This document shows, in pieces, positions 1 to 64,000 of a stretch of DNA of 64,000 nucleotides; within the stretch, counting starts at the first letter, position 1, and each line of letters opens with the position of its first letter. The stretch is from the IMG/VR virus record IMGVR_UViG_3300030330_005471; one strand, 5' to 3'. The position numbers and the translations under genes are program-made. The notes under the pieces are model-generated. The model ran no database searches. It had not been told where the DNA came from and saw only the letters and a program-made list of their open reading frames with translations. The DNA is from a virus. Lineage: Duplodnaviria; Caudoviricetes.

Positions 1-9
1 TGACAATAA

Positions 10-2157
10 ATGATAATCAAGAAACTACAGAATCTGAGAACGAGACTCCGACAAGTACCTACTGAAAACAGGCTGGACGAACTAATTGGCACTTATTACA
101 ACTCCGATATGGAGCTCGAGCCACCCAACCTTAATTATTCAGTTGTATTTAAGAATGAGACCTATTCCCCACACTCTTCTAGAAGAACAGAACAGATAGG
201 TGTAAAATTTAACTCTAGACAAGATAGGGACGAAGTAGCAGACTTACCAGAAGGATCTTTTACATATCATGATTTTGTAATAAAAAGACCCAATATAGAC
301 ACAAAATATATCTACAACTATGAGTTTTTTGATTATGAAAACATCACAAGAACTATGAATGAAATGAATTTGCCGTCTGGTTTGTTGTGGAGCTATTTAA
401 AATACTTTGGAGATAGTTATTCTTTAAAATATGATATTGAAAATATAGGCGGAAGTCTAGGCAGCTCACAGGTCTATCAAGTCTCAGCCAGACTTGGAGA
501 TGAAGATAACGAAGTCTTTGATAAGAGAAGTCAAATGTTAGGTGCTGAGCCTAAAAAATATGACGACAATTATTTTAGGTTTTATACTAAAACAGTTTTA
601 GATATGTCTCCCAACTTTTCAGAAGACTGGCAAAAGAAACAACAGAACATTTTTATAATGTACAATCAGCCAAAGGATATAGACTATTTACCACATTGTA
701 TAACATTTAAAATAGATTCGATAAAAGATGATGAAGAAGATGATATTATTTCGGATATATTAAATGACAATGAATTGTCAAAGTTTCTGTTTCTCTATAT
801 GAAAAGAAACGAACCAACAATGGTAAATTTCTTCGACACAGTTGAACAAAAAGAATCTTCTTATAAAACTTGGAATTTGCTCCAATGGCTTGTATCAGAA
901 AATTTTTCACAAATGGATGTCCTAGATGATGAAATAATGTTATATGACAGAAGAGATCCGGACCTTGCTGGTCTCAGGAGGTATTTGCCTAGAAGATTTA
1001 GAAAAGTATTGGCTCTGGCCCAGATAAGACAATATATAAAAACTCATATTCCTAAATTTGAAGACGTTATAGAAGGTAAGCAAAGATGCCGCTCAACAGT
1101 ATTGGGATATAAAATAGAAAAATCCTTAACAAAGGACGGCCCAACATTGCAAACCTTTTATACAGAGGGTCGTACAAACAATTTTATAGACACTCAAATT
1201 GGTTATGACAAAAGATACTTCTATAGAGTCAGTGAGTTCAGGATTGTTATAGGCGGTGAATATACTTACACTACAGAAGCGGTTCCGAATACTTTTTGGA
1301 GAACAAGAGTCGAGCTCGAATCAGTACCGTCTATTCAAGTTGTAGAAAGTCATGTACAAACTTTTGCGTACAAGATAAGCACTCCTCCGTTGTACTCACC
1401 AGACGTTTTGGTTTCAAACGAGGAGCCTATAAGAAACAAGATAAAGTTCTTCATCTCAGATTGCTATGGAAACACTGTTAAGCACACAGAAGAAATAGAC
1501 AAAGTATTAGACTCTGATCTTGTATTCTATGAAAATTTGAGACAAGCAGACTTTATTGATGAACATAACCTAGCTCGTTTCTTTTCGAGATCAAACACTG
1601 GTAATTTCCAAGTGTTCAGAATAGAAGAGAAGCCAGAAACTTATGAGGATTTTGCTAACGGCTTAATAGGGACATTCAGTAATCATTCGGAGTTTAAGGT
1701 TGATCAAGAAAAGCATGCTGCTTTTATAGATTATCTTAGACATGAGAAAACTTATTATTATATGTTTAGAAGTATTGATCATCATGGAAACCCCGGAAAA
1801 CCTTCATACGTCTTTGAAGTATATTTAATAGAAGATGCTGATGAGGTGTTACTGAGATACAAAGCATATGACATCTATAAGAAGAAAGAAAAATACGATA
1901 CCACAAAGACCTTTAGAAAGTATATACAAATAGTTCCAGCATACAAGCACTTACCTTTCGACGAAAGTCAAGCAAATATGGTAGCTAATGTTGAGAATGT
2001 AGCACCAGAACAGAATGTAAATTGTTTGGGCATAACAGGTGGAGAGGCATTGTGGGATTACAATAGCAGCAATTCGTATATTAAGTTGAGAGTAACATCT
2101 AAAAAAACAGGAAAAAAGTTTGATCTCAACTTAAGATTTAAACAAACAAAAAATTAA
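10..2157 (+). CDS. large putative virion structural protein (FN3-like motifs)
   Basis: 715 aa; in-frame stops upstream so ATG 10 is the start; two FID...Y.Y segments resembling FN3 strand ends; leads a structural cluster. Confidence 0.4.
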   Translation: MIIKKLQNLRTRLRQVPTENRLDELIGTYYNSDMELEPPNLNYSVVFKNETYSPHSSRRTEQIGVKFNSRQDRDEVADLPEGSFTYHDFVIKRPNIDTKYIYNYEFFDYENITRTMNEMNLPSGLLWSYLKYFGDSYSLKYDIENIGGSLGSSQVYQVSARLGDEDNEVFDKRSQMLGAEPKKYDDNYFRFYTKTVLDMSPNFSEDWQKKQQNIFIMYNQPKDIDYLPHCITFKIDSIKDDEEDDIISDILNDNELSKFLFLYMKRNEPTMVNFFDTVEQKESSYKTWNLLQWLVSENFSQMDVLDDEIMLYDRRDPDLAGLRRYLPRRFRKVLALAQIRQYIKTHIPKFEDVIEGKQRCRSTVLGYKIEKSLTKDGPTLQTFYTEGRTNNFIDTQIGYDKRYFYRVSEFRIVIGGEYTYTTEAVPNTFWRTRVELESVPSIQVVESHVQTFAYKISTPPLYSPDVLVSNEEPIRNKIKFFISDCYGNTVKHTEEIDKVLDSDLVFYENLRQADFIDEHNLARFFSRSNTGNFQVFRIEEKPETYEDFANGLIGTFSNHSEFKVDQEKHAAFIDYLRHEKTYYYMFRSIDHHGNPGKPSYVFEVYLIEDADEVLLRYKAYDIYKKKEKYDTTKTFRKYIQIVPAYKHLPFDESQANMVANVENVAPEQNVNCLGITGGEALWDYNSSNSYIKLRVTSKKTGKKFDLNLRFKQTKN

Positions 2158-2203
2158 ACAAAAACACTAATTAATGATAGTTACAGACAATAGGAGTAAG
2201 TAA

Positions 2204-3145
2204 ATGGGATTTCAAGATAACAGTGGAGACATCATATTTGATGTTGTACTAACAGACGAAGGAAGAAGAAGGCTAGCTGCTGGTAATTTTTCTATTACAC
2301 AATTTGCACTTGGTGACGATGAAATAAATTATGAATTATACAACACAAACGCAAGTAGTTACGATGCAGATTTAGAAATCTTACAAACACCTGTTTTAGA
2401 AGCGTTCACCAATAATCAGTCTTCAATGAAGAGTAAATTGGTAACGTATCCACGAAATGACCTTTTACATTTGACTGTTTTGAAACTTAACGAATTAAGT
2501 CCGAGCACACAAATGCACAGTAATGGCGCCTTTATGATTGCTGTTGATGGAACAACAGAAGATAACAATGGTGCCAAAACAGCCACTACAGCTGTTGCTG
2601 TTTCTTCAACTGGAGTTAACAGCGGATTTATGTTTGGTCAAACACCAGCTGGCGCTCTTAACCACATAAGAGTTGACTCTGGTTTAGATACCACCGCTCT
2701 TGCTCCAAATCAACTTGGAAAATACCCAGATTCTCTAAGAGAGACTCAATATGAGATTGTGATGGATACTAGACTAGGCGAACTTCTCAGTGTAGATAAC
2801 AAAATGAGACCAAAGGGCGTTACTGATGACGATGGTTTTACAACTTATCGTTTAAGTCTCGGAAGAGGTAGTTCGTTCATTAAAGAAAATCAAATTACGT
2901 CAAATAACACAGCAACACAAGTTATAAAAGGTCCTCGAGGAACCTATTTAGAATTTAAAGTTGCATCAAGTTTGTCATTGCAACAAAACACTTATCTTTT
3001 CAATCTGTTAGGTTCAGAAGGGACAATGACAAATGCCAGCTCAGCATCTCAAAATATCAAATTTATTGATTCAATTATCAAAGTTACTGGTTTGAATACA
3101 GGCTATTCTATCAATATTCCAGTCAGATATGTCAAAGTAGTATAA
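2204..3145 (+). CDS. putative baseplate/tail-collar structural protein
   Basis: RBS AGGAG; N-terminal DVVLTDEGRRRLA...ITQFALGDDEINY resembles tail-collar/baseplate proteins; CTAATTA motif upstream. Confidence 0.5.
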   Translation: MGFQDNSGDIIFDVVLTDEGRRRLAAGNFSITQFALGDDEINYELYNTNASSYDADLEILQTPVLEAFTNNQSSMKSKLVTYPRNDLLHLTVLKLNELSPSTQMHSNGAFMIAVDGTTEDNNGAKTATTAVAVSSTGVNSGFMFGQTPAGALNHIRVDSGLDTTALAPNQLGKYPDSLRETQYEIVMDTRLGELLSVDNKMRPKGVTDDDGFTTYRLSLGRGSSFIKENQITSNNTATQVIKGPRGTYLEFKVASSLSLQQNTYLFNLLGSEGTMTNASSASQNIKFIDSIIKVTGLNTGYSINIPVRYVKVV

Positions 3146-3159
3146 AAAAAGGAAACAAC

Positions 3160-4239
3160 ATGGCCAGTACATACAAAACATTATTAAAAACAGACATAGC
3201 GTCGACAAAAACCTTGTTACACGAAGCTATTCCAATAACAGGAACTATTGTAAGCGGAACATACGCAGATGGAAATATTAAATCTTATTCTCATGGAATG
3301 TTCCAATCAGTTTATGATTACCCATATCTAAGCTCATCAGCAAATCATATTTTTGATATCTCTGAAGGGTATTCTTCTGTTAGTAGTCTATCAGCATCAG
3401 CGAACAGCCAAAATTCAAAAAAGATAAATGTCTATAACCAATTAGCCCAGCTTGGCTTTGGGTATGACAAGAATGGTTCTATTGAAAGATTTGACGAAGA
3501 TGGTGACTTATCTGGTGGAACAAAAATTAATGAAGCGATATTCTTTACTTTTTCTCGACTATTGATTAAGGACGAGATCAAGAAAGGTTCTTTTGCATTA
3601 ACTCTTGGAGCTTCTTCTTCTTATGCTAATGCTCATTTACAACAAATAACAATATCAGATAAAGATGGAACAAATGGATATAAAGTAAATTCACCAGTTG
3701 GTGAGTATGGAATTCTTTATGCTTCTAACTCTGTTGGAACACCAATACATTCAAGCAAGCTTACAGACGGTTATGCTAAATGTGGTTTGATATATTACCA
3801 AGCTGGGATTGCCGTGTTGACAGCTTCTGTATTCATGTCGGCTTCTACAGGCTTTGGTCTCGCAACATCAGCGGTCATGAAGTCTACTGGAGAAACTTTT
3901 GAACAATTGTTGACCGGTTCGACCGTGGACATTGGAGGAAATGCGATAAGACATAGAATAAATAACCTTTCATTTAATAACACAACAGAATTAAATTCAT
4001 CAATATACTTCTGTCGTATTAACCACAATGAATTTAATTATTCTTCCAACCCGACATACGTTTCAGGTTCAGAGATCAGGGTAAAAGGTGGCATTCAGTC
4101 AAACAACCCTATTTCATATATCTCAACTGTTGGGCTTTATTCAGCCGATAACCAGCTTTTAGCGGTTGGAAAACTCTCAGAGCCCCTACGTAAGGACCCT
4201 ACCATCGAATACACCCTGAGAGCCAGACTAGACTACTAA
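3160..4239 (+). CDS. putative baseplate/tail-collar structural protein
   Basis: C-terminal YISTVGLYSADNQLLAVGKLSEPLRK motif of tail-collar-type domains; paralogous C-terminus with next gene. Confidence 0.5.
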   Translation: MASTYKTLLKTDIASTKTLLHEAIPITGTIVSGTYADGNIKSYSHGMFQSVYDYPYLSSSANHIFDISEGYSSVSSLSASANSQNSKKINVYNQLAQLGFGYDKNGSIERFDEDGDLSGGTKINEAIFFTFSRLLIKDEIKKGSFALTLGASSSYANAHLQQITISDKDGTNGYKVNSPVGEYGILYASNSVGTPIHSSKLTDGYAKCGLIYYQAGIAVLTASVFMSASTGFGLATSAVMKSTGETFEQLLTGSTVDIGGNAIRHRINNLSFNNTTELNSSIYFCRINHNEFNYSSNPTYVSGSEIRVKGGIQSNNPISYISTVGLYSADNQLLAVGKLSEPLRKDPTIEYTLRARLDY

Positions 4240-4240
4240 A

Positions 4241-5476
4241 ATGAGCCATGAAAAATTTCACCCAGATGATCTGTTCGTAAATACCATAAAAGCCCATCCG
4301 GAGTTGAGCTTTACGATATATAATTCTGAAGTGTATATTAACAACAAGCCAAATCTTGTTGGACAAAATGCAAATACTTTGTCTACTCCGAAAGGATACA
4401 TGAGTTTGTATGAATTAAACATTGATCGCTCTACTGGACTGATACAACCGATTTCCGGAGAACAGTCTTTGTTGATAGCGGACAGAAAGCGTTACAACAG
4501 TTTAGCTGGTATTCCACACAGAGATCCGACAAATCCAAACGATTTCGTGCAATACACGCCTTCTATTTCGGGTTCTTATCCAATGTCTGCTAGTATTACA
4601 AGAATAAACTCAACAGTCTCATCTGTTAATGTTGGCAACGGTGTCGTAAGTGCAAACAGATACATCTCGGCTTTACGTGTACCAGCAGAGAAATATGTAA
4701 AGTTTAGCAAACATTTTCAACTAGAAGGATCACTGAGCGGTAGCGGGCAAGTATTGACTCGCAACCTTGTAACATCCCCGGCCAATCTCATAAATGTGCC
4801 ATTTATATTTTTCGAATCAACTCTCAAAAGAGGTTCTGTTAACTTAAAATATTATATAACAGGAAGTTTGATAGCAGAATGTGCAGATACAAAACAAAAT
4901 GGGGAACTTATCGAGACAACTGGTTCAAATGTAGGAGCCACAGTTGGCCTTGTAATGTACGATGAAGGTATCTTGGTACTAACAGCCTCTCATAACCTTG
5001 ACGAAGGAAATAGCATTGTTTATGACGGCTCAACAGCCGCTTCAGCATCTTGGATGTACTTTGGTGCTGGTGCGAACGATGGCATAACTCATGACGCCAC
5101 AATAGCCTCGGCTTCTTTTGGAATAACAGCAAAAGGAACATCATATACTCAAGTGATGACAATGTTTTGCCACGCTAGAAAGGGAGAGCTAAATCATTCA
5201 AACAACCCGACAAGTTACAACTCAGCATCAGCCGGTCAAACAATTCAGTCATTTAGTACATCAAGCTATTCATATTCAGAACCACGAATACCTATTAAAA
5301 ATATTGTCTCTTCGTCTTACTCTGGTTATGATGAGGACTTTTCAAAAACAACTTACATATCAAAAGTTGGAATATACGATGAAGATGGTAATCTGATTAT
5401 GATCGCATCGTTGGCTACTCCGAAAAGAAAGAAGCTAAATGATGAGTTTACAATCAAATTAACTTATGATATTTAA
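4241..5476 (+). CDS. putative baseplate/tail-collar structural protein, paralog of 3160..4239
   Basis: Shared G(L)xxYxxGIxVLTAS, N(Y/H)SxNPT and YISxVGxY motifs. Confidence 0.5.
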   Translation: MSHEKFHPDDLFVNTIKAHPELSFTIYNSEVYINNKPNLVGQNANTLSTPKGYMSLYELNIDRSTGLIQPISGEQSLLIADRKRYNSLAGIPHRDPTNPNDFVQYTPSISGSYPMSASITRINSTVSSVNVGNGVVSANRYISALRVPAEKYVKFSKHFQLEGSLSGSGQVLTRNLVTSPANLINVPFIFFESTLKRGSVNLKYYITGSLIAECADTKQNGELIETTGSNVGATVGLVMYDEGILVLTASHNLDEGNSIVYDGSTAASASWMYFGAGANDGITHDATIASASFGITAKGTSYTQVMTMFCHARKGELNHSNNPTSYNSASAGQTIQSFSTSSYSYSEPRIPIKNIVSSSYSGYDEDFSKTTYISKVGIYDEDGNLIMIASLATPKRKKLNDEFTIKLTYDI

Positions 5477-5485
5477 AAAAATAAT

Positions 5486-5514
5486 TTGACAACCTCTAAA
5501 AGATATGTTATAAT
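5486..5514 (+). promoter_or_regulatory. sigma70-type early promoter (probably leaderless transcript)
   Basis: TTGACA-17nt-TATAAT with TG extension and A-tract upstream; ATG 7 nt after the -10 box. Confidence 0.85.
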
Positions 5515-5520
5515 ACAATT

Positions 5521-6033
5521 ATGATTTTAGGAATTGACATTAGTACAAGTAAGATAGGAATATCTATAATTGATTATAAAGAGAATCTAATCTTATCTGA
5601 ATTGTTGAAAATGAAAACCACAGATTCTCTAGAGAAAAGAACTGAGATCTTTAATCAAAAAATGATTCAAATAAGGAGGAAGCATGACATCAAAAACATA
5701 TTCATCGAACAACCATACATGGCGTTCTCGGGAGGAAAGACGACAGCAGTTACTATGGCAAAGCTTCAGCGGTTTAATGGTATGTGTTGCTATGCCATCT
5801 ATGATTTATTTGGCTTTCCTGCGTCGCTCATACAAGCTAATAAAGCGAGAGGACTCGTCGAACTTAAAATTAAAAGAGGTGACAACACGAAGCTCAAGGT
5901 TATTGAATGGGTTAGCAAAAAGTATCCAAAAGATTTTATAGTTGAATATACAAGACACGGTAATCCCAAGCCCGGAACAGATGATAAAGCTGATGCAATT
6001 GTTATAGCAAATGCTGGACTAAAAACTATTTAG
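5521..6033 (+). CDS. ruvC: RuvC-like Holliday junction resolvase
   Basis: ILGIDIS, IFIEQ and DDKADAIVIA acidic catalytic motifs. Confidence 0.8.
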   Translation: MILGIDISTSKIGISIIDYKENLILSELLKMKTTDSLEKRTEIFNQKMIQIRRKHDIKNIFIEQPYMAFSGGKTTAVTMAKLQRFNGMCCYAIYDLFGFPASLIQANKARGLVELKIKRGDNTKLKVIEWVSKKYPKDFIVEYTRHGNPKPGTDDKADAIVIANAGLKTI

Positions 6034-6051
6034 ATATAAAGAGGGAAAATT

Positions 6052-6756
6052 ATGTCAAATGATATGCAAACAATAATGGAGTCTTGGAGAAGAGCTAATG
6101 CCTTAAATGAACAACAAGAGTTAGAAAAATTCTTAGAAAGTCTGGATCAATTGGATGAAGGAGTGCTTGGTGATGTCAAAGGTTTGTTTGGTACAATCGG
6201 GCAACTAATAAAAAGAAAAGACAAAATACCATCTTTTGTGGCTCATATACATGATAAAATTATTATGCCATCCATAGAAAAAATAGAAAAAGTTTTGAAT
6301 TTGATAGAAGTGTCGTTTAAGTCAAAAACTGATCAAGACAGTTCCAATCTGTTGACAATTGCAAAGAAGATCGGAGAAGCAGTTGATAAAACTTACAATT
6401 TTCTTAAAAATATACCAAGAGGTTCGTGGAAAAAAGCAACAGCAGCAATAGGAATCGCCGTTGCTTTAAAATATATGGCTTTTAGCACATTGATAGAAAT
6501 TCCAATTGAAGAAGGGGCTAAACAGATTCTTCTATTTTTCAAGGAAGAGATAGTTGGTTTTGCACAGGATTTTCTAGGCGAAGCTCTCGTTGAAGCCCTT
6601 TCAGCAGCTTGGACAGGCGGTCTCCAAACATTTGTTTCATATTTATCTAAAATAGCAAAAGGTGTTTCTTTTGTAGCCCAAACCTTAGCTCCAGCTGTGG
6701 AGCCATTTCTAGCAGGCGATATTACTCTCACAAGATTCGAAGAAGAATTAAATTAA
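6052..6756 (+). CDS. hypothetical protein with MQxIMESWRR...LNE leader
   Basis: Leader resembles 19036..19749; own CTATTTA motif at 6026; hydrophobic helices in C-terminal half. Confidence 0.55.
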   Translation: MSNDMQTIMESWRRANALNEQQELEKFLESLDQLDEGVLGDVKGLFGTIGQLIKRKDKIPSFVAHIHDKIIMPSIEKIEKVLNLIEVSFKSKTDQDSSNLLTIAKKIGEAVDKTYNFLKNIPRGSWKKATAAIGIAVALKYMAFSTLIEIPIEEGAKQILLFFKEEIVGFAQDFLGEALVEALSAAWTGGLQTFVSYLSKIAKGVSFVAQTLAPAVEPFLAGDITLTRFEEELN

Positions 6757-6764
6757 GAAATAAT

Positions 6765-6792
6765 TTGACAAATATGTAAAACGTGTTATACT
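6765..6792 (+). promoter_or_regulatory. sigma70-type early promoter
   Basis: TTGACA-16nt-TATACT, TG extension, followed by GGAGG RBS. Confidence 0.75.
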
Positions 6793-6810
6793 AGAATTAC
6801 GGAGGATAAC

Positions 6811-7746
6811 ATGGAACAGAAACGAAAGATCGTTTCCGATATACTTGGAGGGTATAATCGGAGAGGAAACGAACATCTATATCATTGCCCATATTGCAAG
6901 CATCATAAAAAGAAGATGTCTGTCAACTTTGCACAAGGCGTATTCAAGTGTTGGGTTTGCGATACTCGCGGCAAAAATATTTACAGAATAGTTAGAAAGT
7001 TTGGTAACTACAACCAAAGACAAAAGTGGTTAGAACTCGAAGGTCGTTTGGACCTCACAGAGTTCGACAAACTTTTTAACGAGATAAACGAAGTAGAGAT
7101 CGAACAAGTTATCGACTTGCCAAAAGAAATGATCTCACTTTGTAACAAACATCTCCCAAGATCATCGCAGAGACCTTTGGACTATTTGCGAGACCGAGGA
7201 ATATCCATGGAGCAGATAAAGCTTTGGAAAATAGGCTACTGCCCAGAGGGAAGATACGGAGGCCGTATCATTATCCCATCATTTAATATGAACGGAGACG
7301 TTAACTATTTTATTGCACGTTCATATGTGGGACATAAAAGAAAATATCTCAACCCTTTGGCTTCCAAGGATATTATATTCAATGAACTTATCATTGATTG
7401 GGATGAACCGGTGGTTCTTGTCGAAGGCGTCTTTGATGCTCTCGTTGCAGGAACTCAAGCCATCCCTATCCTCGGCTCCACCTTAAGGACCAACTCTCGC
7501 CTATTCCAAGCCCTTTCTATCAATGATACACCAGTGTACCTAGGACTCGACGCAGACGCCGAGAAGAAGGCTTCTTGGATGATTAAAAGCATGTTAGAAT
7601 ATGACATGGAGATCTACAGAATAGACACATCAACAGTTGAAGATATTGGTTCAATGTCCGAGAGACAGTTCTACAATGCCTTTCAGAATGCCGAACCAAT
7701 AGAATCCGACTTCTACTTTTTTGAGCGAATGATTAGCAGAATATAA
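6811..7746 (+). CDS. dnaG: DnaG-type DNA primase
   Basis: Zn finger CPYC...CWVC, YLRDRGI, RIIIP, KYLN, TOPRIM VEGVFD and LDADA. Confidence 0.9.
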   Translation: MEQKRKIVSDILGGYNRRGNEHLYHCPYCKHHKKKMSVNFAQGVFKCWVCDTRGKNIYRIVRKFGNYNQRQKWLELEGRLDLTEFDKLFNEINEVEIEQVIDLPKEMISLCNKHLPRSSQRPLDYLRDRGISMEQIKLWKIGYCPEGRYGGRIIIPSFNMNGDVNYFIARSYVGHKRKYLNPLASKDIIFNELIIDWDEPVVLVEGVFDALVAGTQAIPILGSTLRTNSRLFQALSINDTPVYLGLDADAEKKASWMIKSMLEYDMEIYRIDTSTVEDIGSMSERQFYNAFQNAEPIESDFYFFERMISRI

Positions 7747-7755
7747 AAAAATAAT

Positions 7756-7784
7756 TTGACAAATCTCACGCGATGTGTTATAAT
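7756..7784 (+). promoter_or_regulatory. sigma70-type early promoter
   Basis: AAAAAATAAT-TTGACA-17nt-TATAAT with TG extension. Confidence 0.85.
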
Positions 7785-7812
7785 AAATCACATAAGTAAT
7801 CACGGAGGATAT

Positions 7813-10800
7813 ATGACTTATAAGATAGCCCATTTTGCGGATACACATATTCGTAATCTTAAATACCACGAAGAGTATCGTTTTGTTTTCAAACAAATGT
7901 ATCAAAAGCTTCGAGATCAAAAGGTTGATATGATCGTTCACTGTGGTGATCTCGCTCATACAAAGACTCAACTATCACCAGAATATTTTGCCTTAGCAGC
8001 AGAGTTTCTTAAGAACTTGGCGGACATCGCACCAACCTATATTATATTAGGGAACCACGATGGAAACCTCAAGAACTCTGGTAGAGAAGATGCTATTACA
8101 CCAATAGTGGAAGCACTAGAGCATCCGAGCCTTCACTTGCTCAAAGACTCTGGCAATCATAGAGTTGATGCTGGTCTGTCGTTTAACGTGCTTTCCATAT
8201 TTGACAGAGAAAACTGGGAAGAACCTGATACTAATGGTATTAACATTGCTCTGTATCATGGAGCTGTAATGGGTTCCACAACTGGTACTGGATGGGCCAT
8301 GGAACACGGAGATGATGATGTCTCTGTATTCAAAGGTCATGACTTTGCTATGCTTGGAGATATCCATAAACCGCAAATACTTGATACGGAAGGTCGTGTG
8401 CAATATGCTGGCTCGACCGTGCAGCAGAATTTTTCGGAAGGAACTCGTAAAGGATATAAACTATGGCATATCGATTCAAAAGACAAATTCAACGTACAAC
8501 ACGTCACATTTGTGTCTCCTCGTCCGTTCATGACCATTGACTTAGACAAGAGCGGTAATGTGCCTGAACATTATCATATACCCCGTGGTGCAAGACTCAG
8601 GCTTATTTCTCGCACCAACTTACCATCAACAAAGATACGTCAGGTTACAGATCTAGCCCGTTCTAAGTATAATCCGACTTCTGTTACCTTTGTTGATAAA
8701 AGCACATCAGAATTCACATCCTCGCTTGGAGAAACACAAAAGATGGAGAACCTTCGCGATCTCTCGGTGCAAGAGCGTTGGATTCGAGAATATTTAAAAG
8801 AATATGAACTTGATGAAGAAATAATGCAAGAAGTACTTGATCTAAACTCTAAATACAATAAGGAAGCAGAAAAGAATGAAGAAGTCAGAAGAAACGTCAC
8901 ATGGAATATTAAAGAGATGCGGTTTGAAAATCTTTTCAATTATGGATCGGGCAATAACGTGGACTTTACAAAACTCTCTGGAATTGTTGGCATATTTGGC
9001 AGGAACTACAGTGGCAAATCTTCTGTTATTGATTCTGCTTTGTATGGCCTTTTTAATACAACCTCCAAGGGGGAAAGAAAGAACGTTCACATCGTCAATC
9101 AAAATAAAAGCAACGCAAGCATACGAATGGTTGTCGAAGCAGATGGCCAAGAGTATCAAATATCTCGGAATCTTAATAAATCTAGTAAGACCGTCAAAGG
9201 AAAGTCCGTCATTAGTGCCTCTGGGGATCTTGATTTCCACAATCTCACTACCGATAGTTCTTGCAATGGCGATTCTGTAAAAGACTCCGATAAGAACATC
9301 CGCAAAGTCTTTGGCTCAATTGACGACTTTATGATTACATCTATGGCTTCTCAAATGGATTCTCTCTCGTTTATCAAAGAAGGTTCCACGAAGCGTAAAG
9401 AGATTCTTGCAAAGTTTCTTGACCTCGAGATCTTTGATCAGAAGTTTAAGTTAGCAAAGAAAGACTCTGCTGATATAAATGCTCTTATAAAAAGATTCAA
9501 GAACAAAGAGTTGGGGAAACAACTTACAATCAAACAAGAGACTATTGAAGAGATACATGATGATATAGATAAGCAAACAGATCTTTGTAAGAAACACACC
9601 AGTCGTTACGAAGAATTAGCAGCAGAATTTGCCAAGATAAACGAAGAAATTTCGTCTATCCCTACAGAAATTGTGGACATTCATGAAATTGAAGACGCAA
9701 TTGCTCAAAGGTACGATGACATCACAAGTGCTGAAAAAACAACTGTTTTATACAAGGCTACAATAGAAAAGAATAGGGAAATAGCGAACGAACTGTTAAC
9801 TCATATATCTTCTCTTTCTCATGAGCGTCTTGAAGCCTTAGAACAGTCTTGGAAGGATTATAACAAGAAGTATGTTGAAAACGAACAAGAGTTAAGCACT
9901 CTTGCTATAAAGAAAAAGAACACAATGAAAAAGATAAGAATGCTGGACAATCATGAATATGATCCCGACTGCCGTTTTTGTTCTGATAATAAATTTGTAA
10001 AAGACGCAAACAAAGCAAAAGAGGCATTACCGTCCATACAAGAAGAGATAAACACTTTGACTTCAACTAACGAAGAGTTGCTAGAGAAGATGAATTTTTT
10101 GGATATTGATTCTATACGTGCTGATCTTCAAAAGCACGAGAAACTTACAAACAGAAAGAACACTCTTTTATCTGAAGCTAAAAACCTAGAAATAAAAGCG
10201 GAATCTCTATCATCAAAGGTTTCACTATACAAGAACGAATTGGCTTCTTTGAAAGAGAAGCAAGAGGAGTATGAAGCCAATAAAAATGCTATTGAAAACC
10301 TTTCATCATTGGTGAGATCTGCACAAGCGGTAGAGATAAAGATGCTTGATGCAAAACAGCGAAAGGAAAGGTGTGACAAAAAGATACAAGACTATCTTGT
10401 CGAACTAGGCTCAGTTAAGCATTCCATAAAGACCATACGCTCAGAGAAAGCGGAGCAGGATGCCTTGGAAGGTGAGTGGATTGCTTATGATCTTTTTATG
10501 AGGTGTATGCATGCAAACGGCATTGCTTATGAAGTTATTAAGCAAAAACTACCGGTTATCAACGAAGAGATTCAAAAATGTTTGTCTACTATTGTCGACT
10601 TTGAAATTAACTTTGAAGAACACGGAAGAAACCTTGATATAAATATTAAACACCCAAATTATGAGTCTCGCCCCATCTCTATGGGCTCCGGAGCAGAAAA
10701 GACTATTGCTGCTATGGCAATCAGACTTGCTCTCATTGAGATAACAAATTTACCCAAGTCTACACTATTTATTATGGATGAACCAGCCACAGCTCTTGAT

Positions 10801-10956
10801 CAAGAACATATGGAGGGTTTTATTAGACTTTTGGAGATGATTAAAACAAAATTCAAAACTATTCTTTTAATATCGCATTTAGATGTTCTCAAAGATTGTG
10901 TTGATACGACAATCGATATCCAAAAGCACAATGGTTATGCCAAGGTGAATGTTTGA
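7813..10956 (+). CDS. fused Mre11/SbcD nuclease - Rad50/SbcC ATPase (T4 gp47+gp46-like)
   Basis: Start moved to ATG 7813 after GGAGG. Phosphoesterase motifs ADTH, GDLAH, GNHD, GDIH; Walker A GRNYSGKS; coiled coil with CRFC zinc hook; Walker B FIMDE; ISH switch. Confidence 0.9.
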   Translation: MTYKIAHFADTHIRNLKYHEEYRFVFKQMYQKLRDQKVDMIVHCGDLAHTKTQLSPEYFALAAEFLKNLADIAPTYIILGNHDGNLKNSGREDAITPIVEALEHPSLHLLKDSGNHRVDAGLSFNVLSIFDRENWEEPDTNGINIALYHGAVMGSTTGTGWAMEHGDDDVSVFKGHDFAMLGDIHKPQILDTEGRVQYAGSTVQQNFSEGTRKGYKLWHIDSKDKFNVQHVTFVSPRPFMTIDLDKSGNVPEHYHIPRGARLRLISRTNLPSTKIRQVTDLARSKYNPTSVTFVDKSTSEFTSSLGETQKMENLRDLSVQERWIREYLKEYELDEEIMQEVLDLNSKYNKEAEKNEEVRRNVTWNIKEMRFENLFNYGSGNNVDFTKLSGIVGIFGRNYSGKSSVIDSALYGLFNTTSKGERKNVHIVNQNKSNASIRMVVEADGQEYQISRNLNKSSKTVKGKSVISASGDLDFHNLTTDSSCNGDSVKDSDKNIRKVFGSIDDFMITSMASQMDSLSFIKEGSTKRKEILAKFLDLEIFDQKFKLAKKDSADINALIKRFKNKELGKQLTIKQETIEEIHDDIDKQTDLCKKHTSRYEELAAEFAKINEEISSIPTEIVDIHEIEDAIAQRYDDITSAEKTTVLYKATIEKNREIANELLTHISSLSHERLEALEQSWKDYNKKYVENEQELSTLAIKKKNTMKKIRMLDNHEYDPDCRFCSDNKFVKDANKAKEALPSIQEEINTLTSTNEELLEKMNFLDIDSIRADLQKHEKLTNRKNTLLSEAKNLEIKAESLSSKVSLYKNELASLKEKQEEYEANKNAIENLSSLVRSAQAVEIKMLDAKQRKERCDKKIQDYLVELGSVKHSIKTIRSEKAEQDALEGEWIAYDLFMRCMHANGIAYEVIKQKLPVINEEIQKCLSTIVDFEINFEEHGRNLDINIKHPNYESRPISMGSGAEKTIAAMAIRLALIEITNLPKSTLFIMDEPATALDQEHMEGFIRLLEMIKTKFKTILLISHLDVLKDCVDTTIDIQKHNGYAKVNV

Positions 10957-10967
10957 GAGGGTAGGAT

Positions 10968-11291
10968 GTGGATAAAGAAAGATTCCTAAAACAAATAGAG
11001 GAATATATGATGGAACAAAGAGATAAATTAGAAAATGCTAAAGAAGAGATTCAAGAGGCAGTTGTAGAACTTGATCTTAAAAAGAAACTTTATTTAGAAA
11101 ATCCAAAAAAAGGAGTGCTTGATGCTGTTCAAGAAAAGATGGTTTCTAGAAAGCTTCTTGTTTTTATTAGTGCAACAGCACTTTTAGCATCCGCACAGTT
11201 AGACCCTGATACTTGGGGAATGATTGCGATGATGTATATTGGCGGACAAACTGCTGTTGACTTTGCAAAGATGTGGAGACATGGATCGTGA
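10968..11291 (+). CDS. putative holin-like membrane protein
   Basis: C-terminal SRKLLVF...WGMIAMMYIGGQ with two hydrophobic segments; start may be ATG 11007. Confidence 0.45.
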   Translation: MDKERFLKQIEEYMMEQRDKLENAKEEIQEAVVELDLKKKLYLENPKKGVLDAVQEKMVSRKLLVFISATALLASAQLDPDTWGMIAMMYIGGQTAVDFAKMWRHGS

Positions 11292-11602
11292 AACTAACAA
11301 CAGAACTTTTAGAAGAAATGGTTGTGGTTGTTATGGAAAGCAACAAGGTTGATCCCTCAAAGGTGCTTACGTTTCACAATCAAATGTCAAGTATAATGGG
11401 CAGTGGGAATTGGCTATTCAAACCTGTCGTTTATACAGATACAGGAACAGGTAGAAAGGATGAAGAAGCCAATCTTATCGCTGACCTTAATGCAATGGCA
11501 ATAGAAGCTGGAAAAGGCAACCAAGAAAAGGCAAATGAATATGTTAGCACAATCTTGCCTTTTATAAAAGATGAAGAATACTTTTACACTATGATAGGAT
11601 AA
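11288..11602 (+). CDS. hypothetical protein with MKLTTELLEEMV leader
   Basis: GTG start overlapping previous stop, GGAG upstream; leader resembles the MKITxEQL family. Confidence 0.55.
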   Translation: MKLTTELLEEMVVVVMESNKVDPSKVLTFHNQMSSIMGSGNWLFKPVVYTDTGTGRKDEEANLIADLNAMAIEAGKGNQEKANEYVSTILPFIKDEEYFYTMIG

Positions 11603-11606
11603 ATAA

Positions 11607-11942
11607 ATGCTTTGGTTAAATAAAACAAAAAACTGGATAAAGGCTCATTGGAACTGGTTAGCTCTTCTGACTCTTGCAGCCATTGCCTACTTTTTAGGAA
11701 GAAAAGATTCAGCAAACTTGTTGGCTCATGCAAAGATTGCCAAAGAACAGTATAAAAAAGATGCTGAAGAAGTGGAGAAGGCTGTGCAAGAAAAAGACAA
11801 GCGAGATAAAAAGATCGATAATAGAAAAGAAGAAATCAAAAAAGCATTGATCGAAGAAAGAGAAAGAAAGTTAAAACTTGTTGCTGAAGAGAAAGTAGAT
11901 GCCGACGAGGTGTTTCAAGATTTGGGGATTAAAAAGAAATGA
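11607..11942 (+). CDS. membrane-anchored coiled-coil protein (spanin-like candidate)
   Basis: One N-terminal TM segment then charged coiled coil; near holin-like gene. Confidence 0.35.
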   Translation: MLWLNKTKNWIKAHWNWLALLTLAAIAYFLGRKDSANLLAHAKIAKEQYKKDAEEVEKAVQEKDKRDKKIDNRKEEIKKALIEERERKLKLVAEEKVDADEVFQDLGIKKK

Positions 11943-12334
11943 TTTTACTATTATTGTCATCGTTAGCTTGGGGAAGCCTTCCCGAGTATACATACATAGA
12001 AGCAGGAGAGCCAGCACCATTTTCAGGAAGGCTGTTCAATGATGCAGCTGCTGATATTCTAGCTGAGCAGATTGAAATGGGCCCTAAAGAGTGTCAAATA
12101 AACTTAGAATACCAGCTCGGAGTTCAACAAGCAGAACACCGTCAAGCAATTGAAAAACTAAAAAGTTCCCACAAGTTCGATATTCAAATCCTTGAAGCAG
12201 AAGTCAAAGCAAAAGAGACAAGAATAGAGTCTTTGGAAGAACTGAAAACTCCACCAAAAAAGAAACTTTGGTTTTCTTTGGGACTAATTACTGGAGTAGG
12301 AACTACAATAGCGATAGCAAATGCGGTAAACTAA
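11939..12334 (+). CDS. exported coiled-coil protein with C-terminal TM (spanin-like candidate)
   Basis: Signal peptide MILLLLSSLAWG, coiled coil, C-terminal hydrophobic segment; overlaps previous gene. Confidence 0.35.
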   Translation: MILLLLSSLAWGSLPEYTYIEAGEPAPFSGRLFNDAAADILAEQIEMGPKECQINLEYQLGVQQAEHRQAIEKLKSSHKFDIQILEAEVKAKETRIESLEELKTPPKKKLWFSLGLITGVGTTIAIANAVN

Positions 12335-12335
12335 C

Positions 12336-12995
12336 ATGAAAGTAAAAATAGTAAAAGAACAAGCCCGTGTGCATAGAACTCTTTTTGTTTTTGATTTTGA
12401 TGATACACTCGCCCACACAGATTCTGTGGTTGTGCTACAAAGAGACAATCAAGCGATAGAATTAGATTCTGGTGCGTTTGCTTCATACGAACACCAACCC
12501 GGCGATCAACTTGATTTTTCAGACTTTGGTCGAGTCGAAGGGAGTTTAATAGCAAATACACTAGCAATACTTAGCGACATACAAAATAAAGACAAGGATG
12601 CTGTGATTATAACGGCACGACCACCACAGGCAATTGAAGGAATACAAAAGTTTTTTGCCGATAACAACATGTCATCTCCTCCAATATATGCAACAGCAGG
12701 TTCTGCGAACAAACCACAGGTCATGAAAGAACTGCTAAAAACCAATAGATATAGCCATGTTGTTGTTTATGAAGACTGTATGGACAATATTCAAGTTTTA
12801 GGCGATGCTGTAAGAAGCATGGGTGTTTCGTATAGTGCATTGTGTATCAATAAAGACACCACAATACAAAAAATTTATCAAGAAAGCAATATCAAATTAA
12901 CAAAACAACAGCTAACAAAGATAATCAGAGAGGAGCTTAAAGTAATTTTAAATGAGGTAAACTATGAAAAAGAAAGATCCAAACTATGCTGTTAA
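12336..12995 (+). CDS. HAD-superfamily phosphatase
   Basis: Motif I FDFDDTL, motif II IITAR, motif IV YED; C-terminal IKLTKQQLTKIIREEL leader-like segment. Confidence 0.75.
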   Translation: MKVKIVKEQARVHRTLFVFDFDDTLAHTDSVVVLQRDNQAIELDSGAFASYEHQPGDQLDFSDFGRVEGSLIANTLAILSDIQNKDKDAVIITARPPQAIEGIQKFFADNNMSSPPIYATAGSANKPQVMKELLKTNRYSHVVVYEDCMDNIQVLGDAVRSMGVSYSALCINKDTTIQKIYQESNIKLTKQQLTKIIREELKVILNEVNYEKERSKLCC

Positions 12996-13338
12996 AGTCG
13001 AACAAGCAATAGTTAAAAAGTACGGTGAAGAAACAGTCCAGCACCCAAAGAACAATTGGACTGACGAAAAAGAACGAGAATACGTCAAACAATTGAAAGA
13101 CCTCTATAACAACAGAGGCGAGGAAGAACAAGAACACGTTGAAGTTAATGGAGTTTTTGTTTCAAATAAACTATTTACAAAAGAAACCAAGCGTTCTTGC
13201 CCGGTTTGTAATACATATTCTTTTAAATCTAATGATGATGTTTATATGTCAAAGTTTGATTGTTGTGAAAAATGTTACATTCAATGGGTCGAAGGTCGTG
13301 AGGATCGATGGCAAAAAGGATGGAGACCAAATGAGTAG
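12964..13338 (+). CDS. hypothetical Zn-binding protein
   Basis: GAGG RBS; CPVC...CCEKC motif. Confidence 0.6.
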   Translation: MKKKDPNYAVKVEQAIVKKYGEETVQHPKNNWTDEKEREYVKQLKDLYNNRGEEEQEHVEVNGVFVSNKLFTKETKRSCPVCNTYSFKSNDDVYMSKFDCCEKCYIQWVEGREDRWQKGWRPNE

Positions 13339-13870
13339 TACAACATTAGAAATTATACAAGGCCTTGCTCAAGCAGCAGCCAATGCTTATGATGGAGCAC
13401 ATGATGAACGTTATGTGAGACCTGACGAAGTTAAGAGCATGGGACTCAAAAGAGAAAATGGTTGTCCTTTGGTTGATTCTAGGGTTGTTGATGGATTTTC
13501 TGTTAAGTTCTATGGAAACAGATTGTGTTTATCTTACCAATCAGATGTTTTACTTAAAGATGTATATGCGAACAATTTTGCTGGGGATATTGATCGACAA
13601 ATGAATGAGATCAAAAAGTTCTTACAAAAAGAATATAAAAAGATCACTGGTAATTCTGTTACTCTTACAAAAGACGGAGAAGCAGATGTATTGGTTCAAT
13701 CAACTTCCAGAGTTCGCTCTTTCTGCAATGCCAAGCAGCATTATAAGATATCAGGCATCAAGGAGCTCCCACAGCTCGAACCGGCCATCGAAGATTCAAG
13801 AAAAATAACAAGAAAATTTTTAGATCAATTCTCCACTAAAAGACCAAAGAATGATACACGCAAGTCATAA
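13331..13870 (+). CDS. hypothetical protein
   Basis: Start moved to ATG 13331 after GGAG, overlapping previous stop. Confidence 0.6.
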   Translation: MSSTTLEIIQGLAQAAANAYDGAHDERYVRPDEVKSMGLKRENGCPLVDSRVVDGFSVKFYGNRLCLSYQSDVLLKDVYANNFAGDIDRQMNEIKKFLQKEYKKITGNSVTLTKDGEADVLVQSTSRVRSFCNAKQHYKISGIKELPQLEPAIEDSRKITRKFLDQFSTKRPKNDTRKS

Positions 13871-13872
13871 AA

Positions 13873-14088
13873 ATGAAAATCACAACAGAACAATTAAAAC
13901 AAATTATCAAAGAAGAAGTAGCCAAAACATTGCATGAAAGTGTATCTGATCGAGAGAGAGGGAAGGATGATGGTTTGGAAGATGCTCAAGCAACAGAGAT
14001 GGGAATGCAAGTCTATGGACCTTCAGATATTAACAATCAAGAATATATGAAAGGCTACTTGGAAGGCAATCCAAATTATCAACCATAG
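13873..14088 (+). CDS. small protein with MKITTEQLKQIIKEE leader
   Basis: Leader shared with 20119 and 20505 genes. Confidence 0.6.
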   Translation: MKITTEQLKQIIKEEVAKTLHESVSDRERGKDDGLEDAQATEMGMQVYGPSDINNQEYMKGYLEGNPNYQP

Positions 14089-14094
14089 GGGCAC

Positions 14095-15678
14095 ATGACT
14101 CTTAAATTATCAAAACAGGAAATAGTAAAAGAGATCGTTAAGTCGGGAAAAGATCCAATATATTTTATAAATAACTATTGTAGGATCTCACATCCTCTTA
14201 AAGGACTTATTCCTTTTAACACATATCCTTATCAGGACGATCTTGTAAAGGACTTTAACGATTACCGCTTTACAGTTATTCTTAAAGCAAGACAGTTGGG
14301 TATCTCCACGATCTCAGCTGCTTATGCTGTTTGGTTTATGTTGTTTCACAAAGAGAAAAACATTCTCGTAATGGCAACAAAGTTTACAACAGCCGCCAAC
14401 TTGGTTAAAAAAGTCAAGATGGTAATGAAGAATCTTCCACCTTGGATGCAGGTAGCAAAGATCACAATCGATAACAGAAACTCGTTTGAGCTCTCAAACG
14501 GTTCGACTATCAAAGCCGTCGGAACATCAGCAGATGCTGGTCGTTCGGAAGCACTATCTTTACTCATTATAGACGAGGCAGCACACGTTGAAGGACTCGA
14601 AGAGCTTTGGGCAGGTCTTTACCCCACTCTGTCAACAGGGGGTCGCTGTATTGCTTTGTCAACGCCTATGGGGGTTGGGAACTGGTTTCATAGAACTTAT
14701 GTTGATGCCGAGAATGGAGACAACGAGTTTCATCCTGTCTCATTGCCTTGGGATGTTCATCCTGAGCGTGACCGCAATTGGTTCGAGAAAGAAACAAAGA
14801 ACATGTCTCGAAGACAAATAGCACAAGAGCTTGAATGCAACTTTAACACTTCTGGTGAAACTGTAATACATCCTGACGATATTCACTGGTTAACGTCTTT
14901 GGTGTGTGAACCAGAATACAGAACAGGTTGGGATAGAAATATGTGGATATGGGAGAAACACCAAGAAGGTGTTCCCTATCTTTTAGTTGCCGACGTTGCA
15001 AGAGGTGATGGAGCTGATTCTTCTGTGTTTCATATTCTGAGAACAGACACAATGGAAGTTGTTGCTGAATATCAAGGAAAGCCAACACTAGACCACTTTG
15101 CCCGCGTTCTAAACGACGCAGGAAAAGAATATGGTAATTGCTTGCTTGTTGTTGAAAACATTGGCATTGGCATATCTGTTTGCGAAAAGCTAAGAGACCT
15201 TGAGTATCCAAACCTTTATTATTCAATAAAAGGAACACACGAATATGTTGACCCTATTACCGGAGAGTATAGCTCTAATGCTGTTATGGGTTTCACAACA
15301 TCGTCGAAAACAAGACCTTTGATTGTTGCAAAGCTGGAAGAATATATAAGAAATAAATTGGTGAAGCCAAAATCTCAAAGACTTATCTCAGAAACTAAAA
15401 CTTTTATCTGGAACAATGGAAAACCACAAGCCATGAGGTCTTATCATGACGATTTGATAATGTCTCTTGCTATAGCTTGTTGGGTCAGAGATACAGCCCT
15501 TGAGGTCTCGGAGAAAGAGGTATTGTATAAAAAAGCAATGGTCAATGCTATGTATTCAACAGGAAAAACTATTAACACAGCAATTCCGGGTATGAAAGAG
15601 TATAGTCAAGAGTTTGAAAAGAAATACGAAGAAGAGATAAAGACAGCAACAGAATTTGCTTGGATTTTCAAGGGATGA
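14095..15678 (+). CDS. terL: terminase large subunit (gp17-like)
   Basis: Walker A KARQLGIST, Walker B LLIIDEAA, STP coupling motif, nuclease ADVARG and DDLIMS; precedes portal. Confidence 0.93.
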   Translation: MTLKLSKQEIVKEIVKSGKDPIYFINNYCRISHPLKGLIPFNTYPYQDDLVKDFNDYRFTVILKARQLGISTISAAYAVWFMLFHKEKNILVMATKFTTAANLVKKVKMVMKNLPPWMQVAKITIDNRNSFELSNGSTIKAVGTSADAGRSEALSLLIIDEAAHVEGLEELWAGLYPTLSTGGRCIALSTPMGVGNWFHRTYVDAENGDNEFHPVSLPWDVHPERDRNWFEKETKNMSRRQIAQELECNFNTSGETVIHPDDIHWLTSLVCEPEYRTGWDRNMWIWEKHQEGVPYLLVADVARGDGADSSVFHILRTDTMEVVAEYQGKPTLDHFARVLNDAGKEYGNCLLVVENIGIGISVCEKLRDLEYPNLYYSIKGTHEYVDPITGEYSSNAVMGFTTSSKTRPLIVAKLEEYIRNKLVKPKSQRLISETKTFIWNNGKPQAMRSYHDDLIMSLAIACWVRDTALEVSEKEVLYKKAMVNAMYSTGKTINTAIPGMKEYSQEFEKKYEEEIKTATEFAWIFKG

Positions 15679-15679
15679 C

Positions 15680-15719
15680 TTGACAAACCCTATACTTTAT
15701 GGTATAATATAACTATTTA
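15680..15719 (+). promoter_or_regulatory. sigma70 promoter plus adjacent CTATTTA late-type motif
   Basis: TTGACA-17nt-TATAAT (15680-15708), then CTATTTA 15713-15719. Confidence 0.7.
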
Positions 15720-15737
15720 TTACGAAAAGGAATAGCT

Positions 15738-17648
15738 ATGGCAAAATATAATAAAAAGTCGCCTTACAATCCACAGTCGGATTTGTTCAAGGCACTCACA
15801 AGACTTTTCTCTGGACCGATTACTCAAAGAAGAACACAAACCGGTCGAGCACTCAGAAGAAGAGACTTGGACATGTATGCAAAACGTTTTCGTTCGGCAT
15901 CGGGTCAACAGTTTAAAAAATGGGAGTACAACCCTATTAACAACCTCACACTTAACATGGTCTCCAATCGTAACCGTGCTGAGAGATATGTTGATTTTGA
16001 TGAAATGGAGTACGTTCCTGAGATTGCCTCTTCTTTAGATATATACGCCGATGAAATGACAACACACACTGATATTCGTGAAATGCTTCGAATAAAGTGT
16101 GCAAACGAAGAAATAAAACACATCCTTCACAATCTTTATCATAATGTTTTAAACATTGAACACAATTTGTTTGGATGGTGTCGTACGATGTGTAAGTACG
16201 GGGATTTCTTTTTATATCTTGATATTGATGAACAACTAGGAATCAGAGCAGCTATTGGTCTTCCTCCAAGAGAGATTGAAAGACTTGAAGGAGAAGACGA
16301 GACCAATCCAAATTATGTACAATACCAATGGAACTCTGCTGCTTTAACACTTGAAAACTGGCAGGTTGCTCACTTTCGTGTACTTGGTAATGATAAGCAT
16401 GCACCATATGGAACTTCTGTTCTTGAGCCGGCTCGACGCATCTATCGACAACTTATTCTTTTAGAAGACGCAATGATGGCTTATCGCATTGTTAGAGCAC
16501 CGGAACGCCGTGTATTCAAAATTGATGTTGGTGGTATTCCTCCACAAGAGGTTGAACAGTACATGCAAAAGGTTATGACCCAAATGAAGCGTCATCAAGT
16601 TGTTGATCCAAAGACAGGACGAGTTGATCTTCGCTACAATCCGATGTCAATTGAGGAAGATTATTATATTCCAATTCGTGGCGGAACATCCAGCACAGAC
16701 ATCTCTTCACTTCCGGGTGCCCAATTTAATGGCGGTATTGACGACGTCAAGTATCTTCGAGACAAATTATTTTCAGCTCTCAAGATACCACAGTCATACC
16801 TTACCATGGGAGAAGGAGCAACAGAAGACAAGACAACCCTCGCCCAAAAAGATATCAGGTTTGCAAGAACCATTCAGAGACTACAGCGTGTAGCTATAGC
16901 TGAATTGGAAAAGATAGGTATCATTCACTTGTATACTCTCGGATATAGACAAGACGATTTATTATCATTTAAACTTAAACTAAATAATCCTTCAAAGATT
17001 GCTGAGCTACAAGAGCTTGAACATTGGAAACAAAAGTTTGATATCGCAGGAGCTGCAACTGAAGGTTATTTCTCAAAACGATGGATTGCTGAGAATCTTC
17101 TCGGAATGTCTGAGGATGAGTTTCTTCGCAACCAACGAGAAATGTTCTTCGATAAGAAGTATTCCGCCAAACTTGAAGCTGCCACCGCAGGTGGAGAAGC
17201 GGCTGAAGGAGAAGGTGGAGGCGGCGGACTTGCCGGTGGTCTTGGAGACCTCGGTGGAGCCGAAGGTGACCTCGGTGGTGACCTTGATCTCGGAGGGGAA
17301 GGCGAGGACATTGCTGGGGAAACCGGCGGTGACGAAGGGGGTGATACTGATCTCCTCGCTGAACCTCCACCCGCTAAACGAGATGACTTTAAATTTGTCG
17401 AGCCTCCCGCTCTTTTCAAGAAGAGCAAGAAAGGTGGCATAACAAAACACCTTAGAAACACTGCTAAAGGCGGAGAACATGGAACAACAAAGAGAACTGC
17501 ATTTCCGGGCGGATATGGCTACGGAAGTTTAAATTCAATGCACGAACAGATGAATCAAGACGAAGACAAGTTGTTTGCTGTCTCTCGTGATATTGAAGTC
17601 TTACTAGAAGGTTTATTCAACAAGGAGAAACAAGATGAAACACAATAA
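15738..17648 (+). CDS. portal protein (gp20-like)
   Basis: LEDAMMAYRIVRAPERRVFKIDVG, EDYYIP, DDVKY, LKIP motifs; Gly/acidic low-complexity tail. Confidence 0.93.
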   Translation: MAKYNKKSPYNPQSDLFKALTRLFSGPITQRRTQTGRALRRRDLDMYAKRFRSASGQQFKKWEYNPINNLTLNMVSNRNRAERYVDFDEMEYVPEIASSLDIYADEMTTHTDIREMLRIKCANEEIKHILHNLYHNVLNIEHNLFGWCRTMCKYGDFFLYLDIDEQLGIRAAIGLPPREIERLEGEDETNPNYVQYQWNSAALTLENWQVAHFRVLGNDKHAPYGTSVLEPARRIYRQLILLEDAMMAYRIVRAPERRVFKIDVGGIPPQEVEQYMQKVMTQMKRHQVVDPKTGRVDLRYNPMSIEEDYYIPIRGGTSSTDISSLPGAQFNGGIDDVKYLRDKLFSALKIPQSYLTMGEGATEDKTTLAQKDIRFARTIQRLQRVAIAELEKIGIIHLYTLGYRQDDLLSFKLKLNNPSKIAELQELEHWKQKFDIAGAATEGYFSKRWIAENLLGMSEDEFLRNQREMFFDKKYSAKLEAATAGGEAAEGEGGGGGLAGGLGDLGGAEGDLGGDLDLGGEGEDIAGETGGDEGGDTDLLAEPPPAKRDDFKFVEPPALFKKSKKGGITKHLRNTAKGGEHGTTKRTAFPGGYGYGSLNSMHEQMNQDEDKLFAVSRDIEVLLEGLFNKEKQDETQ

Positions 17649-18444
17649 GAAAAGAAATACCGCTTTTCTTTACGAATGTCTTATAAAAGAAATGACAAAG
17701 GCAATCGTACGAAAGGACGAGACCACAAAGCAAACAGTGGTTGAGATTCTAAAGAACAACTTCTCAAAAGGATCTCCGTTATACAACGACTTGCAACAAT
17801 ATAAACAATTGCTCGAGACTCAAAATCTTTCCGAAGAATTTGCAACACGTTTCATAACAGAAGTTAAAAACGATTGGAGTGAACTAGACAGGAAGGAAAT
17901 ATTCAATTGCCAGACTCAACTTATTAAACAAATAAACGAAACAGTCTCTTCAAACGTATTTAGTAACTTTGTTCCAAACTACAAAAACATAGCCACAGTT
18001 GGCTCATATTTCTATTCTAAAGGCTCTAAACCAAAAGTTAGACTGTTGATAGAGGATAGAGTAAAGACGCTTGTTATTTCACAAGCTAGAGCCTCTAAAG
18101 AGGAAGAAATGAAACCATTGGATAGTCTCACATATAAAACTTTTATCAATAAGTTCAATGAAACATACCAACATACTTTAAGAGATGAACAAAGAGGTTT
18201 ATTAACAAATTATATCACATCCTTTTCCGACAATGGCTTGGGTTTAAAATCGTTTATGAATGAAGAGATTGGTAGATTGAAGAGCGAAATACAAACGCTA
18301 GCTGAGACTAGTTACGGAGACAAGCTCCTCAAGGTAAAAGAAAAGCTTGAAGACTTTTCAAAACAGCCAATAAGTGAAGCCATGGTTAAGGATGTATTTT
18401 ATATTCAAGATTTAATTGCGGAGATCAATAAAAATGAAAGTTAA
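17635..18444 (+). CDS. hypothetical head-module protein
   Basis: AGGAG RBS, coupled to portal, helical. Confidence 0.6.
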   Translation: MKHNKKRNTAFLYECLIKEMTKAIVRKDETTKQTVVEILKNNFSKGSPLYNDLQQYKQLLETQNLSEEFATRFITEVKNDWSELDRKEIFNCQTQLIKQINETVSSNVFSNFVPNYKNIATVGSYFYSKGSKPKVRLLIEDRVKTLVISQARASKEEEMKPLDSLTYKTFINKFNETYQHTLRDEQRGLLTNYITSFSDNGLGLKSFMNEEIGRLKSEIQTLAETSYGDKLLKVKEKLEDFSKQPISEAMVKDVFYIQDLIAEINKNES

Positions 18445-19036
18445 CATATTACCACCTCAAGATATTGTAACCGTTGATCCTTTTGAAACAGTTAAGGTAA
18501 ATATCAAACCAACCATAAGCGTTGAGATCAAAGACTCAAACAAAAAACGCATTGATTTTGAAATGAACATGCGTAAAGCTTTGAATGGAGATCTGATGAT
18601 CTTTGATCATAAAGATATTGATATCATCGTAATGACAGAAAAGAAGAAAATTGTTGCATTTGCAAAGGACTTGATGTCTGAAGTTGTTTACGGAGCAGAG
18701 TCAAGACTTATGGAACATCTTCGACGTTCTGGAGTTATTGAATACGATTCTATTCAAGGCGGCAATGTATATGGTTCTTTGGAAGGAAAGTTGCACGATT
18801 CAACAGAAAGAGATTCTGTTAAGGTAGCTGTCTATCAAATTTCTGAATGGATGAAGGACGAGCTTCCTTATATTGAAGCAACAAAAGGTCACGATGAAAA
18901 TATGGAAGACGCTATACTTGATCCTAATGATAAGGACTCAACGGAGCTCGGCGAAGTTCCACATGCAGAAGAGAAAGGCTCTATTCGAGACCACAACATG
19001 TTTGCACCATATCTATACGGGAGGTACACTTACTAA
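18434..19036 (+). CDS. hypothetical head-module protein
   Basis: Start moved to ATG 18434 after GGAG. Confidence 0.6.
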   Translation: MKVNILPPQDIVTVDPFETVKVNIKPTISVEIKDSNKKRIDFEMNMRKALNGDLMIFDHKDIDIIVMTEKKKIVAFAKDLMSEVVYGAESRLMEHLRRSGVIEYDSIQGGNVYGSLEGKLHDSTERDSVKVAVYQISEWMKDELPYIEATKGHDENMEDAILDPNDKDSTELGEVPHAEEKGSIRDHNMFAPYLYGRYTY

Positions 19037-19749
19037 TGAAACTTATAATGGAAAACTGGAAGAGATTCCTTAAAGAAAGCGAAATGTATGATTATGAACC
19101 AGAAAAGTTTGGTCCATTATCTGTCTATCATGCTGACGCCGGTGAGTATGGACAAATTGTATTATATCATATGATGCCAAAGATTGGAGACAACCTTATA
19201 TACCTTGTCGGAACTCTGACATATGATTTGACTATGGAGCCTTGTGTACCAGAAACTTTTCAAGTATCAGCCGTATATGTTGAAAAGCTAGCTCGTGGAA
19301 ACAAGTATGCAAAACTAATGTATGATTTGGCTTTTTACATTGTTGGAGAAAAAGGCGCTGGTTTAACTTCCGATCACATGGTTGGTACAACCAAGATAGC
19401 AAAAGATAAGGCTTGGAACTATATCAACTCAGCAGAGAGCGAGTACAATAAAAGAAAAACCGATCAGGGAAATGCAAAATTCGATTACAATAACAGCACA
19501 CCAGATGATCCAAATGATGATTGCGATAGCGGTTTAGAAGGTAAAGAGATGGCAACAGATTATTCATATTCTATGGTTAACACCTCGGAGCCTGCTGCTA
19601 AGTACAAAATGTTAATTAGAAATCATCTTTTAAATATCAGATATCTTCGCGGTGGCAAGAACATGATGTGGTTAGAGAAGGAACTTACAAACAGAGCAGA
19701 TGAAGGCTTCAACAGAGCTCATCTCGAACAAACTTCTATAGAGGACTGA
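19036..19749 (+). CDS. GNAT-like protein with MKLIMENWKRFLKE leader
   Basis: VSAVYVEKLARGNKYAKLMY resembles the GNAT acetyl-CoA-binding motif A. Confidence 0.45.
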   Translation: MKLIMENWKRFLKESEMYDYEPEKFGPLSVYHADAGEYGQIVLYHMMPKIGDNLIYLVGTLTYDLTMEPCVPETFQVSAVYVEKLARGNKYAKLMYDLAFYIVGEKGAGLTSDHMVGTTKIAKDKAWNYINSAESEYNKRKTDQGNAKFDYNNSTPDDPNDDCDSGLEGKEMATDYSYSMVNTSEPAAKYKMLIRNHLLNIRYLRGGKNMMWLEKELTNRADEGFNRAHLEQTSIED

Positions 19750-19777
19750 TGTGACTTTTATTTACATGGAGATGAAA

Positions 19778-20119
19778 ATGGATTTGATATATTTTATTTT
19801 AACAGCCTATGGCTTGACTCAAATCTTGGTTTATTCCAAGATATTTGAAAAAATAAGGCCGGCTCGAGATCAATATGGGCTTATAGGTTATATGGCCAAC
19901 TGTTCAATGTGTATGGGTTTTTGGGTTGGTGTGTTTTTATTTTTAATTAACGGCTTTACAGAACTATTTACATTTGATTATAATGTAATAAATGCTTTTA
20001 TTTGTGGATGCGTTTCTGCTGGTACGTCTTATCTGATTTCAATGTTGGTAGATGACAGTGGTTTTAGAGGCCCACAGAAAGAGGTTAATTGTAACTGTTC
20101 ACAAAGGAGTAAACTATAA
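19778..20119 (+). CDS. small membrane protein (DUF1360-like)
   Basis: Three hydrophobic segments with CSMCMGFW motif. Confidence 0.6.
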   Translation: MDLIYFILTAYGLTQILVYSKIFEKIRPARDQYGLIGYMANCSMCMGFWVGVFLFLINGFTELFTFDYNVINAFICGCVSAGTSYLISMLVDDSGFRGPQKEVNCNCSQRSKL

Positions 20120-20165
20120 TGAAAATTACAAACGAACAATTAAGACAAATTATAAAAGAAGAACT
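20114..20165 (+). repeat. 52-bp exact direct repeat, copy 1 (leader-encoding)
   Basis: ctataatgaaaattacaaacgaacaattaagacaaattataaaagaagaact, identical to 20500-20551. Confidence 0.95.
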
Positions 20166-20490
20166 TGAGAACGTTCTTAACGAAACCATCCCTACTGATC
20201 CGGGCTTAGAAAGTATGCCTAGATCTTTTTGGACTGCTATGAGCGATCACACAGATAAGTGGCTAAAACAAAGTGGGCAAAAGTTAGCAACAGATAATCA
20301 ATTTTGGATATATTTTAACAACTTAAGAGGAAAACTTAAAGCAGTCATTGCAGATGATTCCGAAGTAAACATCAAAAATGCAAACACTGCTATGATTCCA
20401 TTGAGTACTTATTACCCAGAAGTTGCTCAAGAATTTATTTCAGGCGCCGAACAAACAAACAGTGGGCTTACATTTGGGAAAAATCCATAA
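20119..20490 (+). CDS. hypothetical protein with MKITNEQLRQIIKEELE leader
   Basis: AGGAG RBS; first 17 aa identical to next gene, remainder unrelated. Confidence 0.7.
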   Translation: MKITNEQLRQIIKEELENVLNETIPTDPGLESMPRSFWTAMSDHTDKWLKQSGQKLATDNQFWIYFNNLRGKLKAVIADDSEVNIKNANTAMIPLSTYYPEVAQEFISGAEQTNSGLTFGKNP

Positions 20491-20499
20491 AGAGGAAAT

Positions 20500-20551
20500 C
20501 TATAATGAAAATTACAAACGAACAATTAAGACAAATTATAAAAGAAGAACT
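20500..20551 (+). repeat. 52-bp exact direct repeat, copy 2
   Basis: Identical to 20114-20165. Confidence 0.95.
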
Positions 20552-21023
20552 CGAAGCGGTGATGAACGAATCTCCACTTCAATGGGTTTTAAACCAGAAA
20601 AGAAAACAAAATATGCAAAAAATGCCACCAGCACCAGAGGAAATAAGTGAGCCTTCTGGAAGAGACACTGGTGATTCTGAGTGGAGATCACAATATCTAG
20701 ATAAACAAGCTGATATGGAATACTCTCGACGTTCAGCCGCACTTCCTAAAGAAGTGTATGATATTTTAAAACCACAAGGTCTAAACGTACAACTTCAGAA
20801 TGGTGAACTTGTAGCAAAAGTTCTAGACCCAGACAGGCCCGGAAAGAAATTTATGATGCGCATACAACTTGACCCAAGATCGTCAGTTGAACAAAATGCT
20901 CAAGATGCTGTTGAACAAATTAGGCAAACAGATCCTAAAGCAACTAACCTTAGACAAGGTAAAAAAGCTGCAACTATTGATATTGCCGATCCGTTCATGG
21001 AAGGCAAAAGGAGAAAACAATGA
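20505..21023 (+). CDS. hypothetical protein with MKITNEQLRQIIKEELE leader
   Basis: GAGG RBS; shared leader. Confidence 0.7.
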   Translation: MKITNEQLRQIIKEELEAVMNESPLQWVLNQKRKQNMQKMPPAPEEISEPSGRDTGDSEWRSQYLDKQADMEYSRRSAALPKEVYDILKPQGLNVQLQNGELVAKVLDPDRPGKKFMMRIQLDPRSSVEQNAQDAVEQIRQTDPKATNLRQGKKAATIDIADPFMEGKRRKQ

Positions 21024-21070
21024 TTAAGTGGATGCTACAACCTGTTCGTCGCTGCTGCTCAGGTAGCTGA
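21020..21070 (+). CDS. 16-aa micropeptide MIKWMLQPVRRCCSGS
   Basis: AGGAGA RBS, ATG overlapping previous stop; below the ORF-track size cutoff. Confidence 0.5.
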   Translation: MIKWMLQPVRRCCSGS

Positions 21071-21106
21071 CTCAAGCGGGTGGTGCCCGTTTATTTGGAG
21101 AAAAAA

Positions 21107-21739
21107 ATGAGTAAACAATTATTAACAGAGTTTTTCGAATTATGTCCCAATGGACGCTGTCTTGATCTTTTAAGCGAGAGGCAAAAACAAGAGGTTATAA
21201 AAGAAGGTGCTGTTTATCTTACTGGTCGTATTCAAACGGCTGGAAAAAAGAACGGAAATGGACGAGTCTATCCAAAGAAAGTTCTGGAAAAGGAAATTAG
21301 AAATTATCAAAAAGTTGTCAAAGACAACAGAGCAACAGGAGAATTAGATCATCCTGATGATTCTGTCATTAATCTTAAGAATGTATCGCACTTGGTTGTT
21401 GAATGTTGGTGGCAAGGAAACGATGTAATGGGCAAAATAAAAGTTCTTGATACACCATCTGGTCGTATTCTAAAGGACCTTATAAATGCTGGTGTTAAGT
21501 TGGGAATCTCGTCCCGAGGATTAGGCTCGGTTAACGAAGATATAAATGGAAACTCCGTCGTAGGAGAAGACTTTCAACTTATTTGTTTTGATATTGTGTC
21601 AGAACCTTCAACTCCTGATGCTTATGTTTACCCAAATGAGAAGTCACACTCTATGAGTTCTGATATGTTTAAGGTTAAGATGAGAGAAAATAAAGAAAAC
21701 CAAATAGATAATCTATTTAGTAAGATATTGAGGGATTAA
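21107..21739 (+). CDS. prohead protease (gp21-like)
   Basis: NGNGRVYP, GELDHP, VSH, KLGISSRGLGS, FDIVSEPS motifs; ATG after GGAG. Confidence 0.93.
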   Translation: MSKQLLTEFFELCPNGRCLDLLSERQKQEVIKEGAVYLTGRIQTAGKKNGNGRVYPKKVLEKEIRNYQKVVKDNRATGELDHPDDSVINLKNVSHLVVECWWQGNDVMGKIKVLDTPSGRILKDLINAGVKLGISSRGLGSVNEDINGNSVVGEDFQLICFDIVSEPSTPDAYVYPNEKSHSMSSDMFKVKMRENKENQIDNLFSKILRD

Positions 21740-22153
21740 ATGAATAAAAACGAATTAAAGAAAATGCTTAAACCGTTGATAAAAGAGTGCATCAAAGAAG
21801 TCATATTCGAAGAAGGCACTCTTTCTTCAATCGTATCAGAAGTGGCACAAGGTTTAGGGCAACAAACGCTTGTCGAGTCCAAGCAAAAGTTTCCAACAAA
21901 GCAAAAACCACAATACGAGACAGACGAACAAGCAAAAATAAGACTTGATGAGCAAAGAAAAAAGATGATGGATGCAATTGGCGGAGACGCTTATAATGGC
22001 GTAAACCTTTTTGAAGGAACTACTCCGGCTCCAACACCACAACAACAAGGTCAAGGACCTCTAGATGGTGTTGCCCCAAATGATCCCGGAGTTGATATCT
22101 CTTCTGTTATGGGAAAATCATCAGCAATCTGGTCAAAAATGGTAGGTAAATAA
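21740..22153 (+). CDS. hypothetical head-module protein
   Basis: N-terminal MNKNELKKMLKPLIKECIKEVIFEE; CTATTTA motif at 21713. Confidence 0.65.
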   Translation: MNKNELKKMLKPLIKECIKEVIFEEGTLSSIVSEVAQGLGQQTLVESKQKFPTKQKPQYETDEQAKIRLDEQRKKMMDAIGGDAYNGVNLFEGTTPAPTPQQQGQGPLDGVAPNDPGVDISSVMGKSSAIWSKMVGK

Positions 22154-22359
22154 TGGGTATTAACTATTCAGTCAAGGTCCGAAGAAAGGACAATATTGAG
22201 CGTGTCATAAAGCGTTTTATAAAAAAATGTAAAAAGCTCGGAATCATTGACGAAGTAAAAGATAGAAGACATTACACTAAACCCTCGGAGAAAAGGCGAC
22301 GTGCAAAAGAACGTGCAATTCGAAGACGCAAGAAAGAAGAGAGAAAACGTAGAAAATAA
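22153..22359 (+). CDS. rpsU: ribosomal protein bS21
   Basis: 68 aa, basic; V.V...NIE..IKRF.KKC...GI..E...RRHY.KPSEKRR signature. Confidence 0.9.
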   Translation: MGINYSVKVRRKDNIERVIKRFIKKCKKLGIIDEVKDRRHYTKPSEKRRRAKERAIRRRKKEERKRRK

Positions 22360-22388
22360 ACTATTTATTTAGGAAATTAGGATAAAAT

Positions 22389-22742
22389 ATGGCAAATAAT
22401 GTATATGGCGTAGGATTGAGAAATGTCGGCTCTTATCAAGTCGCAGGCTCTCCTTATCTTACAGCTTCCAATATAAACGATGAAGAGAAGATTTTTACCT
22501 TTCCTTATGTGACCAAAAGAATAATGGTTCATAACACAGGATCGGCAGATCTTTATTTATATTTTTCTGATTCTTCTGTGAACAAGTTGATTGTGCCAAC
22601 GACAAAAAAACTTGATATGGACGTCAAGTGCACTTCAATTTATGTTTCATCTTCAGCAGCAACAGGCATGCAGATGTTTGCTGAAGTTACGAATATTCCA
22701 ATTGGAAGAATGTATTCGTTTGATGGTTTGGAGGGTGTATAA
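22389..22742 (+). CDS. small virion protein, paralog 1
   Basis: MANNVYGxGLxNVGSYQV...TNIP..RM family; CTATTTA upstream. Confidence 0.6.
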   Translation: MANNVYGVGLRNVGSYQVAGSPYLTASNINDEEKIFTFPYVTKRIMVHNTGSADLYLYFSDSSVNKLIVPTTKKLDMDVKCTSIYVSSSAATGMQMFAEVTNIPIGRMYSFDGLEGV

Positions 22743-23110
22743 TGGCTAATAATGTTTATGGAGTTGGCTTATATAATGTAGGGTCTTACCAAGTTGCTGG
22801 TCGACCTTATTGTGCAACAGGGTCAACGGCTGCTTCGAGAACAGATATAACATTTCCGGAAGTCACAAAGCAAGTTGTAGTTATGAACAGACATGCAACT
22901 CAAGACTTAGATGTTTTCTTTCATACAGCTTCAGCAGCAGCAAACAGGTTTACTATCTCTGCTGGAGAACAACAAACATTCAATGTAAAATGTAAGGAAG
23001 TGTTTCTCACAGGCTCAGCCACAGGAACAACTTACACGCTTTACGCTTCGTTAACACACATTCCAGCTAGTCGCATGTTTAACCTAACTGGTAGTGGCGT
23101 AACGGAGTAA
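22742..23110 (+). CDS. small virion protein, paralog 2
   Basis: Same N- and C-terminal motifs as paralog 1. Confidence 0.6.
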   Translation: MANNVYGVGLYNVGSYQVAGRPYCATGSTAASRTDITFPEVTKQVVVMNRHATQDLDVFFHTASAAANRFTISAGEQQTFNVKCKEVFLTGSATGTTYTLYASLTHIPASRMFNLTGSGVTE

Positions 23111-23112
23111 CA

Positions 23113-25956
23113 ATGGCGAATAATGTATATGGTAGTGGATTAAGAAATGTTGGGTCTTATCAGGTATCTGGTAAACCTTACGTTACTGGTTCCACGGTTT
23201 CTGATGGTACAGAACAAAAGATTGAATTTTCCGAAGTTACAAATAACGTGACGATTAAATATGATTCAACACGTTCTGGTCTTTATAAATCTTTATATTT
23301 TTCAGGATCTCACTTGGCTGTTACTGGATCGTTAGCTCTTGATGGATCAGATTTGCATCCAACTAGTTCAGTTAGTTTTACTTGGTGGGGAAAACCTGCT
23401 CCGAAAGGTGGTAGTGGCGTCGATATGACATTGATGGGTTTTGGAAATAGTTGGAATGGAAATGATAATACCTTAACTCAAGATAAAAATAATGCCAATG
23501 TACATTGGATAAATGCTCTTGGAGATAAACATACTTTTAATGATGGCCTGCTCCCATCAGGATATTCAAACTTTGATTCTGAAGGTTTTGCCAACGACTG
23601 GTTTCACTACGCTCTTACTTTAGAATCAAGTAACGACGGAGATACATTGACTGCTGCTTTCTATAGAAACGGTCAAGCTCTGGCTGGAACAAACGAAACC
23701 AGAAATGGTACCAACGTTGTCAATCACAATGATGCTGGGGCTTCCGACCCGATCTATAGATCTTTTCATATAGGTGGTTTTAACCCAGAAGTTTATCATT
23801 ATTTTGCAGATGTGATTTTGTGGGATGGAGCTTTAAGCCCCACACAAGTTGATTCTCTTTATCAAGCCAGTGCTTCCTATAGCAGCAGTGGCCACAATCC
23901 AGATGGTTTGCAAAAAGTTTGTTGGCTTAAGCCGACTGGTAGTGTACAGGAAATAGAACTAGATGATGGACATGGGCCAGTTATTCCCTTTTTTAAAAAT
24001 TTTGGAATATCTTCTGATCTTTTTTTAATAAGGATGGGAGGTTCTGATAGCTATGAAGGAGGAACGAACACTGATGATGGCTCCGACTGGCAGAAAATTG
24101 TTGGAGATAGCCCGTTTGAGCAAGGGCTAGAGACCACATCATTATTAATCTCTTCATCAGTTGGATACATATCTGAAAATAGTCATGGAATGACCGATGG
24201 GCAAAACTTTACAATAACAGCATGGTATAAGCCTTATGCATCTGGTTCTTCCCCTTCGGCCGAAGATCTTAACGATTTTATTTTCGGGTTTGCTAATAGT
24301 TTACCTGCTCACACGGCCCCAAATTCTACAAGGCCAGCGCTTGTTCTAGCTCGAGCATTCACTTCAGGTCAGACAAATTTCAATCTAATAGATGATAGCG
24401 AAGGTGCGAGATGCCTATACACAAGTCAAAATATTATGTTGGAAGATCAATGGAATCATATAGCCCTGATTGTTTCTAGTTCAAACAGTTCAGATTATAC
24501 AGTAAGTTATCTTATTAACAATACAGGCGCAACCTCTTCTCCTGCTACGGTAGCAGCTGGTGAGACTCATGATTTGGTAAACTATAATAAGTTTTTTATT
24601 GGTGGCTATAATTCTTCTAGTGACCGTCACGAGGAAGCTCGGTTTAGAGATGTTATTGTTTGGAATGATGCCTTAACCACAACACAGGTGGAAAATATTG
24701 CCTCTGCGTATGGTGATTATACCAATGCAGCTTTTGAGCCCATAATAGACGGAGATGTTGTTGAGAAAAAATTCTGGTTGGCTCCTTCTGTAAATCCAAC
24801 TCCATCACCGCATAGTCTTGTTAATTATGGCACGGTTGGTGGAAATTTTATAAGACAGGGTCAAAGGACTCCAGATGTTGTTAACATCGTAGATGATTCT
24901 CCCTATACATCAACAAAACAGAAAGTACATAATAATAGCTTGAGAATTAGTGGGAGCGCATTTTTGTCCAGTTCGACTGATGTTTTTACTGGGACTGGTG
25001 CTGGAGAATCTTATTCTGTTTCCATGTGGGTAAAGTATCCCGTAGCTGCTTCTGTTACTGATGATGGAACAGCGGCTTATGATAACAATTTATTGTGGGC
25101 CATCGCCAATAGCAATGCCAGATCTATGGTTCGAGAAAAACAGAATCACTTGTCCTTTATTGCAACGGTTGGAGCATCTGGGGCATCAGTTGTGAGTATA
25201 CCAGACTTTTTTGAAAATTATCCCGGTCAATGGAATTTTCTAACTTTTGTTGCGAAAGATGTTGGCAGTGGTACCACAACAGAAACAACAGTTTCGTTAA
25301 ATGGTGTTATAATAGATACAGACTCAACCAGTGGCGAATTAAGAAAACAATTTCCAAATAATGCTACTGCTACTCGTAAGTTTTATGTTGCCGGAACTCC
25401 GGGCAAAGAAGAGACTCCAAATGAGCAAGTGTATGTAAGAGATGTTATCATGTGGGATGGAGCATTGTCACCAACAGATATCACAACTCTTTACAATGGT
25501 GGAAACTATTATGATTTTAATAGTTTTACAACTTACGACAAACTAGTCTGGATAAAGCCGGTTGATCCATCTGGTACAAGCTATAACGGCTCATCAACAA
25601 TAATAAATTCAGGAACTACTGGTGGTAATTTTGAAGTTGTTGACTATGATGAAGCATCAACAATTGTGGAAACATCTGCACAGGATGTAGAAAGACTTTT
25701 CATAACTAGTCCTAGGAAATCTGGAGTTGGAAATCTCAGAATACACTTTAGGTCAACTGGTTCAAGCAATGTTGCAACAAACAAACATTATTGGAGTTTA
25801 TCAAACAAAGATGAAAAGCTTGAGATGAATGTGAAAACAAAAGAGATATACCTTTCAGCGGACAGCGGACATTGTGATTTCTCCATTCAAGCCGACTTGA
25901 CAAACATACCTTCATCTAGAATGTATGAACATACAGGATCAGGGGTGGATGAATAA
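23113..25956 (+). CDS. paralog 3 with about three inserted LamG/ConA-like lectin domains
   Basis: Paralog termini flank three repeats with W.H..L, F.IGG and DVI.W..AL motifs. Confidence 0.65.
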   Translation: MANNVYGSGLRNVGSYQVSGKPYVTGSTVSDGTEQKIEFSEVTNNVTIKYDSTRSGLYKSLYFSGSHLAVTGSLALDGSDLHPTSSVSFTWWGKPAPKGGSGVDMTLMGFGNSWNGNDNTLTQDKNNANVHWINALGDKHTFNDGLLPSGYSNFDSEGFANDWFHYALTLESSNDGDTLTAAFYRNGQALAGTNETRNGTNVVNHNDAGASDPIYRSFHIGGFNPEVYHYFADVILWDGALSPTQVDSLYQASASYSSSGHNPDGLQKVCWLKPTGSVQEIELDDGHGPVIPFFKNFGISSDLFLIRMGGSDSYEGGTNTDDGSDWQKIVGDSPFEQGLETTSLLISSSVGYISENSHGMTDGQNFTITAWYKPYASGSSPSAEDLNDFIFGFANSLPAHTAPNSTRPALVLARAFTSGQTNFNLIDDSEGARCLYTSQNIMLEDQWNHIALIVSSSNSSDYTVSYLINNTGATSSPATVAAGETHDLVNYNKFFIGGYNSSSDRHEEARFRDVIVWNDALTTTQVENIASAYGDYTNAAFEPIIDGDVVEKKFWLAPSVNPTPSPHSLVNYGTVGGNFIRQGQRTPDVVNIVDDSPYTSTKQKVHNNSLRISGSAFLSSSTDVFTGTGAGESYSVSMWVKYPVAASVTDDGTAAYDNNLLWAIANSNARSMVREKQNHLSFIATVGASGASVVSIPDFFENYPGQWNFLTFVAKDVGSGTTTETTVSLNGVIIDTDSTSGELRKQFPNNATATRKFYVAGTPGKEETPNEQVYVRDVIMWDGALSPTDITTLYNGGNYYDFNSFTTYDKLVWIKPVDPSGTSYNGSSTIINSGTTGGNFEVVDYDEASTIVETSAQDVERLFITSPRKSGVGNLRIHFRSTGSSNVATNKHYWSLSNKDEKLEMNVKTKEIYLSADSGHCDFSIQADLTNIPSSRMYEHTGSGVDE

Positions 25957-28900
25957 TGGGAGAATTTGGCTGGGCATATGTAAGCGGTTCACAGATACCG
26001 GATGGTAAAGAAGGGTCTTTACAGTATAAGAAAGGAAATGAGATATCAGGTTCAGTTGAACTATCTTTTGATTATAGTACAAACGAACTCAACCTTTCCG
26101 GAAACTTAAACGTATCGGGAGCAGTTAATGCAAACGAACTAAACTTAAATGTTACAAATAAGACCGTAACAAATATCTCAATGACAGGGTCAACCAAGTT
26201 TGGAGATACAACCGATGACCAGCACAAATTCATCGGAACAACAATATTGACAGGAGCAGCGGACTCGGCACTTGTATACCGAGTAACCTCTAGTGCATGG
26301 CAATACCTAGGAACCGGTATTTCCGGAGAAGTAGATCATCATAGTGAAGTTCCAGAGCCAACAGAGTCAGAGGGTTACTTTTATCTAACATCTTCTAATC
26401 CGATGCACAGAGGTATCCTTAATTACACATGGGATACCGGCAATGGAACAAGTGGAAGTATAGCAGATCTTGCAGAATTTGTAAAAGATGTAAACCCAAC
26501 ATTGGTTGTGTCTGGTACTGCAATATTCAAAGACCCCATATCTGTACAAGGTGGTCTGTTTGGTGCATCACCTATTGATATCTATGCTCCACTAGTGTTT
26601 CAGCGAGACGACTTGACAGAAGCTACTCCTGATGATATGATGAGAATCGAACAAGGGAAATTTGTTGGTAATGTTATCATAACATCCTCAAACGACAATC
26701 ATGGTTTATGGATGGATGGTGCTGGTTATATCGTGATGAACTCTAACCAAAATCTTACACCTGATGAACGTGCTCCTGAAATTGTTCTGAACAATAGAAC
26801 AGGAGATCAAGGTTCATACCCAATGATGTCACAAAGAGTAATGCAAGCGGTTCCGGTTGCTGAAAATCCAATGTTCTTAAAGAGAAGAGGCGGCGGGTAT
26901 AATCTTGGAGAGATCAGGTGGGGAACCGAATTCCCAGTACTAACTGGTTCTAATAGCAGTTCTGCTGATCAATATCAACGATACGATTATGATATCGTAA
27001 GGATATTAGCAGCTACCTCACCTAGAAGAAATGCGAATACTGTTACGATTCAAACTCTTGATATGAATATAGACCCAACATATATGGATGACTGGGCAAA
27101 CGACAGAGATGAGATTTACGAATCTGGTAGTATAAAACCAATTATACACTCAACAAGTCCTCATTATGATGCATCAAATCGAAATGATAAATTTTCTCTA
27201 AATAATCTTGTAACATTTGGTGGGTTTGCAAATCCGGGTCAAGAAAACGAATACGGTATGAAAAGGGGTATGCATATTTATGGAAACATATATCCTGCAG
27301 GTTGGCCAAAGGGAGAAGATTCCGGCTTTCCGGAAGATCTAAAAGGCAAACATTGCACACTTGGTCACCCTGTCACTCGTTGGGGAGACATGTTTATTCA
27401 CGATGATCGATATATAAAATGGGGTACCCAAGCTTTCTCTGGTTCTGATCCGGGCTTTTACAAAGGTTATTATTTGGATAACCCAACAACAGCCTCAGCG
27501 AGAAACCAATTTAATAGTGTTATATTAGGTTATAATTCTGCATCGGCATTCTTAGAAGTAACCGGAGCAACCTTTTATTTAGATGACGGCTTGAACGTAA
27601 CTGGTTCTGGGTATATAAACTTTGGAACAACCAAAGGGACATCAGGTTACGGCTTTAGAGATAACGCTGGGACACTTGAATTCAAAAATAGCGGAGGGTC
27701 TTGGACTGAATTTGGAACTGGTACTGGTGACTCAACTATCGGAGAACCGGAAGACGGAGTTTATTCTGATGGTTTGTTTGAAGATTTAACTTCTTCAATG
27801 GCTGTTGGTATTCCAATCGATAGATACAATGAAGTTCTCAAGATTCTTGCACCAAGTCCAGCTCCAGCATTGAGCAGAATAGATTACACCAATCCTGTTG
27901 GTTCAAGTGCGAAACTGTCTTTTGATGCTAGTAACCAAATAACAGATTACGCAAACTCTTCAACCAACGCAGGCTTTAGTGCTGTGGCGGAAGATGGCTT
28001 ATATGAGTCTGCAACTAGTGGAAACAATCAAAGGCTTGGAATTTACGACGGTACTCAAGATATCCTAGGGGTTCTAAACTTCAATGTCGTGGCTTCAGTT
28101 ACAAATGGTCAAGTAGCATACTCAGCAGATTCTTTTGGAAATGCCGAGACTGGTTCTTTGAAGTTAGAACTAAATGGAGCTGTTGTACATACAGTTAATT
28201 TAGCTTCTCATGGTTCCGGAAATAGTTATCTTAATACTACTGGTTCTGGCTTTACAAGTTTATCTGTTACATCATCGACTTTAGATGGCAATGGTGCTGA
28301 GTGGTATATATTCAAATACCGAACGGGTCAATATAAAATTGACACACTTGATCAAAGAGCTGGTTGGAATTACGCGAGAATTGTACATACTGTTGGTGCA
28401 ACCAACTATGCTACAAATTATGTTGAATGGATGAACGACCCAGATGGTTCAGCTTTGGCACTATCAGTCACAAACCCAAGAATTGAAGAAGTAAACCTTA
28501 TTGGTTCTAAATACGTCTCTGGTGTGCAATACAATACTGATCTTACAGCGAAATACAAAGTCGACATAAACAATATGTACAGAAACGTATATCCGGATGG
28601 CAATGTTATAACATTCAATAGAACAAATGCAGATGCCATAACCGCTCAGGATTTAGATCCTATAGGAGCATCAGAGGATGAAACTAAAAAAGTACAAGTA
28701 ACGGCAAGCGTTAACAACAATCAAAACAAACTATTAAACGGTACCATTACTGTTTCTATCAACGCTACACATCCATTAAAAGCAAATCTATCATCAGCTG
28801 GAACTGCAACATTAACTGGTATGTTAATCGACAATGATACCAGTGGACCCAATTCAAATACTACTGAAACATTTATTGATGAAGACTTTAGAATCAAATC

Positions 28901-31298
28901 GGCATCATACGACTCTCAGTCAGACCTGACGGGTAGTGCATGGAATTCACAAACTATTATGACAGGCTCTAATGTGGATGGTCATCAAGATGGATTGTTA
29001 TTTTTTAATAGAAGATTGTTGGCTCCTAGATCTCATGCTTCTGCTGTTTATCAACTGCCTGCATCTGGGAACTTTTCGTCTCTTGCCAATGTCAGCGCAG
29101 GTAATCCGAATTATTATGGCACAACCGGTTTGAGAACATTTTTTAGAAAGATACAAAATACAACATCAGATCCTGTTTATGATTTAAAAATTACAATGGA
29201 AAAAGAAATTGCTTCTATTCGAGATAACATACCAGACAATAACGATATAGATATGTACGTAAAGATCCCCGGAAAAACTGGTTGGATGAAGTCGTGGAGT
29301 AACTTTGTCTTTGGAAGTGTTTCCGATGGTGATGGGGCATTAGTTAATGGAGCTAGCGACAACAGCGGTATCGCTAGTCAAGCAGCAGTGACTGCCTCAC
29401 ACTGTGTAACGTTTGGAACGGCATCTATAGCTGCTGGGGATTATGCGGTTGTTAAAATCGCAGCCAGTGCTGGTTGGTGGGGATATGTAAAAAATCTACA
29501 GTTTCAATTAGGAGCTTCCGATGTTTCCGCACCCACTGAGTCGTTTGTATTGGATGATATAGATTTAGACGATACAAATGGCGAGACGGCAAAACTATCC
29601 TTTGGTGCTTCAAACGGAGTACATGGATATACTAATGTCGCTGGTGGTAAAGGTTCTATGGGCGCTGTTAATTCAAACGCTGTTTACACAGATAACAATG
29701 ACACCAACCGAGGGGTATTTAAGACAATAGAAATCATGGGCGGGACACTAAATGAAGATATTAGTGAAAGTCAAGCTGGTGCTTTCTTAAATTATTCAGC
29801 AAAATCGTTTAAAAATGCCCACACAGGCTCACTACTACTAATTGTGAACGATGCAACAGCCAGTACACTAGATTTATCAAACCTCACTGCTCATAACAAC
29901 CTATCTTCAAACACAGGCTTTACTGTTAGTGTTGTAGATTATTCTACCACAACAGACGGAATACCAGACTACACCAAATCTTACAGAACGGGAACATATA
30001 GTATCGGAGCAGGTTCACAAAGATCAGGTTGGAACTATGCAAGAGTCTTACACAGAATAGGAGCGACAGACACTCCAACAAACTACGTCCAATGGGTTGT
30101 CGACACATCTGGTGCTGTTGACAATACAGCAGTTACAACCCCAACTCTTTCAGACTTTGGACACACAGATATATATTATCAATCTGGTATTAAATATTAT
30201 GCTTCGAATCCAACAGCTAGTTTTGATTTTGAAGCATCAAACTTTTATTCAAATGTTTATTCAAACGAATCAAATGCCATATCTTTTCCAACAACAACAA
30301 ACTGTCAAGTAACAAACATCAGAGCCGTTGGAGCTGGAATAACAACTTTTGATAGTGCAGTCTCTCAAACAGGAATGCCGGCATTAAACAATGCAGCAGA
30401 CTGCGAGGTAACAACTATACAAGTAACAGGAACTTTACGATATGATGGGGCAACTCCTTCTATCTTTGGAGATTTGAGTACTTTTAATGATTATGACACA
30501 GCAGTTAATGCAACAGTATTGCATCCTCTGAAATCAAATAGAACGACCTCGACAGCTAATAAAAATAATTTGATGGTATATTCTGGCTCTATTGGAAGTA
30601 CAAACTTAAACACAGAAGAGTATTTCAACACAGAAACTTACAGAATTGTTTCCGGAAACTATGCAAACCAAGCAGATATAACGGGATCATCACAAGCATG
30701 GAATTCTCAGACGGCTATGAATAATGGTGGTAGTCATGATGACGGTATGGTTACGGCTGCTGGTTATGCCTTGTCGCCTTTTAAAATCGGGGTGGCGGGG
30801 AATACCGGACATGCCTCTTTGCAAGCACCGGCTGGTAATCCAGACTATTCTTCACTAACAAACAACACCAGAACATTTTACAGATATTTCAGAAATAACT
30901 CCGGAGTTCTTCAGCAAAATGGTTTAACTATAAGTATTTATGGTGATGCAAACCTATTGGCCAAAAGTGGTCCTTCGAGAACAGGCACACTAGGGGCAAA
31001 TAAAAATATATTTGTTGAACTCAAAGTTTCAAATGATCCTGCTTATACCGGTGGGGCAAACTTATCAACTGGATGGATGGATGTTGTAAAATCTTGGGAT
31101 GATACCGAAGATGCAACTGTTGATGGCGCTGGGCTTGCTCACGGATCAGTTACCCAAGCAGTTACGCCGGGATCACCATCAACAGTCAATTTGGAATTTC
31201 AAACAAAAGGGATTTACAACAATCAATATTTTGTAGTAAAGATTAGTGCTCACAAAGATTGGACAGGATATCTTTCTAGAATCAGGATGGTGTATTGA
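25956..31298 (+). CDS. very large virion fibre/structural protein with internal duplication
   Basis: 1780 aa, Ser/Thr/Gly-rich; GSTKFGDTTDDQH fibre-type motif; two ~560-aa repeats. Confidence 0.6.
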   Translation: MGEFGWAYVSGSQIPDGKEGSLQYKKGNEISGSVELSFDYSTNELNLSGNLNVSGAVNANELNLNVTNKTVTNISMTGSTKFGDTTDDQHKFIGTTILTGAADSALVYRVTSSAWQYLGTGISGEVDHHSEVPEPTESEGYFYLTSSNPMHRGILNYTWDTGNGTSGSIADLAEFVKDVNPTLVVSGTAIFKDPISVQGGLFGASPIDIYAPLVFQRDDLTEATPDDMMRIEQGKFVGNVIITSSNDNHGLWMDGAGYIVMNSNQNLTPDERAPEIVLNNRTGDQGSYPMMSQRVMQAVPVAENPMFLKRRGGGYNLGEIRWGTEFPVLTGSNSSSADQYQRYDYDIVRILAATSPRRNANTVTIQTLDMNIDPTYMDDWANDRDEIYESGSIKPIIHSTSPHYDASNRNDKFSLNNLVTFGGFANPGQENEYGMKRGMHIYGNIYPAGWPKGEDSGFPEDLKGKHCTLGHPVTRWGDMFIHDDRYIKWGTQAFSGSDPGFYKGYYLDNPTTASARNQFNSVILGYNSASAFLEVTGATFYLDDGLNVTGSGYINFGTTKGTSGYGFRDNAGTLEFKNSGGSWTEFGTGTGDSTIGEPEDGVYSDGLFEDLTSSMAVGIPIDRYNEVLKILAPSPAPALSRIDYTNPVGSSAKLSFDASNQITDYANSSTNAGFSAVAEDGLYESATSGNNQRLGIYDGTQDILGVLNFNVVASVTNGQVAYSADSFGNAETGSLKLELNGAVVHTVNLASHGSGNSYLNTTGSGFTSLSVTSSTLDGNGAEWYIFKYRTGQYKIDTLDQRAGWNYARIVHTVGATNYATNYVEWMNDPDGSALALSVTNPRIEEVNLIGSKYVSGVQYNTDLTAKYKVDINNMYRNVYPDGNVITFNRTNADAITAQDLDPIGASEDETKKVQVTASVNNNQNKLLNGTITVSINATHPLKANLSSAGTATLTGMLIDNDTSGPNSNTTETFIDEDFRIKSASYDSQSDLTGSAWNSQTIMTGSNVDGHQDGLLFFNRRLLAPRSHASAVYQLPASGNFSSLANVSAGNPNYYGTTGLRTFFRKIQNTTSDPVYDLKITMEKEIASIRDNIPDNNDIDMYVKIPGKTGWMKSWSNFVFGSVSDGDGALVNGASDNSGIASQAAVTASHCVTFGTASIAAGDYAVVKIAASAGWWGYVKNLQFQLGASDVSAPTESFVLDDIDLDDTNGETAKLSFGASNGVHGYTNVAGGKGSMGAVNSNAVYTDNNDTNRGVFKTIEIMGGTLNEDISESQAGAFLNYSAKSFKNAHTGSLLLIVNDATASTLDLSNLTAHNNLSSNTGFTVSVVDYSTTTDGIPDYTKSYRTGTYSIGAGSQRSGWNYARVLHRIGATDTPTNYVQWVVDTSGAVDNTAVTTPTLSDFGHTDIYYQSGIKYYASNPTASFDFEASNFYSNVYSNESNAISFPTTTNCQVTNIRAVGAGITTFDSAVSQTGMPALNNAADCEVTTIQVTGTLRYDGATPSIFGDLSTFNDYDTAVNATVLHPLKSNRTTSTANKNNLMVYSGSIGSTNLNTEEYFNTETYRIVSGNYANQADITGSSQAWNSQTAMNNGGSHDDGMVTAAGYALSPFKIGVAGNTGHASLQAPAGNPDYSSLTNNTRTFYRYFRNNSGVLQQNGLTISIYGDANLLAKSGPSRTGTLGANKNIFVELKVSNDPAYTGGANLSTGWMDVVKSWDDTEDATVDGAGLAHGSVTQAVTPGSPSTVNLEFQTKGIYNNQYFVVKISAHKDWTGYLSRIRMVY

Positions 31299-32362
31299 TG
31301 TCAGCAGAAAAAATAGATAAAACGCTCATAAACATTGCTGCTAAGAAAGCTCTTGGGAAAGCACATACTTCTAATTTGAGACAGACTCAAAACGAAGGGT
31401 ATCCGTCAAACGTTCAGATGACTACTGATACCACATTTGGAGAAGCTGTTCCAAACACAGTAAATACTGATAGTTTTTACTCAATACAAAGCAGCTCAGT
31501 AGAATATATAGAGTTTGATGTTGTTAGTATAGCAGGAACAGATTATGACGAAGACAGCCACTCAGGAACTGGTGGTTCTGAATCTTCAGACAACACTCAT
31601 CATGGTTATGAATTACGCTTACCATCAGACTATGTTGTCAGCTCCTCTAATTCAAATAAAGGCACTGGTTACTTCACAAATAGTCAACCTTTATATAGTA
31701 GTAGAGGAAAGCTGCAATTAGTTCCTCCTTTAATGTCAAGCATAACAAGTGGTAATAAATATAATTTAACTTTATACGACCAGACCAACACAAGGATAAT
31801 GCCCGGAGATAACATTGACTGGACCATTGATTATTACAATGGAATTATTTTTGTTCAAGATTCACAAACTTCGAAGGTACCAACGAAAGCCAGAGCTTTT
31901 CTTTATATTGGAAAAATGGCCAACACTATTATTTCTGAAGCTGGTGGTAGTCTAATCGTTAAAGACGAAGGTTCCAGTATAACAACATCCGCAACGAGTC
32001 TTGATTTTGTCGGAGCTTCAGTTGTTGCAAGTAACAGTGGAAACAATGTTACAGTAACTTTATCAGACAGTGTTTATACTAGAACAACAGTAACAACAAC
32101 TATAACATCTTCTGCTTCAAGTAAGATCCTCGCAGTTTCAGCGTCATCTGCATTAGATATAAGACTACCAGCCGCAACAGGATTTTCTAATGGTCAACAT
32201 TTTATAATCAAAGATGAAGCAGGAAATGCAAATACAAACAATATTACCGTTAGAACGTCTGGAGGTGATACTATTGACGGGCAAAGTTCAATTGTGTTAG
32301 AATCACCCTACGCAGCGGTCAATCTTTATACAAACGGAAGTAATAAATTCTTTATCTATTAA
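31298..32362 (+). CDS. virion fibre-associated protein
   Basis: WTIDYYNGI motif; C-terminal LPAA...IKDE.G.A...NIT...TIDG module shared with 32472 gene. Confidence 0.55.
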   Translation: MSAEKIDKTLINIAAKKALGKAHTSNLRQTQNEGYPSNVQMTTDTTFGEAVPNTVNTDSFYSIQSSSVEYIEFDVVSIAGTDYDEDSHSGTGGSESSDNTHHGYELRLPSDYVVSSSNSNKGTGYFTNSQPLYSSRGKLQLVPPLMSSITSGNKYNLTLYDQTNTRIMPGDNIDWTIDYYNGIIFVQDSQTSKVPTKARAFLYIGKMANTIISEAGGSLIVKDEGSSITTSATSLDFVGASVVASNSGNNVTVTLSDSVYTRTTVTTTITSSASSKILAVSASSALDIRLPAATGFSNGQHFIIKDEAGNANTNNITVRTSGGDTIDGQSSIVLESPYAAVNLYTNGSNKFFIY

Positions 32363-32471
32363 AGTAGATACGCATTCATTTTAACTATTTATATCGAAAT
32401 GGGCGTACGCGTCCATGAATCGTTATATTCGCTATAATGATTCAGCTATTATATCTATGGAGGATTAAAAA

Positions 32472-34376
32472 ATGGCTTATAAATTTCTAATTGGAACAAT
32501 GAAAACCGTTGGTACTATTGATGTATCTGGTGGTGACATTGATCTTCCAAACAACGCAGTAGATGAGGCTGACATTAGCAACTCTGCTGTTTCAAATGAC
32601 AAACTTGCTGGTTCAATTGCTGATTCAAAGTTGTCTCAAATCACCACAGCAGATAAGGTTGCCGGTTCTGCTGTTCAATTGTCCGCTCAAACGGCTATTG
32701 AAAACAATACAGGTCTTCGCTTGAAATCAGCTATTGCTGGTAGCGGTCTTGCCTTGAGTGCTGCTCAGGTTCTTTCTGTTGAAGTTTCTGGTGCTTTAAA
32801 AATTACTGGTGACAAGGTCGGTCTTTCTGGTTCATTTGCAGGAACTGGGCTTGAATATGATGGTGGGGTTGACTCTATTTCAAGTCTTTCCGTTGAACTT
32901 TCTGACACAGGTGGTCTTCAACATAGTGCTGGTGGTATTGAAATTGTTCTGAACGACGAAGGTGGTCTCGAGTTGGTTGAAGACGGTATGGGACTTAAAG
33001 CTGCTGTTGCTGGTGATGGACTTGCTCATAATTTGGGTGTTCTTTCTGTTTCAGTTGATGACTCATCTATCGAAACTAATTCTGACACTTTGCGTATTAA
33101 AGCAGCTGGTGTTACCAATGCTATGCTTGCAGGTTCTATTGGAAACGCTAAATTAGCTAACTCTTCTGTGACAGTTACCGCAGGTGACGGTCTCTCTGGT
33201 GGTGGTTCTGTATCGCTTGGAGGCACAGTTTCTGTTGCTGTTCAGGTCGACGATTCATCAATCGAAACTAGTGCTGATACTTTACGTGTTAAAGCAGGTG
33301 GTGTTACTAACGATATGTTGGCTGGTTCTATTGATCAAGCTAAACTAGCTGGTTCAATTCCTGATACAAAGCTAAACGCTATTTCAACTGCTAATAAGGT
33401 TGAAGCATCTGCTCTCGAACTTGCAACCAACACTGCTATGGAAGATGACGGTGGTCTTTGTCTTAAAGCCGGAATTGCTGGTGATGGTCTTGCAATCGCA
33501 GAATCTGGTGGAAATCAGGTTTTATCTGTTAGTGTTGATGATTCATCAATCGAAACTAATTCTGATGCTCTTAGAATCAAAGCCGCTGGTGTTACAAATG
33601 CCATGCTTGCTGGTTCAATTGAAAATGCTAAATTAGCAAACAGTGCAATGACCATCGCTGGAACTTCTGTTTCACTTGGTGGAAGTATTGCTGCTAGTGT
33701 TGTTGCAGCTGCTATTGACGGTGAAAACATGGCTATCACAGGTTTGACTGATCTTGATGTTGCTTCTGCTGGTAACATCACTATTCTTGACACAGTTGGA
33801 GCTAACACTCTTACTGTAGGTGCGGCAGGAACTACTGTTAATATTGCTGGTAACTTAACCGTTGCTGGATCTACAACAACTATTAACACTGAAACAGTTA
33901 CAATTGCCGATCATAACCTTGTTTTAGACAGTAATAATGCAACATCAGACGTTGTTAATCAGGCCGGTATTACGATTGAAGGTGGTTCTGGTGATGACAT
34001 AACCTTCCAGTACAATTCAACATCAGGTAACATGGAACTTAAGAAGGGTTCTGATGTAATGACACTTATAGCAAACATTTCTGGAGCTAGTACTGAGACT
34101 GTTCAAACAATCTCAGCTGATGCTACCTTGAACTTAGGAAATGGAACAATTGTTTTGTGTAATGCTTCTTCTGGCAATGTTACAATCACTCTACCTGCGG
34201 CTTCTGGTAACTCAGGAAAGATTGTTAAGTTTAAAAGAACTGACAGTTCAGGTAATTCAGTTATTTTAGATGGTAACGCTAGTGAAACAATTGATGGAGA
34301 AGCTACGGTGACTATGTCTTCTGCTTTTGCTGCTCTTAGTTTGGTTTGTAATGGTACTGCTTGGTTCATTATGTAA
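32472..34376 (+). CDS. fibre protein with VDDSSIET repeats
   Basis: Three copies of VDDSSIET..D.LR.KA.GVTN.MLAGSI; GGAGG RBS; terminator follows. Confidence 0.65.
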   Translation: MAYKFLIGTMKTVGTIDVSGGDIDLPNNAVDEADISNSAVSNDKLAGSIADSKLSQITTADKVAGSAVQLSAQTAIENNTGLRLKSAIAGSGLALSAAQVLSVEVSGALKITGDKVGLSGSFAGTGLEYDGGVDSISSLSVELSDTGGLQHSAGGIEIVLNDEGGLELVEDGMGLKAAVAGDGLAHNLGVLSVSVDDSSIETNSDTLRIKAAGVTNAMLAGSIGNAKLANSSVTVTAGDGLSGGGSVSLGGTVSVAVQVDDSSIETSADTLRVKAGGVTNDMLAGSIDQAKLAGSIPDTKLNAISTANKVEASALELATNTAMEDDGGLCLKAGIAGDGLAIAESGGNQVLSVSVDDSSIETNSDALRIKAAGVTNAMLAGSIENAKLANSAMTIAGTSVSLGGSIAASVVAAAIDGENMAITGLTDLDVASAGNITILDTVGANTLTVGAAGTTVNIAGNLTVAGSTTTINTETVTIADHNLVLDSNNATSDVVNQAGITIEGGSGDDITFQYNSTSGNMELKKGSDVMTLIANISGASTETVQTISADATLNLGNGTIVLCNASSGNVTITLPAASGNSGKIVKFKRTDSSGNSVILDGNASETIDGEATVTMSSAFAALSLVCNGTAWFIM

Positions 34377-34411
34377 TATTTTAGAGAAATAAGATTATTA
34401 TCTTTGCTCAT

Positions 34412-34440
34412 AAAAGGTCGGGTCTTTACCCGACCTTTTT
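34412..34440 (+). terminator. intrinsic terminator
   Basis: aaaaggtcgggt-cttt-acccgacctttt hairpin plus T run. Confidence 0.85.
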
Positions 34441-34467
34441 CTATTTACTGTTAAAAGGAGATATAAT

Positions 34468-35805
34468 ATGGCCTATAAATTTTCAAAAGGTTCGCAAGTT
34501 ATCGGAGATCTAAAAGCAGAAGATGATGCTCAAGGAGATACTGAGATAGATTTTAGCGAAGATAAAATAGATCTAAAGACTGGTGGTTCGACAAGGTTGT
34601 CAATCGAGAATAATGAAATAACCACAACGGTACCGATTCATATCAGCGGATCTGTAACTGAAGGGTTGAGAATAGGAAAAGCGGGAAGTCATTATAGAGA
34701 AATACAATTTGAGACCGACGGTGTAGATACAGCGTTTATACAAGTTGATTCATCCGAAGGTTTGGTAATTGGCTGCCAGTCTGTCAATGATGAAATAATT
34801 TTTCAAACAACTGATGGTGTCGGTATTGCCGAAAGGATGAGAATAGCGGCAAATGGCAAGGTTGGTATCGGAAACACAGATCCACAAATTGATTTACATA
34901 TTGAAGGAGTTCACCCTAGAGTAAGGGTTGAATCAAGTAATGGATCTTATCCCGGCTTCGAACTGTCGGATCAAGGCACTAGAAAATGGGCTTTACTTAA
35001 TGACCCATCTGACGATAAATTTTTAATCAAGACAGATGCAAATACTAGATTTGTTATAGAGCAAGATGGCAAGGTTGGCATTGGTTCTGATAGTCCATCT
35101 CACAAACTTGACATTAACGGAGATATCCGAGTTAGAGGAAATGATATACGAGACAACTCAGGAAACCCTGCGATTACTTTTGACGGCTCAGCAAACACAA
35201 CAATCAATGGAACTCTATCAGTTAACAATTACACATTGCCTGCCTCTGATGGAAATAATGGACAGGTTCTTCAAACAAACGGAAGTGGACAGCTTAGTTT
35301 TGTTGATGTTGATGATGGAGAAGGCGGTGGCGGCGGTGAAACACCAGAAGTTTTAAAAGTCGGATTGAATTCAGATCTTACATTACAGACAGGAACATAT
35401 CACACACTTGCTCTAGATGTTGTTCAGTTTGACACGTTTACCGGAGGAGCAGGATGGAACACAGGGTCTTACAATTTTGTTGCTACGGAAGCAGGATATT
35501 ATGATATCCAAGCAGCCTTAGTTTTTGACGCAATTCAAAGCGATATAACTCAATATCAAATATATTTGGTCAGCACCAGCTCAGCTAGCACTACAAATTC
35601 TTCTGGTATCCCATTTATAGCTCTAAACCAATACAACAATAACCCAGCACAAGTAGATATGAGAACATTTCATCTTAGCACAATAGCTCATTTTAGCACA
35701 AACCAAAGTGCTAGTATACAGATTCGTCAAGTTGGCGGAACGAGTAATAGTACAAAAGTAAAAGCTGGTTCAAACATAAGTTATGTTACTATAAAAAAGC
35801 TGTAG
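34468..35805 (+). CDS. tail fibre/receptor-binding protein with C1q/TNF-like C-terminal domain
   Basis: GKVGIG..P...L repeats, GQVLQTNGSGQLSF linker, FVATEAGYY C1q-like motif. Confidence 0.65.
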   Translation: MAYKFSKGSQVIGDLKAEDDAQGDTEIDFSEDKIDLKTGGSTRLSIENNEITTTVPIHISGSVTEGLRIGKAGSHYREIQFETDGVDTAFIQVDSSEGLVIGCQSVNDEIIFQTTDGVGIAERMRIAANGKVGIGNTDPQIDLHIEGVHPRVRVESSNGSYPGFELSDQGTRKWALLNDPSDDKFLIKTDANTRFVIEQDGKVGIGSDSPSHKLDINGDIRVRGNDIRDNSGNPAITFDGSANTTINGTLSVNNYTLPASDGNNGQVLQTNGSGQLSFVDVDDGEGGGGGETPEVLKVGLNSDLTLQTGTYHTLALDVVQFDTFTGGAGWNTGSYNFVATEAGYYDIQAALVFDAIQSDITQYQIYLVSTSSASTTNSSGIPFIALNQYNNNPAQVDMRTFHLSTIAHFSTNQSASIQIRQVGGTSNSTKVKAGSNISYVTIKKL

Positions 35806-35886
35806 CCTCGACTTTTATAATGGTTTGTCCTTTTCTCCTTGTGATCACTATTTATTGTTGATAAACGTTTATTAGGAGATGTATTA

Positions 35887-36915
35887 ATGTCATCATTATT
35901 AGAACAAGCAATTGTGGATGCACAGGCACTACGCGAAGCAGCGTTAAAGAATGCTGAGCAATCTGTAATTGAGAAGTATGCACCTGAAATTAAGGCTGCT
36001 GTTGAGTCTCTCTTGGAAGGAGACAATAAACAAGAAGTAATTAAAGAAGAGTATGATATTCCATATGCCGCCGATCCTGTTGATGAAGCACAGAATGTTG
36101 AAATGGTTGTTGAGTATGAGTTCAATCCAGAAGACTTTAGTCTTGATTTGAATTCTCTTCAAGACGGACCAGAACAAGGTACTGAAGCTCCCGAAATGGA
36201 TATGGGCATGGAAACCCCTGCTGCGACTGAAGAGGCTGCTCCTGCTGGAACTGAGGGCGGTTTAGAGGATCTCTTGGCGGAGTCTGACCTTGATGAGGAG
36301 AATGACCTTGTCAGCGAGATTCTAGCAATTCTCGAAGAATCTGATGAAGACGAAGAAGAGGTTGTTGAAGAGGGTTTGACCGTTGATGTCGGAGCTGAGA
36401 AGCATGGTTGGATAACAACTGATGACGCAACCAGAAAGTACGACCAAGAATTGGAATTGGCAAAACGCCAGTCTGATGAATATAAAGAAAAAGCAGATAA
36501 GTTGACCGGAGAGCTAGAAGGCTTGAAGAACTCATTAGCAACTTATCAAACAAATCAAGACAAACTTCATGGAGCCATTGCTGACATGAAGGACAAGCTT
36601 GAAGAAGCATTGATTAGCAATGCCCGTTTACTATATACAAATAAAGTTTTAAGCGATGCCTCCTTGAATGAGCGACAAAAGTCAAAACTTGTCGAAGTCA
36701 TCGCTAAGGCAGAAACAATAAAGGAAGCAAAGTCTATGTACGAGACCCTTAAAGAAGCTACAGTGGGAGCAAACAAAAAGTCTCCACAATCACTTAGTGA
36801 GTCCGTAAATCGTAGATCAAATCTTTCTCATGTTATGCCACGCCGCAAGCAAGAAACTTTAAATGAAAACCATTCTTTCACAGATAGAATGAAAAAGCTT
36901 GCAGGCATAGACTAA
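35887..36915 (+). CDS. prohead core scaffold protein (gp22-like)
   Basis: Acidic coiled coil directly before MCP; NARLLY and RMKKLAGI end motifs. Confidence 0.75.
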   Translation: MSSLLEQAIVDAQALREAALKNAEQSVIEKYAPEIKAAVESLLEGDNKQEVIKEEYDIPYAADPVDEAQNVEMVVEYEFNPEDFSLDLNSLQDGPEQGTEAPEMDMGMETPAATEEAAPAGTEGGLEDLLAESDLDEENDLVSEILAILEESDEDEEEVVEEGLTVDVGAEKHGWITTDDATRKYDQELELAKRQSDEYKEKADKLTGELEGLKNSLATYQTNQDKLHGAIADMKDKLEEALISNARLLYTNKVLSDASLNERQKSKLVEVIAKAETIKEAKSMYETLKEATVGANKKSPQSLSESVNRRSNLSHVMPRRKQETLNENHSFTDRMKKLAGID

Positions 36916-36938
36916 AATACAATTAAGGAGGTATAAAA

Positions 36939-38765
36939 ATGTCTATAATTGAAAAATTGACAGAAGGCATCGTTAACCGTGATATGAAAGCGGAAGGTAG
37001 TGCACTTCTTAACAAGTGGTCCCAAACTGGACTTCTTGAGGGTCTTGAGACCCAACACGAGCAATCAACCATGGCTCGTCTTTTGGAAAACCAAGCAAAA
37101 GAACTTCTTCGTGAGGCTTCATCTATGGGAGCTGATAATGTTGACGGTTTTGCTGCTGTTGCTTTTCCTATCGTTCGTCGAGTATTCGCTGGACTTATTG
37201 CAAATGAACTTGTAAGCGTTCAACCAATGTCTTTGCCATCTGGTTTGATCTTCTTCCTTGACTTCACTTATGGTAGTGAACTTAACGGAGATCTTACATC
37301 TGCTAGTCGCTTTGGTAACACCATGGGTGGAACTAAGTCGATTTACGGTACAGATGATGTTGCATCACAAATCGCTGATGGTGTGAGCCTAGTTGGTGCT
37401 TCTTCAAAAGCAGGATTTGGTGGACCCGGACGTGATGGTTCTTTTGCCGGAGCTTACGCTTCTCCAACTGGAAGTAACAACACTGATATTGCTGCTGGTA
37501 TTACCGCTAAAGAAAGAACGTTTCTTTTAAATGGCAGTGTTTCTGAAGATGACGCTAAAAAAATCAAATATGATCCAGATCTTCTATCATTAACTGATGG
37601 AACAGGAGTTGTTGTATTGGACGTTCTTAAAGCTGAACATGATTCAACAGAGGGCGATCCAGATTATGATAATTTGGCAGCATTTATTCTAAACATCACT
37701 GGTGCTTCTGGGGATGACGTCTTTGCTGGTTTAAGTGGTACTTCTGCTTGTAACCAAATTCGTCGATTAACAGACACAATTCCTAGTGCTGATGCAATGG
37801 TTAATGGTGATGCGATTCGCTATGTTTATAGTGTCACTGCTGGTACCGTTGCGGCTTCTGCTGCTGGAACCAATATCACTAGTCTTATTCACAAAAGTCT
37901 GTCAGAATATCCTTTAAGGGAGAGTTTTACTGCATCTGGTACTCCCGTTGGAGCTATTGACGGATATGCATATCCTTTGGAAAACAATCCAAACATTCCA
38001 GAGATCGATATCAAGGTAGATAGTATCGCTATCACAGCACAAACCAAAAAGTTGAAAGCCAAGTGGACTCCTGAATTGGGACAAGACTTGAATGCTTATC
38101 ACAATTTGGATGCTGAGGTAGAGTTGACTTCTATCCTTTCTGAGCAAATTGCTCTTGAGATTGATCGTGAGATTCTTGCTGACCTTGTAAATGGTGCAAC
38201 TGCTGCAACATACTACTGGTCTCGTTCTCCCGGATTGTTTGTTAACAGAGAAACTGGTGCTGAACTTGGCGCAACTTCGGCTGCTCCTGACTTTACCGGA
38301 ACTGTTTCTGAGTGGTATGAGACTCTTATTGAAACCATCAATGATGTTTCCGCTCAAATCCATAGAAAGACACTTCGTGGCGGAGCTAACTATGTTGTAG
38401 TTTCTCCTGAAGTTGCTAATATCCTTGAGTTCACAAGCGGATTCCGTGCAAACGTAACTGCTGATGCTGACAAAGGTGATATCGGTGCTGTTAAGGCAGG
38501 AAGTCTTTCTCGTAAGTTTGATGTGATCGTTGATCCTTATTTCCCAAGAAATGCTATTCTTGTTGGACGTAAAGGAGCTTCTTTCCTTGAGTCTGGTTAT
38601 GTATATGCACCTTATGTGCCTCTACAAACTACACCTACAATCTTCGGACCAGAAGACTTTGTTCCTCGTAAAGGCGTAATGACTCGTTACGCTAAGAAGA
38701 TGGTACGTTCTGATATGTACGGTCTTGTTATCGTTCGAGGTCTTCTAGGTGAAGCTGGTGCATAA
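36939..38765 (+). CDS. major capsid protein (gp23-like)
   Basis: VSVQPM..PSGLIF, LKAKWTPELGQDL.AYH.LDAE.EL..ILS..I.LEIDRE, YAPYVPL, MTRY motifs. Confidence 0.96.
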   Translation: MSIIEKLTEGIVNRDMKAEGSALLNKWSQTGLLEGLETQHEQSTMARLLENQAKELLREASSMGADNVDGFAAVAFPIVRRVFAGLIANELVSVQPMSLPSGLIFFLDFTYGSELNGDLTSASRFGNTMGGTKSIYGTDDVASQIADGVSLVGASSKAGFGGPGRDGSFAGAYASPTGSNNTDIAAGITAKERTFLLNGSVSEDDAKKIKYDPDLLSLTDGTGVVVLDVLKAEHDSTEGDPDYDNLAAFILNITGASGDDVFAGLSGTSACNQIRRLTDTIPSADAMVNGDAIRYVYSVTAGTVAASAAGTNITSLIHKSLSEYPLRESFTASGTPVGAIDGYAYPLENNPNIPEIDIKVDSIAITAQTKKLKAKWTPELGQDLNAYHNLDAEVELTSILSEQIALEIDREILADLVNGATAATYYWSRSPGLFVNRETGAELGATSAAPDFTGTVSEWYETLIETINDVSAQIHRKTLRGGANYVVVSPEVANILEFTSGFRANVTADADKGDIGAVKAGSLSRKFDVIVDPYFPRNAILVGRKGASFLESGYVYAPYVPLQTTPTIFGPEDFVPRKGVMTRYAKKMVRSDMYGLVIVRGLLGEAGA

Positions 38766-38798
38766 TCACTAGCGATTTAAACCAAAGAACAAAAAAAT

Positions 38799-38827
38799 GC
38801 CCTCAACCTTTTGGTTGGGGGTTTTTT
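38799..38827 (+). terminator. intrinsic terminator after MCP
   Basis: gccctcaacc-tttt-ggttgggggt hairpin plus T run. Confidence 0.8.
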
Positions 38828-38897
38828 CCTTTTGGAGAAACTACTTACTATGAAACGAACCTTTATGGTTCTCAACTTTTATTAAGGAGATTATATT

Positions 38898-39347
38898 ATG
38901 GCTAAAGTTGGAAGAGCGGCTCGTGTCGCAAGTCGTCAGAGAGTTGAAATTCTTGGTGACGCTGATAAAACAATTCAATCTGCTGAGACAGGTGAGCTTT
39001 ACATTTTGACTAGTGACCTTACTGGTTTGCGTACTGTAACCTTACCAGCCCCACAAGATGGTGCTTATTTTAAGTTTATGGTTATGGCGCTCTTAGACGG
39101 TGCGTCACTAAAAATCAAAACTCATGATGCCGGTACTCACTTCATAGGTGGACTGCTACATCAAGATAGTGATAACACTACTGCTAATTTTGTTGAAGAG
39201 GATGGTAGTGGTAATGCTGATGAGATTTTAATTAAGCACGATAACGATGGTACGAAATTCGGTAGTTGGGTTGAGTGTGTATCTGACGGAACTAGTTGGT
39301 ATGTAACTGGTGTTATACATGCTGATGAGGCTCCAACAATTAGTTAA
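38898..39347 (+). CDS. putative capsid decoration/structural protein
   Basis: Follows MCP with own CTACTTA motif and AGGAG; TLPAP...DGTSWY beta-rich module. Confidence 0.45.
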   Translation: MAKVGRAARVASRQRVEILGDADKTIQSAETGELYILTSDLTGLRTVTLPAPQDGAYFKFMVMALLDGASLKIKTHDAGTHFIGGLLHQDSDNTTANFVEEDGSGNADEILIKHDNDGTKFGSWVECVSDGTSWYVTGVIHADEAPTIS

Positions 39348-39357
39348 TAGGTGACCT

Positions 39358-39723
39358 ATGGGACGTAAAGCAAAAAGAGCTAAAGTACTCGTACGACAAA
39401 TGCGAATCACAGGACAAGAGATTGATCCTGTGGTTGCTCGTCGTTGCGGTGTAGAAAAACAAAACCAACAACTCATTGATGCTCGACTTGAAAAAGAAGC
39501 AGAAGAGCGTCGCTTAGCTGAAGAAGCCGAACGCAAAGAGCGTGAAGCATTGGAAGCAAAACAAAAAGCAGAAGCCGAGGCAAAACGTAAGGCTGAAGAA
39601 GCCAAGCGAAAAGCCGAAGAAGCAGCAAAGAAAAAAGCAGAAACCGCTCGTAAGAGAAAAGAGGCTGCTGCTAAAAAGAAAGCTGCTGCTAAGAAAAAAG
39701 TACAATCTCCTGAAGAAAACTAA
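39358..39723 (+). CDS. Lys/Ala/Glu-rich basic protein
   Basis: EAKRKAEE and AAAKKK repeats. Confidence 0.55.
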   Translation: MGRKAKRAKVLVRQMRITGQEIDPVVARRCGVEKQNQQLIDARLEKEAEERRLAEEAERKEREALEAKQKAEAEAKRKAEEAKRKAEEAAKKKAETARKRKEAAAKKKAAAKKKVQSPEEN

Positions 39724-39751
39724 TTACTAATATTAATATTAGTCCTCCGTT

Positions 39752-39778
39752 GCCCCTTGCTTATGCTTGGGGCGTTTT
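39752..39778 (+). terminator. probable intrinsic terminator
   Basis: gcccc...ggggc stem followed by gtttt. Confidence 0.5.
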
Positions 39779-39820
39779 CTTATAAGGAAAACTACTTACT
39801 AAAGACTGGAGGAATCATGC

Positions 39821-41071
39821 ATGTCATTACCCACTTTAACACCAACATCAACCACATCAGCGATCACATTACCTGAAACAGGCAGTGCTGCCGATGTCGC
39901 CGCAGCCTTGCCTCTTGGCGTATATTCAAGCTCACAGCAGTTCTTAACAGGAGCCGCAGCGCAGGTTGCTTTTGTATATAAAAGACTTGGCGGAGATATT
40001 CTTGATATCGAAATAACAGCAAAGAACGTCTATGCTTCCTTCGAAGATGCAGTATTAGAATACTCTTATATTGTAAACCTTCATCAATCGAAAAATGCTC
40101 TTGGATCTGCTCTTGGATCTCCCACAGCATCATTTGATCACAAAGGTGAAGTATCGTCAGGAGCAGATGGAGCTTCACTAAAGTTTCCAAAGTTTACTTT
40201 TGATTATGCTTTTGATATCGGAGATACATTCGCAACAGAAGCAGGAGTTGGAGGTTCCGAGCCTATCTACAGTGCGTCATTTTCACCATCTTCCAACCAA
40301 CAAGATTATGATCTACAAAATATTGTCAGTGCATCATCAGCGGCTGGTGGTGTTCCTTATGCCGGATTAGTAGGTAATAATAGAATTAAAATAAGGCAGC
40401 TGTATTATATCACACCTCGGCAGATGTGGAGATTTTATGGATATTATGGCGGACTCAATGTTGTTGGAGACTTTCACAACTACGGACAGTTTGCAGACGA
40501 ATCAACCTTTCAAGTTATTCCAGCGTGGCAAAACAAACTACAGGCAGTTTCTTATGAGGATCATCTTTACACAAGAACTTCTCATTATTCATATGAGATA
40601 ATTGATAACAAGCTTAGAATTTATCCAATACCAACGAGTATATCTCCCGAAAAGTTCTGGTTCAGATTCACAATTGATGGCAATCAGTCTCCATTTACCG
40701 GAGATGCAGCATCAGGACAAGAAGGCGTCAATAATATGAACACTCTTCCGTTCCAAAATATACCATATGATAACATAAACTCGATGGGTAAACAATGGAT
40801 TAGAAGATTCTCACTCGCTCTTTGCAAGGAAGTCCTTGGACAAGTCAGAGGAAAGTTTGGTGGAACCGTTCCAATTCCCGGCGAGACCGTCAATCTCAAC
40901 GCTTCGGACCTATTGTCTCAAGCGAAAGACGAACAAGCAGCACTCAGAGAAGAATTAAACAAGATACTTGATGAAACAGTATACAGCAAACTTATCGAGA
41001 CAGATAAAGGTATGATCGACAATCAAAATGCGATTATCGCAGCCTCACCTCTCAAGATATTCGTAGGATAA
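39821..41071 (+). CDS. neck/head-tail adaptor (gp13-like)
   Basis: RLGG..LDIEI; WIRRF.LAL.KE.LG.VRGKF...PIPG..V.LN motif. Confidence 0.8.
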   Translation: MSLPTLTPTSTTSAITLPETGSAADVAAALPLGVYSSSQQFLTGAAAQVAFVYKRLGGDILDIEITAKNVYASFEDAVLEYSYIVNLHQSKNALGSALGSPTASFDHKGEVSSGADGASLKFPKFTFDYAFDIGDTFATEAGVGGSEPIYSASFSPSSNQQDYDLQNIVSASSAAGGVPYAGLVGNNRIKIRQLYYITPRQMWRFYGYYGGLNVVGDFHNYGQFADESTFQVIPAWQNKLQAVSYEDHLYTRTSHYSYEIIDNKLRIYPIPTSISPEKFWFRFTIDGNQSPFTGDAASGQEGVNNMNTLPFQNIPYDNINSMGKQWIRRFSLALCKEVLGQVRGKFGGTVPIPGETVNLNASDLLSQAKDEQAALREELNKILDETVYSKLIETDKGMIDNQNAIIAASPLKIFVG

Positions 41072-41075
41072 ATAA

Positions 41076-41570
41076 ATGTCAGATGATAACAAATGGTCAA
41101 AACCCGATGCTCCTCCCCCTCCATTATTTCTTGGAGAGAAAGAACGAAATCTTGTAAAACAAGTTAACGATGAAGTTATTGAACGAGTCGTTGGACAACA
41201 GATACTCTATTTTCCCATTGACATCGAGCACACAAACTACCATCCCGTCTACGGAGAAGCCGTTGAAAAGACATTTCTGCCGCCTGTGAGGGTTTATGCC
41301 CTTGTTGAGTATGGAGGCGTTGAAACGGCGTTTATGGACGGTGTAGCCATAGATAAGAAGACAACCGCAACTGTCAAGTTCCACAAGCGGAGACTAACCG
41401 AAGACCAAAATCTCTTTGTAAGAGAAGGAGACTTCATAAGGTACGGAACTATCTTCTATGAGATAGTTAAAACAAACGAACCAAAACAACTGTTTGGTCA
41501 AATTGACCATAAGTTCGAGATTATTGCTGAATGTATAAGAGCGAGAGACGGACTATTTAATGCGGAGTAA
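41076..41570 (+). CDS. neck/head closure protein (gp14-like)
   Basis: Position; VYGEA, EGDFI, YEI motifs. Confidence 0.7.
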   Translation: MSDDNKWSKPDAPPPPLFLGEKERNLVKQVNDEVIERVVGQQILYFPIDIEHTNYHPVYGEAVEKTFLPPVRVYALVEYGGVETAFMDGVAIDKKTTATVKFHKRRLTEDQNLFVREGDFIRYGTIFYEIVKTNEPKQLFGQIDHKFEIIAECIRARDGLFNAE

Positions 41571-41573
41571 ACT

Positions 41574-42431
41574 ATGAGCGAAAAGAAAGCAGAATTATCG
41601 ACCCTTGAAAACATTGACACCGGTTTTTATAACCATATTAACGAAATATGGGATATTCATGTCAATACAAACCGAGGATCCTATAAAGTTCCCGTATTAT
41701 GGCTCTCTGCTGAACGTACATATCAGATAAAGAACGACAGAACGTTCAGAGATTCAATTGGAAAACTCAAATTACCAATCATAACCATTGAGAGAGATAC
41801 ATTTGAAAAGGATCGTACGTTCAAGGGAGCATTCCAAGCAGATATTCCCACAGATGTGACAGAAGGTCGTCAATATAAAGCGAGACCGTTGACCGTTAAG
41901 ACGAGAATCCTTCAAGACAAGACGAGACATTATGCCTCATCTCGTTCAAACAAAGTAAACAAGGGAGATAAGAACTTTCCCGATGATAAATTTAAGACAA
42001 TTTCTAAAAAGAAGATTGTCCAAGAGGTTTTAAAGGCTCCAATGCCGGTTTATGTTAAGATCATGTATAAGATAAACCTCAGAGCCGAATATCAACAACA
42101 GATCAACGATATGATCACACCATTCATCTCGAGAACAGGACAGGTAAGTCAGTTTGTATTCGAGAACAATGGATATAGATATGAAGCTTTTATTGATGGT
42201 GCTTTTAATCAGACGAATAACTCCGAAAATCTCGGAGAAGAGGAACGCTCATTTATGACGTCCGTCAATATAAAAGTCCTTGGATATGTGATGGGCGATG
42301 GAGAGAATGATCCCCTCCCGACCATAACAACAGAGGAAAATATTGTTGAAGTCAAAATATCTCGAGAAAGAGCCATCACTCAAGATGAAATACCTTGGCT
42401 TCCAAAAGATAATAAATATCGGAGCATATAA
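41574..42431 (+). CDS. tail terminator/completion protein (gp15-like)
   Basis: Position before sheath; VPV.W...ER, LPII, PVYV...Y motifs. Confidence 0.65.
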   Translation: MSEKKAELSTLENIDTGFYNHINEIWDIHVNTNRGSYKVPVLWLSAERTYQIKNDRTFRDSIGKLKLPIITIERDTFEKDRTFKGAFQADIPTDVTEGRQYKARPLTVKTRILQDKTRHYASSRSNKVNKGDKNFPDDKFKTISKKKIVQEVLKAPMPVYVKIMYKINLRAEYQQQINDMITPFISRTGQVSQFVFENNGYRYEAFIDGAFNQTNNSENLGEEERSFMTSVNIKVLGYVMGDGENDPLPTITTEENIVEVKISRERAITQDEIPWLPKDNKYRSI

Positions 42432-42494
42432 GTTTTTGCCCGTTCACTATACTATTTATTACGAATATAGTTTTAAAAATAAGGAGATTTTTTA

Positions 42495-45400
42495 ATGCCT
42501 AGAAAATTTGATTTTATCTCGCCCGGTATCGAGTTAACAGAAATAGACAACTCCGTGTTGCCTCCTGCAAGGGATAATGACGGACCTATTATTATCGGTA
42601 GAACGAGAAAGGGACCTGCTCTCAAACCTGTCAAGATTAGAAGTCTTGATGACTACATCGCCGTATTTGGACGACCAAATGCTGGTGGCTCATCACCTTC
42701 TGGTGACCTTTGGAGAGACGGTGCTGGGGCATCTGCTCCTACTTACGCTTCATATGCTGCTCAAGCATGGTTGGCTGGTGGAACCGCACCTGTGACTGTG
42801 GTGAGACTACTTGGAGAAGACCACGCAAATGCAACCGGTGCAGCTTTGGCTGGCTGGAAGCTTGATAACAGTAAGACAAGTAACAATGCTACAAACTCAA
42901 CAGCATATGGCTTGTTTATTGTTGATAAAGCAGACCCAGCTCTTGCAAGCGGATATGGGCAAATTACAGTTGGTGGAACTGTTAACGATGGTAACAAATA
43001 TACCATTGGCAGTGTTGAATTTCAATTCGAACCATCTGCTAATTTGACAGAAAGTGCTACTCTTAGAGAAGTTATTATTCAAGGCAGTCAGAATGATAAT
43101 ATGGCAGCTTTGGTAACAAAAATAGAAGAAGCTATTACATTGGGTTTTCTAACAGATATCACAGTAGTATATAATAGTGGTACAAACACTGCTAAACTTT
43201 TTAAGACTGCTGGTGGAGCAGTGACAATCACATCAAGTGGTGGAGGTTTGGGAGTCAACGATAGTTCCATTGACGCCTATGATAGCTCAAAAGTGATAAA
43301 AACAGGTGCTTTAGCTGCCATTTTTTATGCCGCCACAGGATCTTTGGCTCTTAAAGGAGATCGTGCAGGTGGAGGTGGATCTAAGACAGCTTCATGTGTC
43401 TTGGTTGAATCTGCAAATGCTGACGTTGGTTTCCAACTAGTTGTTGTAGGTGCTGATGGCGTTACGGATGAAACAACTCCTTTTAACTTCAACAGAAATA
43501 GTGGAAACTACATCAGAAAAGTATTTAATACCAATCCTACACTAACAAACAGTAGGACAACAGCTAATGATGATTTGAAAACTTATTGGCTTGGTGAAAC
43601 ATTTGAAAGACACTTGAAGACGTACGTTACAACAACAACTGCTGGTCAGCAATATGGCGTCCTACTTCCATTAGAAAGTGGTTCTGATAACTGGGCGGAC
43701 CGGAAAGAAGGATACGCAGCTGCAACATCAGGGTGGGTAATTTCCAACTATGATGGAGATTCAGCGCTCTACGACATTACTAAGCAACCAAAAATGTTTA
43801 GGTTTGTGGCATTACAAGAAGGAGAAGATATTCAAAAGAATGTATTTATCTCAATTGAAAACTTGAACCTTCCACCGAACCCCGAGGTTTATCCTTACTC
43901 AACATTTGATGTTGTTGTGAGAAGTATTGATGGAAATGCTTTGGAAAGATTCTCAAATCTTTCAATGGATGAAAACAATGCTAACTTTATCGCACGTAGA
44001 ATTGGAGATATGTATCAAACTTGGGATTCGTCAAAAAGACGATGGAGAATGTATGGAGATTATCCAAACCAATCAGACTACATTCGTGCCGTAATGCCAG
44101 ATGTGTTACCTTCTAAGGAATCAGCTTTACCGTTTGGTTTCTTGGGACCCGGTATGCCAAAAGGCTTTGGTATAGTGGACAATGATACTAGTGCAAAATC
44201 TTTTGATCTTGGATCTGATTTTGCTGGTGCTTTTGTTGAAAATGGAGACCCATCAGATACAGAGAGTCACACAACCGACTTTATTGCTCATAATCTTACT
44301 GATTACGCAGTAAAGTTCACTTGGCCAAAACTTCAGTTGAGAAATAAAGGAACAGACGGAAATGCTTCGAATCCTTATCAAGCAATGTATGGAATCCGAC
44401 CAAAGATTAGTGACAGTTCAAGTCTTCATGATAACGACTATTGCGATTATCTCAGAGGACTACCAGCAGCTGTTAGAACAAACAATCTAGCTCCAACCGG
44501 AGATTATGAACACTCAATTACATTCTCACTAGATGAGCTTGTAATCGACTCTTCAGCTGTTACAGTAGAATATACAGAAGGTTCTCATAAGCTCAACACT
44601 GCTTATAGATCAAGTGGAAACAGCACAGCCAATCAGAACGGTTCGGTTGAAGACCTTCTTAACTTAGGGGTTTCAAACTGGGCGATGCCACTGTTTGGCG
44701 GTTTTGATGGACTTGATATTACAGAGGTTGAACCCTTCAATAATGACTTAATCAGCAGTACAGCTACTAATCTTACAGACTCTCTTACAAACTCTTTCAA
44801 CATGGCAGTAGATTCTATTGCAGATGAAGAGTTAGTACCAGCCAATCTATTGTTGGCGCCGGGTTTTAAGGCAGCACACTTGACAAACAAGCTTATCTCC
44901 GTTGCAGATAATCGTCAAGATGTTTTAGCTATTGTTGACCTTGAAGGTGACTATAAGCCAAAAGCTGAAGCTGATACATCGGATACCAAGTCTAGTAGAC
45001 GAGGCTCAGTAACTTCGGCCATTTCAAGTCTCAAGACAAGAAATATTGACTCAAGTTTTGCTTGCGCTTTCTACCCATGGGTACAAATCACAGACCGACT
45101 TGGAGGTTCAGAACTTGTATGGGTTCCACCTTCAATCGCGGCACTTGGTGCAATGGCAAAGTCTGACTCAATGACAGACGTATGGTTTGCTCCTGCTGGG
45201 TTTAACCGTGGTGGACTTGGTTCACTTGGTGGACCTTCTGGACCTACCGTCGTTCAAGCCAGACAAAGACTTGACGCAAAGGACAGAGATGATTTGTATG
45301 CTGTTGGCGTTAACCCAATCGCTTCATTTCCGAACGAAGGCCTTGTTGTTTTCGGACAAAAGACTCTTCAACAAAGATCATCAGCTCTTGACCGTATCAA

Positions 45401-45704
45401 TGTTCGTCGCTTGATGCTTTACCTCAAGAGAGAAGTTGGGCAAGTTGCAAAAGATACATTGTTCCAAAACAACGTACCAGCAACATGGGCAGATTTTAAA
45501 GGAAGGGCAGAGCCAATCCTTGCAGATGTTAAAAACCGATTCGGGTTGACCGATTACAAACTTATTCTTGATGAGACCACTACTACGCCAGATCTCATTG
45601 ATAGAAATATCTTGTATGCTAAAGTATTCCTTAAGCCTGCAAGAGCGATTGAGTATATAGCTATCGACTTCGTCATCACAAAAACTGGTGCGGATTTCGT
45701 ATAG
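42495..45704 (+). CDS. contractile tail sheath protein (gp18-like)
   Basis: FISPGI...EID start; YPW, WFAPAGFNRG, VNPI..F, GQKTLQ..SALDRINVRRL, KPARAIEYI. Confidence 0.95.
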   Translation: MPRKFDFISPGIELTEIDNSVLPPARDNDGPIIIGRTRKGPALKPVKIRSLDDYIAVFGRPNAGGSSPSGDLWRDGAGASAPTYASYAAQAWLAGGTAPVTVVRLLGEDHANATGAALAGWKLDNSKTSNNATNSTAYGLFIVDKADPALASGYGQITVGGTVNDGNKYTIGSVEFQFEPSANLTESATLREVIIQGSQNDNMAALVTKIEEAITLGFLTDITVVYNSGTNTAKLFKTAGGAVTITSSGGGLGVNDSSIDAYDSSKVIKTGALAAIFYAATGSLALKGDRAGGGGSKTASCVLVESANADVGFQLVVVGADGVTDETTPFNFNRNSGNYIRKVFNTNPTLTNSRTTANDDLKTYWLGETFERHLKTYVTTTTAGQQYGVLLPLESGSDNWADRKEGYAAATSGWVISNYDGDSALYDITKQPKMFRFVALQEGEDIQKNVFISIENLNLPPNPEVYPYSTFDVVVRSIDGNALERFSNLSMDENNANFIARRIGDMYQTWDSSKRRWRMYGDYPNQSDYIRAVMPDVLPSKESALPFGFLGPGMPKGFGIVDNDTSAKSFDLGSDFAGAFVENGDPSDTESHTTDFIAHNLTDYAVKFTWPKLQLRNKGTDGNASNPYQAMYGIRPKISDSSSLHDNDYCDYLRGLPAAVRTNNLAPTGDYEHSITFSLDELVIDSSAVTVEYTEGSHKLNTAYRSSGNSTANQNGSVEDLLNLGVSNWAMPLFGGFDGLDITEVEPFNNDLISSTATNLTDSLTNSFNMAVDSIADEELVPANLLLAPGFKAAHLTNKLISVADNRQDVLAIVDLEGDYKPKAEADTSDTKSSRRGSVTSAISSLKTRNIDSSFACAFYPWVQITDRLGGSELVWVPPSIAALGAMAKSDSMTDVWFAPAGFNRGGLGSLGGPSGPTVVQARQRLDAKDRDDLYAVGVNPIASFPNEGLVVFGQKTLQQRSSALDRINVRRLMLYLKREVGQVAKDTLFQNNVPATWADFKGRAEPILADVKNRFGLTDYKLILDETTTTPDLIDRNILYAKVFLKPARAIEYIAIDFVITKTGADFV

Positions 45705-45742
45705 CAGTCTAGTTATAATAGTATTAATAGGAGAACTACATA

Positions 45743-46348
45743 ATGGCATTTTGGACAACAGGGGGTGACGCTAAAGACCCGAAAAGAAATTTTAGATTTA
45801 AGGTTATCATTAATGGATTTGCTGTAGGAGCAAATGGCGGACAAGCCAACGTCGAAGGTGATTCTACAGTTTGGTGGGCAAAAAAAGTTCAGAAGCCCAA
45901 TTTTACAGTAGCCGAATCAAAGCATGTATTTATGGGACACTCTTTTTATTGGCCCGGAAAAACAGAATGGCAAGAAATCAGTTTGACTCTTGTTGATCCT
46001 GTTTCGCCTGATGCGGTTGCTATTTTAAGCAATATCCATGAGAGATCAGGATATCGGTTGCCAAAAACAGAAGAAGGCGGTCTAGTAACCCAGTCGAAGA
46101 GCAAGTCAAAAGCTGCTCTAAATACAGTTAAAATTGTTCAAATCGATGCAGATGATAGACCAGTTGAAACTTGGACCTTGCATCATCCATTTATCAAAAA
46201 AATATCCTTCTCGGATCTTGATTATGAAAATGATGATTTGACAACAGTAGACCTCACCCTAAGATATGATTGGGCTGAATGTGATACTAGTGTTACTGAA
46301 GGAACTGGTACCGGATTCTTTAATGCCAATGGACCAGCTCTTCCTTAA
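45743..46348 (+). CDS. tail tube protein (gp19-like)
   Basis: Follows sheath; PKR.FRF, W..I.LT.VDP, ETWTL, LRYDWA. Confidence 0.85.
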   Translation: MAFWTTGGDAKDPKRNFRFKVIINGFAVGANGGQANVEGDSTVWWAKKVQKPNFTVAESKHVFMGHSFYWPGKTEWQEISLTLVDPVSPDAVAILSNIHERSGYRLPKTEEGGLVTQSKSKSKAALNTVKIVQIDADDRPVETWTLHHPFIKKISFSDLDYENDDLTTVDLTLRYDWAECDTSVTEGTGTGFFNANGPALP

Positions 46349-46362
46349 GAGAGGAGTAACTC

Positions 46363-47412
46363 ATGGCATTTTGGACATCAGTTGACGTAGAACCTAAACG
46401 TAAATCTCGCTTCCTTGTTGAACTTGGTAGCGGGTTTATTTTAACCAGTGTAAAGACGTGTTCCAAACCAACAGCTGATGTTGATATAAAAGAGTATCAA
46501 CTCATCAATCATAAGTTTAAATATCCGGGCATCGTTACATGGCAACCGGTAAAAATAACTTTTGTTGATATGGCGGGGCAAAAACCGGAAGGACATCAAA
46601 CAGTTTCAACAGCTATTATGCTTGAAAGAATGTTGAAATATTCTGGATACAATATTCCTACAAGGGCAAATGGACCAATTGCAAAAGACGGCCCACAAAG
46701 AGAACTCTCAGCTCCAGAAAAGGCATCAACAATAGCAAACTCGTTTGGTACAGGTCTTCATGGCGCAGCAGATACCAACATGGCACAGGTTTTAAATTCA
46801 GCTAAGAAGGGTGGAACGAACAACCAATCAATTAAAATACACCAACTGACACCTGATGGTACAAAGTCAGTTGAAACTTGGATTCTACACAATCCTCAGA
46901 TAAAAAGTGTTTCTTGGGGAGATCTAGCATATGACTCCGATGATTTTATAGAATATTCGGTAGAGATAGTGTATGATTTTGCAGAGATGCAAATAGGAGC
47001 TAAAATACCGGCTCTTAGTGATTTTGATAAAGCTGCTGCGATGAATGCTGGTATCTCATCAGAGCTTAATGCTCAAAAAAGTTTTGAAGAAGTTCAAGCA
47101 GAGATTGCAAGAAGGGCGGCAGTCAATGATGCACTTGACAGTGTTCAGTTATCAGATACTAGTGGTATTGGTGGAGGACGAGATCTTGGAGCAGTAACCG
47201 GAATGGGTGGCGGCACAGTAGGTGAGCTCGGAGCAACAGACACTGCTAGCATATCAGAAACATATTCAAATACTTATGAAAGAAAAAAGAAATCTACTGC
47301 ATACTTTGGTTCTTATGAATCAACACAAAATAATTTTATAGAGCCAGAACATATTCAGATAGAAAATGCTTTTTACGAACCTGATAGATATCAGAAGAAA
47401 AACAAAGAATAA
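46363..47412 (+). CDS. second tail-tube-like protein with C-terminal extension
   Basis: MAFWT...PKR..RF...YPG..W...ETW.L...YD paralogous to previous gene. Confidence 0.75.
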   Translation: MAFWTSVDVEPKRKSRFLVELGSGFILTSVKTCSKPTADVDIKEYQLINHKFKYPGIVTWQPVKITFVDMAGQKPEGHQTVSTAIMLERMLKYSGYNIPTRANGPIAKDGPQRELSAPEKASTIANSFGTGLHGAADTNMAQVLNSAKKGGTNNQSIKIHQLTPDGTKSVETWILHNPQIKSVSWGDLAYDSDDFIEYSVEIVYDFAEMQIGAKIPALSDFDKAAAMNAGISSELNAQKSFEEVQAEIARRAAVNDALDSVQLSDTSGIGGGRDLGAVTGMGGGTVGELGATDTASISETYSNTYERKKKSTAYFGSYESTQNNFIEPEHIQIENAFYEPDRYQKKNKE

Positions 47413-47435
47413 TCTAATTACAATACGAGGTGAAA

Positions 47436-48287
47436 ATGATTAGAAATAACGAAGACCGAACAGGTCCACGGTCCACGGCAGCCGATGAAGTGCCCGCTGA
47501 AATAAAAGAAATGATGAATCCAATGGATTTCGTCGCACCAACTGAGTTTGTTGAGCTTCCATCACAAGGAGTAGGATATCCGCAAGGACACCCCCTCAAT
47601 GGTCAAGACTCAATTGAAATACGCTTTATGACAGCAAAAGAAGAAGATATATTGACTTCCCAAACTCTTTTGAAAAAGGGAGTCGCTATTGAACGCGTAT
47701 TGCAATCTCTCGTCAAAGATAAATCAATCGATGTTGGGACAATGCTCATAGGAGACCGTAACGCTATATTGGTCGCCGCCAGATCATCAGCATATGGTGA
47801 GTGGTATAAGACAACAGTTAACTGCCCCAATTGCGGAGAACAGAACAAGAAAGCCTTCAAATTGACCAATCCATCAATATATCATGGAGATAATTTTGAA
47901 GATTACGATATTGAAAAAACAGAGAACGGAACATATAATGTTTCTCTTCCATATTCAAAACTTGTTATTGAATGTCGACTATTAACAGGAGCAGATGAGC
48001 TCTCTATTGTCAAGCACATGCAAAAGAAAAATAAAAAGAGCGAAGAGGGCTTGGTATTAAATCAAATGGCTCTTTATATTGTCTCCGTCAATGGATATAC
48101 AGAACAAAAAGCAATTATCTATACGATACAAAATATGGTAGCAGCAGATTCTAGATATCTCAGAAATGCTGTTAAAACCTTCACACCTCAGTTAAAAATC
48201 TCTGAACACTTTGAGTGCAACTCCTGTGGCCACGAACAGGAATTGGAGGTGCCCTTTGGGGCGGACTTTTTTTGGCCTGACCGATGA
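47436..48287 (+). CDS. tail assembly chaperone / gp26-like hub protein
   Basis: VELPSQG, MTAKEEDIL, two CxxC, FFWP end; lies between tube and tape measure. Confidence 0.75.
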   Translation: MIRNNEDRTGPRSTAADEVPAEIKEMMNPMDFVAPTEFVELPSQGVGYPQGHPLNGQDSIEIRFMTAKEEDILTSQTLLKKGVAIERVLQSLVKDKSIDVGTMLIGDRNAILVAARSSAYGEWYKTTVNCPNCGEQNKKAFKLTNPSIYHGDNFEDYDIEKTENGTYNVSLPYSKLVIECRLLTGADELSIVKHMQKKNKKSEEGLVLNQMALYIVSVNGYTEQKAIIYTIQNMVAADSRYLRNAVKTFTPQLKISEHFECNSCGHEQELEVPFGADFFWPDR

Positions 48288-48456
48288 ATATTCTGAGCAA
48301 GTATATGAGACATTCTTTACTCTGAAACATTATGGTGGATGGTCACTTTATGAACTTTATAACCTTCCGGTCGGTCTCCGACAATGGTGGTTAGAAAGAA
48401 CAATGAAAGAGTATGAGAAAGAAAAAGAGCAGATGGAGAAGTCCATGAAAAGATAA
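48268..48456 (+). CDS. frameshift-accessed C-terminal extension of the chaperone (GT-like)
   Basis: No ATG/RBS start; entered from the T7 run; W...E.Y.LP...R.W pattern typical of gpT-like segments. Confidence 0.7.
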   Translation, partial: FFGLTDEYSEQVYETFFTLKHYGGWSLYELYNLPVGLRQWWLERTMKEYEKEKEQMEKSMKR

Positions 48457-48479
48457 AATGCCTTAACGGGCATTTTTTT
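48455..48479 (+). terminator. intrinsic terminator
   Basis: aaaatgcc-ttaacg-ggcatttt hairpin plus T run. Confidence 0.7.
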
Positions 48480-48514
48480 GTTGAAGCTAATTACATATAG
48501 TAAGAGGGCATTAT

Positions 48515-51013
48515 ATGACAACAAAAGCAGAAAAAAGCGAAGGTGTCGATACAGCACAACAAGCAAAAAACGCTGAGGAAATGAGAGAGAATCTTTTGAT
48601 TGCTCTTGATAACGCAATCAAACTAGACGAACTTGAAGGAAAAAAAGCGCAAAAACTAGGACAACAGTTGGATTTGACTCAAAGACGCCTTGATGTTTCA
48701 ACGAAGCTTTTAGCGCAAAGTTCAAATCAATTGAGAAACTTAATAGCCCAAAAAGATTCATTGGGCCAAACGGTTGCATCAGCTGAGGAATTGCAAGCCA
48801 TATTTGATGTTGTGTCTAAAAAACAAATTGAAGGTGTACAGGCAGGTGCAAAATATAAGCAAATACTTAAAGACATGGCAGATATTAATAAAAAAGCTGC
48901 GGGAGATGATGCTGAAAGGCTTAGATTAATTAGAGAATCAGCTAAAGCAATGGAAGAACTTCGTGCAGAACAGGAAGATGTTAAGAAGTTCGGAGATAAA
49001 TTTAATAGTCAATTGGGAAATTGGGGATCAAATTTAGGTGTTGCCAACAATCTAATGTCAACATCTAGTGGAAAGATTAGCTCAATGGTGGCCGACTTAA
49101 CAACAGGGCTGACAACGGATAAGATTGCAATGGTTGGAAAAGCGTTCACTCAATTTGGGATAACAACTCTTGCATCAATTGTTGATGAGGTCTTTAAACT
49201 AGCAATTGCGCTTGATACTTTAGGAAAAGAATTTAAAAAGACAAACGGATATGCTCAAGATTTTGAATCAACTATCAAGAAAATAGACAGTAATTTATAC
49301 GCTGCTGGTTTGTCAATGGAAAAATCAGTTGAAGCTATGCAAAGTTTGAGCGACACGTATACTGATTATAATCCAAATGCAGTTTTACAAAACGAATATA
49401 TGACAACAACAATAGGTTTGCTGACCTCGGTAGGTGTTCAATCGGGTCATAGCGCAAAGGGTATTCAAATGTTATCTAAAACTTTTAAAATGACTGGAGA
49501 AGAAGCAACTGATACCTTCCAAAAAATTGTGACCTCGGGTAATTCTGCTGGGATTAGTAATAGAAAAATGGCAGCCGATTTTGAAGCTAATTTTTCTAGC
49601 TTGATTCAATTTGGAAACAGGGCAAAGCAAGTATTTAAGGAACTCGCAGCAATGTCTAAAGCAACTGGTGTTGAGATGAGTGCTCTTGTTGGAATTGCAC
49701 AAAAATTTGACACATTTGAAGGAGCAGCAACACAAGCAGCCAAATTAAACTCTGTATTGGGAGTGAACGTATCTGCCATGGAACTGATGAATGCAGATTA
49801 TGCTGAGACTATAGAACTCATTCGAGACGGAATGTCTGGTGTCAACTTTGATGAGCTTAATCGTTTCGAACAAAACTACTTAGCTCAAGCTATGGGTGCT
49901 AAGGATGTTTATGAAGCACAAAGACTTCTATCGGGTGAAGCGGATGAATATGAAAACAAAATGAAAGCTCAGGCTGAAACTCAGGACGAATTGATGAGGA
50001 TTGTGAAAGAAAACCTTCCAGTGATGGAGCGTTTGAGTATAGCTATTGGTAAAATAGCTAGGGCTGCTGAGATTGCTTTATTTCCAATTACTTTATTATT
50101 GGATCTGTTTTTGTTCATTGATGATATTACTGGTGGAATTTTGATGCCAATTTCAATGTTAGCTATTACAATAAAAGGTCTTTTTTCTGCATTTATTGCG
50201 GGAACAGAAGCATTTTGGATGTTTAAAATGGGAGTTGATGGAATAGCAGGTTTGTTGGCAGAGCTTGGAGCTGCGGGTACAGCAGCTACAGCAGCTACAA
50301 TGGGAATAATTCTGCTTTTAGCAACTGGTTGGAATATGGTTTCTAATGCTCTTAGAGAGTGGAAACCAACTTTTGAATGGCTTTGGAAAGGATTGGATTT
50401 TCTTATTATGGGTCTCTTAGCAGCTGCTGCGGCGTTAGTTCTTTTTTCAAATCCCGTTGGATGGGCTGTCGTGCTTTTCGGAGCTATTACTGGTGCAATA
50501 TATGCTTTTCGAAAGGAGCTTGCTGATTTGTGGGAGACTTTTAATTTGACGGGCTCTCCAAAGTTATATAGCATGCCAGATGTTTTTGCTTGGGGAATGA
50601 ACAAGATGGCCATTGGGATTGCAAAAGCAAAAAGTGCCCTTCAAGCGTTTGGTTCTATTCTTGTTTCGATTCACAACACCGCAATGAAACCTTTCATAAG
50701 TGCCTTCTCAAAAGTTGCTGGTGTTCTTGGTTTCGATATGGAAACCACAGAAGACGGATCAGAAGCTCAAACAGTAACCCCAACGGGTCCAAAAATGACC
50801 GCCGGGGCAGCGGGCAACGCTATTCAACAAGCAGCAATGGAAGTAAAGACTATCGTCGTTGCTCAATTGAAAGAAACAGGAATTCAAGAAACTGCTGACG
50901 AGTTAGCTAAAATAGCTAAAATAATGGACGGAAAAGACCCCATAACAAATGTAACCATCAACCTAGACGGTAGACCTCTTAAAGACTTCATTTGGAGGAC
51001 CATAGCGGGATGA
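48515..51013 (+). CDS. tape measure protein
   Basis: 832 aa helical Ala-rich protein with hydrophobic C-terminal segments, directly after chaperone. Confidence 0.85.
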   Translation: MTTKAEKSEGVDTAQQAKNAEEMRENLLIALDNAIKLDELEGKKAQKLGQQLDLTQRRLDVSTKLLAQSSNQLRNLIAQKDSLGQTVASAEELQAIFDVVSKKQIEGVQAGAKYKQILKDMADINKKAAGDDAERLRLIRESAKAMEELRAEQEDVKKFGDKFNSQLGNWGSNLGVANNLMSTSSGKISSMVADLTTGLTTDKIAMVGKAFTQFGITTLASIVDEVFKLAIALDTLGKEFKKTNGYAQDFESTIKKIDSNLYAAGLSMEKSVEAMQSLSDTYTDYNPNAVLQNEYMTTTIGLLTSVGVQSGHSAKGIQMLSKTFKMTGEEATDTFQKIVTSGNSAGISNRKMAADFEANFSSLIQFGNRAKQVFKELAAMSKATGVEMSALVGIAQKFDTFEGAATQAAKLNSVLGVNVSAMELMNADYAETIELIRDGMSGVNFDELNRFEQNYLAQAMGAKDVYEAQRLLSGEADEYENKMKAQAETQDELMRIVKENLPVMERLSIAIGKIARAAEIALFPITLLLDLFLFIDDITGGILMPISMLAITIKGLFSAFIAGTEAFWMFKMGVDGIAGLLAELGAAGTAATAATMGIILLLATGWNMVSNALREWKPTFEWLWKGLDFLIMGLLAAAAALVLFSNPVGWAVVLFGAITGAIYAFRKELADLWETFNLTGSPKLYSMPDVFAWGMNKMAIGIAKAKSALQAFGSILVSIHNTAMKPFISAFSKVAGVLGFDMETTEDGSEAQTVTPTGPKMTAGAAGNAIQQAAMEVKTIVVAQLKETGIQETADELAKIAKIMDGKDPITNVTINLDGRPLKDFIWRTIAG

Positions 51014-52437
51014 CATGGTTTAACAAAACAACAAAGACCTATTCCGGAGAGACTGATCTCGATCAAGGAACAGATGGTTCAAGTGAATACTTGAAGTCTA
51101 GAAAGATTCGGCTTATAATAGGTCATCATAACACAGGAGCAACAATCTCCTTTAAACCCTTTTTGACTGGCTATTCGATGGCATTGAGCAGTAAACAGAT
51201 TGACAAGACAAACGAATATCTGAGATTAACAAAGCAAAATATCTTCGCAACAGATTCTCTTGGTATTGATGTAACTTTTTCATTAGACTTGTTAGCACAT
51301 TCTGTCAATGAAGCAAAAGTCAACATGATGAGAATAAACGAATTGGAACACATGCATAAGTCAGTAGTGCCAAATGATGAAAATGGAAATTTTTACTTAA
51401 TGAATATCTACTATGTTTCTTTCGCAAACATTTTAACAGCAAAATATACCAGCAAACAGACCATATCCAACATGACCCAATTAAAACAAATTGGAGTTCC
51501 TTGTTTCATGGAAGGTTTTACATTCTCCATAGATAAAGAAATGGGAATGTTTGAACATAATGGGTCCCTATATCCAAAAAAATATAGTTTGGAATTAAAG
51601 TTTAAGATCTCAAACGCAGCCTATAAAGAAGCGCAACCCACAACCAAAGTTGAATATCTATGGCTTCCTCTTCTAGAAGAGATCAATAGTCATTATGATG
51701 AAGATATCAAAACTTTTCCTTTCGGAATAACTAGTCCGAAGGGTAGAAGAGGAACTGATGGTGCTGACGAGTGGAGTTCAAATCATGGAGCACATATCTA
51801 TATTGGTGGAACTTCTAATCGTTTCTTTCAAAAATTCAAGCCTTACCTAGACTCTTTCAGTTGGACATATACCCACAGTAATTTAAAAATAGAAGAAGAA
51901 AAGTTTGTCGGAGGAGGCTTAAGATATCAAGGTGGTGGGGGAGAAACTCTTTTAGAACATAAGGTGTCTTTTTCTGTCTTGAGTCATAGTGTTAACGAAG
52001 CGATAAATAATATGTGGAAATTACAAATGCTTATCAGATTAGCTGATCAATTCTACCCACAATATCTCTCCGATGGTGAGTTAGAGTGGAGCAACGATTA
52101 TCCAGACGCACCAACAATATATTTCAAATTTAATGATATAAATTCCAGCCAAAAAAACAGCACAATAAATTCTTGGGATGATCTTTATTTGGCATCAAAA
52201 AAATACTATATGAAGGGTATCTCTTTTAACTTTGATATATCAATGGGAATGTTCGAACACAAAGGAATGCTTTATTTTAAAAAATATGATGTCTCTCTTG
52301 ATTTGAAAAGAGTAAGTGCTGGAACCGGTAAGTGGCGAACAGAAACTAGCTGGTATGGGAAAGATAAGCCCGAGCTTAAGCAAGGTAAAAAACATAAAAA
52401 CTACCACCATGCCATTGACCATCACATATTTAAATAA
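51010..52437 (+). CDS. baseplate/tube-initiator protein with tandem duplicated domain
   Basis: Start ATG 51010 after GGAGG; FKP.L...HSVNEA..NM...MGMFEH.G..Y.KKY occurs twice. Confidence 0.55.
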   Translation: MTWFNKTTKTYSGETDLDQGTDGSSEYLKSRKIRLIIGHHNTGATISFKPFLTGYSMALSSKQIDKTNEYLRLTKQNIFATDSLGIDVTFSLDLLAHSVNEAKVNMMRINELEHMHKSVVPNDENGNFYLMNIYYVSFANILTAKYTSKQTISNMTQLKQIGVPCFMEGFTFSIDKEMGMFEHNGSLYPKKYSLELKFKISNAAYKEAQPTTKVEYLWLPLLEEINSHYDEDIKTFPFGITSPKGRRGTDGADEWSSNHGAHIYIGGTSNRFFQKFKPYLDSFSWTYTHSNLKIEEEKFVGGGLRYQGGGGETLLEHKVSFSVLSHSVNEAINNMWKLQMLIRLADQFYPQYLSDGELEWSNDYPDAPTIYFKFNDINSSQKNSTINSWDDLYLASKKYYMKGISFNFDISMGMFEHKGMLYFKKYDVSLDLKRVSAGTGKWRTETSWYGKDKPELKQGKKHKNYHHAIDHHIFK

Positions 52438-52449
52438 AAGGAAAATACC

Positions 52450-52770
52450 ATGCCAGAATATTCACAACAAATAGTAAAAAATGATGATGAAGTTTACGAC
52501 TTCTTGTTTCAACCAAGAGGAATACCTTATGCTATTCAATACAAAACAAAAGTGTTTTCAAAAGATATCAAAGAAGTTAATATTCGAGTTTATAAGCACA
52601 CTTGGAAACAAGGCGATAAATTATACAAATTGGCTGCGAAACACTATAGAACATTCAAATACTGGTGGGTTATCGCAATCGCCAATAAAATCTCCTCAGA
52701 AGCAGATCTGGATTATGGAGATCAAATTGTAATTCCAATAAGAGCGGAAGACATAATAAACAATATTTAA
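52450..52770 (+). CDS. LysM-containing baseplate wedge protein (gp53-like)
   Basis: H.WKQGD.L..LA..HY....WW.IA.AN...GDQI.IP LysM pattern. Confidence 0.75.
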   Translation: MPEYSQQIVKNDDEVYDFLFQPRGIPYAIQYKTKVFSKDIKEVNIRVYKHTWKQGDKLYKLAAKHYRTFKYWWVIAIANKISSEADLDYGDQIVIPIRAEDIINNI

Positions 52771-52779
52771 GGAAAAACC

Positions 52780-55700
52780 ATGGCAGATCCAGTCAATTTA
52801 GATGCAGTACTAAAGAAAGTTGAAAATAAAGAACCTCTCAGTACCGAAGAACATAAAGCACTTAATGATGCTTGGGCAATTACGGATGAAACGGAGCTTG
52901 TCATCAGCAACGGAGAAGAGTATGAGAGTCTTCAGTCCTTAGAATCATCCGATGGAGGTGTTGTTGTATTTGAAGACGATATCGAAAGAGCCTTGGCTAT
53001 AGGCGATGAAAAAACGTTTGCTGAAAAGTTAGCTGCTGAAGGAGAAAAAGTAGGAAAACATCTAGGAAATAAACACAAAGATGATGGTACGCCTTTAACA
53101 AAGGAGGAAGCATTAAACATTTGGAACTCTTTAACGACCGAGTCAAAAAAAGAAATATATAAAGGATATTTTGATGATGGATCATTATATACATCTATGG
53201 ATGACGCTCTGCAAAGGGCAAAGAATGAACAAGCCGACACACAGATGGGTATTTGGGCAACTGCTGGTGCTGCTTATGGACTTACCAATACAAAAGATAA
53301 TCTACAGCAAGCACAACAAGCAGCTCTCGACGGAAACGCAAATAAACCAGCGGCTTCACCTTCCGAAGAAGACGATGAGGATAAAAAGAACGAAGTACTT
53401 GGAGAAGGCAATGGGATTCTGTTTCAATGTTATTTATTAAACGGTGTTACTCAAATAACAAACGAATTTAATAGTTCCAACGATGGGACATACGCAGATC
53501 GTTTACGAAGAATAAGATTAGATCGTCCAGAAAAGTTCTTTAACTCAATGGGTTTTCCAAAAGATGGAGAAAGGTTATATCAAGTAAACAGTGGATACAC
53601 AGCAAAACCAGACTTTGATTTATATCTTGTCAAAGGTGGTGACAAGATAGATCTTAAAGAGTCAATGAAAAAACAATCAACAGGTGCTAAGCCAAAAATC
53701 AGTTCAATAAACGTTAGCTTTAACGGAACCGATCCGGCATCAGCTAGAAGTGACATTAAGGTTGACATAGAAATCACAATAAAATCTAATTTGTCAATTT
53801 TGGGAAAGAACTTTGACAAAGTACGTGTATTACAAAATGGAAAGTGGAAAACAATACCACAAAACCCAAGCGCAGAAACTGCTCACAAAATTATGGACAT
53901 GGTTGTAAGACCAGAGTTCATAAGAGAGGGCGGAGATATTAAGGCATACGAAAGAAGCCAATATCATCCAGAATACAATCGATGTGAATTGGTGTTGACA
54001 TCTGTTTTTGATCACAAAGAAAATGAAAAGATAAAAAACTCTGTTAGCTTTGGACTAACCATGGTAGATCATGAAGTAGATTACTCAATAACACCAGCAG
54101 AAGGACCAGTTGTAAAATTGAGACTTAGCTATTATTCATACGTTCAATCGTATTTAAATCTTCCATACATGGATGTACTTGGTGGAAAAGAAGTGTTGAA
54201 TAGGCGTATGCAAAGAGAAAAAACAATTCAAATTGCTGTTGGAGAAGGTTGTGACGAAGCTTCGATCCACAGAGCAAAAAAAGCAATGAAATCAGCTAAC
54301 GTAGCAGAAATACAAAACTCCAAAACAAGAATATTTGAAGAACTGAAAGAACAGAAGCTTATATGGAGAACCGATGTTTCAGACAGTGAACTTGAGAAGG
54401 TTCGAAAAGCAACAGAAAAAGGAGAAGTTGGATTCTACGGAAATAAACTACAAAAAGGTTATGAGATAGTTAAGTCTGAAGAGGGAGAGATTGATAAGGA
54501 AACTTTGGATTACTCAACAGGATCAAGCGGGAATGCAAAAAAATATATTTATTTTGTTTCTCTCGGAGATTTGATATGCTCATTGGCAGATATATTTTAT
54601 GAAAACAAATATCCAGCTTCCGGCGGCTATGATTCAAATTTTGTTGGAAAACTTGAGATAAAATTTTTGCTTTTAGACATTTTAGTTAAAAATCCGGAAG
54701 GCAAAGATGTTAAAGTAAATCTAGCAGACATTCCAATATCAATGGAGTTTCTTGGAGACTTTCTTCTCGAGAACTACTTCAAGAAAGAGGTTCAATATGC
54801 ATCTTTCATGACGTTTATTCGCAATCTTGTCGAAAAAGCTGTTTCAAATATGCTTAAAAAGACTTGTTTCATGGAAAAGCCTTGGAGTGGCAACGTTCGA
54901 GTAACAAGTTTTCGAGCGTTAAAGACGTCGTGGGAAAGTTTATCAGTAGATGAAAAATATGTTCCCGGCAGTAAATTGAAAAACATCGGAGCCCAAATGG
55001 GAGGCATTGATAGATCCGAAGATGATTATTATACATATATCATAGTGCATGCATCAAACCAAAACTACCAATCAGAACTTATAAAATCAGTTTCCAAAAG
55101 AAGCTCGGATGTTGAGAAAGAATTTCCAATCTTGCGAGATATGGGAAAAGCAAAAACAGGCGCCGATGGTGCTGCGATCCCGAAAGGAACGGAAAATCCC
55201 GTATATGGTACAGATATTGGCTGTTTTTTATCATTCAAAAAGACAGATTCAACAGGACTCAGAGAAAGTAGATACTTTCAATATCAAGCCGATGAATTTG
55301 TAGCAATTGGTAACGTTTACGATTGTACAATTAACTTTAAAAACAATTTATTAAATTGGTTTCTTCCCGGTCACATTGTCATAGTAGATCCGTATGTTGG
55401 AACAGACGCTCGTGCATGGAACGATGCGAAATCAATAGGTAACAGGTTAGGGCTTACCGGTTTTTATCTTGTAACTAAAGTTGAGCACAAATATGGAGGT
55501 GAGGATTCTTCGTTTTGGGACACTACACTGCAAACGAAGTGGATAGCTAGCGTGACGGGAAATATTAGAGGAAGAAAAGGGGCTATTCAAAACATCAACG
55601 ACGGACCCAAGGGATGTGATATCAATATATTTGCCGATGAATTAAGTGCAGATAGTGTATTAATTTCGACGACACCACCGGCTAAAGAGAACCCTCCCAG

Positions 55701-55962
55701 TGTTGCAGAAGAACAAAACACACAGCCCACCGAAGAACCTGCCACAGAACCGAGTACAGAACCGAGTCAGGAACCAACAACAGAGCCAACTTCAGAACCT
55801 AAAACAATAAAGCAACAAACATCAAAGCAACAAACACCAAATATTCCGGAGACGAAGACGCCTGTGAAAAAGCCAGAACCTGAGCAAGATAAGAAAAAGA
55901 AGGACAATCCCGGAAAGGAATTAAAGGCTTCTGATGGCACTGAAGCGCCAGTACTCGAATAA
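52780..55962 (+). CDS. large baseplate hub-like protein
   Basis: Position after LysM gene; GLTGFYLVTKVEH hub-type motif; Pro/Thr/Glu repeat tail. Confidence 0.5.
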   Translation: MADPVNLDAVLKKVENKEPLSTEEHKALNDAWAITDETELVISNGEEYESLQSLESSDGGVVVFEDDIERALAIGDEKTFAEKLAAEGEKVGKHLGNKHKDDGTPLTKEEALNIWNSLTTESKKEIYKGYFDDGSLYTSMDDALQRAKNEQADTQMGIWATAGAAYGLTNTKDNLQQAQQAALDGNANKPAASPSEEDDEDKKNEVLGEGNGILFQCYLLNGVTQITNEFNSSNDGTYADRLRRIRLDRPEKFFNSMGFPKDGERLYQVNSGYTAKPDFDLYLVKGGDKIDLKESMKKQSTGAKPKISSINVSFNGTDPASARSDIKVDIEITIKSNLSILGKNFDKVRVLQNGKWKTIPQNPSAETAHKIMDMVVRPEFIREGGDIKAYERSQYHPEYNRCELVLTSVFDHKENEKIKNSVSFGLTMVDHEVDYSITPAEGPVVKLRLSYYSYVQSYLNLPYMDVLGGKEVLNRRMQREKTIQIAVGEGCDEASIHRAKKAMKSANVAEIQNSKTRIFEELKEQKLIWRTDVSDSELEKVRKATEKGEVGFYGNKLQKGYEIVKSEEGEIDKETLDYSTGSSGNAKKYIYFVSLGDLICSLADIFYENKYPASGGYDSNFVGKLEIKFLLLDILVKNPEGKDVKVNLADIPISMEFLGDFLLENYFKKEVQYASFMTFIRNLVEKAVSNMLKKTCFMEKPWSGNVRVTSFRALKTSWESLSVDEKYVPGSKLKNIGAQMGGIDRSEDDYYTYIIVHASNQNYQSELIKSVSKRSSDVEKEFPILRDMGKAKTGADGAAIPKGTENPVYGTDIGCFLSFKKTDSTGLRESRYFQYQADEFVAIGNVYDCTINFKNNLLNWFLPGHIVIVDPYVGTDARAWNDAKSIGNRLGLTGFYLVTKVEHKYGGEDSSFWDTTLQTKWIASVTGNIRGRKGAIQNINDGPKGCDINIFADELSADSVLISTTPPAKENPPSVAEEQNTQPTEEPATEPSTEPSQEPTTEPTSEPKTIKQQTSKQQTPNIPETKTPVKKPEPEQDKKKKDNPGKELKASDGTEAPVLE

Positions 55963-55974
55963 GGAAAACAAACC

Positions 55975-57255
55975 ATGACTAAATTTAACGGTTCAAATAA
56001 AACAAAATCATCATTTGAGGCTTACTTCAACAGAACCAAATGGAACAGTGAAGCATATGATACAGACATATTAGACCCTCAGACAAACAAAAACGAACAG
56101 ATCGAGCCAATAGTGTCGAAAAAATTTAATCTTTCCGAACGGCATTTGTTTGGGCTTGTGAATTACGAAGGAAAACCGGTTGAGCCAATGACAGCATATT
56201 TGGAATCGTTTCCGTTAAAAATGGCCAAGGAAGAACTCAAGTCAGTATTCCCGTTTTTTAAGAATCAAATCTTAGACCTTAAGAAGGTGCTAGACAAAAC
56301 AAAACTTATTAATGTTTCTCAAAACAATAAATGGATAAACAATATCACAATTTATCGAGCATATGACCCTCCTCAAGAATTGTATACACAATATCTATCA
56401 ACAATAGTCTCAGACTTTGTCGATAATGGCATAAATGCCGAAGATGATATTGGTAAAAGGTTCCGCTCTTACAATATAACACATTTTGAGAGCTTTGTCA
56501 ACAATTTTTTATCTTTTTGTGAGATAAAATATGAAAAACAACCAATATTGTATAGCACATGGTATCTATCTGGTAGAAATTCGATGTATTCATCAGGACT
56601 TAGAGTGAAGATAAGTGATCTTGAGTACGGAGAAGACCAACCATTGTATAGTCAGTTAATAAACACACCAGAATTTGAGTGCTACAAAAAAGCCGTTAAG
56701 TCAGTTGGCCTTGCCTTTGACTTTAATGACCCATCGGTCTTGGTACCAGACTTCGGTTCTCCAGCGATAGAACCATATTTATCTTCTCAAACTAATATAT
56801 TTACTTATTATAGATCTACCAATTATAATGATTATAATTTATTATATAATATATTAATTAATTTATATAATTTATATACAACTAAACAACAGTTTGTAAT
56901 TAAATTCTCAGATTCATGTGGTAAATTAAAATGGGATTTTAAAAAGTTATTTATTGCTCCAATCAATCCAGAATTAAATGATCTTTCGATATATCTTAAA
57001 TTAAAATCAATCGAGGATCCTTCATTAAACAACCGTCAGCTCGCAACTCTTAAAAAAAATGCGGAATTCTTTCAAAAAAGATTTGACAACCAAACCTCAA
57101 TAGGATATATTAATGATATCTACTTGAATTTGTATTATTCAAAACCATTTTCGTTTAAAGATCTTTACAATAAAGTACTTTTACGAGAACAGAAGAAACA
57201 AGAACAAATAGGTACCAGCATATTCGGAGGTAAGCATGGTATTTCAGGTTATTGA
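55975..57255 (+). CDS. hypothetical protein
   Basis: 426-aa ORF containing an extremely AT-rich stretch and an internal promoter. Confidence 0.55.
   Translation: MTKFNGSNKTKSSFEAYFNRTKWNSEAYDTDILDPQTNKNEQIEPIVSKKFNLSERHLFGLVNYEGKPVEPMTAYLESFPLKMAKEELKSVFPFFKNQILDLKKVLDKTKLINVSQNNKWINNITIYRAYDPPQELYTQYLSTIVSDFVDNGINAEDDIGKRFRSYNITHFESFVNNFLSFCEIKYEKQPILYSTWYLSGRNSMYSSGLRVKISDLEYGEDQPLYSQLINTPEFECYKKAVKSVGLAFDFNDPSVLVPDFGSPAIEPYLSSQTNIFTYYRSTNYNDYNLLYNILINLYNLYTTKQQFVIKFSDSCGKLKWDFKKLFIAPINPELNDLSIYLKLKSIEDPSLNNRQLATLKKNAEFFQKRFDNQTSIGYINDIYLNLYYSKPFSFKDLYNKVLLREQKKQEQIGTSIFGGKHGISGY
57083..57111 (+). promoter_or_regulatory. intragenic sigma70-type promoter for the polymerase gene
   Basis: TTGACA-17nt-TATATT. 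Confidence 0.55.
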
Positions 57256-58423
57256 CGACAAAAAAGAGTGCTTAGGGTATTTCTCAAATGGAAAATTGAG
57301 GTTTCGCAAACCAAATGATACTCTAACCGCTACTTGGGATTGGTCATCCCACATTGGAGATCTCGATGTTCAGTTGGCAAGAATATATGCCGACGGAAAG
57401 AGCATTTCCGAAGCGTGTCCCGAACATCTCAAAACGAGATGGGAGACGCATGAGAGAAGAATAAAAGCACATATTCGTTCATTCATCCATTCGGGTGTCA
57501 ATATGGAAGATGTTTGTTTTTATGACCTCGTACCAGAGAGACATGTTGCTCATTACTACGAAACTCTCAATGAAATAACCGAATGGGTTCTTCAAAACAA
57601 TGACAGACCCCGTCATTATCGCTTACTTCACGACACAACAGTAATGTGTAAAGAAATAGCTAACCAAGAGGTGAGAGTGGATTGGCCTCTTCTCAAGAAA
57701 TACGCAAAAACCGATCAAAAAGCTTTTCATATTGCTAAGCGATATTGGGAACAAAAAGTTTTTGTTAAATATAACCCTTATGGAACGGTCACAGGCCGTT
57801 TGGGACTTGAGGAGGGGTCTTTCCCCATCCTTAACTTTAAGAAAGAAATAAGAGACGTTATCGTCCCTAAATGGGACGGTTTTGTTGAGCTTGACTTCAA
57901 TGGTGCCGAGTTAAGGACCCTACTACACCTCTCCGGGCACCCACAACCCACAGGAGACATTCATGATTTCAATCAAAGCCACATTTTTAATGATAATATT
58001 TCTCGAGATGATGCGAAGACAAAGATCTTTGCATGGTTATACAACCCGACTTCAAAAGCAGTTGACACTGAGTACTACGATAAATCGAAAGTATTGGAGA
58101 AGTGCTATAATGATGGAGTTGTCACTACTCCGTTTGGAAGAACAATACCTTCAGATGATTTCCATGCACTCAACTATCTCATACAATCAACTTCGTCGGA
58201 CAATTTCCTTGATAGGGCAAACGCCATCCATCGATTCTGTCGAAACCTCAAAACAAATGTAGCGTTCCTTGTGCACGATTCAATTATATTAGATGTTCAC
58301 GCATCTGAACGAGACGAGATAAGAAAACTTATTGAGATATTCTCCGATACAAAACTTGGAGAGTTCAAGGTAAACGTTTCAATGGGCAAAACCCTTGGAT
58401 CAATGGAGAAAGTACAAGGGTGA
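57236..58423 (+). CDS. minimal family-A DNA polymerase-like protein
   Basis: TVTGRL, motif A LDFNGAELR, motif B R...K...F...Y, ALNYLIQS, motif C VHDS; no exonuclease motifs recognised. Confidence 0.75.
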   Translation: MVFQVIDDKKECLGYFSNGKLRFRKPNDTLTATWDWSSHIGDLDVQLARIYADGKSISEACPEHLKTRWETHERRIKAHIRSFIHSGVNMEDVCFYDLVPERHVAHYYETLNEITEWVLQNNDRPRHYRLLHDTTVMCKEIANQEVRVDWPLLKKYAKTDQKAFHIAKRYWEQKVFVKYNPYGTVTGRLGLEEGSFPILNFKKEIRDVIVPKWDGFVELDFNGAELRTLLHLSGHPQPTGDIHDFNQSHIFNDNISRDDAKTKIFAWLYNPTSKAVDTEYYDKSKVLEKCYNDGVVTTPFGRTIPSDDFHALNYLIQSTSSDNFLDRANAIHRFCRNLKTNVAFLVHDSIILDVHASERDEIRKLIEIFSDTKLGEFKVNVSMGKTLGSMEKVQG

Positions 58424-58448
58424 TTTTACAAAAAAAGGAGAAAAGACA

Positions 58449-59258
58449 ATGGTGATTATAGGACTTGGTGAAGCAGGAAAAAACATATGCTCTAAAATGC
58501 CCAAAAACGGCAACATACGGACAATAGTTGTCGACGGGGGTAAACACCTTCCGAAGTGTTCAACACACGAAGAATACGAAGCTAGCGTCCCTAAGATGGC
58601 AAATAAGCTTAAGCTTGGCAAACAACAAGATATCTGGCTCATCACAGCAGGAGCTGGCAAGGTTTCTGGTGCATGTTTGGCAATATTGGAACAACTTAAA
58701 GACCGAATAATAAATGTAATCCATATCTCGTCCGATCCTATTCTTCTTTCAAAGACTCAAGTAAAACAAGAACGAGTGGTTTTCAATGTTTTACAGCAAT
58801 ATGCAAGGTCTGGCATGATAGATGGTTTGTGGTTGTTCTCAAACCCTCAAATTGAAGAGTTCGTTGGAGAAGGTTCAATCGAGAACTATTATGACAATAT
58901 TGACAATGCGATCGTCAACTTTATTTCAAACTATGGATATTTCTCAAATACCGAACCGTTTATGGGATCGCATCATGAGCCCAAGGAGATCTCCCGAATT
59001 CGTACCGTGAGTCTCGGAAACATAGAAAATAATCAAGAAAATTTATATTTTTTACTTGACAACATAACAGAATCATGTTATTATTATAGTGTAAGTGAAG
59101 AGGATAAAAAAAATAACAAAAACTTCTTGACAAATGTTAAGAAACATGTTATAATAGATAAAGAGAAAAACATTGAGTCATCATTTGGCTTATGGGAAAA
59201 CTCTTCCAACTTCTCTTATTTTTATTCAGTAAAATATACACACTATATCCAAGAATAA
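58449..59258 (+). CDS. divergent tubulin/FtsZ-like protein
   Basis: Start ATG 58449 after AGGAG; IIGLGEAGKNI N-terminal loop; degenerate signature AGAGKVSG. Confidence 0.55.
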   Translation: MVIIGLGEAGKNICSKMPKNGNIRTIVVDGGKHLPKCSTHEEYEASVPKMANKLKLGKQQDIWLITAGAGKVSGACLAILEQLKDRIINVIHISSDPILLSKTQVKQERVVFNVLQQYARSGMIDGLWLFSNPQIEEFVGEGSIENYYDNIDNAIVNFISNYGYFSNTEPFMGSHHEPKEISRIRTVSLGNIENNQENLYFLLDNITESCYYYSVSEEDKKNNKNFLTNVKKHVIIDKEKNIESSFGLWENSSNFSYFYSVKYTHYIQE

Positions 59259-59303
59259 AAAAAATAAAAAAATAATTTGACAAACTTAACAAAGTATGTT
59301 ATA
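59257..59303 (+). repeat. 47-bp exact direct repeat, copy 1 (promoter-containing)
   Basis: A8-T-A7-taatttgacaaacttaacaaagtatgttata, identical to 59739-59785. Confidence 0.95.
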
Positions 59304-59324
59304 ATATAAAATATCGGAGACACA

Positions 59325-59762
59325 ATGTATAGAGACACATCAAATCGTTCTGGTGATAAGAACCAGACAATAGTTAAACTCGACCTCATTAACAAAGGTT
59401 GGATCATTCTAGAACCTAGTTCCAGAGACTCAATCTATGACTTAGTGGTTGATCGAGGAAACGGAATGTTTGAAAGAGTTCAGGTCAAAACAATGTCCAA
59501 CAACTCTATCTCTAAAATTATTGATCGCTCTGGTGAAAGAGTTAGTCATAATGGAAAAACAAGAAACTCGATGGATTATGCACAACATGGCATTGAATGG
59601 CTAGTTGGAGTTGATAAAGAGGGAAAAACTTACTACTATCATATCTCAAACTATTCAAAGATCCCAACCAAGTCATTCAGTGTTAATAAGTATAAACCTG
59701 ATTTGTTTCCAAAATTCGACGTTCCAAACAGACACTCGAAAAAAAATAAAAAAATAATTTGA
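59325..59762 (+). CDS. free-standing PD-(D/E)xK endonuclease
   Basis: YDLVVD...RVQVKT catalytic pattern; GGAG RBS. Confidence 0.75.
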   Translation: MYRDTSNRSGDKNQTIVKLDLINKGWIILEPSSRDSIYDLVVDRGNGMFERVQVKTMSNNSISKIIDRSGERVSHNGKTRNSMDYAQHGIEWLVGVDKEGKTYYYHISNYSKIPTKSFSVNKYKPDLFPKFDVPNRHSKKNKKII

Positions 59763-59785
59763 CAAACTTAACAAAGTATGTTATA
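59739..59785 (+). repeat. 47-bp exact direct repeat, copy 2
   Basis: Identical to 59257-59303; partial third copy from 59842. Confidence 0.95.
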
Positions 59786-59973
59786 TTATAAATACATTAA
59801 AAAACAAACCTTTATTAAGGTCGCTCTTACATCGCTAAAATAAAAAAAATAAAAAAATAATTTGACAAAATGTTGAAAACATGTTATAATAATAACACGA
59901 TGGTTGTTCTGGGAGGTCAACCGAAACTCAACTCTCAAAAACAATTGACATTAACATTATATAAGGAGGAAAT

Positions 59974-60240
59974 ATGTCTACAACTAATACTACTATCATC
60001 AACGCTAACGTTTACACCGGAAGCTTCACAAAGAAAGATGGAACTGTGCGTACAATGCGTTTCTTGAAAGAGAATGCTGTTCCACAACGTCTTCGAGGTT
60101 CTGGAGTAAAGCCACGCTATCTTGACTCAAAGCACGAAGTAGTCTTTGATCTTGACCAAAATGGGTGGAGAGTGTTCAATCACAATACAGTCATTGACTC
60201 ACCAACCTTCAGTAAAGAAGAAGTCACCATCCAAGGGTAG
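59974..60240 (+). CDS. small SH3-fold/WYL-like phage protein (DUF2693-like)
   Basis: F.KKDGTVR.M...VFDL...GWR.F pattern; AGGAGG RBS. Confidence 0.7.
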   Translation: MSTTNTTIINANVYTGSFTKKDGTVRTMRFLKENAVPQRLRGSGVKPRYLDSKHEVVFDLDQNGWRVFNHNTVIDSPTFSKEEVTIQG

Positions 60241-60251
60241 TAACACCTTAG

Positions 60252-60369
60252 TTGTTTGCCAAGATAACCAACGTTGGTAAAAAACTTGGCCCCTTATCTT
60301 CTTATTGGGGTACAAATAGAAGCGAACTCGGTTGGAGGTGATATTTAACCTTCTGCCTTAGACAAACAA
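60252..60369 (+). ncRNA. candidate structured RNA / 5' leader of SSB gene
   Basis: Nested complementary segments ttgtttg/caaacaa, gccaag/cttggc, acca/tggt, cccc/gggg, ggaggt/accttc. Confidence 0.4.
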
Positions 60370-60396
60370 GTCATTTAAATAACAAAAGGAGAAAAC

Positions 60397-61152
60397 ATGG
60401 CTATAAATTTAGAAGCAATGCGAGCTAAACTAAACGCAAGCAAAAACGGCGTGAAAGCCAAAAAAGATAATACGAAGTGGCGCCCGAAAGAAGGTGATCA
60501 AACCATTCGTATTCTGCCAACGAAAGATGGCGACCCTTTTAAGGAGTTTCACTTTCACTACAACGTAGGAAAGAATCCCGGAATCCTTTGCCCCAAAGCA
60601 AACCATGGAGAAGATTGTCCTATTTGCAACTTTGCCTCAACATTATGGAGAGATGGAGTTCAAAATAACGACGATACAGCGAAACGAGAAGCAAAGAAAT
60701 TGTTTGTTCGTAAGCGATACTTCTCACCTATCTTGGTTCGAGGTGAAGAGGATGAAGGTGTGCGAGTCTGGTCTTATGGCAAGATGGCATATGAAACTCT
60801 ACTCGGACTTGTATTAGACCCAGACTATGGTGATATTACAGACTCTGAGGCCGGCACCGATATAGTACTGAACTATAACGTCCCCGGTACACCCGGTTCT
60901 TTTCCAAAGACCATTCTTAAGCCTCGTAGACGACCATCGGTTTTGTGTGATGATGATGTCGCGGATTGCGAAGCTCTACTAGACTCTGTTCCTGATATCT
61001 CAGGTCTGTTTGAACGTAAGACCTCCGATCAAGTTCAAGCTATATTAGATGAATTTCTATCGAATGAGACCTCCTCCGAAGGTCGATCATCTGAAACAGA
61101 GAAGTATGGGACTGACGCAGTCAACGATGCTTTCGATAAGTTAATGAGTTAG
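60397..61152 (+). CDS. single-stranded DNA-binding protein (gp32-like)
   Basis: IRILP, H...CP...CPIC Zn site, DITD..G.D, acidic C-terminal tail. Confidence 0.85.
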   Translation: MAINLEAMRAKLNASKNGVKAKKDNTKWRPKEGDQTIRILPTKDGDPFKEFHFHYNVGKNPGILCPKANHGEDCPICNFASTLWRDGVQNNDDTAKREAKKLFVRKRYFSPILVRGEEDEGVRVWSYGKMAYETLLGLVLDPDYGDITDSEAGTDIVLNYNVPGTPGSFPKTILKPRRRPSVLCDDDVADCEALLDSVPDISGLFERKTSDQVQAILDEFLSNETSSEGRSSETEKYGTDAVNDAFDKLMS

Positions 61153-61164
61153 GAAACCGAAGCC

Positions 61165-61192
61165 TGCCCTCGGCGTTGTAGGGGGCATTTTT
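61165..61192 (+). terminator. intrinsic terminator
   Basis: tgccctc...gggggca stem plus T run. Confidence 0.7.
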
Positions 61193-61212
61193 ATCATTAT
61201 AAAGGAGACAAA

Positions 61213-61344
61213 ATGATATTATTTTCAGCACTTATGTTCGCTTGTGGCGACGAAGAAGAAGTAGTAGAACCAGCCGAAGAAGTGGTTGACTCTGCACAAG
61301 AAGGAGAAGATTCTTCAGCAGAATCTGAAGAACCTGCGGAATAA
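61213..61344 (+). CDS. 43-aa acidic lipoprotein
   Basis: AGGAG RBS; MILFSALMFA-C lipobox-like site followed by Glu-rich tail; missed by ORF track. Confidence 0.6.
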   Translation: MILFSALMFACGDEEEVVEPAEEVVDSAQEGEDSSAESEEPAE

Positions 61345-61383
61345 CGCACTAAAACCTCATAGTTATTAAAAAGAGGTATTTAT

Positions 61384-61932
61384 ATGGAAGTTTTAATAGT
61401 TTGTGGTTTGTTTTATTTGGGTTTAGTTTATGCTCAATTACTTGAATGGGTGATACATAAACATCTTTTACACAAACTAGGAAAAGATAAAAAGAACAAG
61501 TTTTTTGCTTATCATTTCTACGAACACCATAGGTCATCAAGAAACAATCTTTTCTACGATGAACCATCAACAAAAGAAACCCTTTCCCTTGCTTTTTTAG
61601 CATTTCTACATATACCAGTTTGGTTTATTTCCGTGCCACTTTTCTGTGGTACTATTGCCGGTGCTCTGAGATACTATTATGTTCATCGAAAGGCACATTT
61701 AGAACCTGAATGGTGTAGAAAACATTATCCTTGGCACTATGCTCACCATATGGCAATAACACAGGAAAAAAACTGGGGAGTTACCACGGATTTGTTTGAT
61801 AGAATATTTGGAACCCGATTGGTGTATGTCGGAACTGAGAAAGAAAAGAAAGATACACAAAGAAGAATCAACAGACTAAGTAAAAGGAGAAACAATGGGA
61901 GAACTGATTCAAATGAAAGCAGGAAAGATTAA
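61384..61932 (+). CDS. fatty acid hydroxylase/sterol desaturase family membrane enzyme
   Basis: His boxes HKHLLH, HFYEHH, HRKAH, HYAHH; NWGVT; TM segments. Confidence 0.8.
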   Translation: MEVLIVCGLFYLGLVYAQLLEWVIHKHLLHKLGKDKKNKFFAYHFYEHHRSSRNNLFYDEPSTKETLSLAFLAFLHIPVWFISVPLFCGTIAGALRYYYVHRKAHLEPEWCRKHYPWHYAHHMAITQEKNWGVTTDLFDRIFGTRLVYVGTEKEKKDTQRRINRLSKRRNNGRTDSNESRKD

Positions 61933-63010
61933 CATCAATGAGATGAAAAAGAAAATTAATAAGTCAATGGGCCTTGAAGCGGCTTTTGACCTAAGAGAGA
62001 AGAATCCAACAGAAGTAACTGATTGGATACCGACAGGCTCTCGCTGGCTAGACTCTATTATCTGTAAGGGTAAGATGGCTGGAATACCAATAGGAAAGAT
62101 CACCGAACTCGCTGGTCAATCCTCTGTCGGTAAGTCTTATATGGCAGTACAGATAGCGGCAAACGCTCAGAAGAAAGATATCTTCGTAGTGTACTTCGAC
62201 TCAGAGTCTGCCATTGACCCAATGTTCTTAGAAGAGTCAGGAATAGACTTAGATAATAACTGGATGTACGCTCAAGCTATTTCAGTTGAAAAGGTACTAG
62301 GAACAATACAAGATTTGTTGGATAACTATCCTGAACAAAGATTCTTGTTTATTTGGGACTCAATAGCAGCAACTGCTTGCGAGAAAGACATTGAAGGAAA
62401 CTTTAACCCACAAGCGACTATGGCTGTGAAGCCAAGGATACTTGGAAAAGGTTTTAGAAAACTTACACTACCACTAGCGAACCAACAGTGTGCTTTATTA
62501 CTTGTAAACCAACTCAAAACGAATATTACAACAAATATAGCAGAAGCACTGACTACTCCTTGGTTTGCACCCGGTGGGAAGGCGATTGAGTATATGTCTT
62601 CCCTACGAATCTGGCTTACCTCCAGAAAGTCCAAAGCTTCATTCGTTTTTGACGAAAGTGGACGGAGAGTGGGATCAGAAGTTAAGGCAAAGTTGAAGAA
62701 GTCGCGTTTTGGAACACAAGATCGAATGTGTGGCTTTCAGATACTTTGGGGTGATGGAATAGGCGTAATGGACGAAGAGTCTTGGCTTGAAGTCATCAAA
62801 CAGTCATCCTCCTATCGAGTTGGGGGAGGTTGGTGTTACCTTAAAGATCCGAAAGGAAAGGAGCACAAGTTCCGACAAAAAGAATGGAAAAAGAAACTTG
62901 AAGACGACAAGTTTAGAGAAATGGTCATCAAAATGATGGACTATGAACTGATCGAACAATTTGATAGTGGAAACTCAAATATCAAATTAGAAGGTGAAGA
63001 CGAAGAATAA
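61895..63010 (+). CDS. recA: RecA/UvsX recombinase
   Basis: IPTGS..LD, Walker A GQSSVGKS, FDSE, WDSIAA, VNQL, PGGKA. Confidence 0.92.
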   Translation: MGELIQMKAGKININEMKKKINKSMGLEAAFDLREKNPTEVTDWIPTGSRWLDSIICKGKMAGIPIGKITELAGQSSVGKSYMAVQIAANAQKKDIFVVYFDSESAIDPMFLEESGIDLDNNWMYAQAISVEKVLGTIQDLLDNYPEQRFLFIWDSIAATACEKDIEGNFNPQATMAVKPRILGKGFRKLTLPLANQQCALLLVNQLKTNITTNIAEALTTPWFAPGGKAIEYMSSLRIWLTSRKSKASFVFDESGRRVGSEVKAKLKKSRFGTQDRMCGFQILWGDGIGVMDEESWLEVIKQSSSYRVGGGWCYLKDPKGKEHKFRQKEWKKKLEDDKFREMVIKMMDYELIEQFDSGNSNIKLEGEDEE

Positions 63011-63035
63011 CAGCATGTAAGTTCTCCTATGTTGG

Positions 63036-63061
63036 CCCCCGACAAAGCGTCGGGGGTTTTT
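63036..63061 (+). terminator. intrinsic terminator
   Basis: cccccgac-aaagc-gtcggggg hairpin plus T run. Confidence 0.85.
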
Positions 63062-63108
63062 CGTTTGTTGAAAATCTACTTATATGATACAACTATGGAG
63101 GATTGTTA

Positions 63109-63372
63109 ATGCTGGATATTTTTTGGAATAAGATATGCAAAGATGCAGGAGTAACAACAAAAAAAGAAATACTCGAGATGGAAGGTCAAATAAAAAAACT
63201 TGAAAAAGAGATCTCAAACAGAAAGGAACTGATCGAGTTATTTGAAAAAGATCCAACAACTCTAAACAAGAAGCATATCGACAGACACATCATTGGCATC
63301 AAAAAAGCAGAAATGAAGATCGCCGAGATACAAAAAGAAATAAAAAACTGCAAAAAAGAATTTGACAAATAA
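63109..63372 (+). CDS. small coiled-coil hypothetical protein
   Basis: GGAGGA RBS, CTACTTA motif upstream. Confidence 0.55.
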   Translation: MLDIFWNKICKDAGVTTKKEILEMEGQIKKLEKEISNRKELIELFEKDPTTLNKKHIDRHIIGIKKAEMKIAEIQKEIKNCKKEFDK

Positions 63373-63389
63373 CTTAAACGTGTTATATT
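63362..63389 (+). promoter_or_regulatory. sigma70-type early promoter
   Basis: TTGACA-16nt-TATATT with TG extension. Confidence 0.7.
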
Positions 63390-63410
63390 ACATATACATT
63401 CGGAGGATAT

Positions 63411-64000
63411 ATGGATAACTACAATCTAGGTTATGCTTGTATTAACAAAAGCTTTTCGGAGCTTCCAAAGAAACAACGCATAACAACAAACCGTGGTATG
63501 ATAAGACGCACCTTTCTTGAGAAGGGTTTGCCTTACGTATCAGAACTGGCTTTGGCTAATTGCCAAGACCTATACAAAATACTACAATGGAACAAGAAGA
63601 ACGACATAAACTTTTTTCGTATGTCATCTGGTCTGTTTCCTTGGGGTTCGGAGTATGCATTTGAAGATCTACCAGATTACGAAGCAATCGCTGAAACCTT
63701 ATATGAATGCGGTCTTTTCGCTGCTGAGAACGACATTCGCATCACAACACATCCAGATCATTTCAACAAACTAACATCTCCAAAAGAGTCTGTGATTCTC
63801 AATACAATCAAGGACTTGGAACTACATGGTAGAATGTTTGACTTGATGTGCTTGGCAAACTCACCATATGCTAAGATTAACATACATGTCGGTGCAGCGT
63901 ATGATGACAAACAAATGGCTTTGGACAACTTCTGCAAAAACTTCAAAAGACTATCAGAATCTGTACAAAGTCGCCTGACAGTAGAGAATGACGACAAACC
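63411..64000 (+). CDS. uvsE: UV-damage endonuclease (partial, runs off window)
   Basis: Translated by eye: LGYACIN, FFRMSS.LFPW, TTHP, INIHVG, RLTVENDDK; GGAGG RBS. Confidence 0.9.
   Translation, partial: MDNYNLGYACINKSFSELPKKQRITTNRGMIRRTFLEKGLPYVSELALANCQDLYKILQWNKKNDINFFRMSSGLFPWGSEYAFEDLPDYEAIAETLYECGLFAAENDIRITTHPDHFNKLTSPKESVILNTIKDLELHGRMFDLMCLANSPYAKINIHVGAAYDDKQMALDNFCKNFKRLSESVQSRLTVENDDK

Follow-up and report, generated by a model that had tools for sequence, protein, structure and literature searches.

Encapsulin cargo-loading peptides are short and portable, can sit at either terminus and bring unrelated enzymes into an HK97-fold shell; they bind the shell protein directly and stay uncleaved, without scaffold, portal or protease. 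In the giant phages phiKZ, 201phi2-1 and SPN3US, many head-internal proteins, enzymes included, are cut after a glutamate by a T4-type prohead protease, and the propeptides are long and, to our knowledge, have no single conserved leader common to them. In T4 itself, diverse internal proteins have only a capsid-targeting sequence (CTS) in common; the CTSs are N-terminal and 10-19 residues long, and C-terminal propeptides occur on Alt and gp21 (PMC9026906; PMC3012670). The T4 internal proteins are basic, and an Asp at the cleavage position stops processing (PMC9026906).

The 64,000-nucleotide stretch of viral DNA analysed here (the window) encodes a tag that is most likely an enlarged version of the T4 signal for loading into the head and subsequent clipping. 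The first-pass annotation had listed eight otherwise unrelated ORFs with a similar amphipathic segment ending in hydrophobic-x-E, a count that is too generous. A leader profile, based first on the four best copies and subsequently on 55 (alignment A1), gives exactly four significant matches in a six-frame translation of the window, and these lie in four of the eight listed ORFs, namely 13873, 20119, 20505 and the C-terminus of the HAD-like 12336 (ORFs are named by their first nucleotide). The matches define the 22-residue type-1 motif MKITKxQLKQIIKEEL..φ-x-E, and the hydrophobic-x-E ending is indeed present in all four (LNE, MNE, LHE and LNE). From the per-ORF profile scores, the window thus holds four type-1 copies, a clear second leader (type 2) on 19036 and a doubtful one on 6052, and two listed ORFs, 11288 and 21740, that match neither (Table 1). 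As a leader copy 11288 is unsupported, and no orthologs of it were found.

Table 1. Tags, leader candidates and head-module genes in the window
Feature	Position	Strand	Details
Degenerate type-2-like N-terminus MQTIMESWRRANALNE, doubtful	6064..6111	+	gene 6052-6756; type-2 HMM E 0.05, 13 bits
N-terminus of 11288, VKLTTELLEEMV / MKLTTELLEEMV	11288..11323	+	listed in the first-pass annotation; HMM E 25, not significant
Type-1 tag, C-terminal copy IKLTKQQLTKIIREELKVILNE	12897..12962	+	HAD-fold phosphatase gene 12336-12995; HMM E 8e-7
Type-1 leader	13873..13938	+	gene 13873-14088, 71 aa; HMM E 1e-11
Large terminase	14095-15678	+	with portal anchors head-morphogenesis block (14095..17648)
Portal	15738-17648	+	with large terminase anchors the same block
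Type-2 leader MKLIMENWKRFLKE	19036..19077	+	14 aa, ending L-K-E; GNAT-like gene 19036-19749
52-nt repeat	20114..20165	+	identical to 20500-20551; 5 nt of start context and first 15 full codons (47 nt, ends inside codon 16), wobble positions included
Type-1 leader MKITNEQLRQIIKEELENVLNE	20119..20184	+	gene 20119-20490, 123-aa product; HMM E 6e-13
Type-1 leader	20505..20570	+	gene 20505-21023, 172 aa; HMM E 3e-12
Prohead core serine protease, T4 gp21 family (Peptidase_S77)	21080..21739	+	Pfam PF03420, E 3.4e-35
Gene directly 3' of protease	21740..22153	+	N-terminal helix MKKxELKKxLKPLIKECIKEVIxEEG
Scaffolding protein, probable gp22-type	35887..36915	+	acidic, helical, immediately 5' of capsid gene
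Major capsid protein, gp23-like	36939..38765	+	N-terminal propeptide; PHROG 138, E 1e-72

We propose, with about an even chance of being right, that the tag is a prohead-core address of the T4 CTS kind that is clipped by the S77 protease; targeting, cleavage and delivery are all steps that we infer. The tag, a portable address in the form of an N-capped amphipathic helix of 14-22 residues, would steer its carrier proteins into the scaffolding core of the assembling head, and the S77 (gp21-type) protease would cut it at I12-x-E14 and/or at the φ-x-E at 20-22. Once released, the cargo would remain in the head together with the DNA, and it may get into the next host. Such an address would be usable at either end of a protein and several times per protein, and could be shifted between genes by recombination inside its own coding DNA.

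The likeness to the T4 CTS is apparent in several respects. As in T4, a short N-terminal tag starting from Met1 (MK...) is found on unrelated, fast-evolving proteins and contains an (L/I)-x-E protease motif, a C-terminal placement recalls the propeptides of T4 Alt and gp21, and some of the tagged genes lie in the portal-protease slot. The tag differs from the CTS, however, in being longer (14-22 against 10-19 residues), in its presence on up to 16 genes per genome counted and, overall, on over 12,000 protein clusters, and in that tandem arrays and multiple copies within one protein are frequent. Whereas the T4 proteins IPI-III are small, basic and DNA-associated, the tag cargos are mostly acidic. 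A search of the T4 genome with the leader profile found nothing, and the likeness to MKTYQEFIAE is confined to the starting 'MK..' and the final 'I-x-E'; this absence of sequence likeness to the T4 CTS counts against the capsid-address reading. In contrast to the propeptides of the giant phages, one short motif is reused in the tag-bearing phages. With the encapsulin peptides the tag has in common that it is short, portable and found at either terminus of unrelated proteins, but the two are unrelated in sequence, and loading of the encapsulin type was rejected because the locus amounts to a complete head module of a tailed phage, portal, S77 protease, scaffold and gp23-like capsid included.

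The resemblance to T4 extends to the maturation machinery, as the window has a gene for a gp21-family (S77) protease, and an L-x-E↓A site is retained in the gp23-like capsid protein. In a BLASTP alignment with the N-terminus of T4 gp23, capsid residues L57-R58-E59↓A60 align with L-T-E↓A, the maturation site of gp23. The protease is presumed to be the enzyme that clips the tags, and an S77 protease is encoded in every sufficiently complete tag-bearing genome checked, that is, in the window, in five of five long contigs with tag arrays remote from the head genes, and in LR756508.1, a 484-kb phage with 16 copies of the tag. The N-terminus of the 35887 product, the probable scaffold, resembles same-slot proteins of phages immuto and Mel-JY01; no family match was found for it.

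A set of portal-centred loci from relatives, together with the window, was searched with a profile of tag positions 1-16 and yielded 57 unique copies. In all 57 copies near the relatives' portals, tag position 1 is the start residue (Met1, or Val in three), and a Shine-Dalgarno sequence lies upstream of most. Residues I12 and E14, which form an I-x-E site, are invariant, and Asp is found at position 14 in none of the 57. A φ-x-E ending falls at position 22 in 25 copies and at position 21 in nine (34/57 together); within positions 19-25 it is present in 37/57, whereas φ-x-D occurs there in 5/57 and φ-x-K in 6/57. About a third of the copies have no φ-x-E at positions 19-25, which counts against a capsid address. 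Downstream of the tag follows a linker rich in G, D, S and P.

It could be argued that the conservation reflects a function of the DNA or of translation initiation, with the peptide itself irrelevant; the segment might, for instance, anchor recombination or be a 5' coding region that enhances expression. The adjacent genes 20119 and 20505 share 52 identical nucleotides, wobble positions included, that end within the tag, and the codons are A-rich, both of which would suit such a function. Across the 57 copies, however, the residues and the hydrophobic periodicity are kept while synonymous sites are free to vary, with L8 encoded by CTT in 21, CTA in 15 and TTA in 12 cases and E15 split evenly between GAA (27) and GAG (27), and C-terminal and internal copies would be useless for translation initiation. 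This explanation is largely refuted by the free synonymous variation and is hardly credible; selection on the tag is evidently at the protein level.

The suggestion of a plug-and-play tag on unrelated proteins is borne out by three observations, since tagged proteins cease to resemble one another near residue 22, the same HAD core is tagged at either end, and the 52-nt identity ends in the tag. For the 20505 product, which is encoded in the slot immediately 5' of the protease gene, BLAST likeness to other proteins stops at about residue 23-30. Orthologs of 20119 retain both the leader and the LNE site. The HAD family bears the tag either at the C-terminus (the window, P0007-10 and P0013-15) or at the N-terminus (P0011, 12, 17, 18 and 19), and the tag is therefore portable. 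The HAD fold of the 12336 product was confirmed by Foldseek, and its AF2 model comprises a HAD core (residues 14-182), a low-confidence linker (184-187) and a separate helix (190-217), while that of the 20119 product has a helix (5-22), a linker (23-34) and a four-helix bundle (35-119); in both models the tag is set behind a flexible linker. By BLASTP the cargos are unrelated to one another, with 54 of them forming 52 clusters.

For most cargos no domain can be recognised. Cargo lengths range over 50-600 residues and some cargos are folded enzymes; the enzyme-type cargos include a HAD phosphatase, a P-loop kinase, an RNase T-like exonuclease, a GNAT-like protein and a YkuD protein with a PG-binding domain; a pentapeptide-repeat protein is also tagged. 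For the cytoplasmic-type enzymes (P-loop kinase, RNase T-like exonuclease, GNAT-like) a need for packaging is not obvious, an observation that counts against a capsid address. The cargo is mainly acidic, with a median pI of 5.1 and with 49% of the proteins below pI 5 versus 24% in the background; the cargo of 13873, immediately 5' of the large terminase gene, has a pI of 4.1. This acidity, too, counts against the capsid-address reading, as T4 internal proteins are basic. Some proteins have several tag copies, internal ones included, and the multi-copy proteins are tagged at both ends and have charged middles, while certain mini-ORFs consist of the tag and a basic tail and nothing else. One leader common to many unrelated downstream sequences is also what would be expected of a RiPP-like recognition leader for a modifying enzyme. 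That is an improbable reading here, given cargos that are proteins of 50-600 residues and in part folded enzymes, and tags that also occur at C-termini and internally. Neither the window proteins nor the recurrent neighbours that were annotated include a radical-SAM enzyme or another maturase, although for many neighbours a family assignment is lacking.

The tag is essentially viral. Its exact pattern has seven matches in 185,579 prokaryote genomes (596 Gb), six of them on MAG contigs, and more than 600 in IMG/VR; no close copy was found among cultured phages in a collection of 50,697 records. In a library of 1.8 billion proteins, 12,193 protein clusters (at 50% identity) match the tag. Tag-bearing genes number 3-11 in four whole or near-whole genomes of the clade and 16 in LR756508.1. 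The tag is family-wide, the source phage being an uncultured marine T4-related phage with many relatives that carry the tag on hundreds of unrelated proteins.

The second leader, MKLIMENWRKFLxE, has 14 residues and, in the form seen on 19036, recurs in relatives on 22 or more cargo clusters that are unrelated to each other, with a φ-x-E at residues 12-14 in 29/38 copies (counted from the listing). It appears to do the same job as the type-1 tag. A Pfam search of the 19036 product found no family, and its GNAT likeness is a lead that comes only from the ESM Atlas. The N-terminus of 6052 (MSND-MQTIMESWRR...) matches type 2 weakly, yet it has the common 'MSxD/E' prefix of the family; no orthologs were found among 155 loci.

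Tagged genes had also been described as clustering around terminase, portal and protease, which is true of the window (12.9-20.6 kb) and only in part of the relatives. Among 75 loci found via the tag alone, 46 have a terminase, portal or protease gene no more than 10 kb away, and 29 (about 40%) form tandem arrays, with as many as 10 genes, inside the replication module, away from head genes and adjoining primase, PolA, gp32, RecA and DnaB, a location that would fit early expression. These replication-module arrays (29/75) count against the capsid-address reading. They would suit an uncleaved docking helix for a non-capsid partner, be it a chaperone, a hub protein of phage or host, or a self coiled coil that assembles enzyme complexes, as would the cytoplasmic-type enzymes among the cargos, the fact that the tag can stand at either terminus and more than once in a protein, and the N-capped amphipathic helix with its broad hydrophobic face. 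An Atlas viral cluster in which some members have Acetyltransf_1 (31%) and some DUF2608 (26%) points the same way, as the GNAT and HAD-like proteins may be fused and work together. A generic helix-helix contact, however, would predict neither the invariant I12 and E14, with Asp never at 14, nor the φ-x-E enrichment at the helix end, and two unrelated-looking leaders both with φ-x-E at residues 12-14, the co-occurrence of the tag with S77 and its enrichment near head genes likewise make a docking helix unlikely.

The genes 20119 and 20505 occupy the portal-protease slot, which in T4 is the slot of gp67 and gp68, and the tagged proteins could accordingly be expendable core or scaffold accessories (like T4 gp67, gp68 and gp22) that are chopped and expelled or left as peptides, with no delivery of effectors. 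Many cargos are small, acidic and often of low complexity, and both the multi-copy proteins with terminal tags and charged middles and the mini-ORFs with a basic tail would fit this role. Less easily accommodated are the clear enzymes (HAD phosphatase, P-loop kinase, RNase T-like, YkuD with PG-binding domain), the pentapeptide-repeat protein and the confident prediction of a four-helix bundle for 20119, and the extreme cargo turnover suits an arms race better than a structural role, which leaves purely expendable accessories quite unlikely.

Building on the capsid-address reading, it is tentatively possible, if on the doubtful side, that this very large, uncultured marine T4-related clade (about 100 to 480 kb) pre-loads changing sets of proteins into its virions via an end-independent, recombination-mobile address, so that counter-defence acts on the host before phage gene expression. 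The pre-loaded set would include the HAD phosphatase, P-loop kinase, exonuclease, GNAT, and DNA-mimic-like pentapeptide-repeat and acidic proteins. Head-carried and injected proteins, which include known T4 anti-restriction factors, are a class almost invisible to annotation, and with a capsid address those that ocean phages carry, and perhaps inject, could be listed from sequence alone. The more than 12,000 clusters (50% identity), mostly of function-unknown proteins, would then form a catalogue of head-carried proteins and, if pre-loading is true, a ready-made catalogue of injected phage effectors. The tag is usable at either end of a protein, and the tandem arrays point to a simple way of swapping cargo. 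If it is not a capsid address, the tag would still rank among the short modules that marine phage proteins reuse most widely.

The N-terminal helix of the 21740 product resembles the leader, although it is no copy of it, with no profile score and an hhalign probability of 37% over 8 columns. The gene belongs to a separate, conserved family in which E24 and E34 are invariant and stand in φ-x-E contexts. In the complete relative G006, an ORF that starts about 85 nt downstream of the S77 match, and by its position in this slot, has a canonical leader.

Leader profiles, one built from the four best copies and a broader one from an alignment of 55 copies with the consensus MKITKxQLKQIIKEELxxxxxE, each gave exactly four significant matches in the six-frame translation of the window (E 6e-13 to 8e-7). 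The first-pass annotation had listed eight leader-bearing ORFs; these four (the type-1 leader, or tag) stand, together with one or two more, since ORF 19036 bears a distinct 14-residue second leader, MKLIMENWKRFLKE, which ORF 6052 matches marginally (E 0.05), whereas ORFs 11288 (E 25) and 21740 have no match to the type-1 profile. Neither Pfam nor PHROGs assigned a family to the proteins 6052, 11273, 13873, 19036, 20119, 20505 and 21740. A word-based search with 20119, which also occurs in the record of a 183-kb contig, returned three orthologs plus the query.

Leader copies, mini-ORFs and head genes
Feature	Location	Strand	Remark
Type-1 leader copies	20119; 20505; 13873 (ORF starts); 12897-12962 (C-terminus of HAD-like ORF)		profile search
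Mini-ORFs of tag and basic tail (loci of relatives)	L001:6792-6890; L022:8303-8404; L029:389-493		
Large terminase	14095-15678	+	about 45% identity with terminases of Flavobacterium phage immuto and Microcystis phage Mel-JY01
Portal	15738-17648	+	hundreds of relatives in IMG/VR
Peptidase_S77 (T4 gp21) prohead protease	21080-21739	+	E 3.4e-35
gp23-like major capsid protein	36939-38765	+	

A census of 80 portal-centred loci and the window, with the profile restricted to positions 1-16, found 57 unique copies, all on the portal strand with Met or Val at position 1 and mostly with an upstream Shine-Dalgarno sequence. The two adjacent copies in the window are identical over 52 nucleotides (20114-20165 and 20500-20551), which points to a recent duplication or conversion via the tag DNA. 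A DNA or translation feature might be read into such traits, yet synonymous codon choice at the conserved leader residues varies freely among the 57 copies and the peptide is therefore the selected feature, so that this explanation appears very improbable. Past about residue 22 the tagged proteins are unrelated, with 54 cargos falling into 52 BLASTP clusters and the BLAST alignments between them ending at the leader. The earlier proposal of a common leader on otherwise unrelated cargo is thus borne out, and the leader HMM that it called for, run on the window and its relatives, describes a family-wide motif.

The motif is also clearly viral, as an exact-match search with a degenerate DNA pattern encoding QLKQIIKEE[LIV] hit just 7 times in 185,579 prokaryote genomes, six of the seven on MAG contigs, against at least 600 times in IMG/VR. 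When 1.84 billion representative proteins were searched with a profile, 12,193 matched at E ≤ 1e-3, and the best-scoring of these carry two to four copies each, N-terminal plus internal or C-terminal. With the 22-mer as a tblastn query, the sole match in 50,697 phage records was one uncultured 484-kb phage and no cultured model was found; the motif was likewise not found in T4 or cyanophage S-CAM9. Phage immuto, which among cultured phages is the nearest relative, has diverged leader versions, MKKSQLRQIIKEAL... and ...HKWQAKFLKE, and bears such tags on gp080, gp072 and gp069. Literature searches with the motif strings and Mel-JY01 returned nothing relevant, and one for immuto gave no usable virion proteomics paper. 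Neighbouring immuto genes (L081, 13615-14915 and 7659-8123) show further families of common N-termini ending in L/I-x-E, namely M(A)(D/E)NF(N/D)L(R/K)(S/K)FL(T/V)ENKLT...LKE, carried by two genes, and MKKQILSEQFRRMQKLAGIITE, carried by a further one.

The tag is portable between protein termini. Homologs of the HAD-like protein (12336-12995) share one catalytic core (DFDDT...) but differ in which end bears the tag, which is C-terminal in the window protein, P0007-10 and P0013-15 and N-terminal in P0011, 12, 17, 18 and 19, where MKLTRKQLRRLIRES is followed by the first strand. In the AF2 models, the tag of the HAD-like protein forms a separate helix after a low-confidence linker, and that of 20119 precedes a 12-residue linker. 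A frameshift leading from the HAD C-terminal tag into the following ORF (ATG at 12964) was rejected, because a separate GAGG ribosome-binding site serves that ORF and the homologs keep the C-terminal tag in frame. Many metagenomic proteins (P0023-P0172; L084:6124-7179) contain two to four copies. Among 168 internal copies, 91 retain the Met of motif position 1, and 'ENK', a string resembling the translation of a ribosome-binding site and spacer, often stands before the internal copies. These traits hint that tandem genes have fused or that translation starts internally. Some mini-ORFs, 33-35 residues long, contain nothing but the tag and a short, strongly basic tail (e.g. ...SKPRRTAPPKKK).

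Within the leader, I12 and E14 are invariant in the 57 copies and form an I-x-E motif, and Asp is absent at position 14. With copies defined by positions 1-16 alone, a φ-x-E end falls at position 22 in 25 of 57 and at position 21 in 9; anywhere in 19-25 it is found in 37 of 57, compared with 3 to 14 for each of φ-x-D/K/Q/N/S/G/A (D 5, K 6, N 14). A Gly/Asp/Ser/Pro-rich linker comes after it. The second leader likewise has φ-x-E at residues 12-14 in 29 of 38 copies. In the capsid protein, L57-R58-E59|A60 aligns with the L-T-E|A maturation site of T4 gp23. Recognition of the leader by a modifying enzyme is an alternative that we consider quite improbable. The best explanation, with roughly even odds, is a putative prohead-core address akin to the capsid targeting sequence (CTS) of T4 internal proteins: the tag would direct its bearer into the prohead core, and the S77 protease would then clip it. 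T4 offers precedents in short N-terminal CTSs, C-terminal propeptides and diverse cargo with nothing in common but the CTS (PMC9026906; PMC3012670), and Asp at the cleavage position of a T4 CTS stops processing, not targeting (PMC9026906).

Clustering of the tagged genes at terminase, portal and protease, as first annotated, holds in the window, where all four copies lie within 12.9-20.6 kb, and in 46 of 75 loci retrieved by the tag alone, which have terminase/portal/protease within 10 kb. It does not extend to the other 29: most have 2 to 10 tagged genes arrayed in tandem and six have a single copy, and their annotatable recurrent neighbours are replication genes (primase, PolA, gp32, RecA, DnaB, 5′-3′ exonuclease), and this weakens the argument from clustering. 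Such surroundings could suit a helix that docks on a partner other than the capsid, a reading that we regard as unlikely; T4 CTS genes are likewise not beside head genes, and the replication-module arrays therefore do not refute targeting. For a CTS-like address, S77 is encoded in all five of five long contigs with tag arrays distant from head genes, and the 484-kb phage LR756508.1 encodes S77 and 16 tag copies, several flanking the protease. The tag is present in about 3 to 11 copies per complete genome. In some relatives (L122:2585-3348; L130:1540-2303), tagged-gene arrays fill the slot between PolA and a gp32-like SSB, which in the window corresponds to about 59.3-60.4 kb.

Most cargos have no family in a scan of 53 + 85 + 31 proteins. 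The exceptions are RNase T-like exonucleases, one pentapeptide-repeat protein, one YkuD protein that also has a PG-binding domain, DUF6321, a tRNA-ligase CPD-like domain and AAA_33/zeta-type P-loop kinases. In these kinases the tag leads directly into the Walker A strand. Foldseek confirmed the HAD fold and, for the 20119 model, gave nothing beyond generic helical bundles; an Atlas search with the 20505 cargo was uninformative, and ORF 19036 appears GNAT-like in Atlas alone. The cargos are mainly acidic (median pI 5.1), in contrast to the basic T4 internal proteins (PMC9026906). The tagged proteins might instead be expendable core components, targeted without delivery, a reading to which we assign a rather low probability.

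A tagged kinase and the HAD-like protein as a split T4 polynucleotide kinase proved unsupported: PDB sequence searches gave P-loop GTPases or no match, Foldseek places the HAD model nearest to AphA, lipin and MDP-1 and not to Pnk, and the sole trace of a link is a weak PHROG 415 match. In an Atlas viral cluster (394 aa), 31% of members have GNAT (Acetyltransf_1) and 26% DUF2608, a family to which the HAD-like protein has a weak match, so homologs of 19036-19749 and 12336-12995 may be fused there and act together.

The window derives from a marine, uncultured phage and is AT-rich (about 38% GC), with every gene on the + strand. Searching it for T4-type late promoters (TATAAATA) revealed no pattern 5′ of its structural or tagged genes, and expression timing can therefore not be inferred from promoters. 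A near-consensus sigma70-type promoter (TTGACA-N16-18-TAwAAT) lies at 15680-15737, in the 59-nt gap directly 5′ of the portal gene. Two genes past the prohead protease, a phage-encoded ribosomal protein S21 homolog (22153-22359; Pfam Ribosomal_S21, E 6.8e-15) keeps this position in many relatives and in Mel-JY01. It is followed at 22389-25956 by three tandem paralogs with a common N-terminus (MANNVYG.GL.NVGSYQV.G.PY) and C-terminus (..IP..RM...G.GV), between which the third has about 820 additional residues. Finally, a single 1066-aa ORF at 7756-10956 fuses an Mre11-like phosphoesterase (Metallophos) and a Rad50/SbcC-like ATPase (AAA_23, SMC_N), the T4 counterparts of which are the separate genes 47 and 46.
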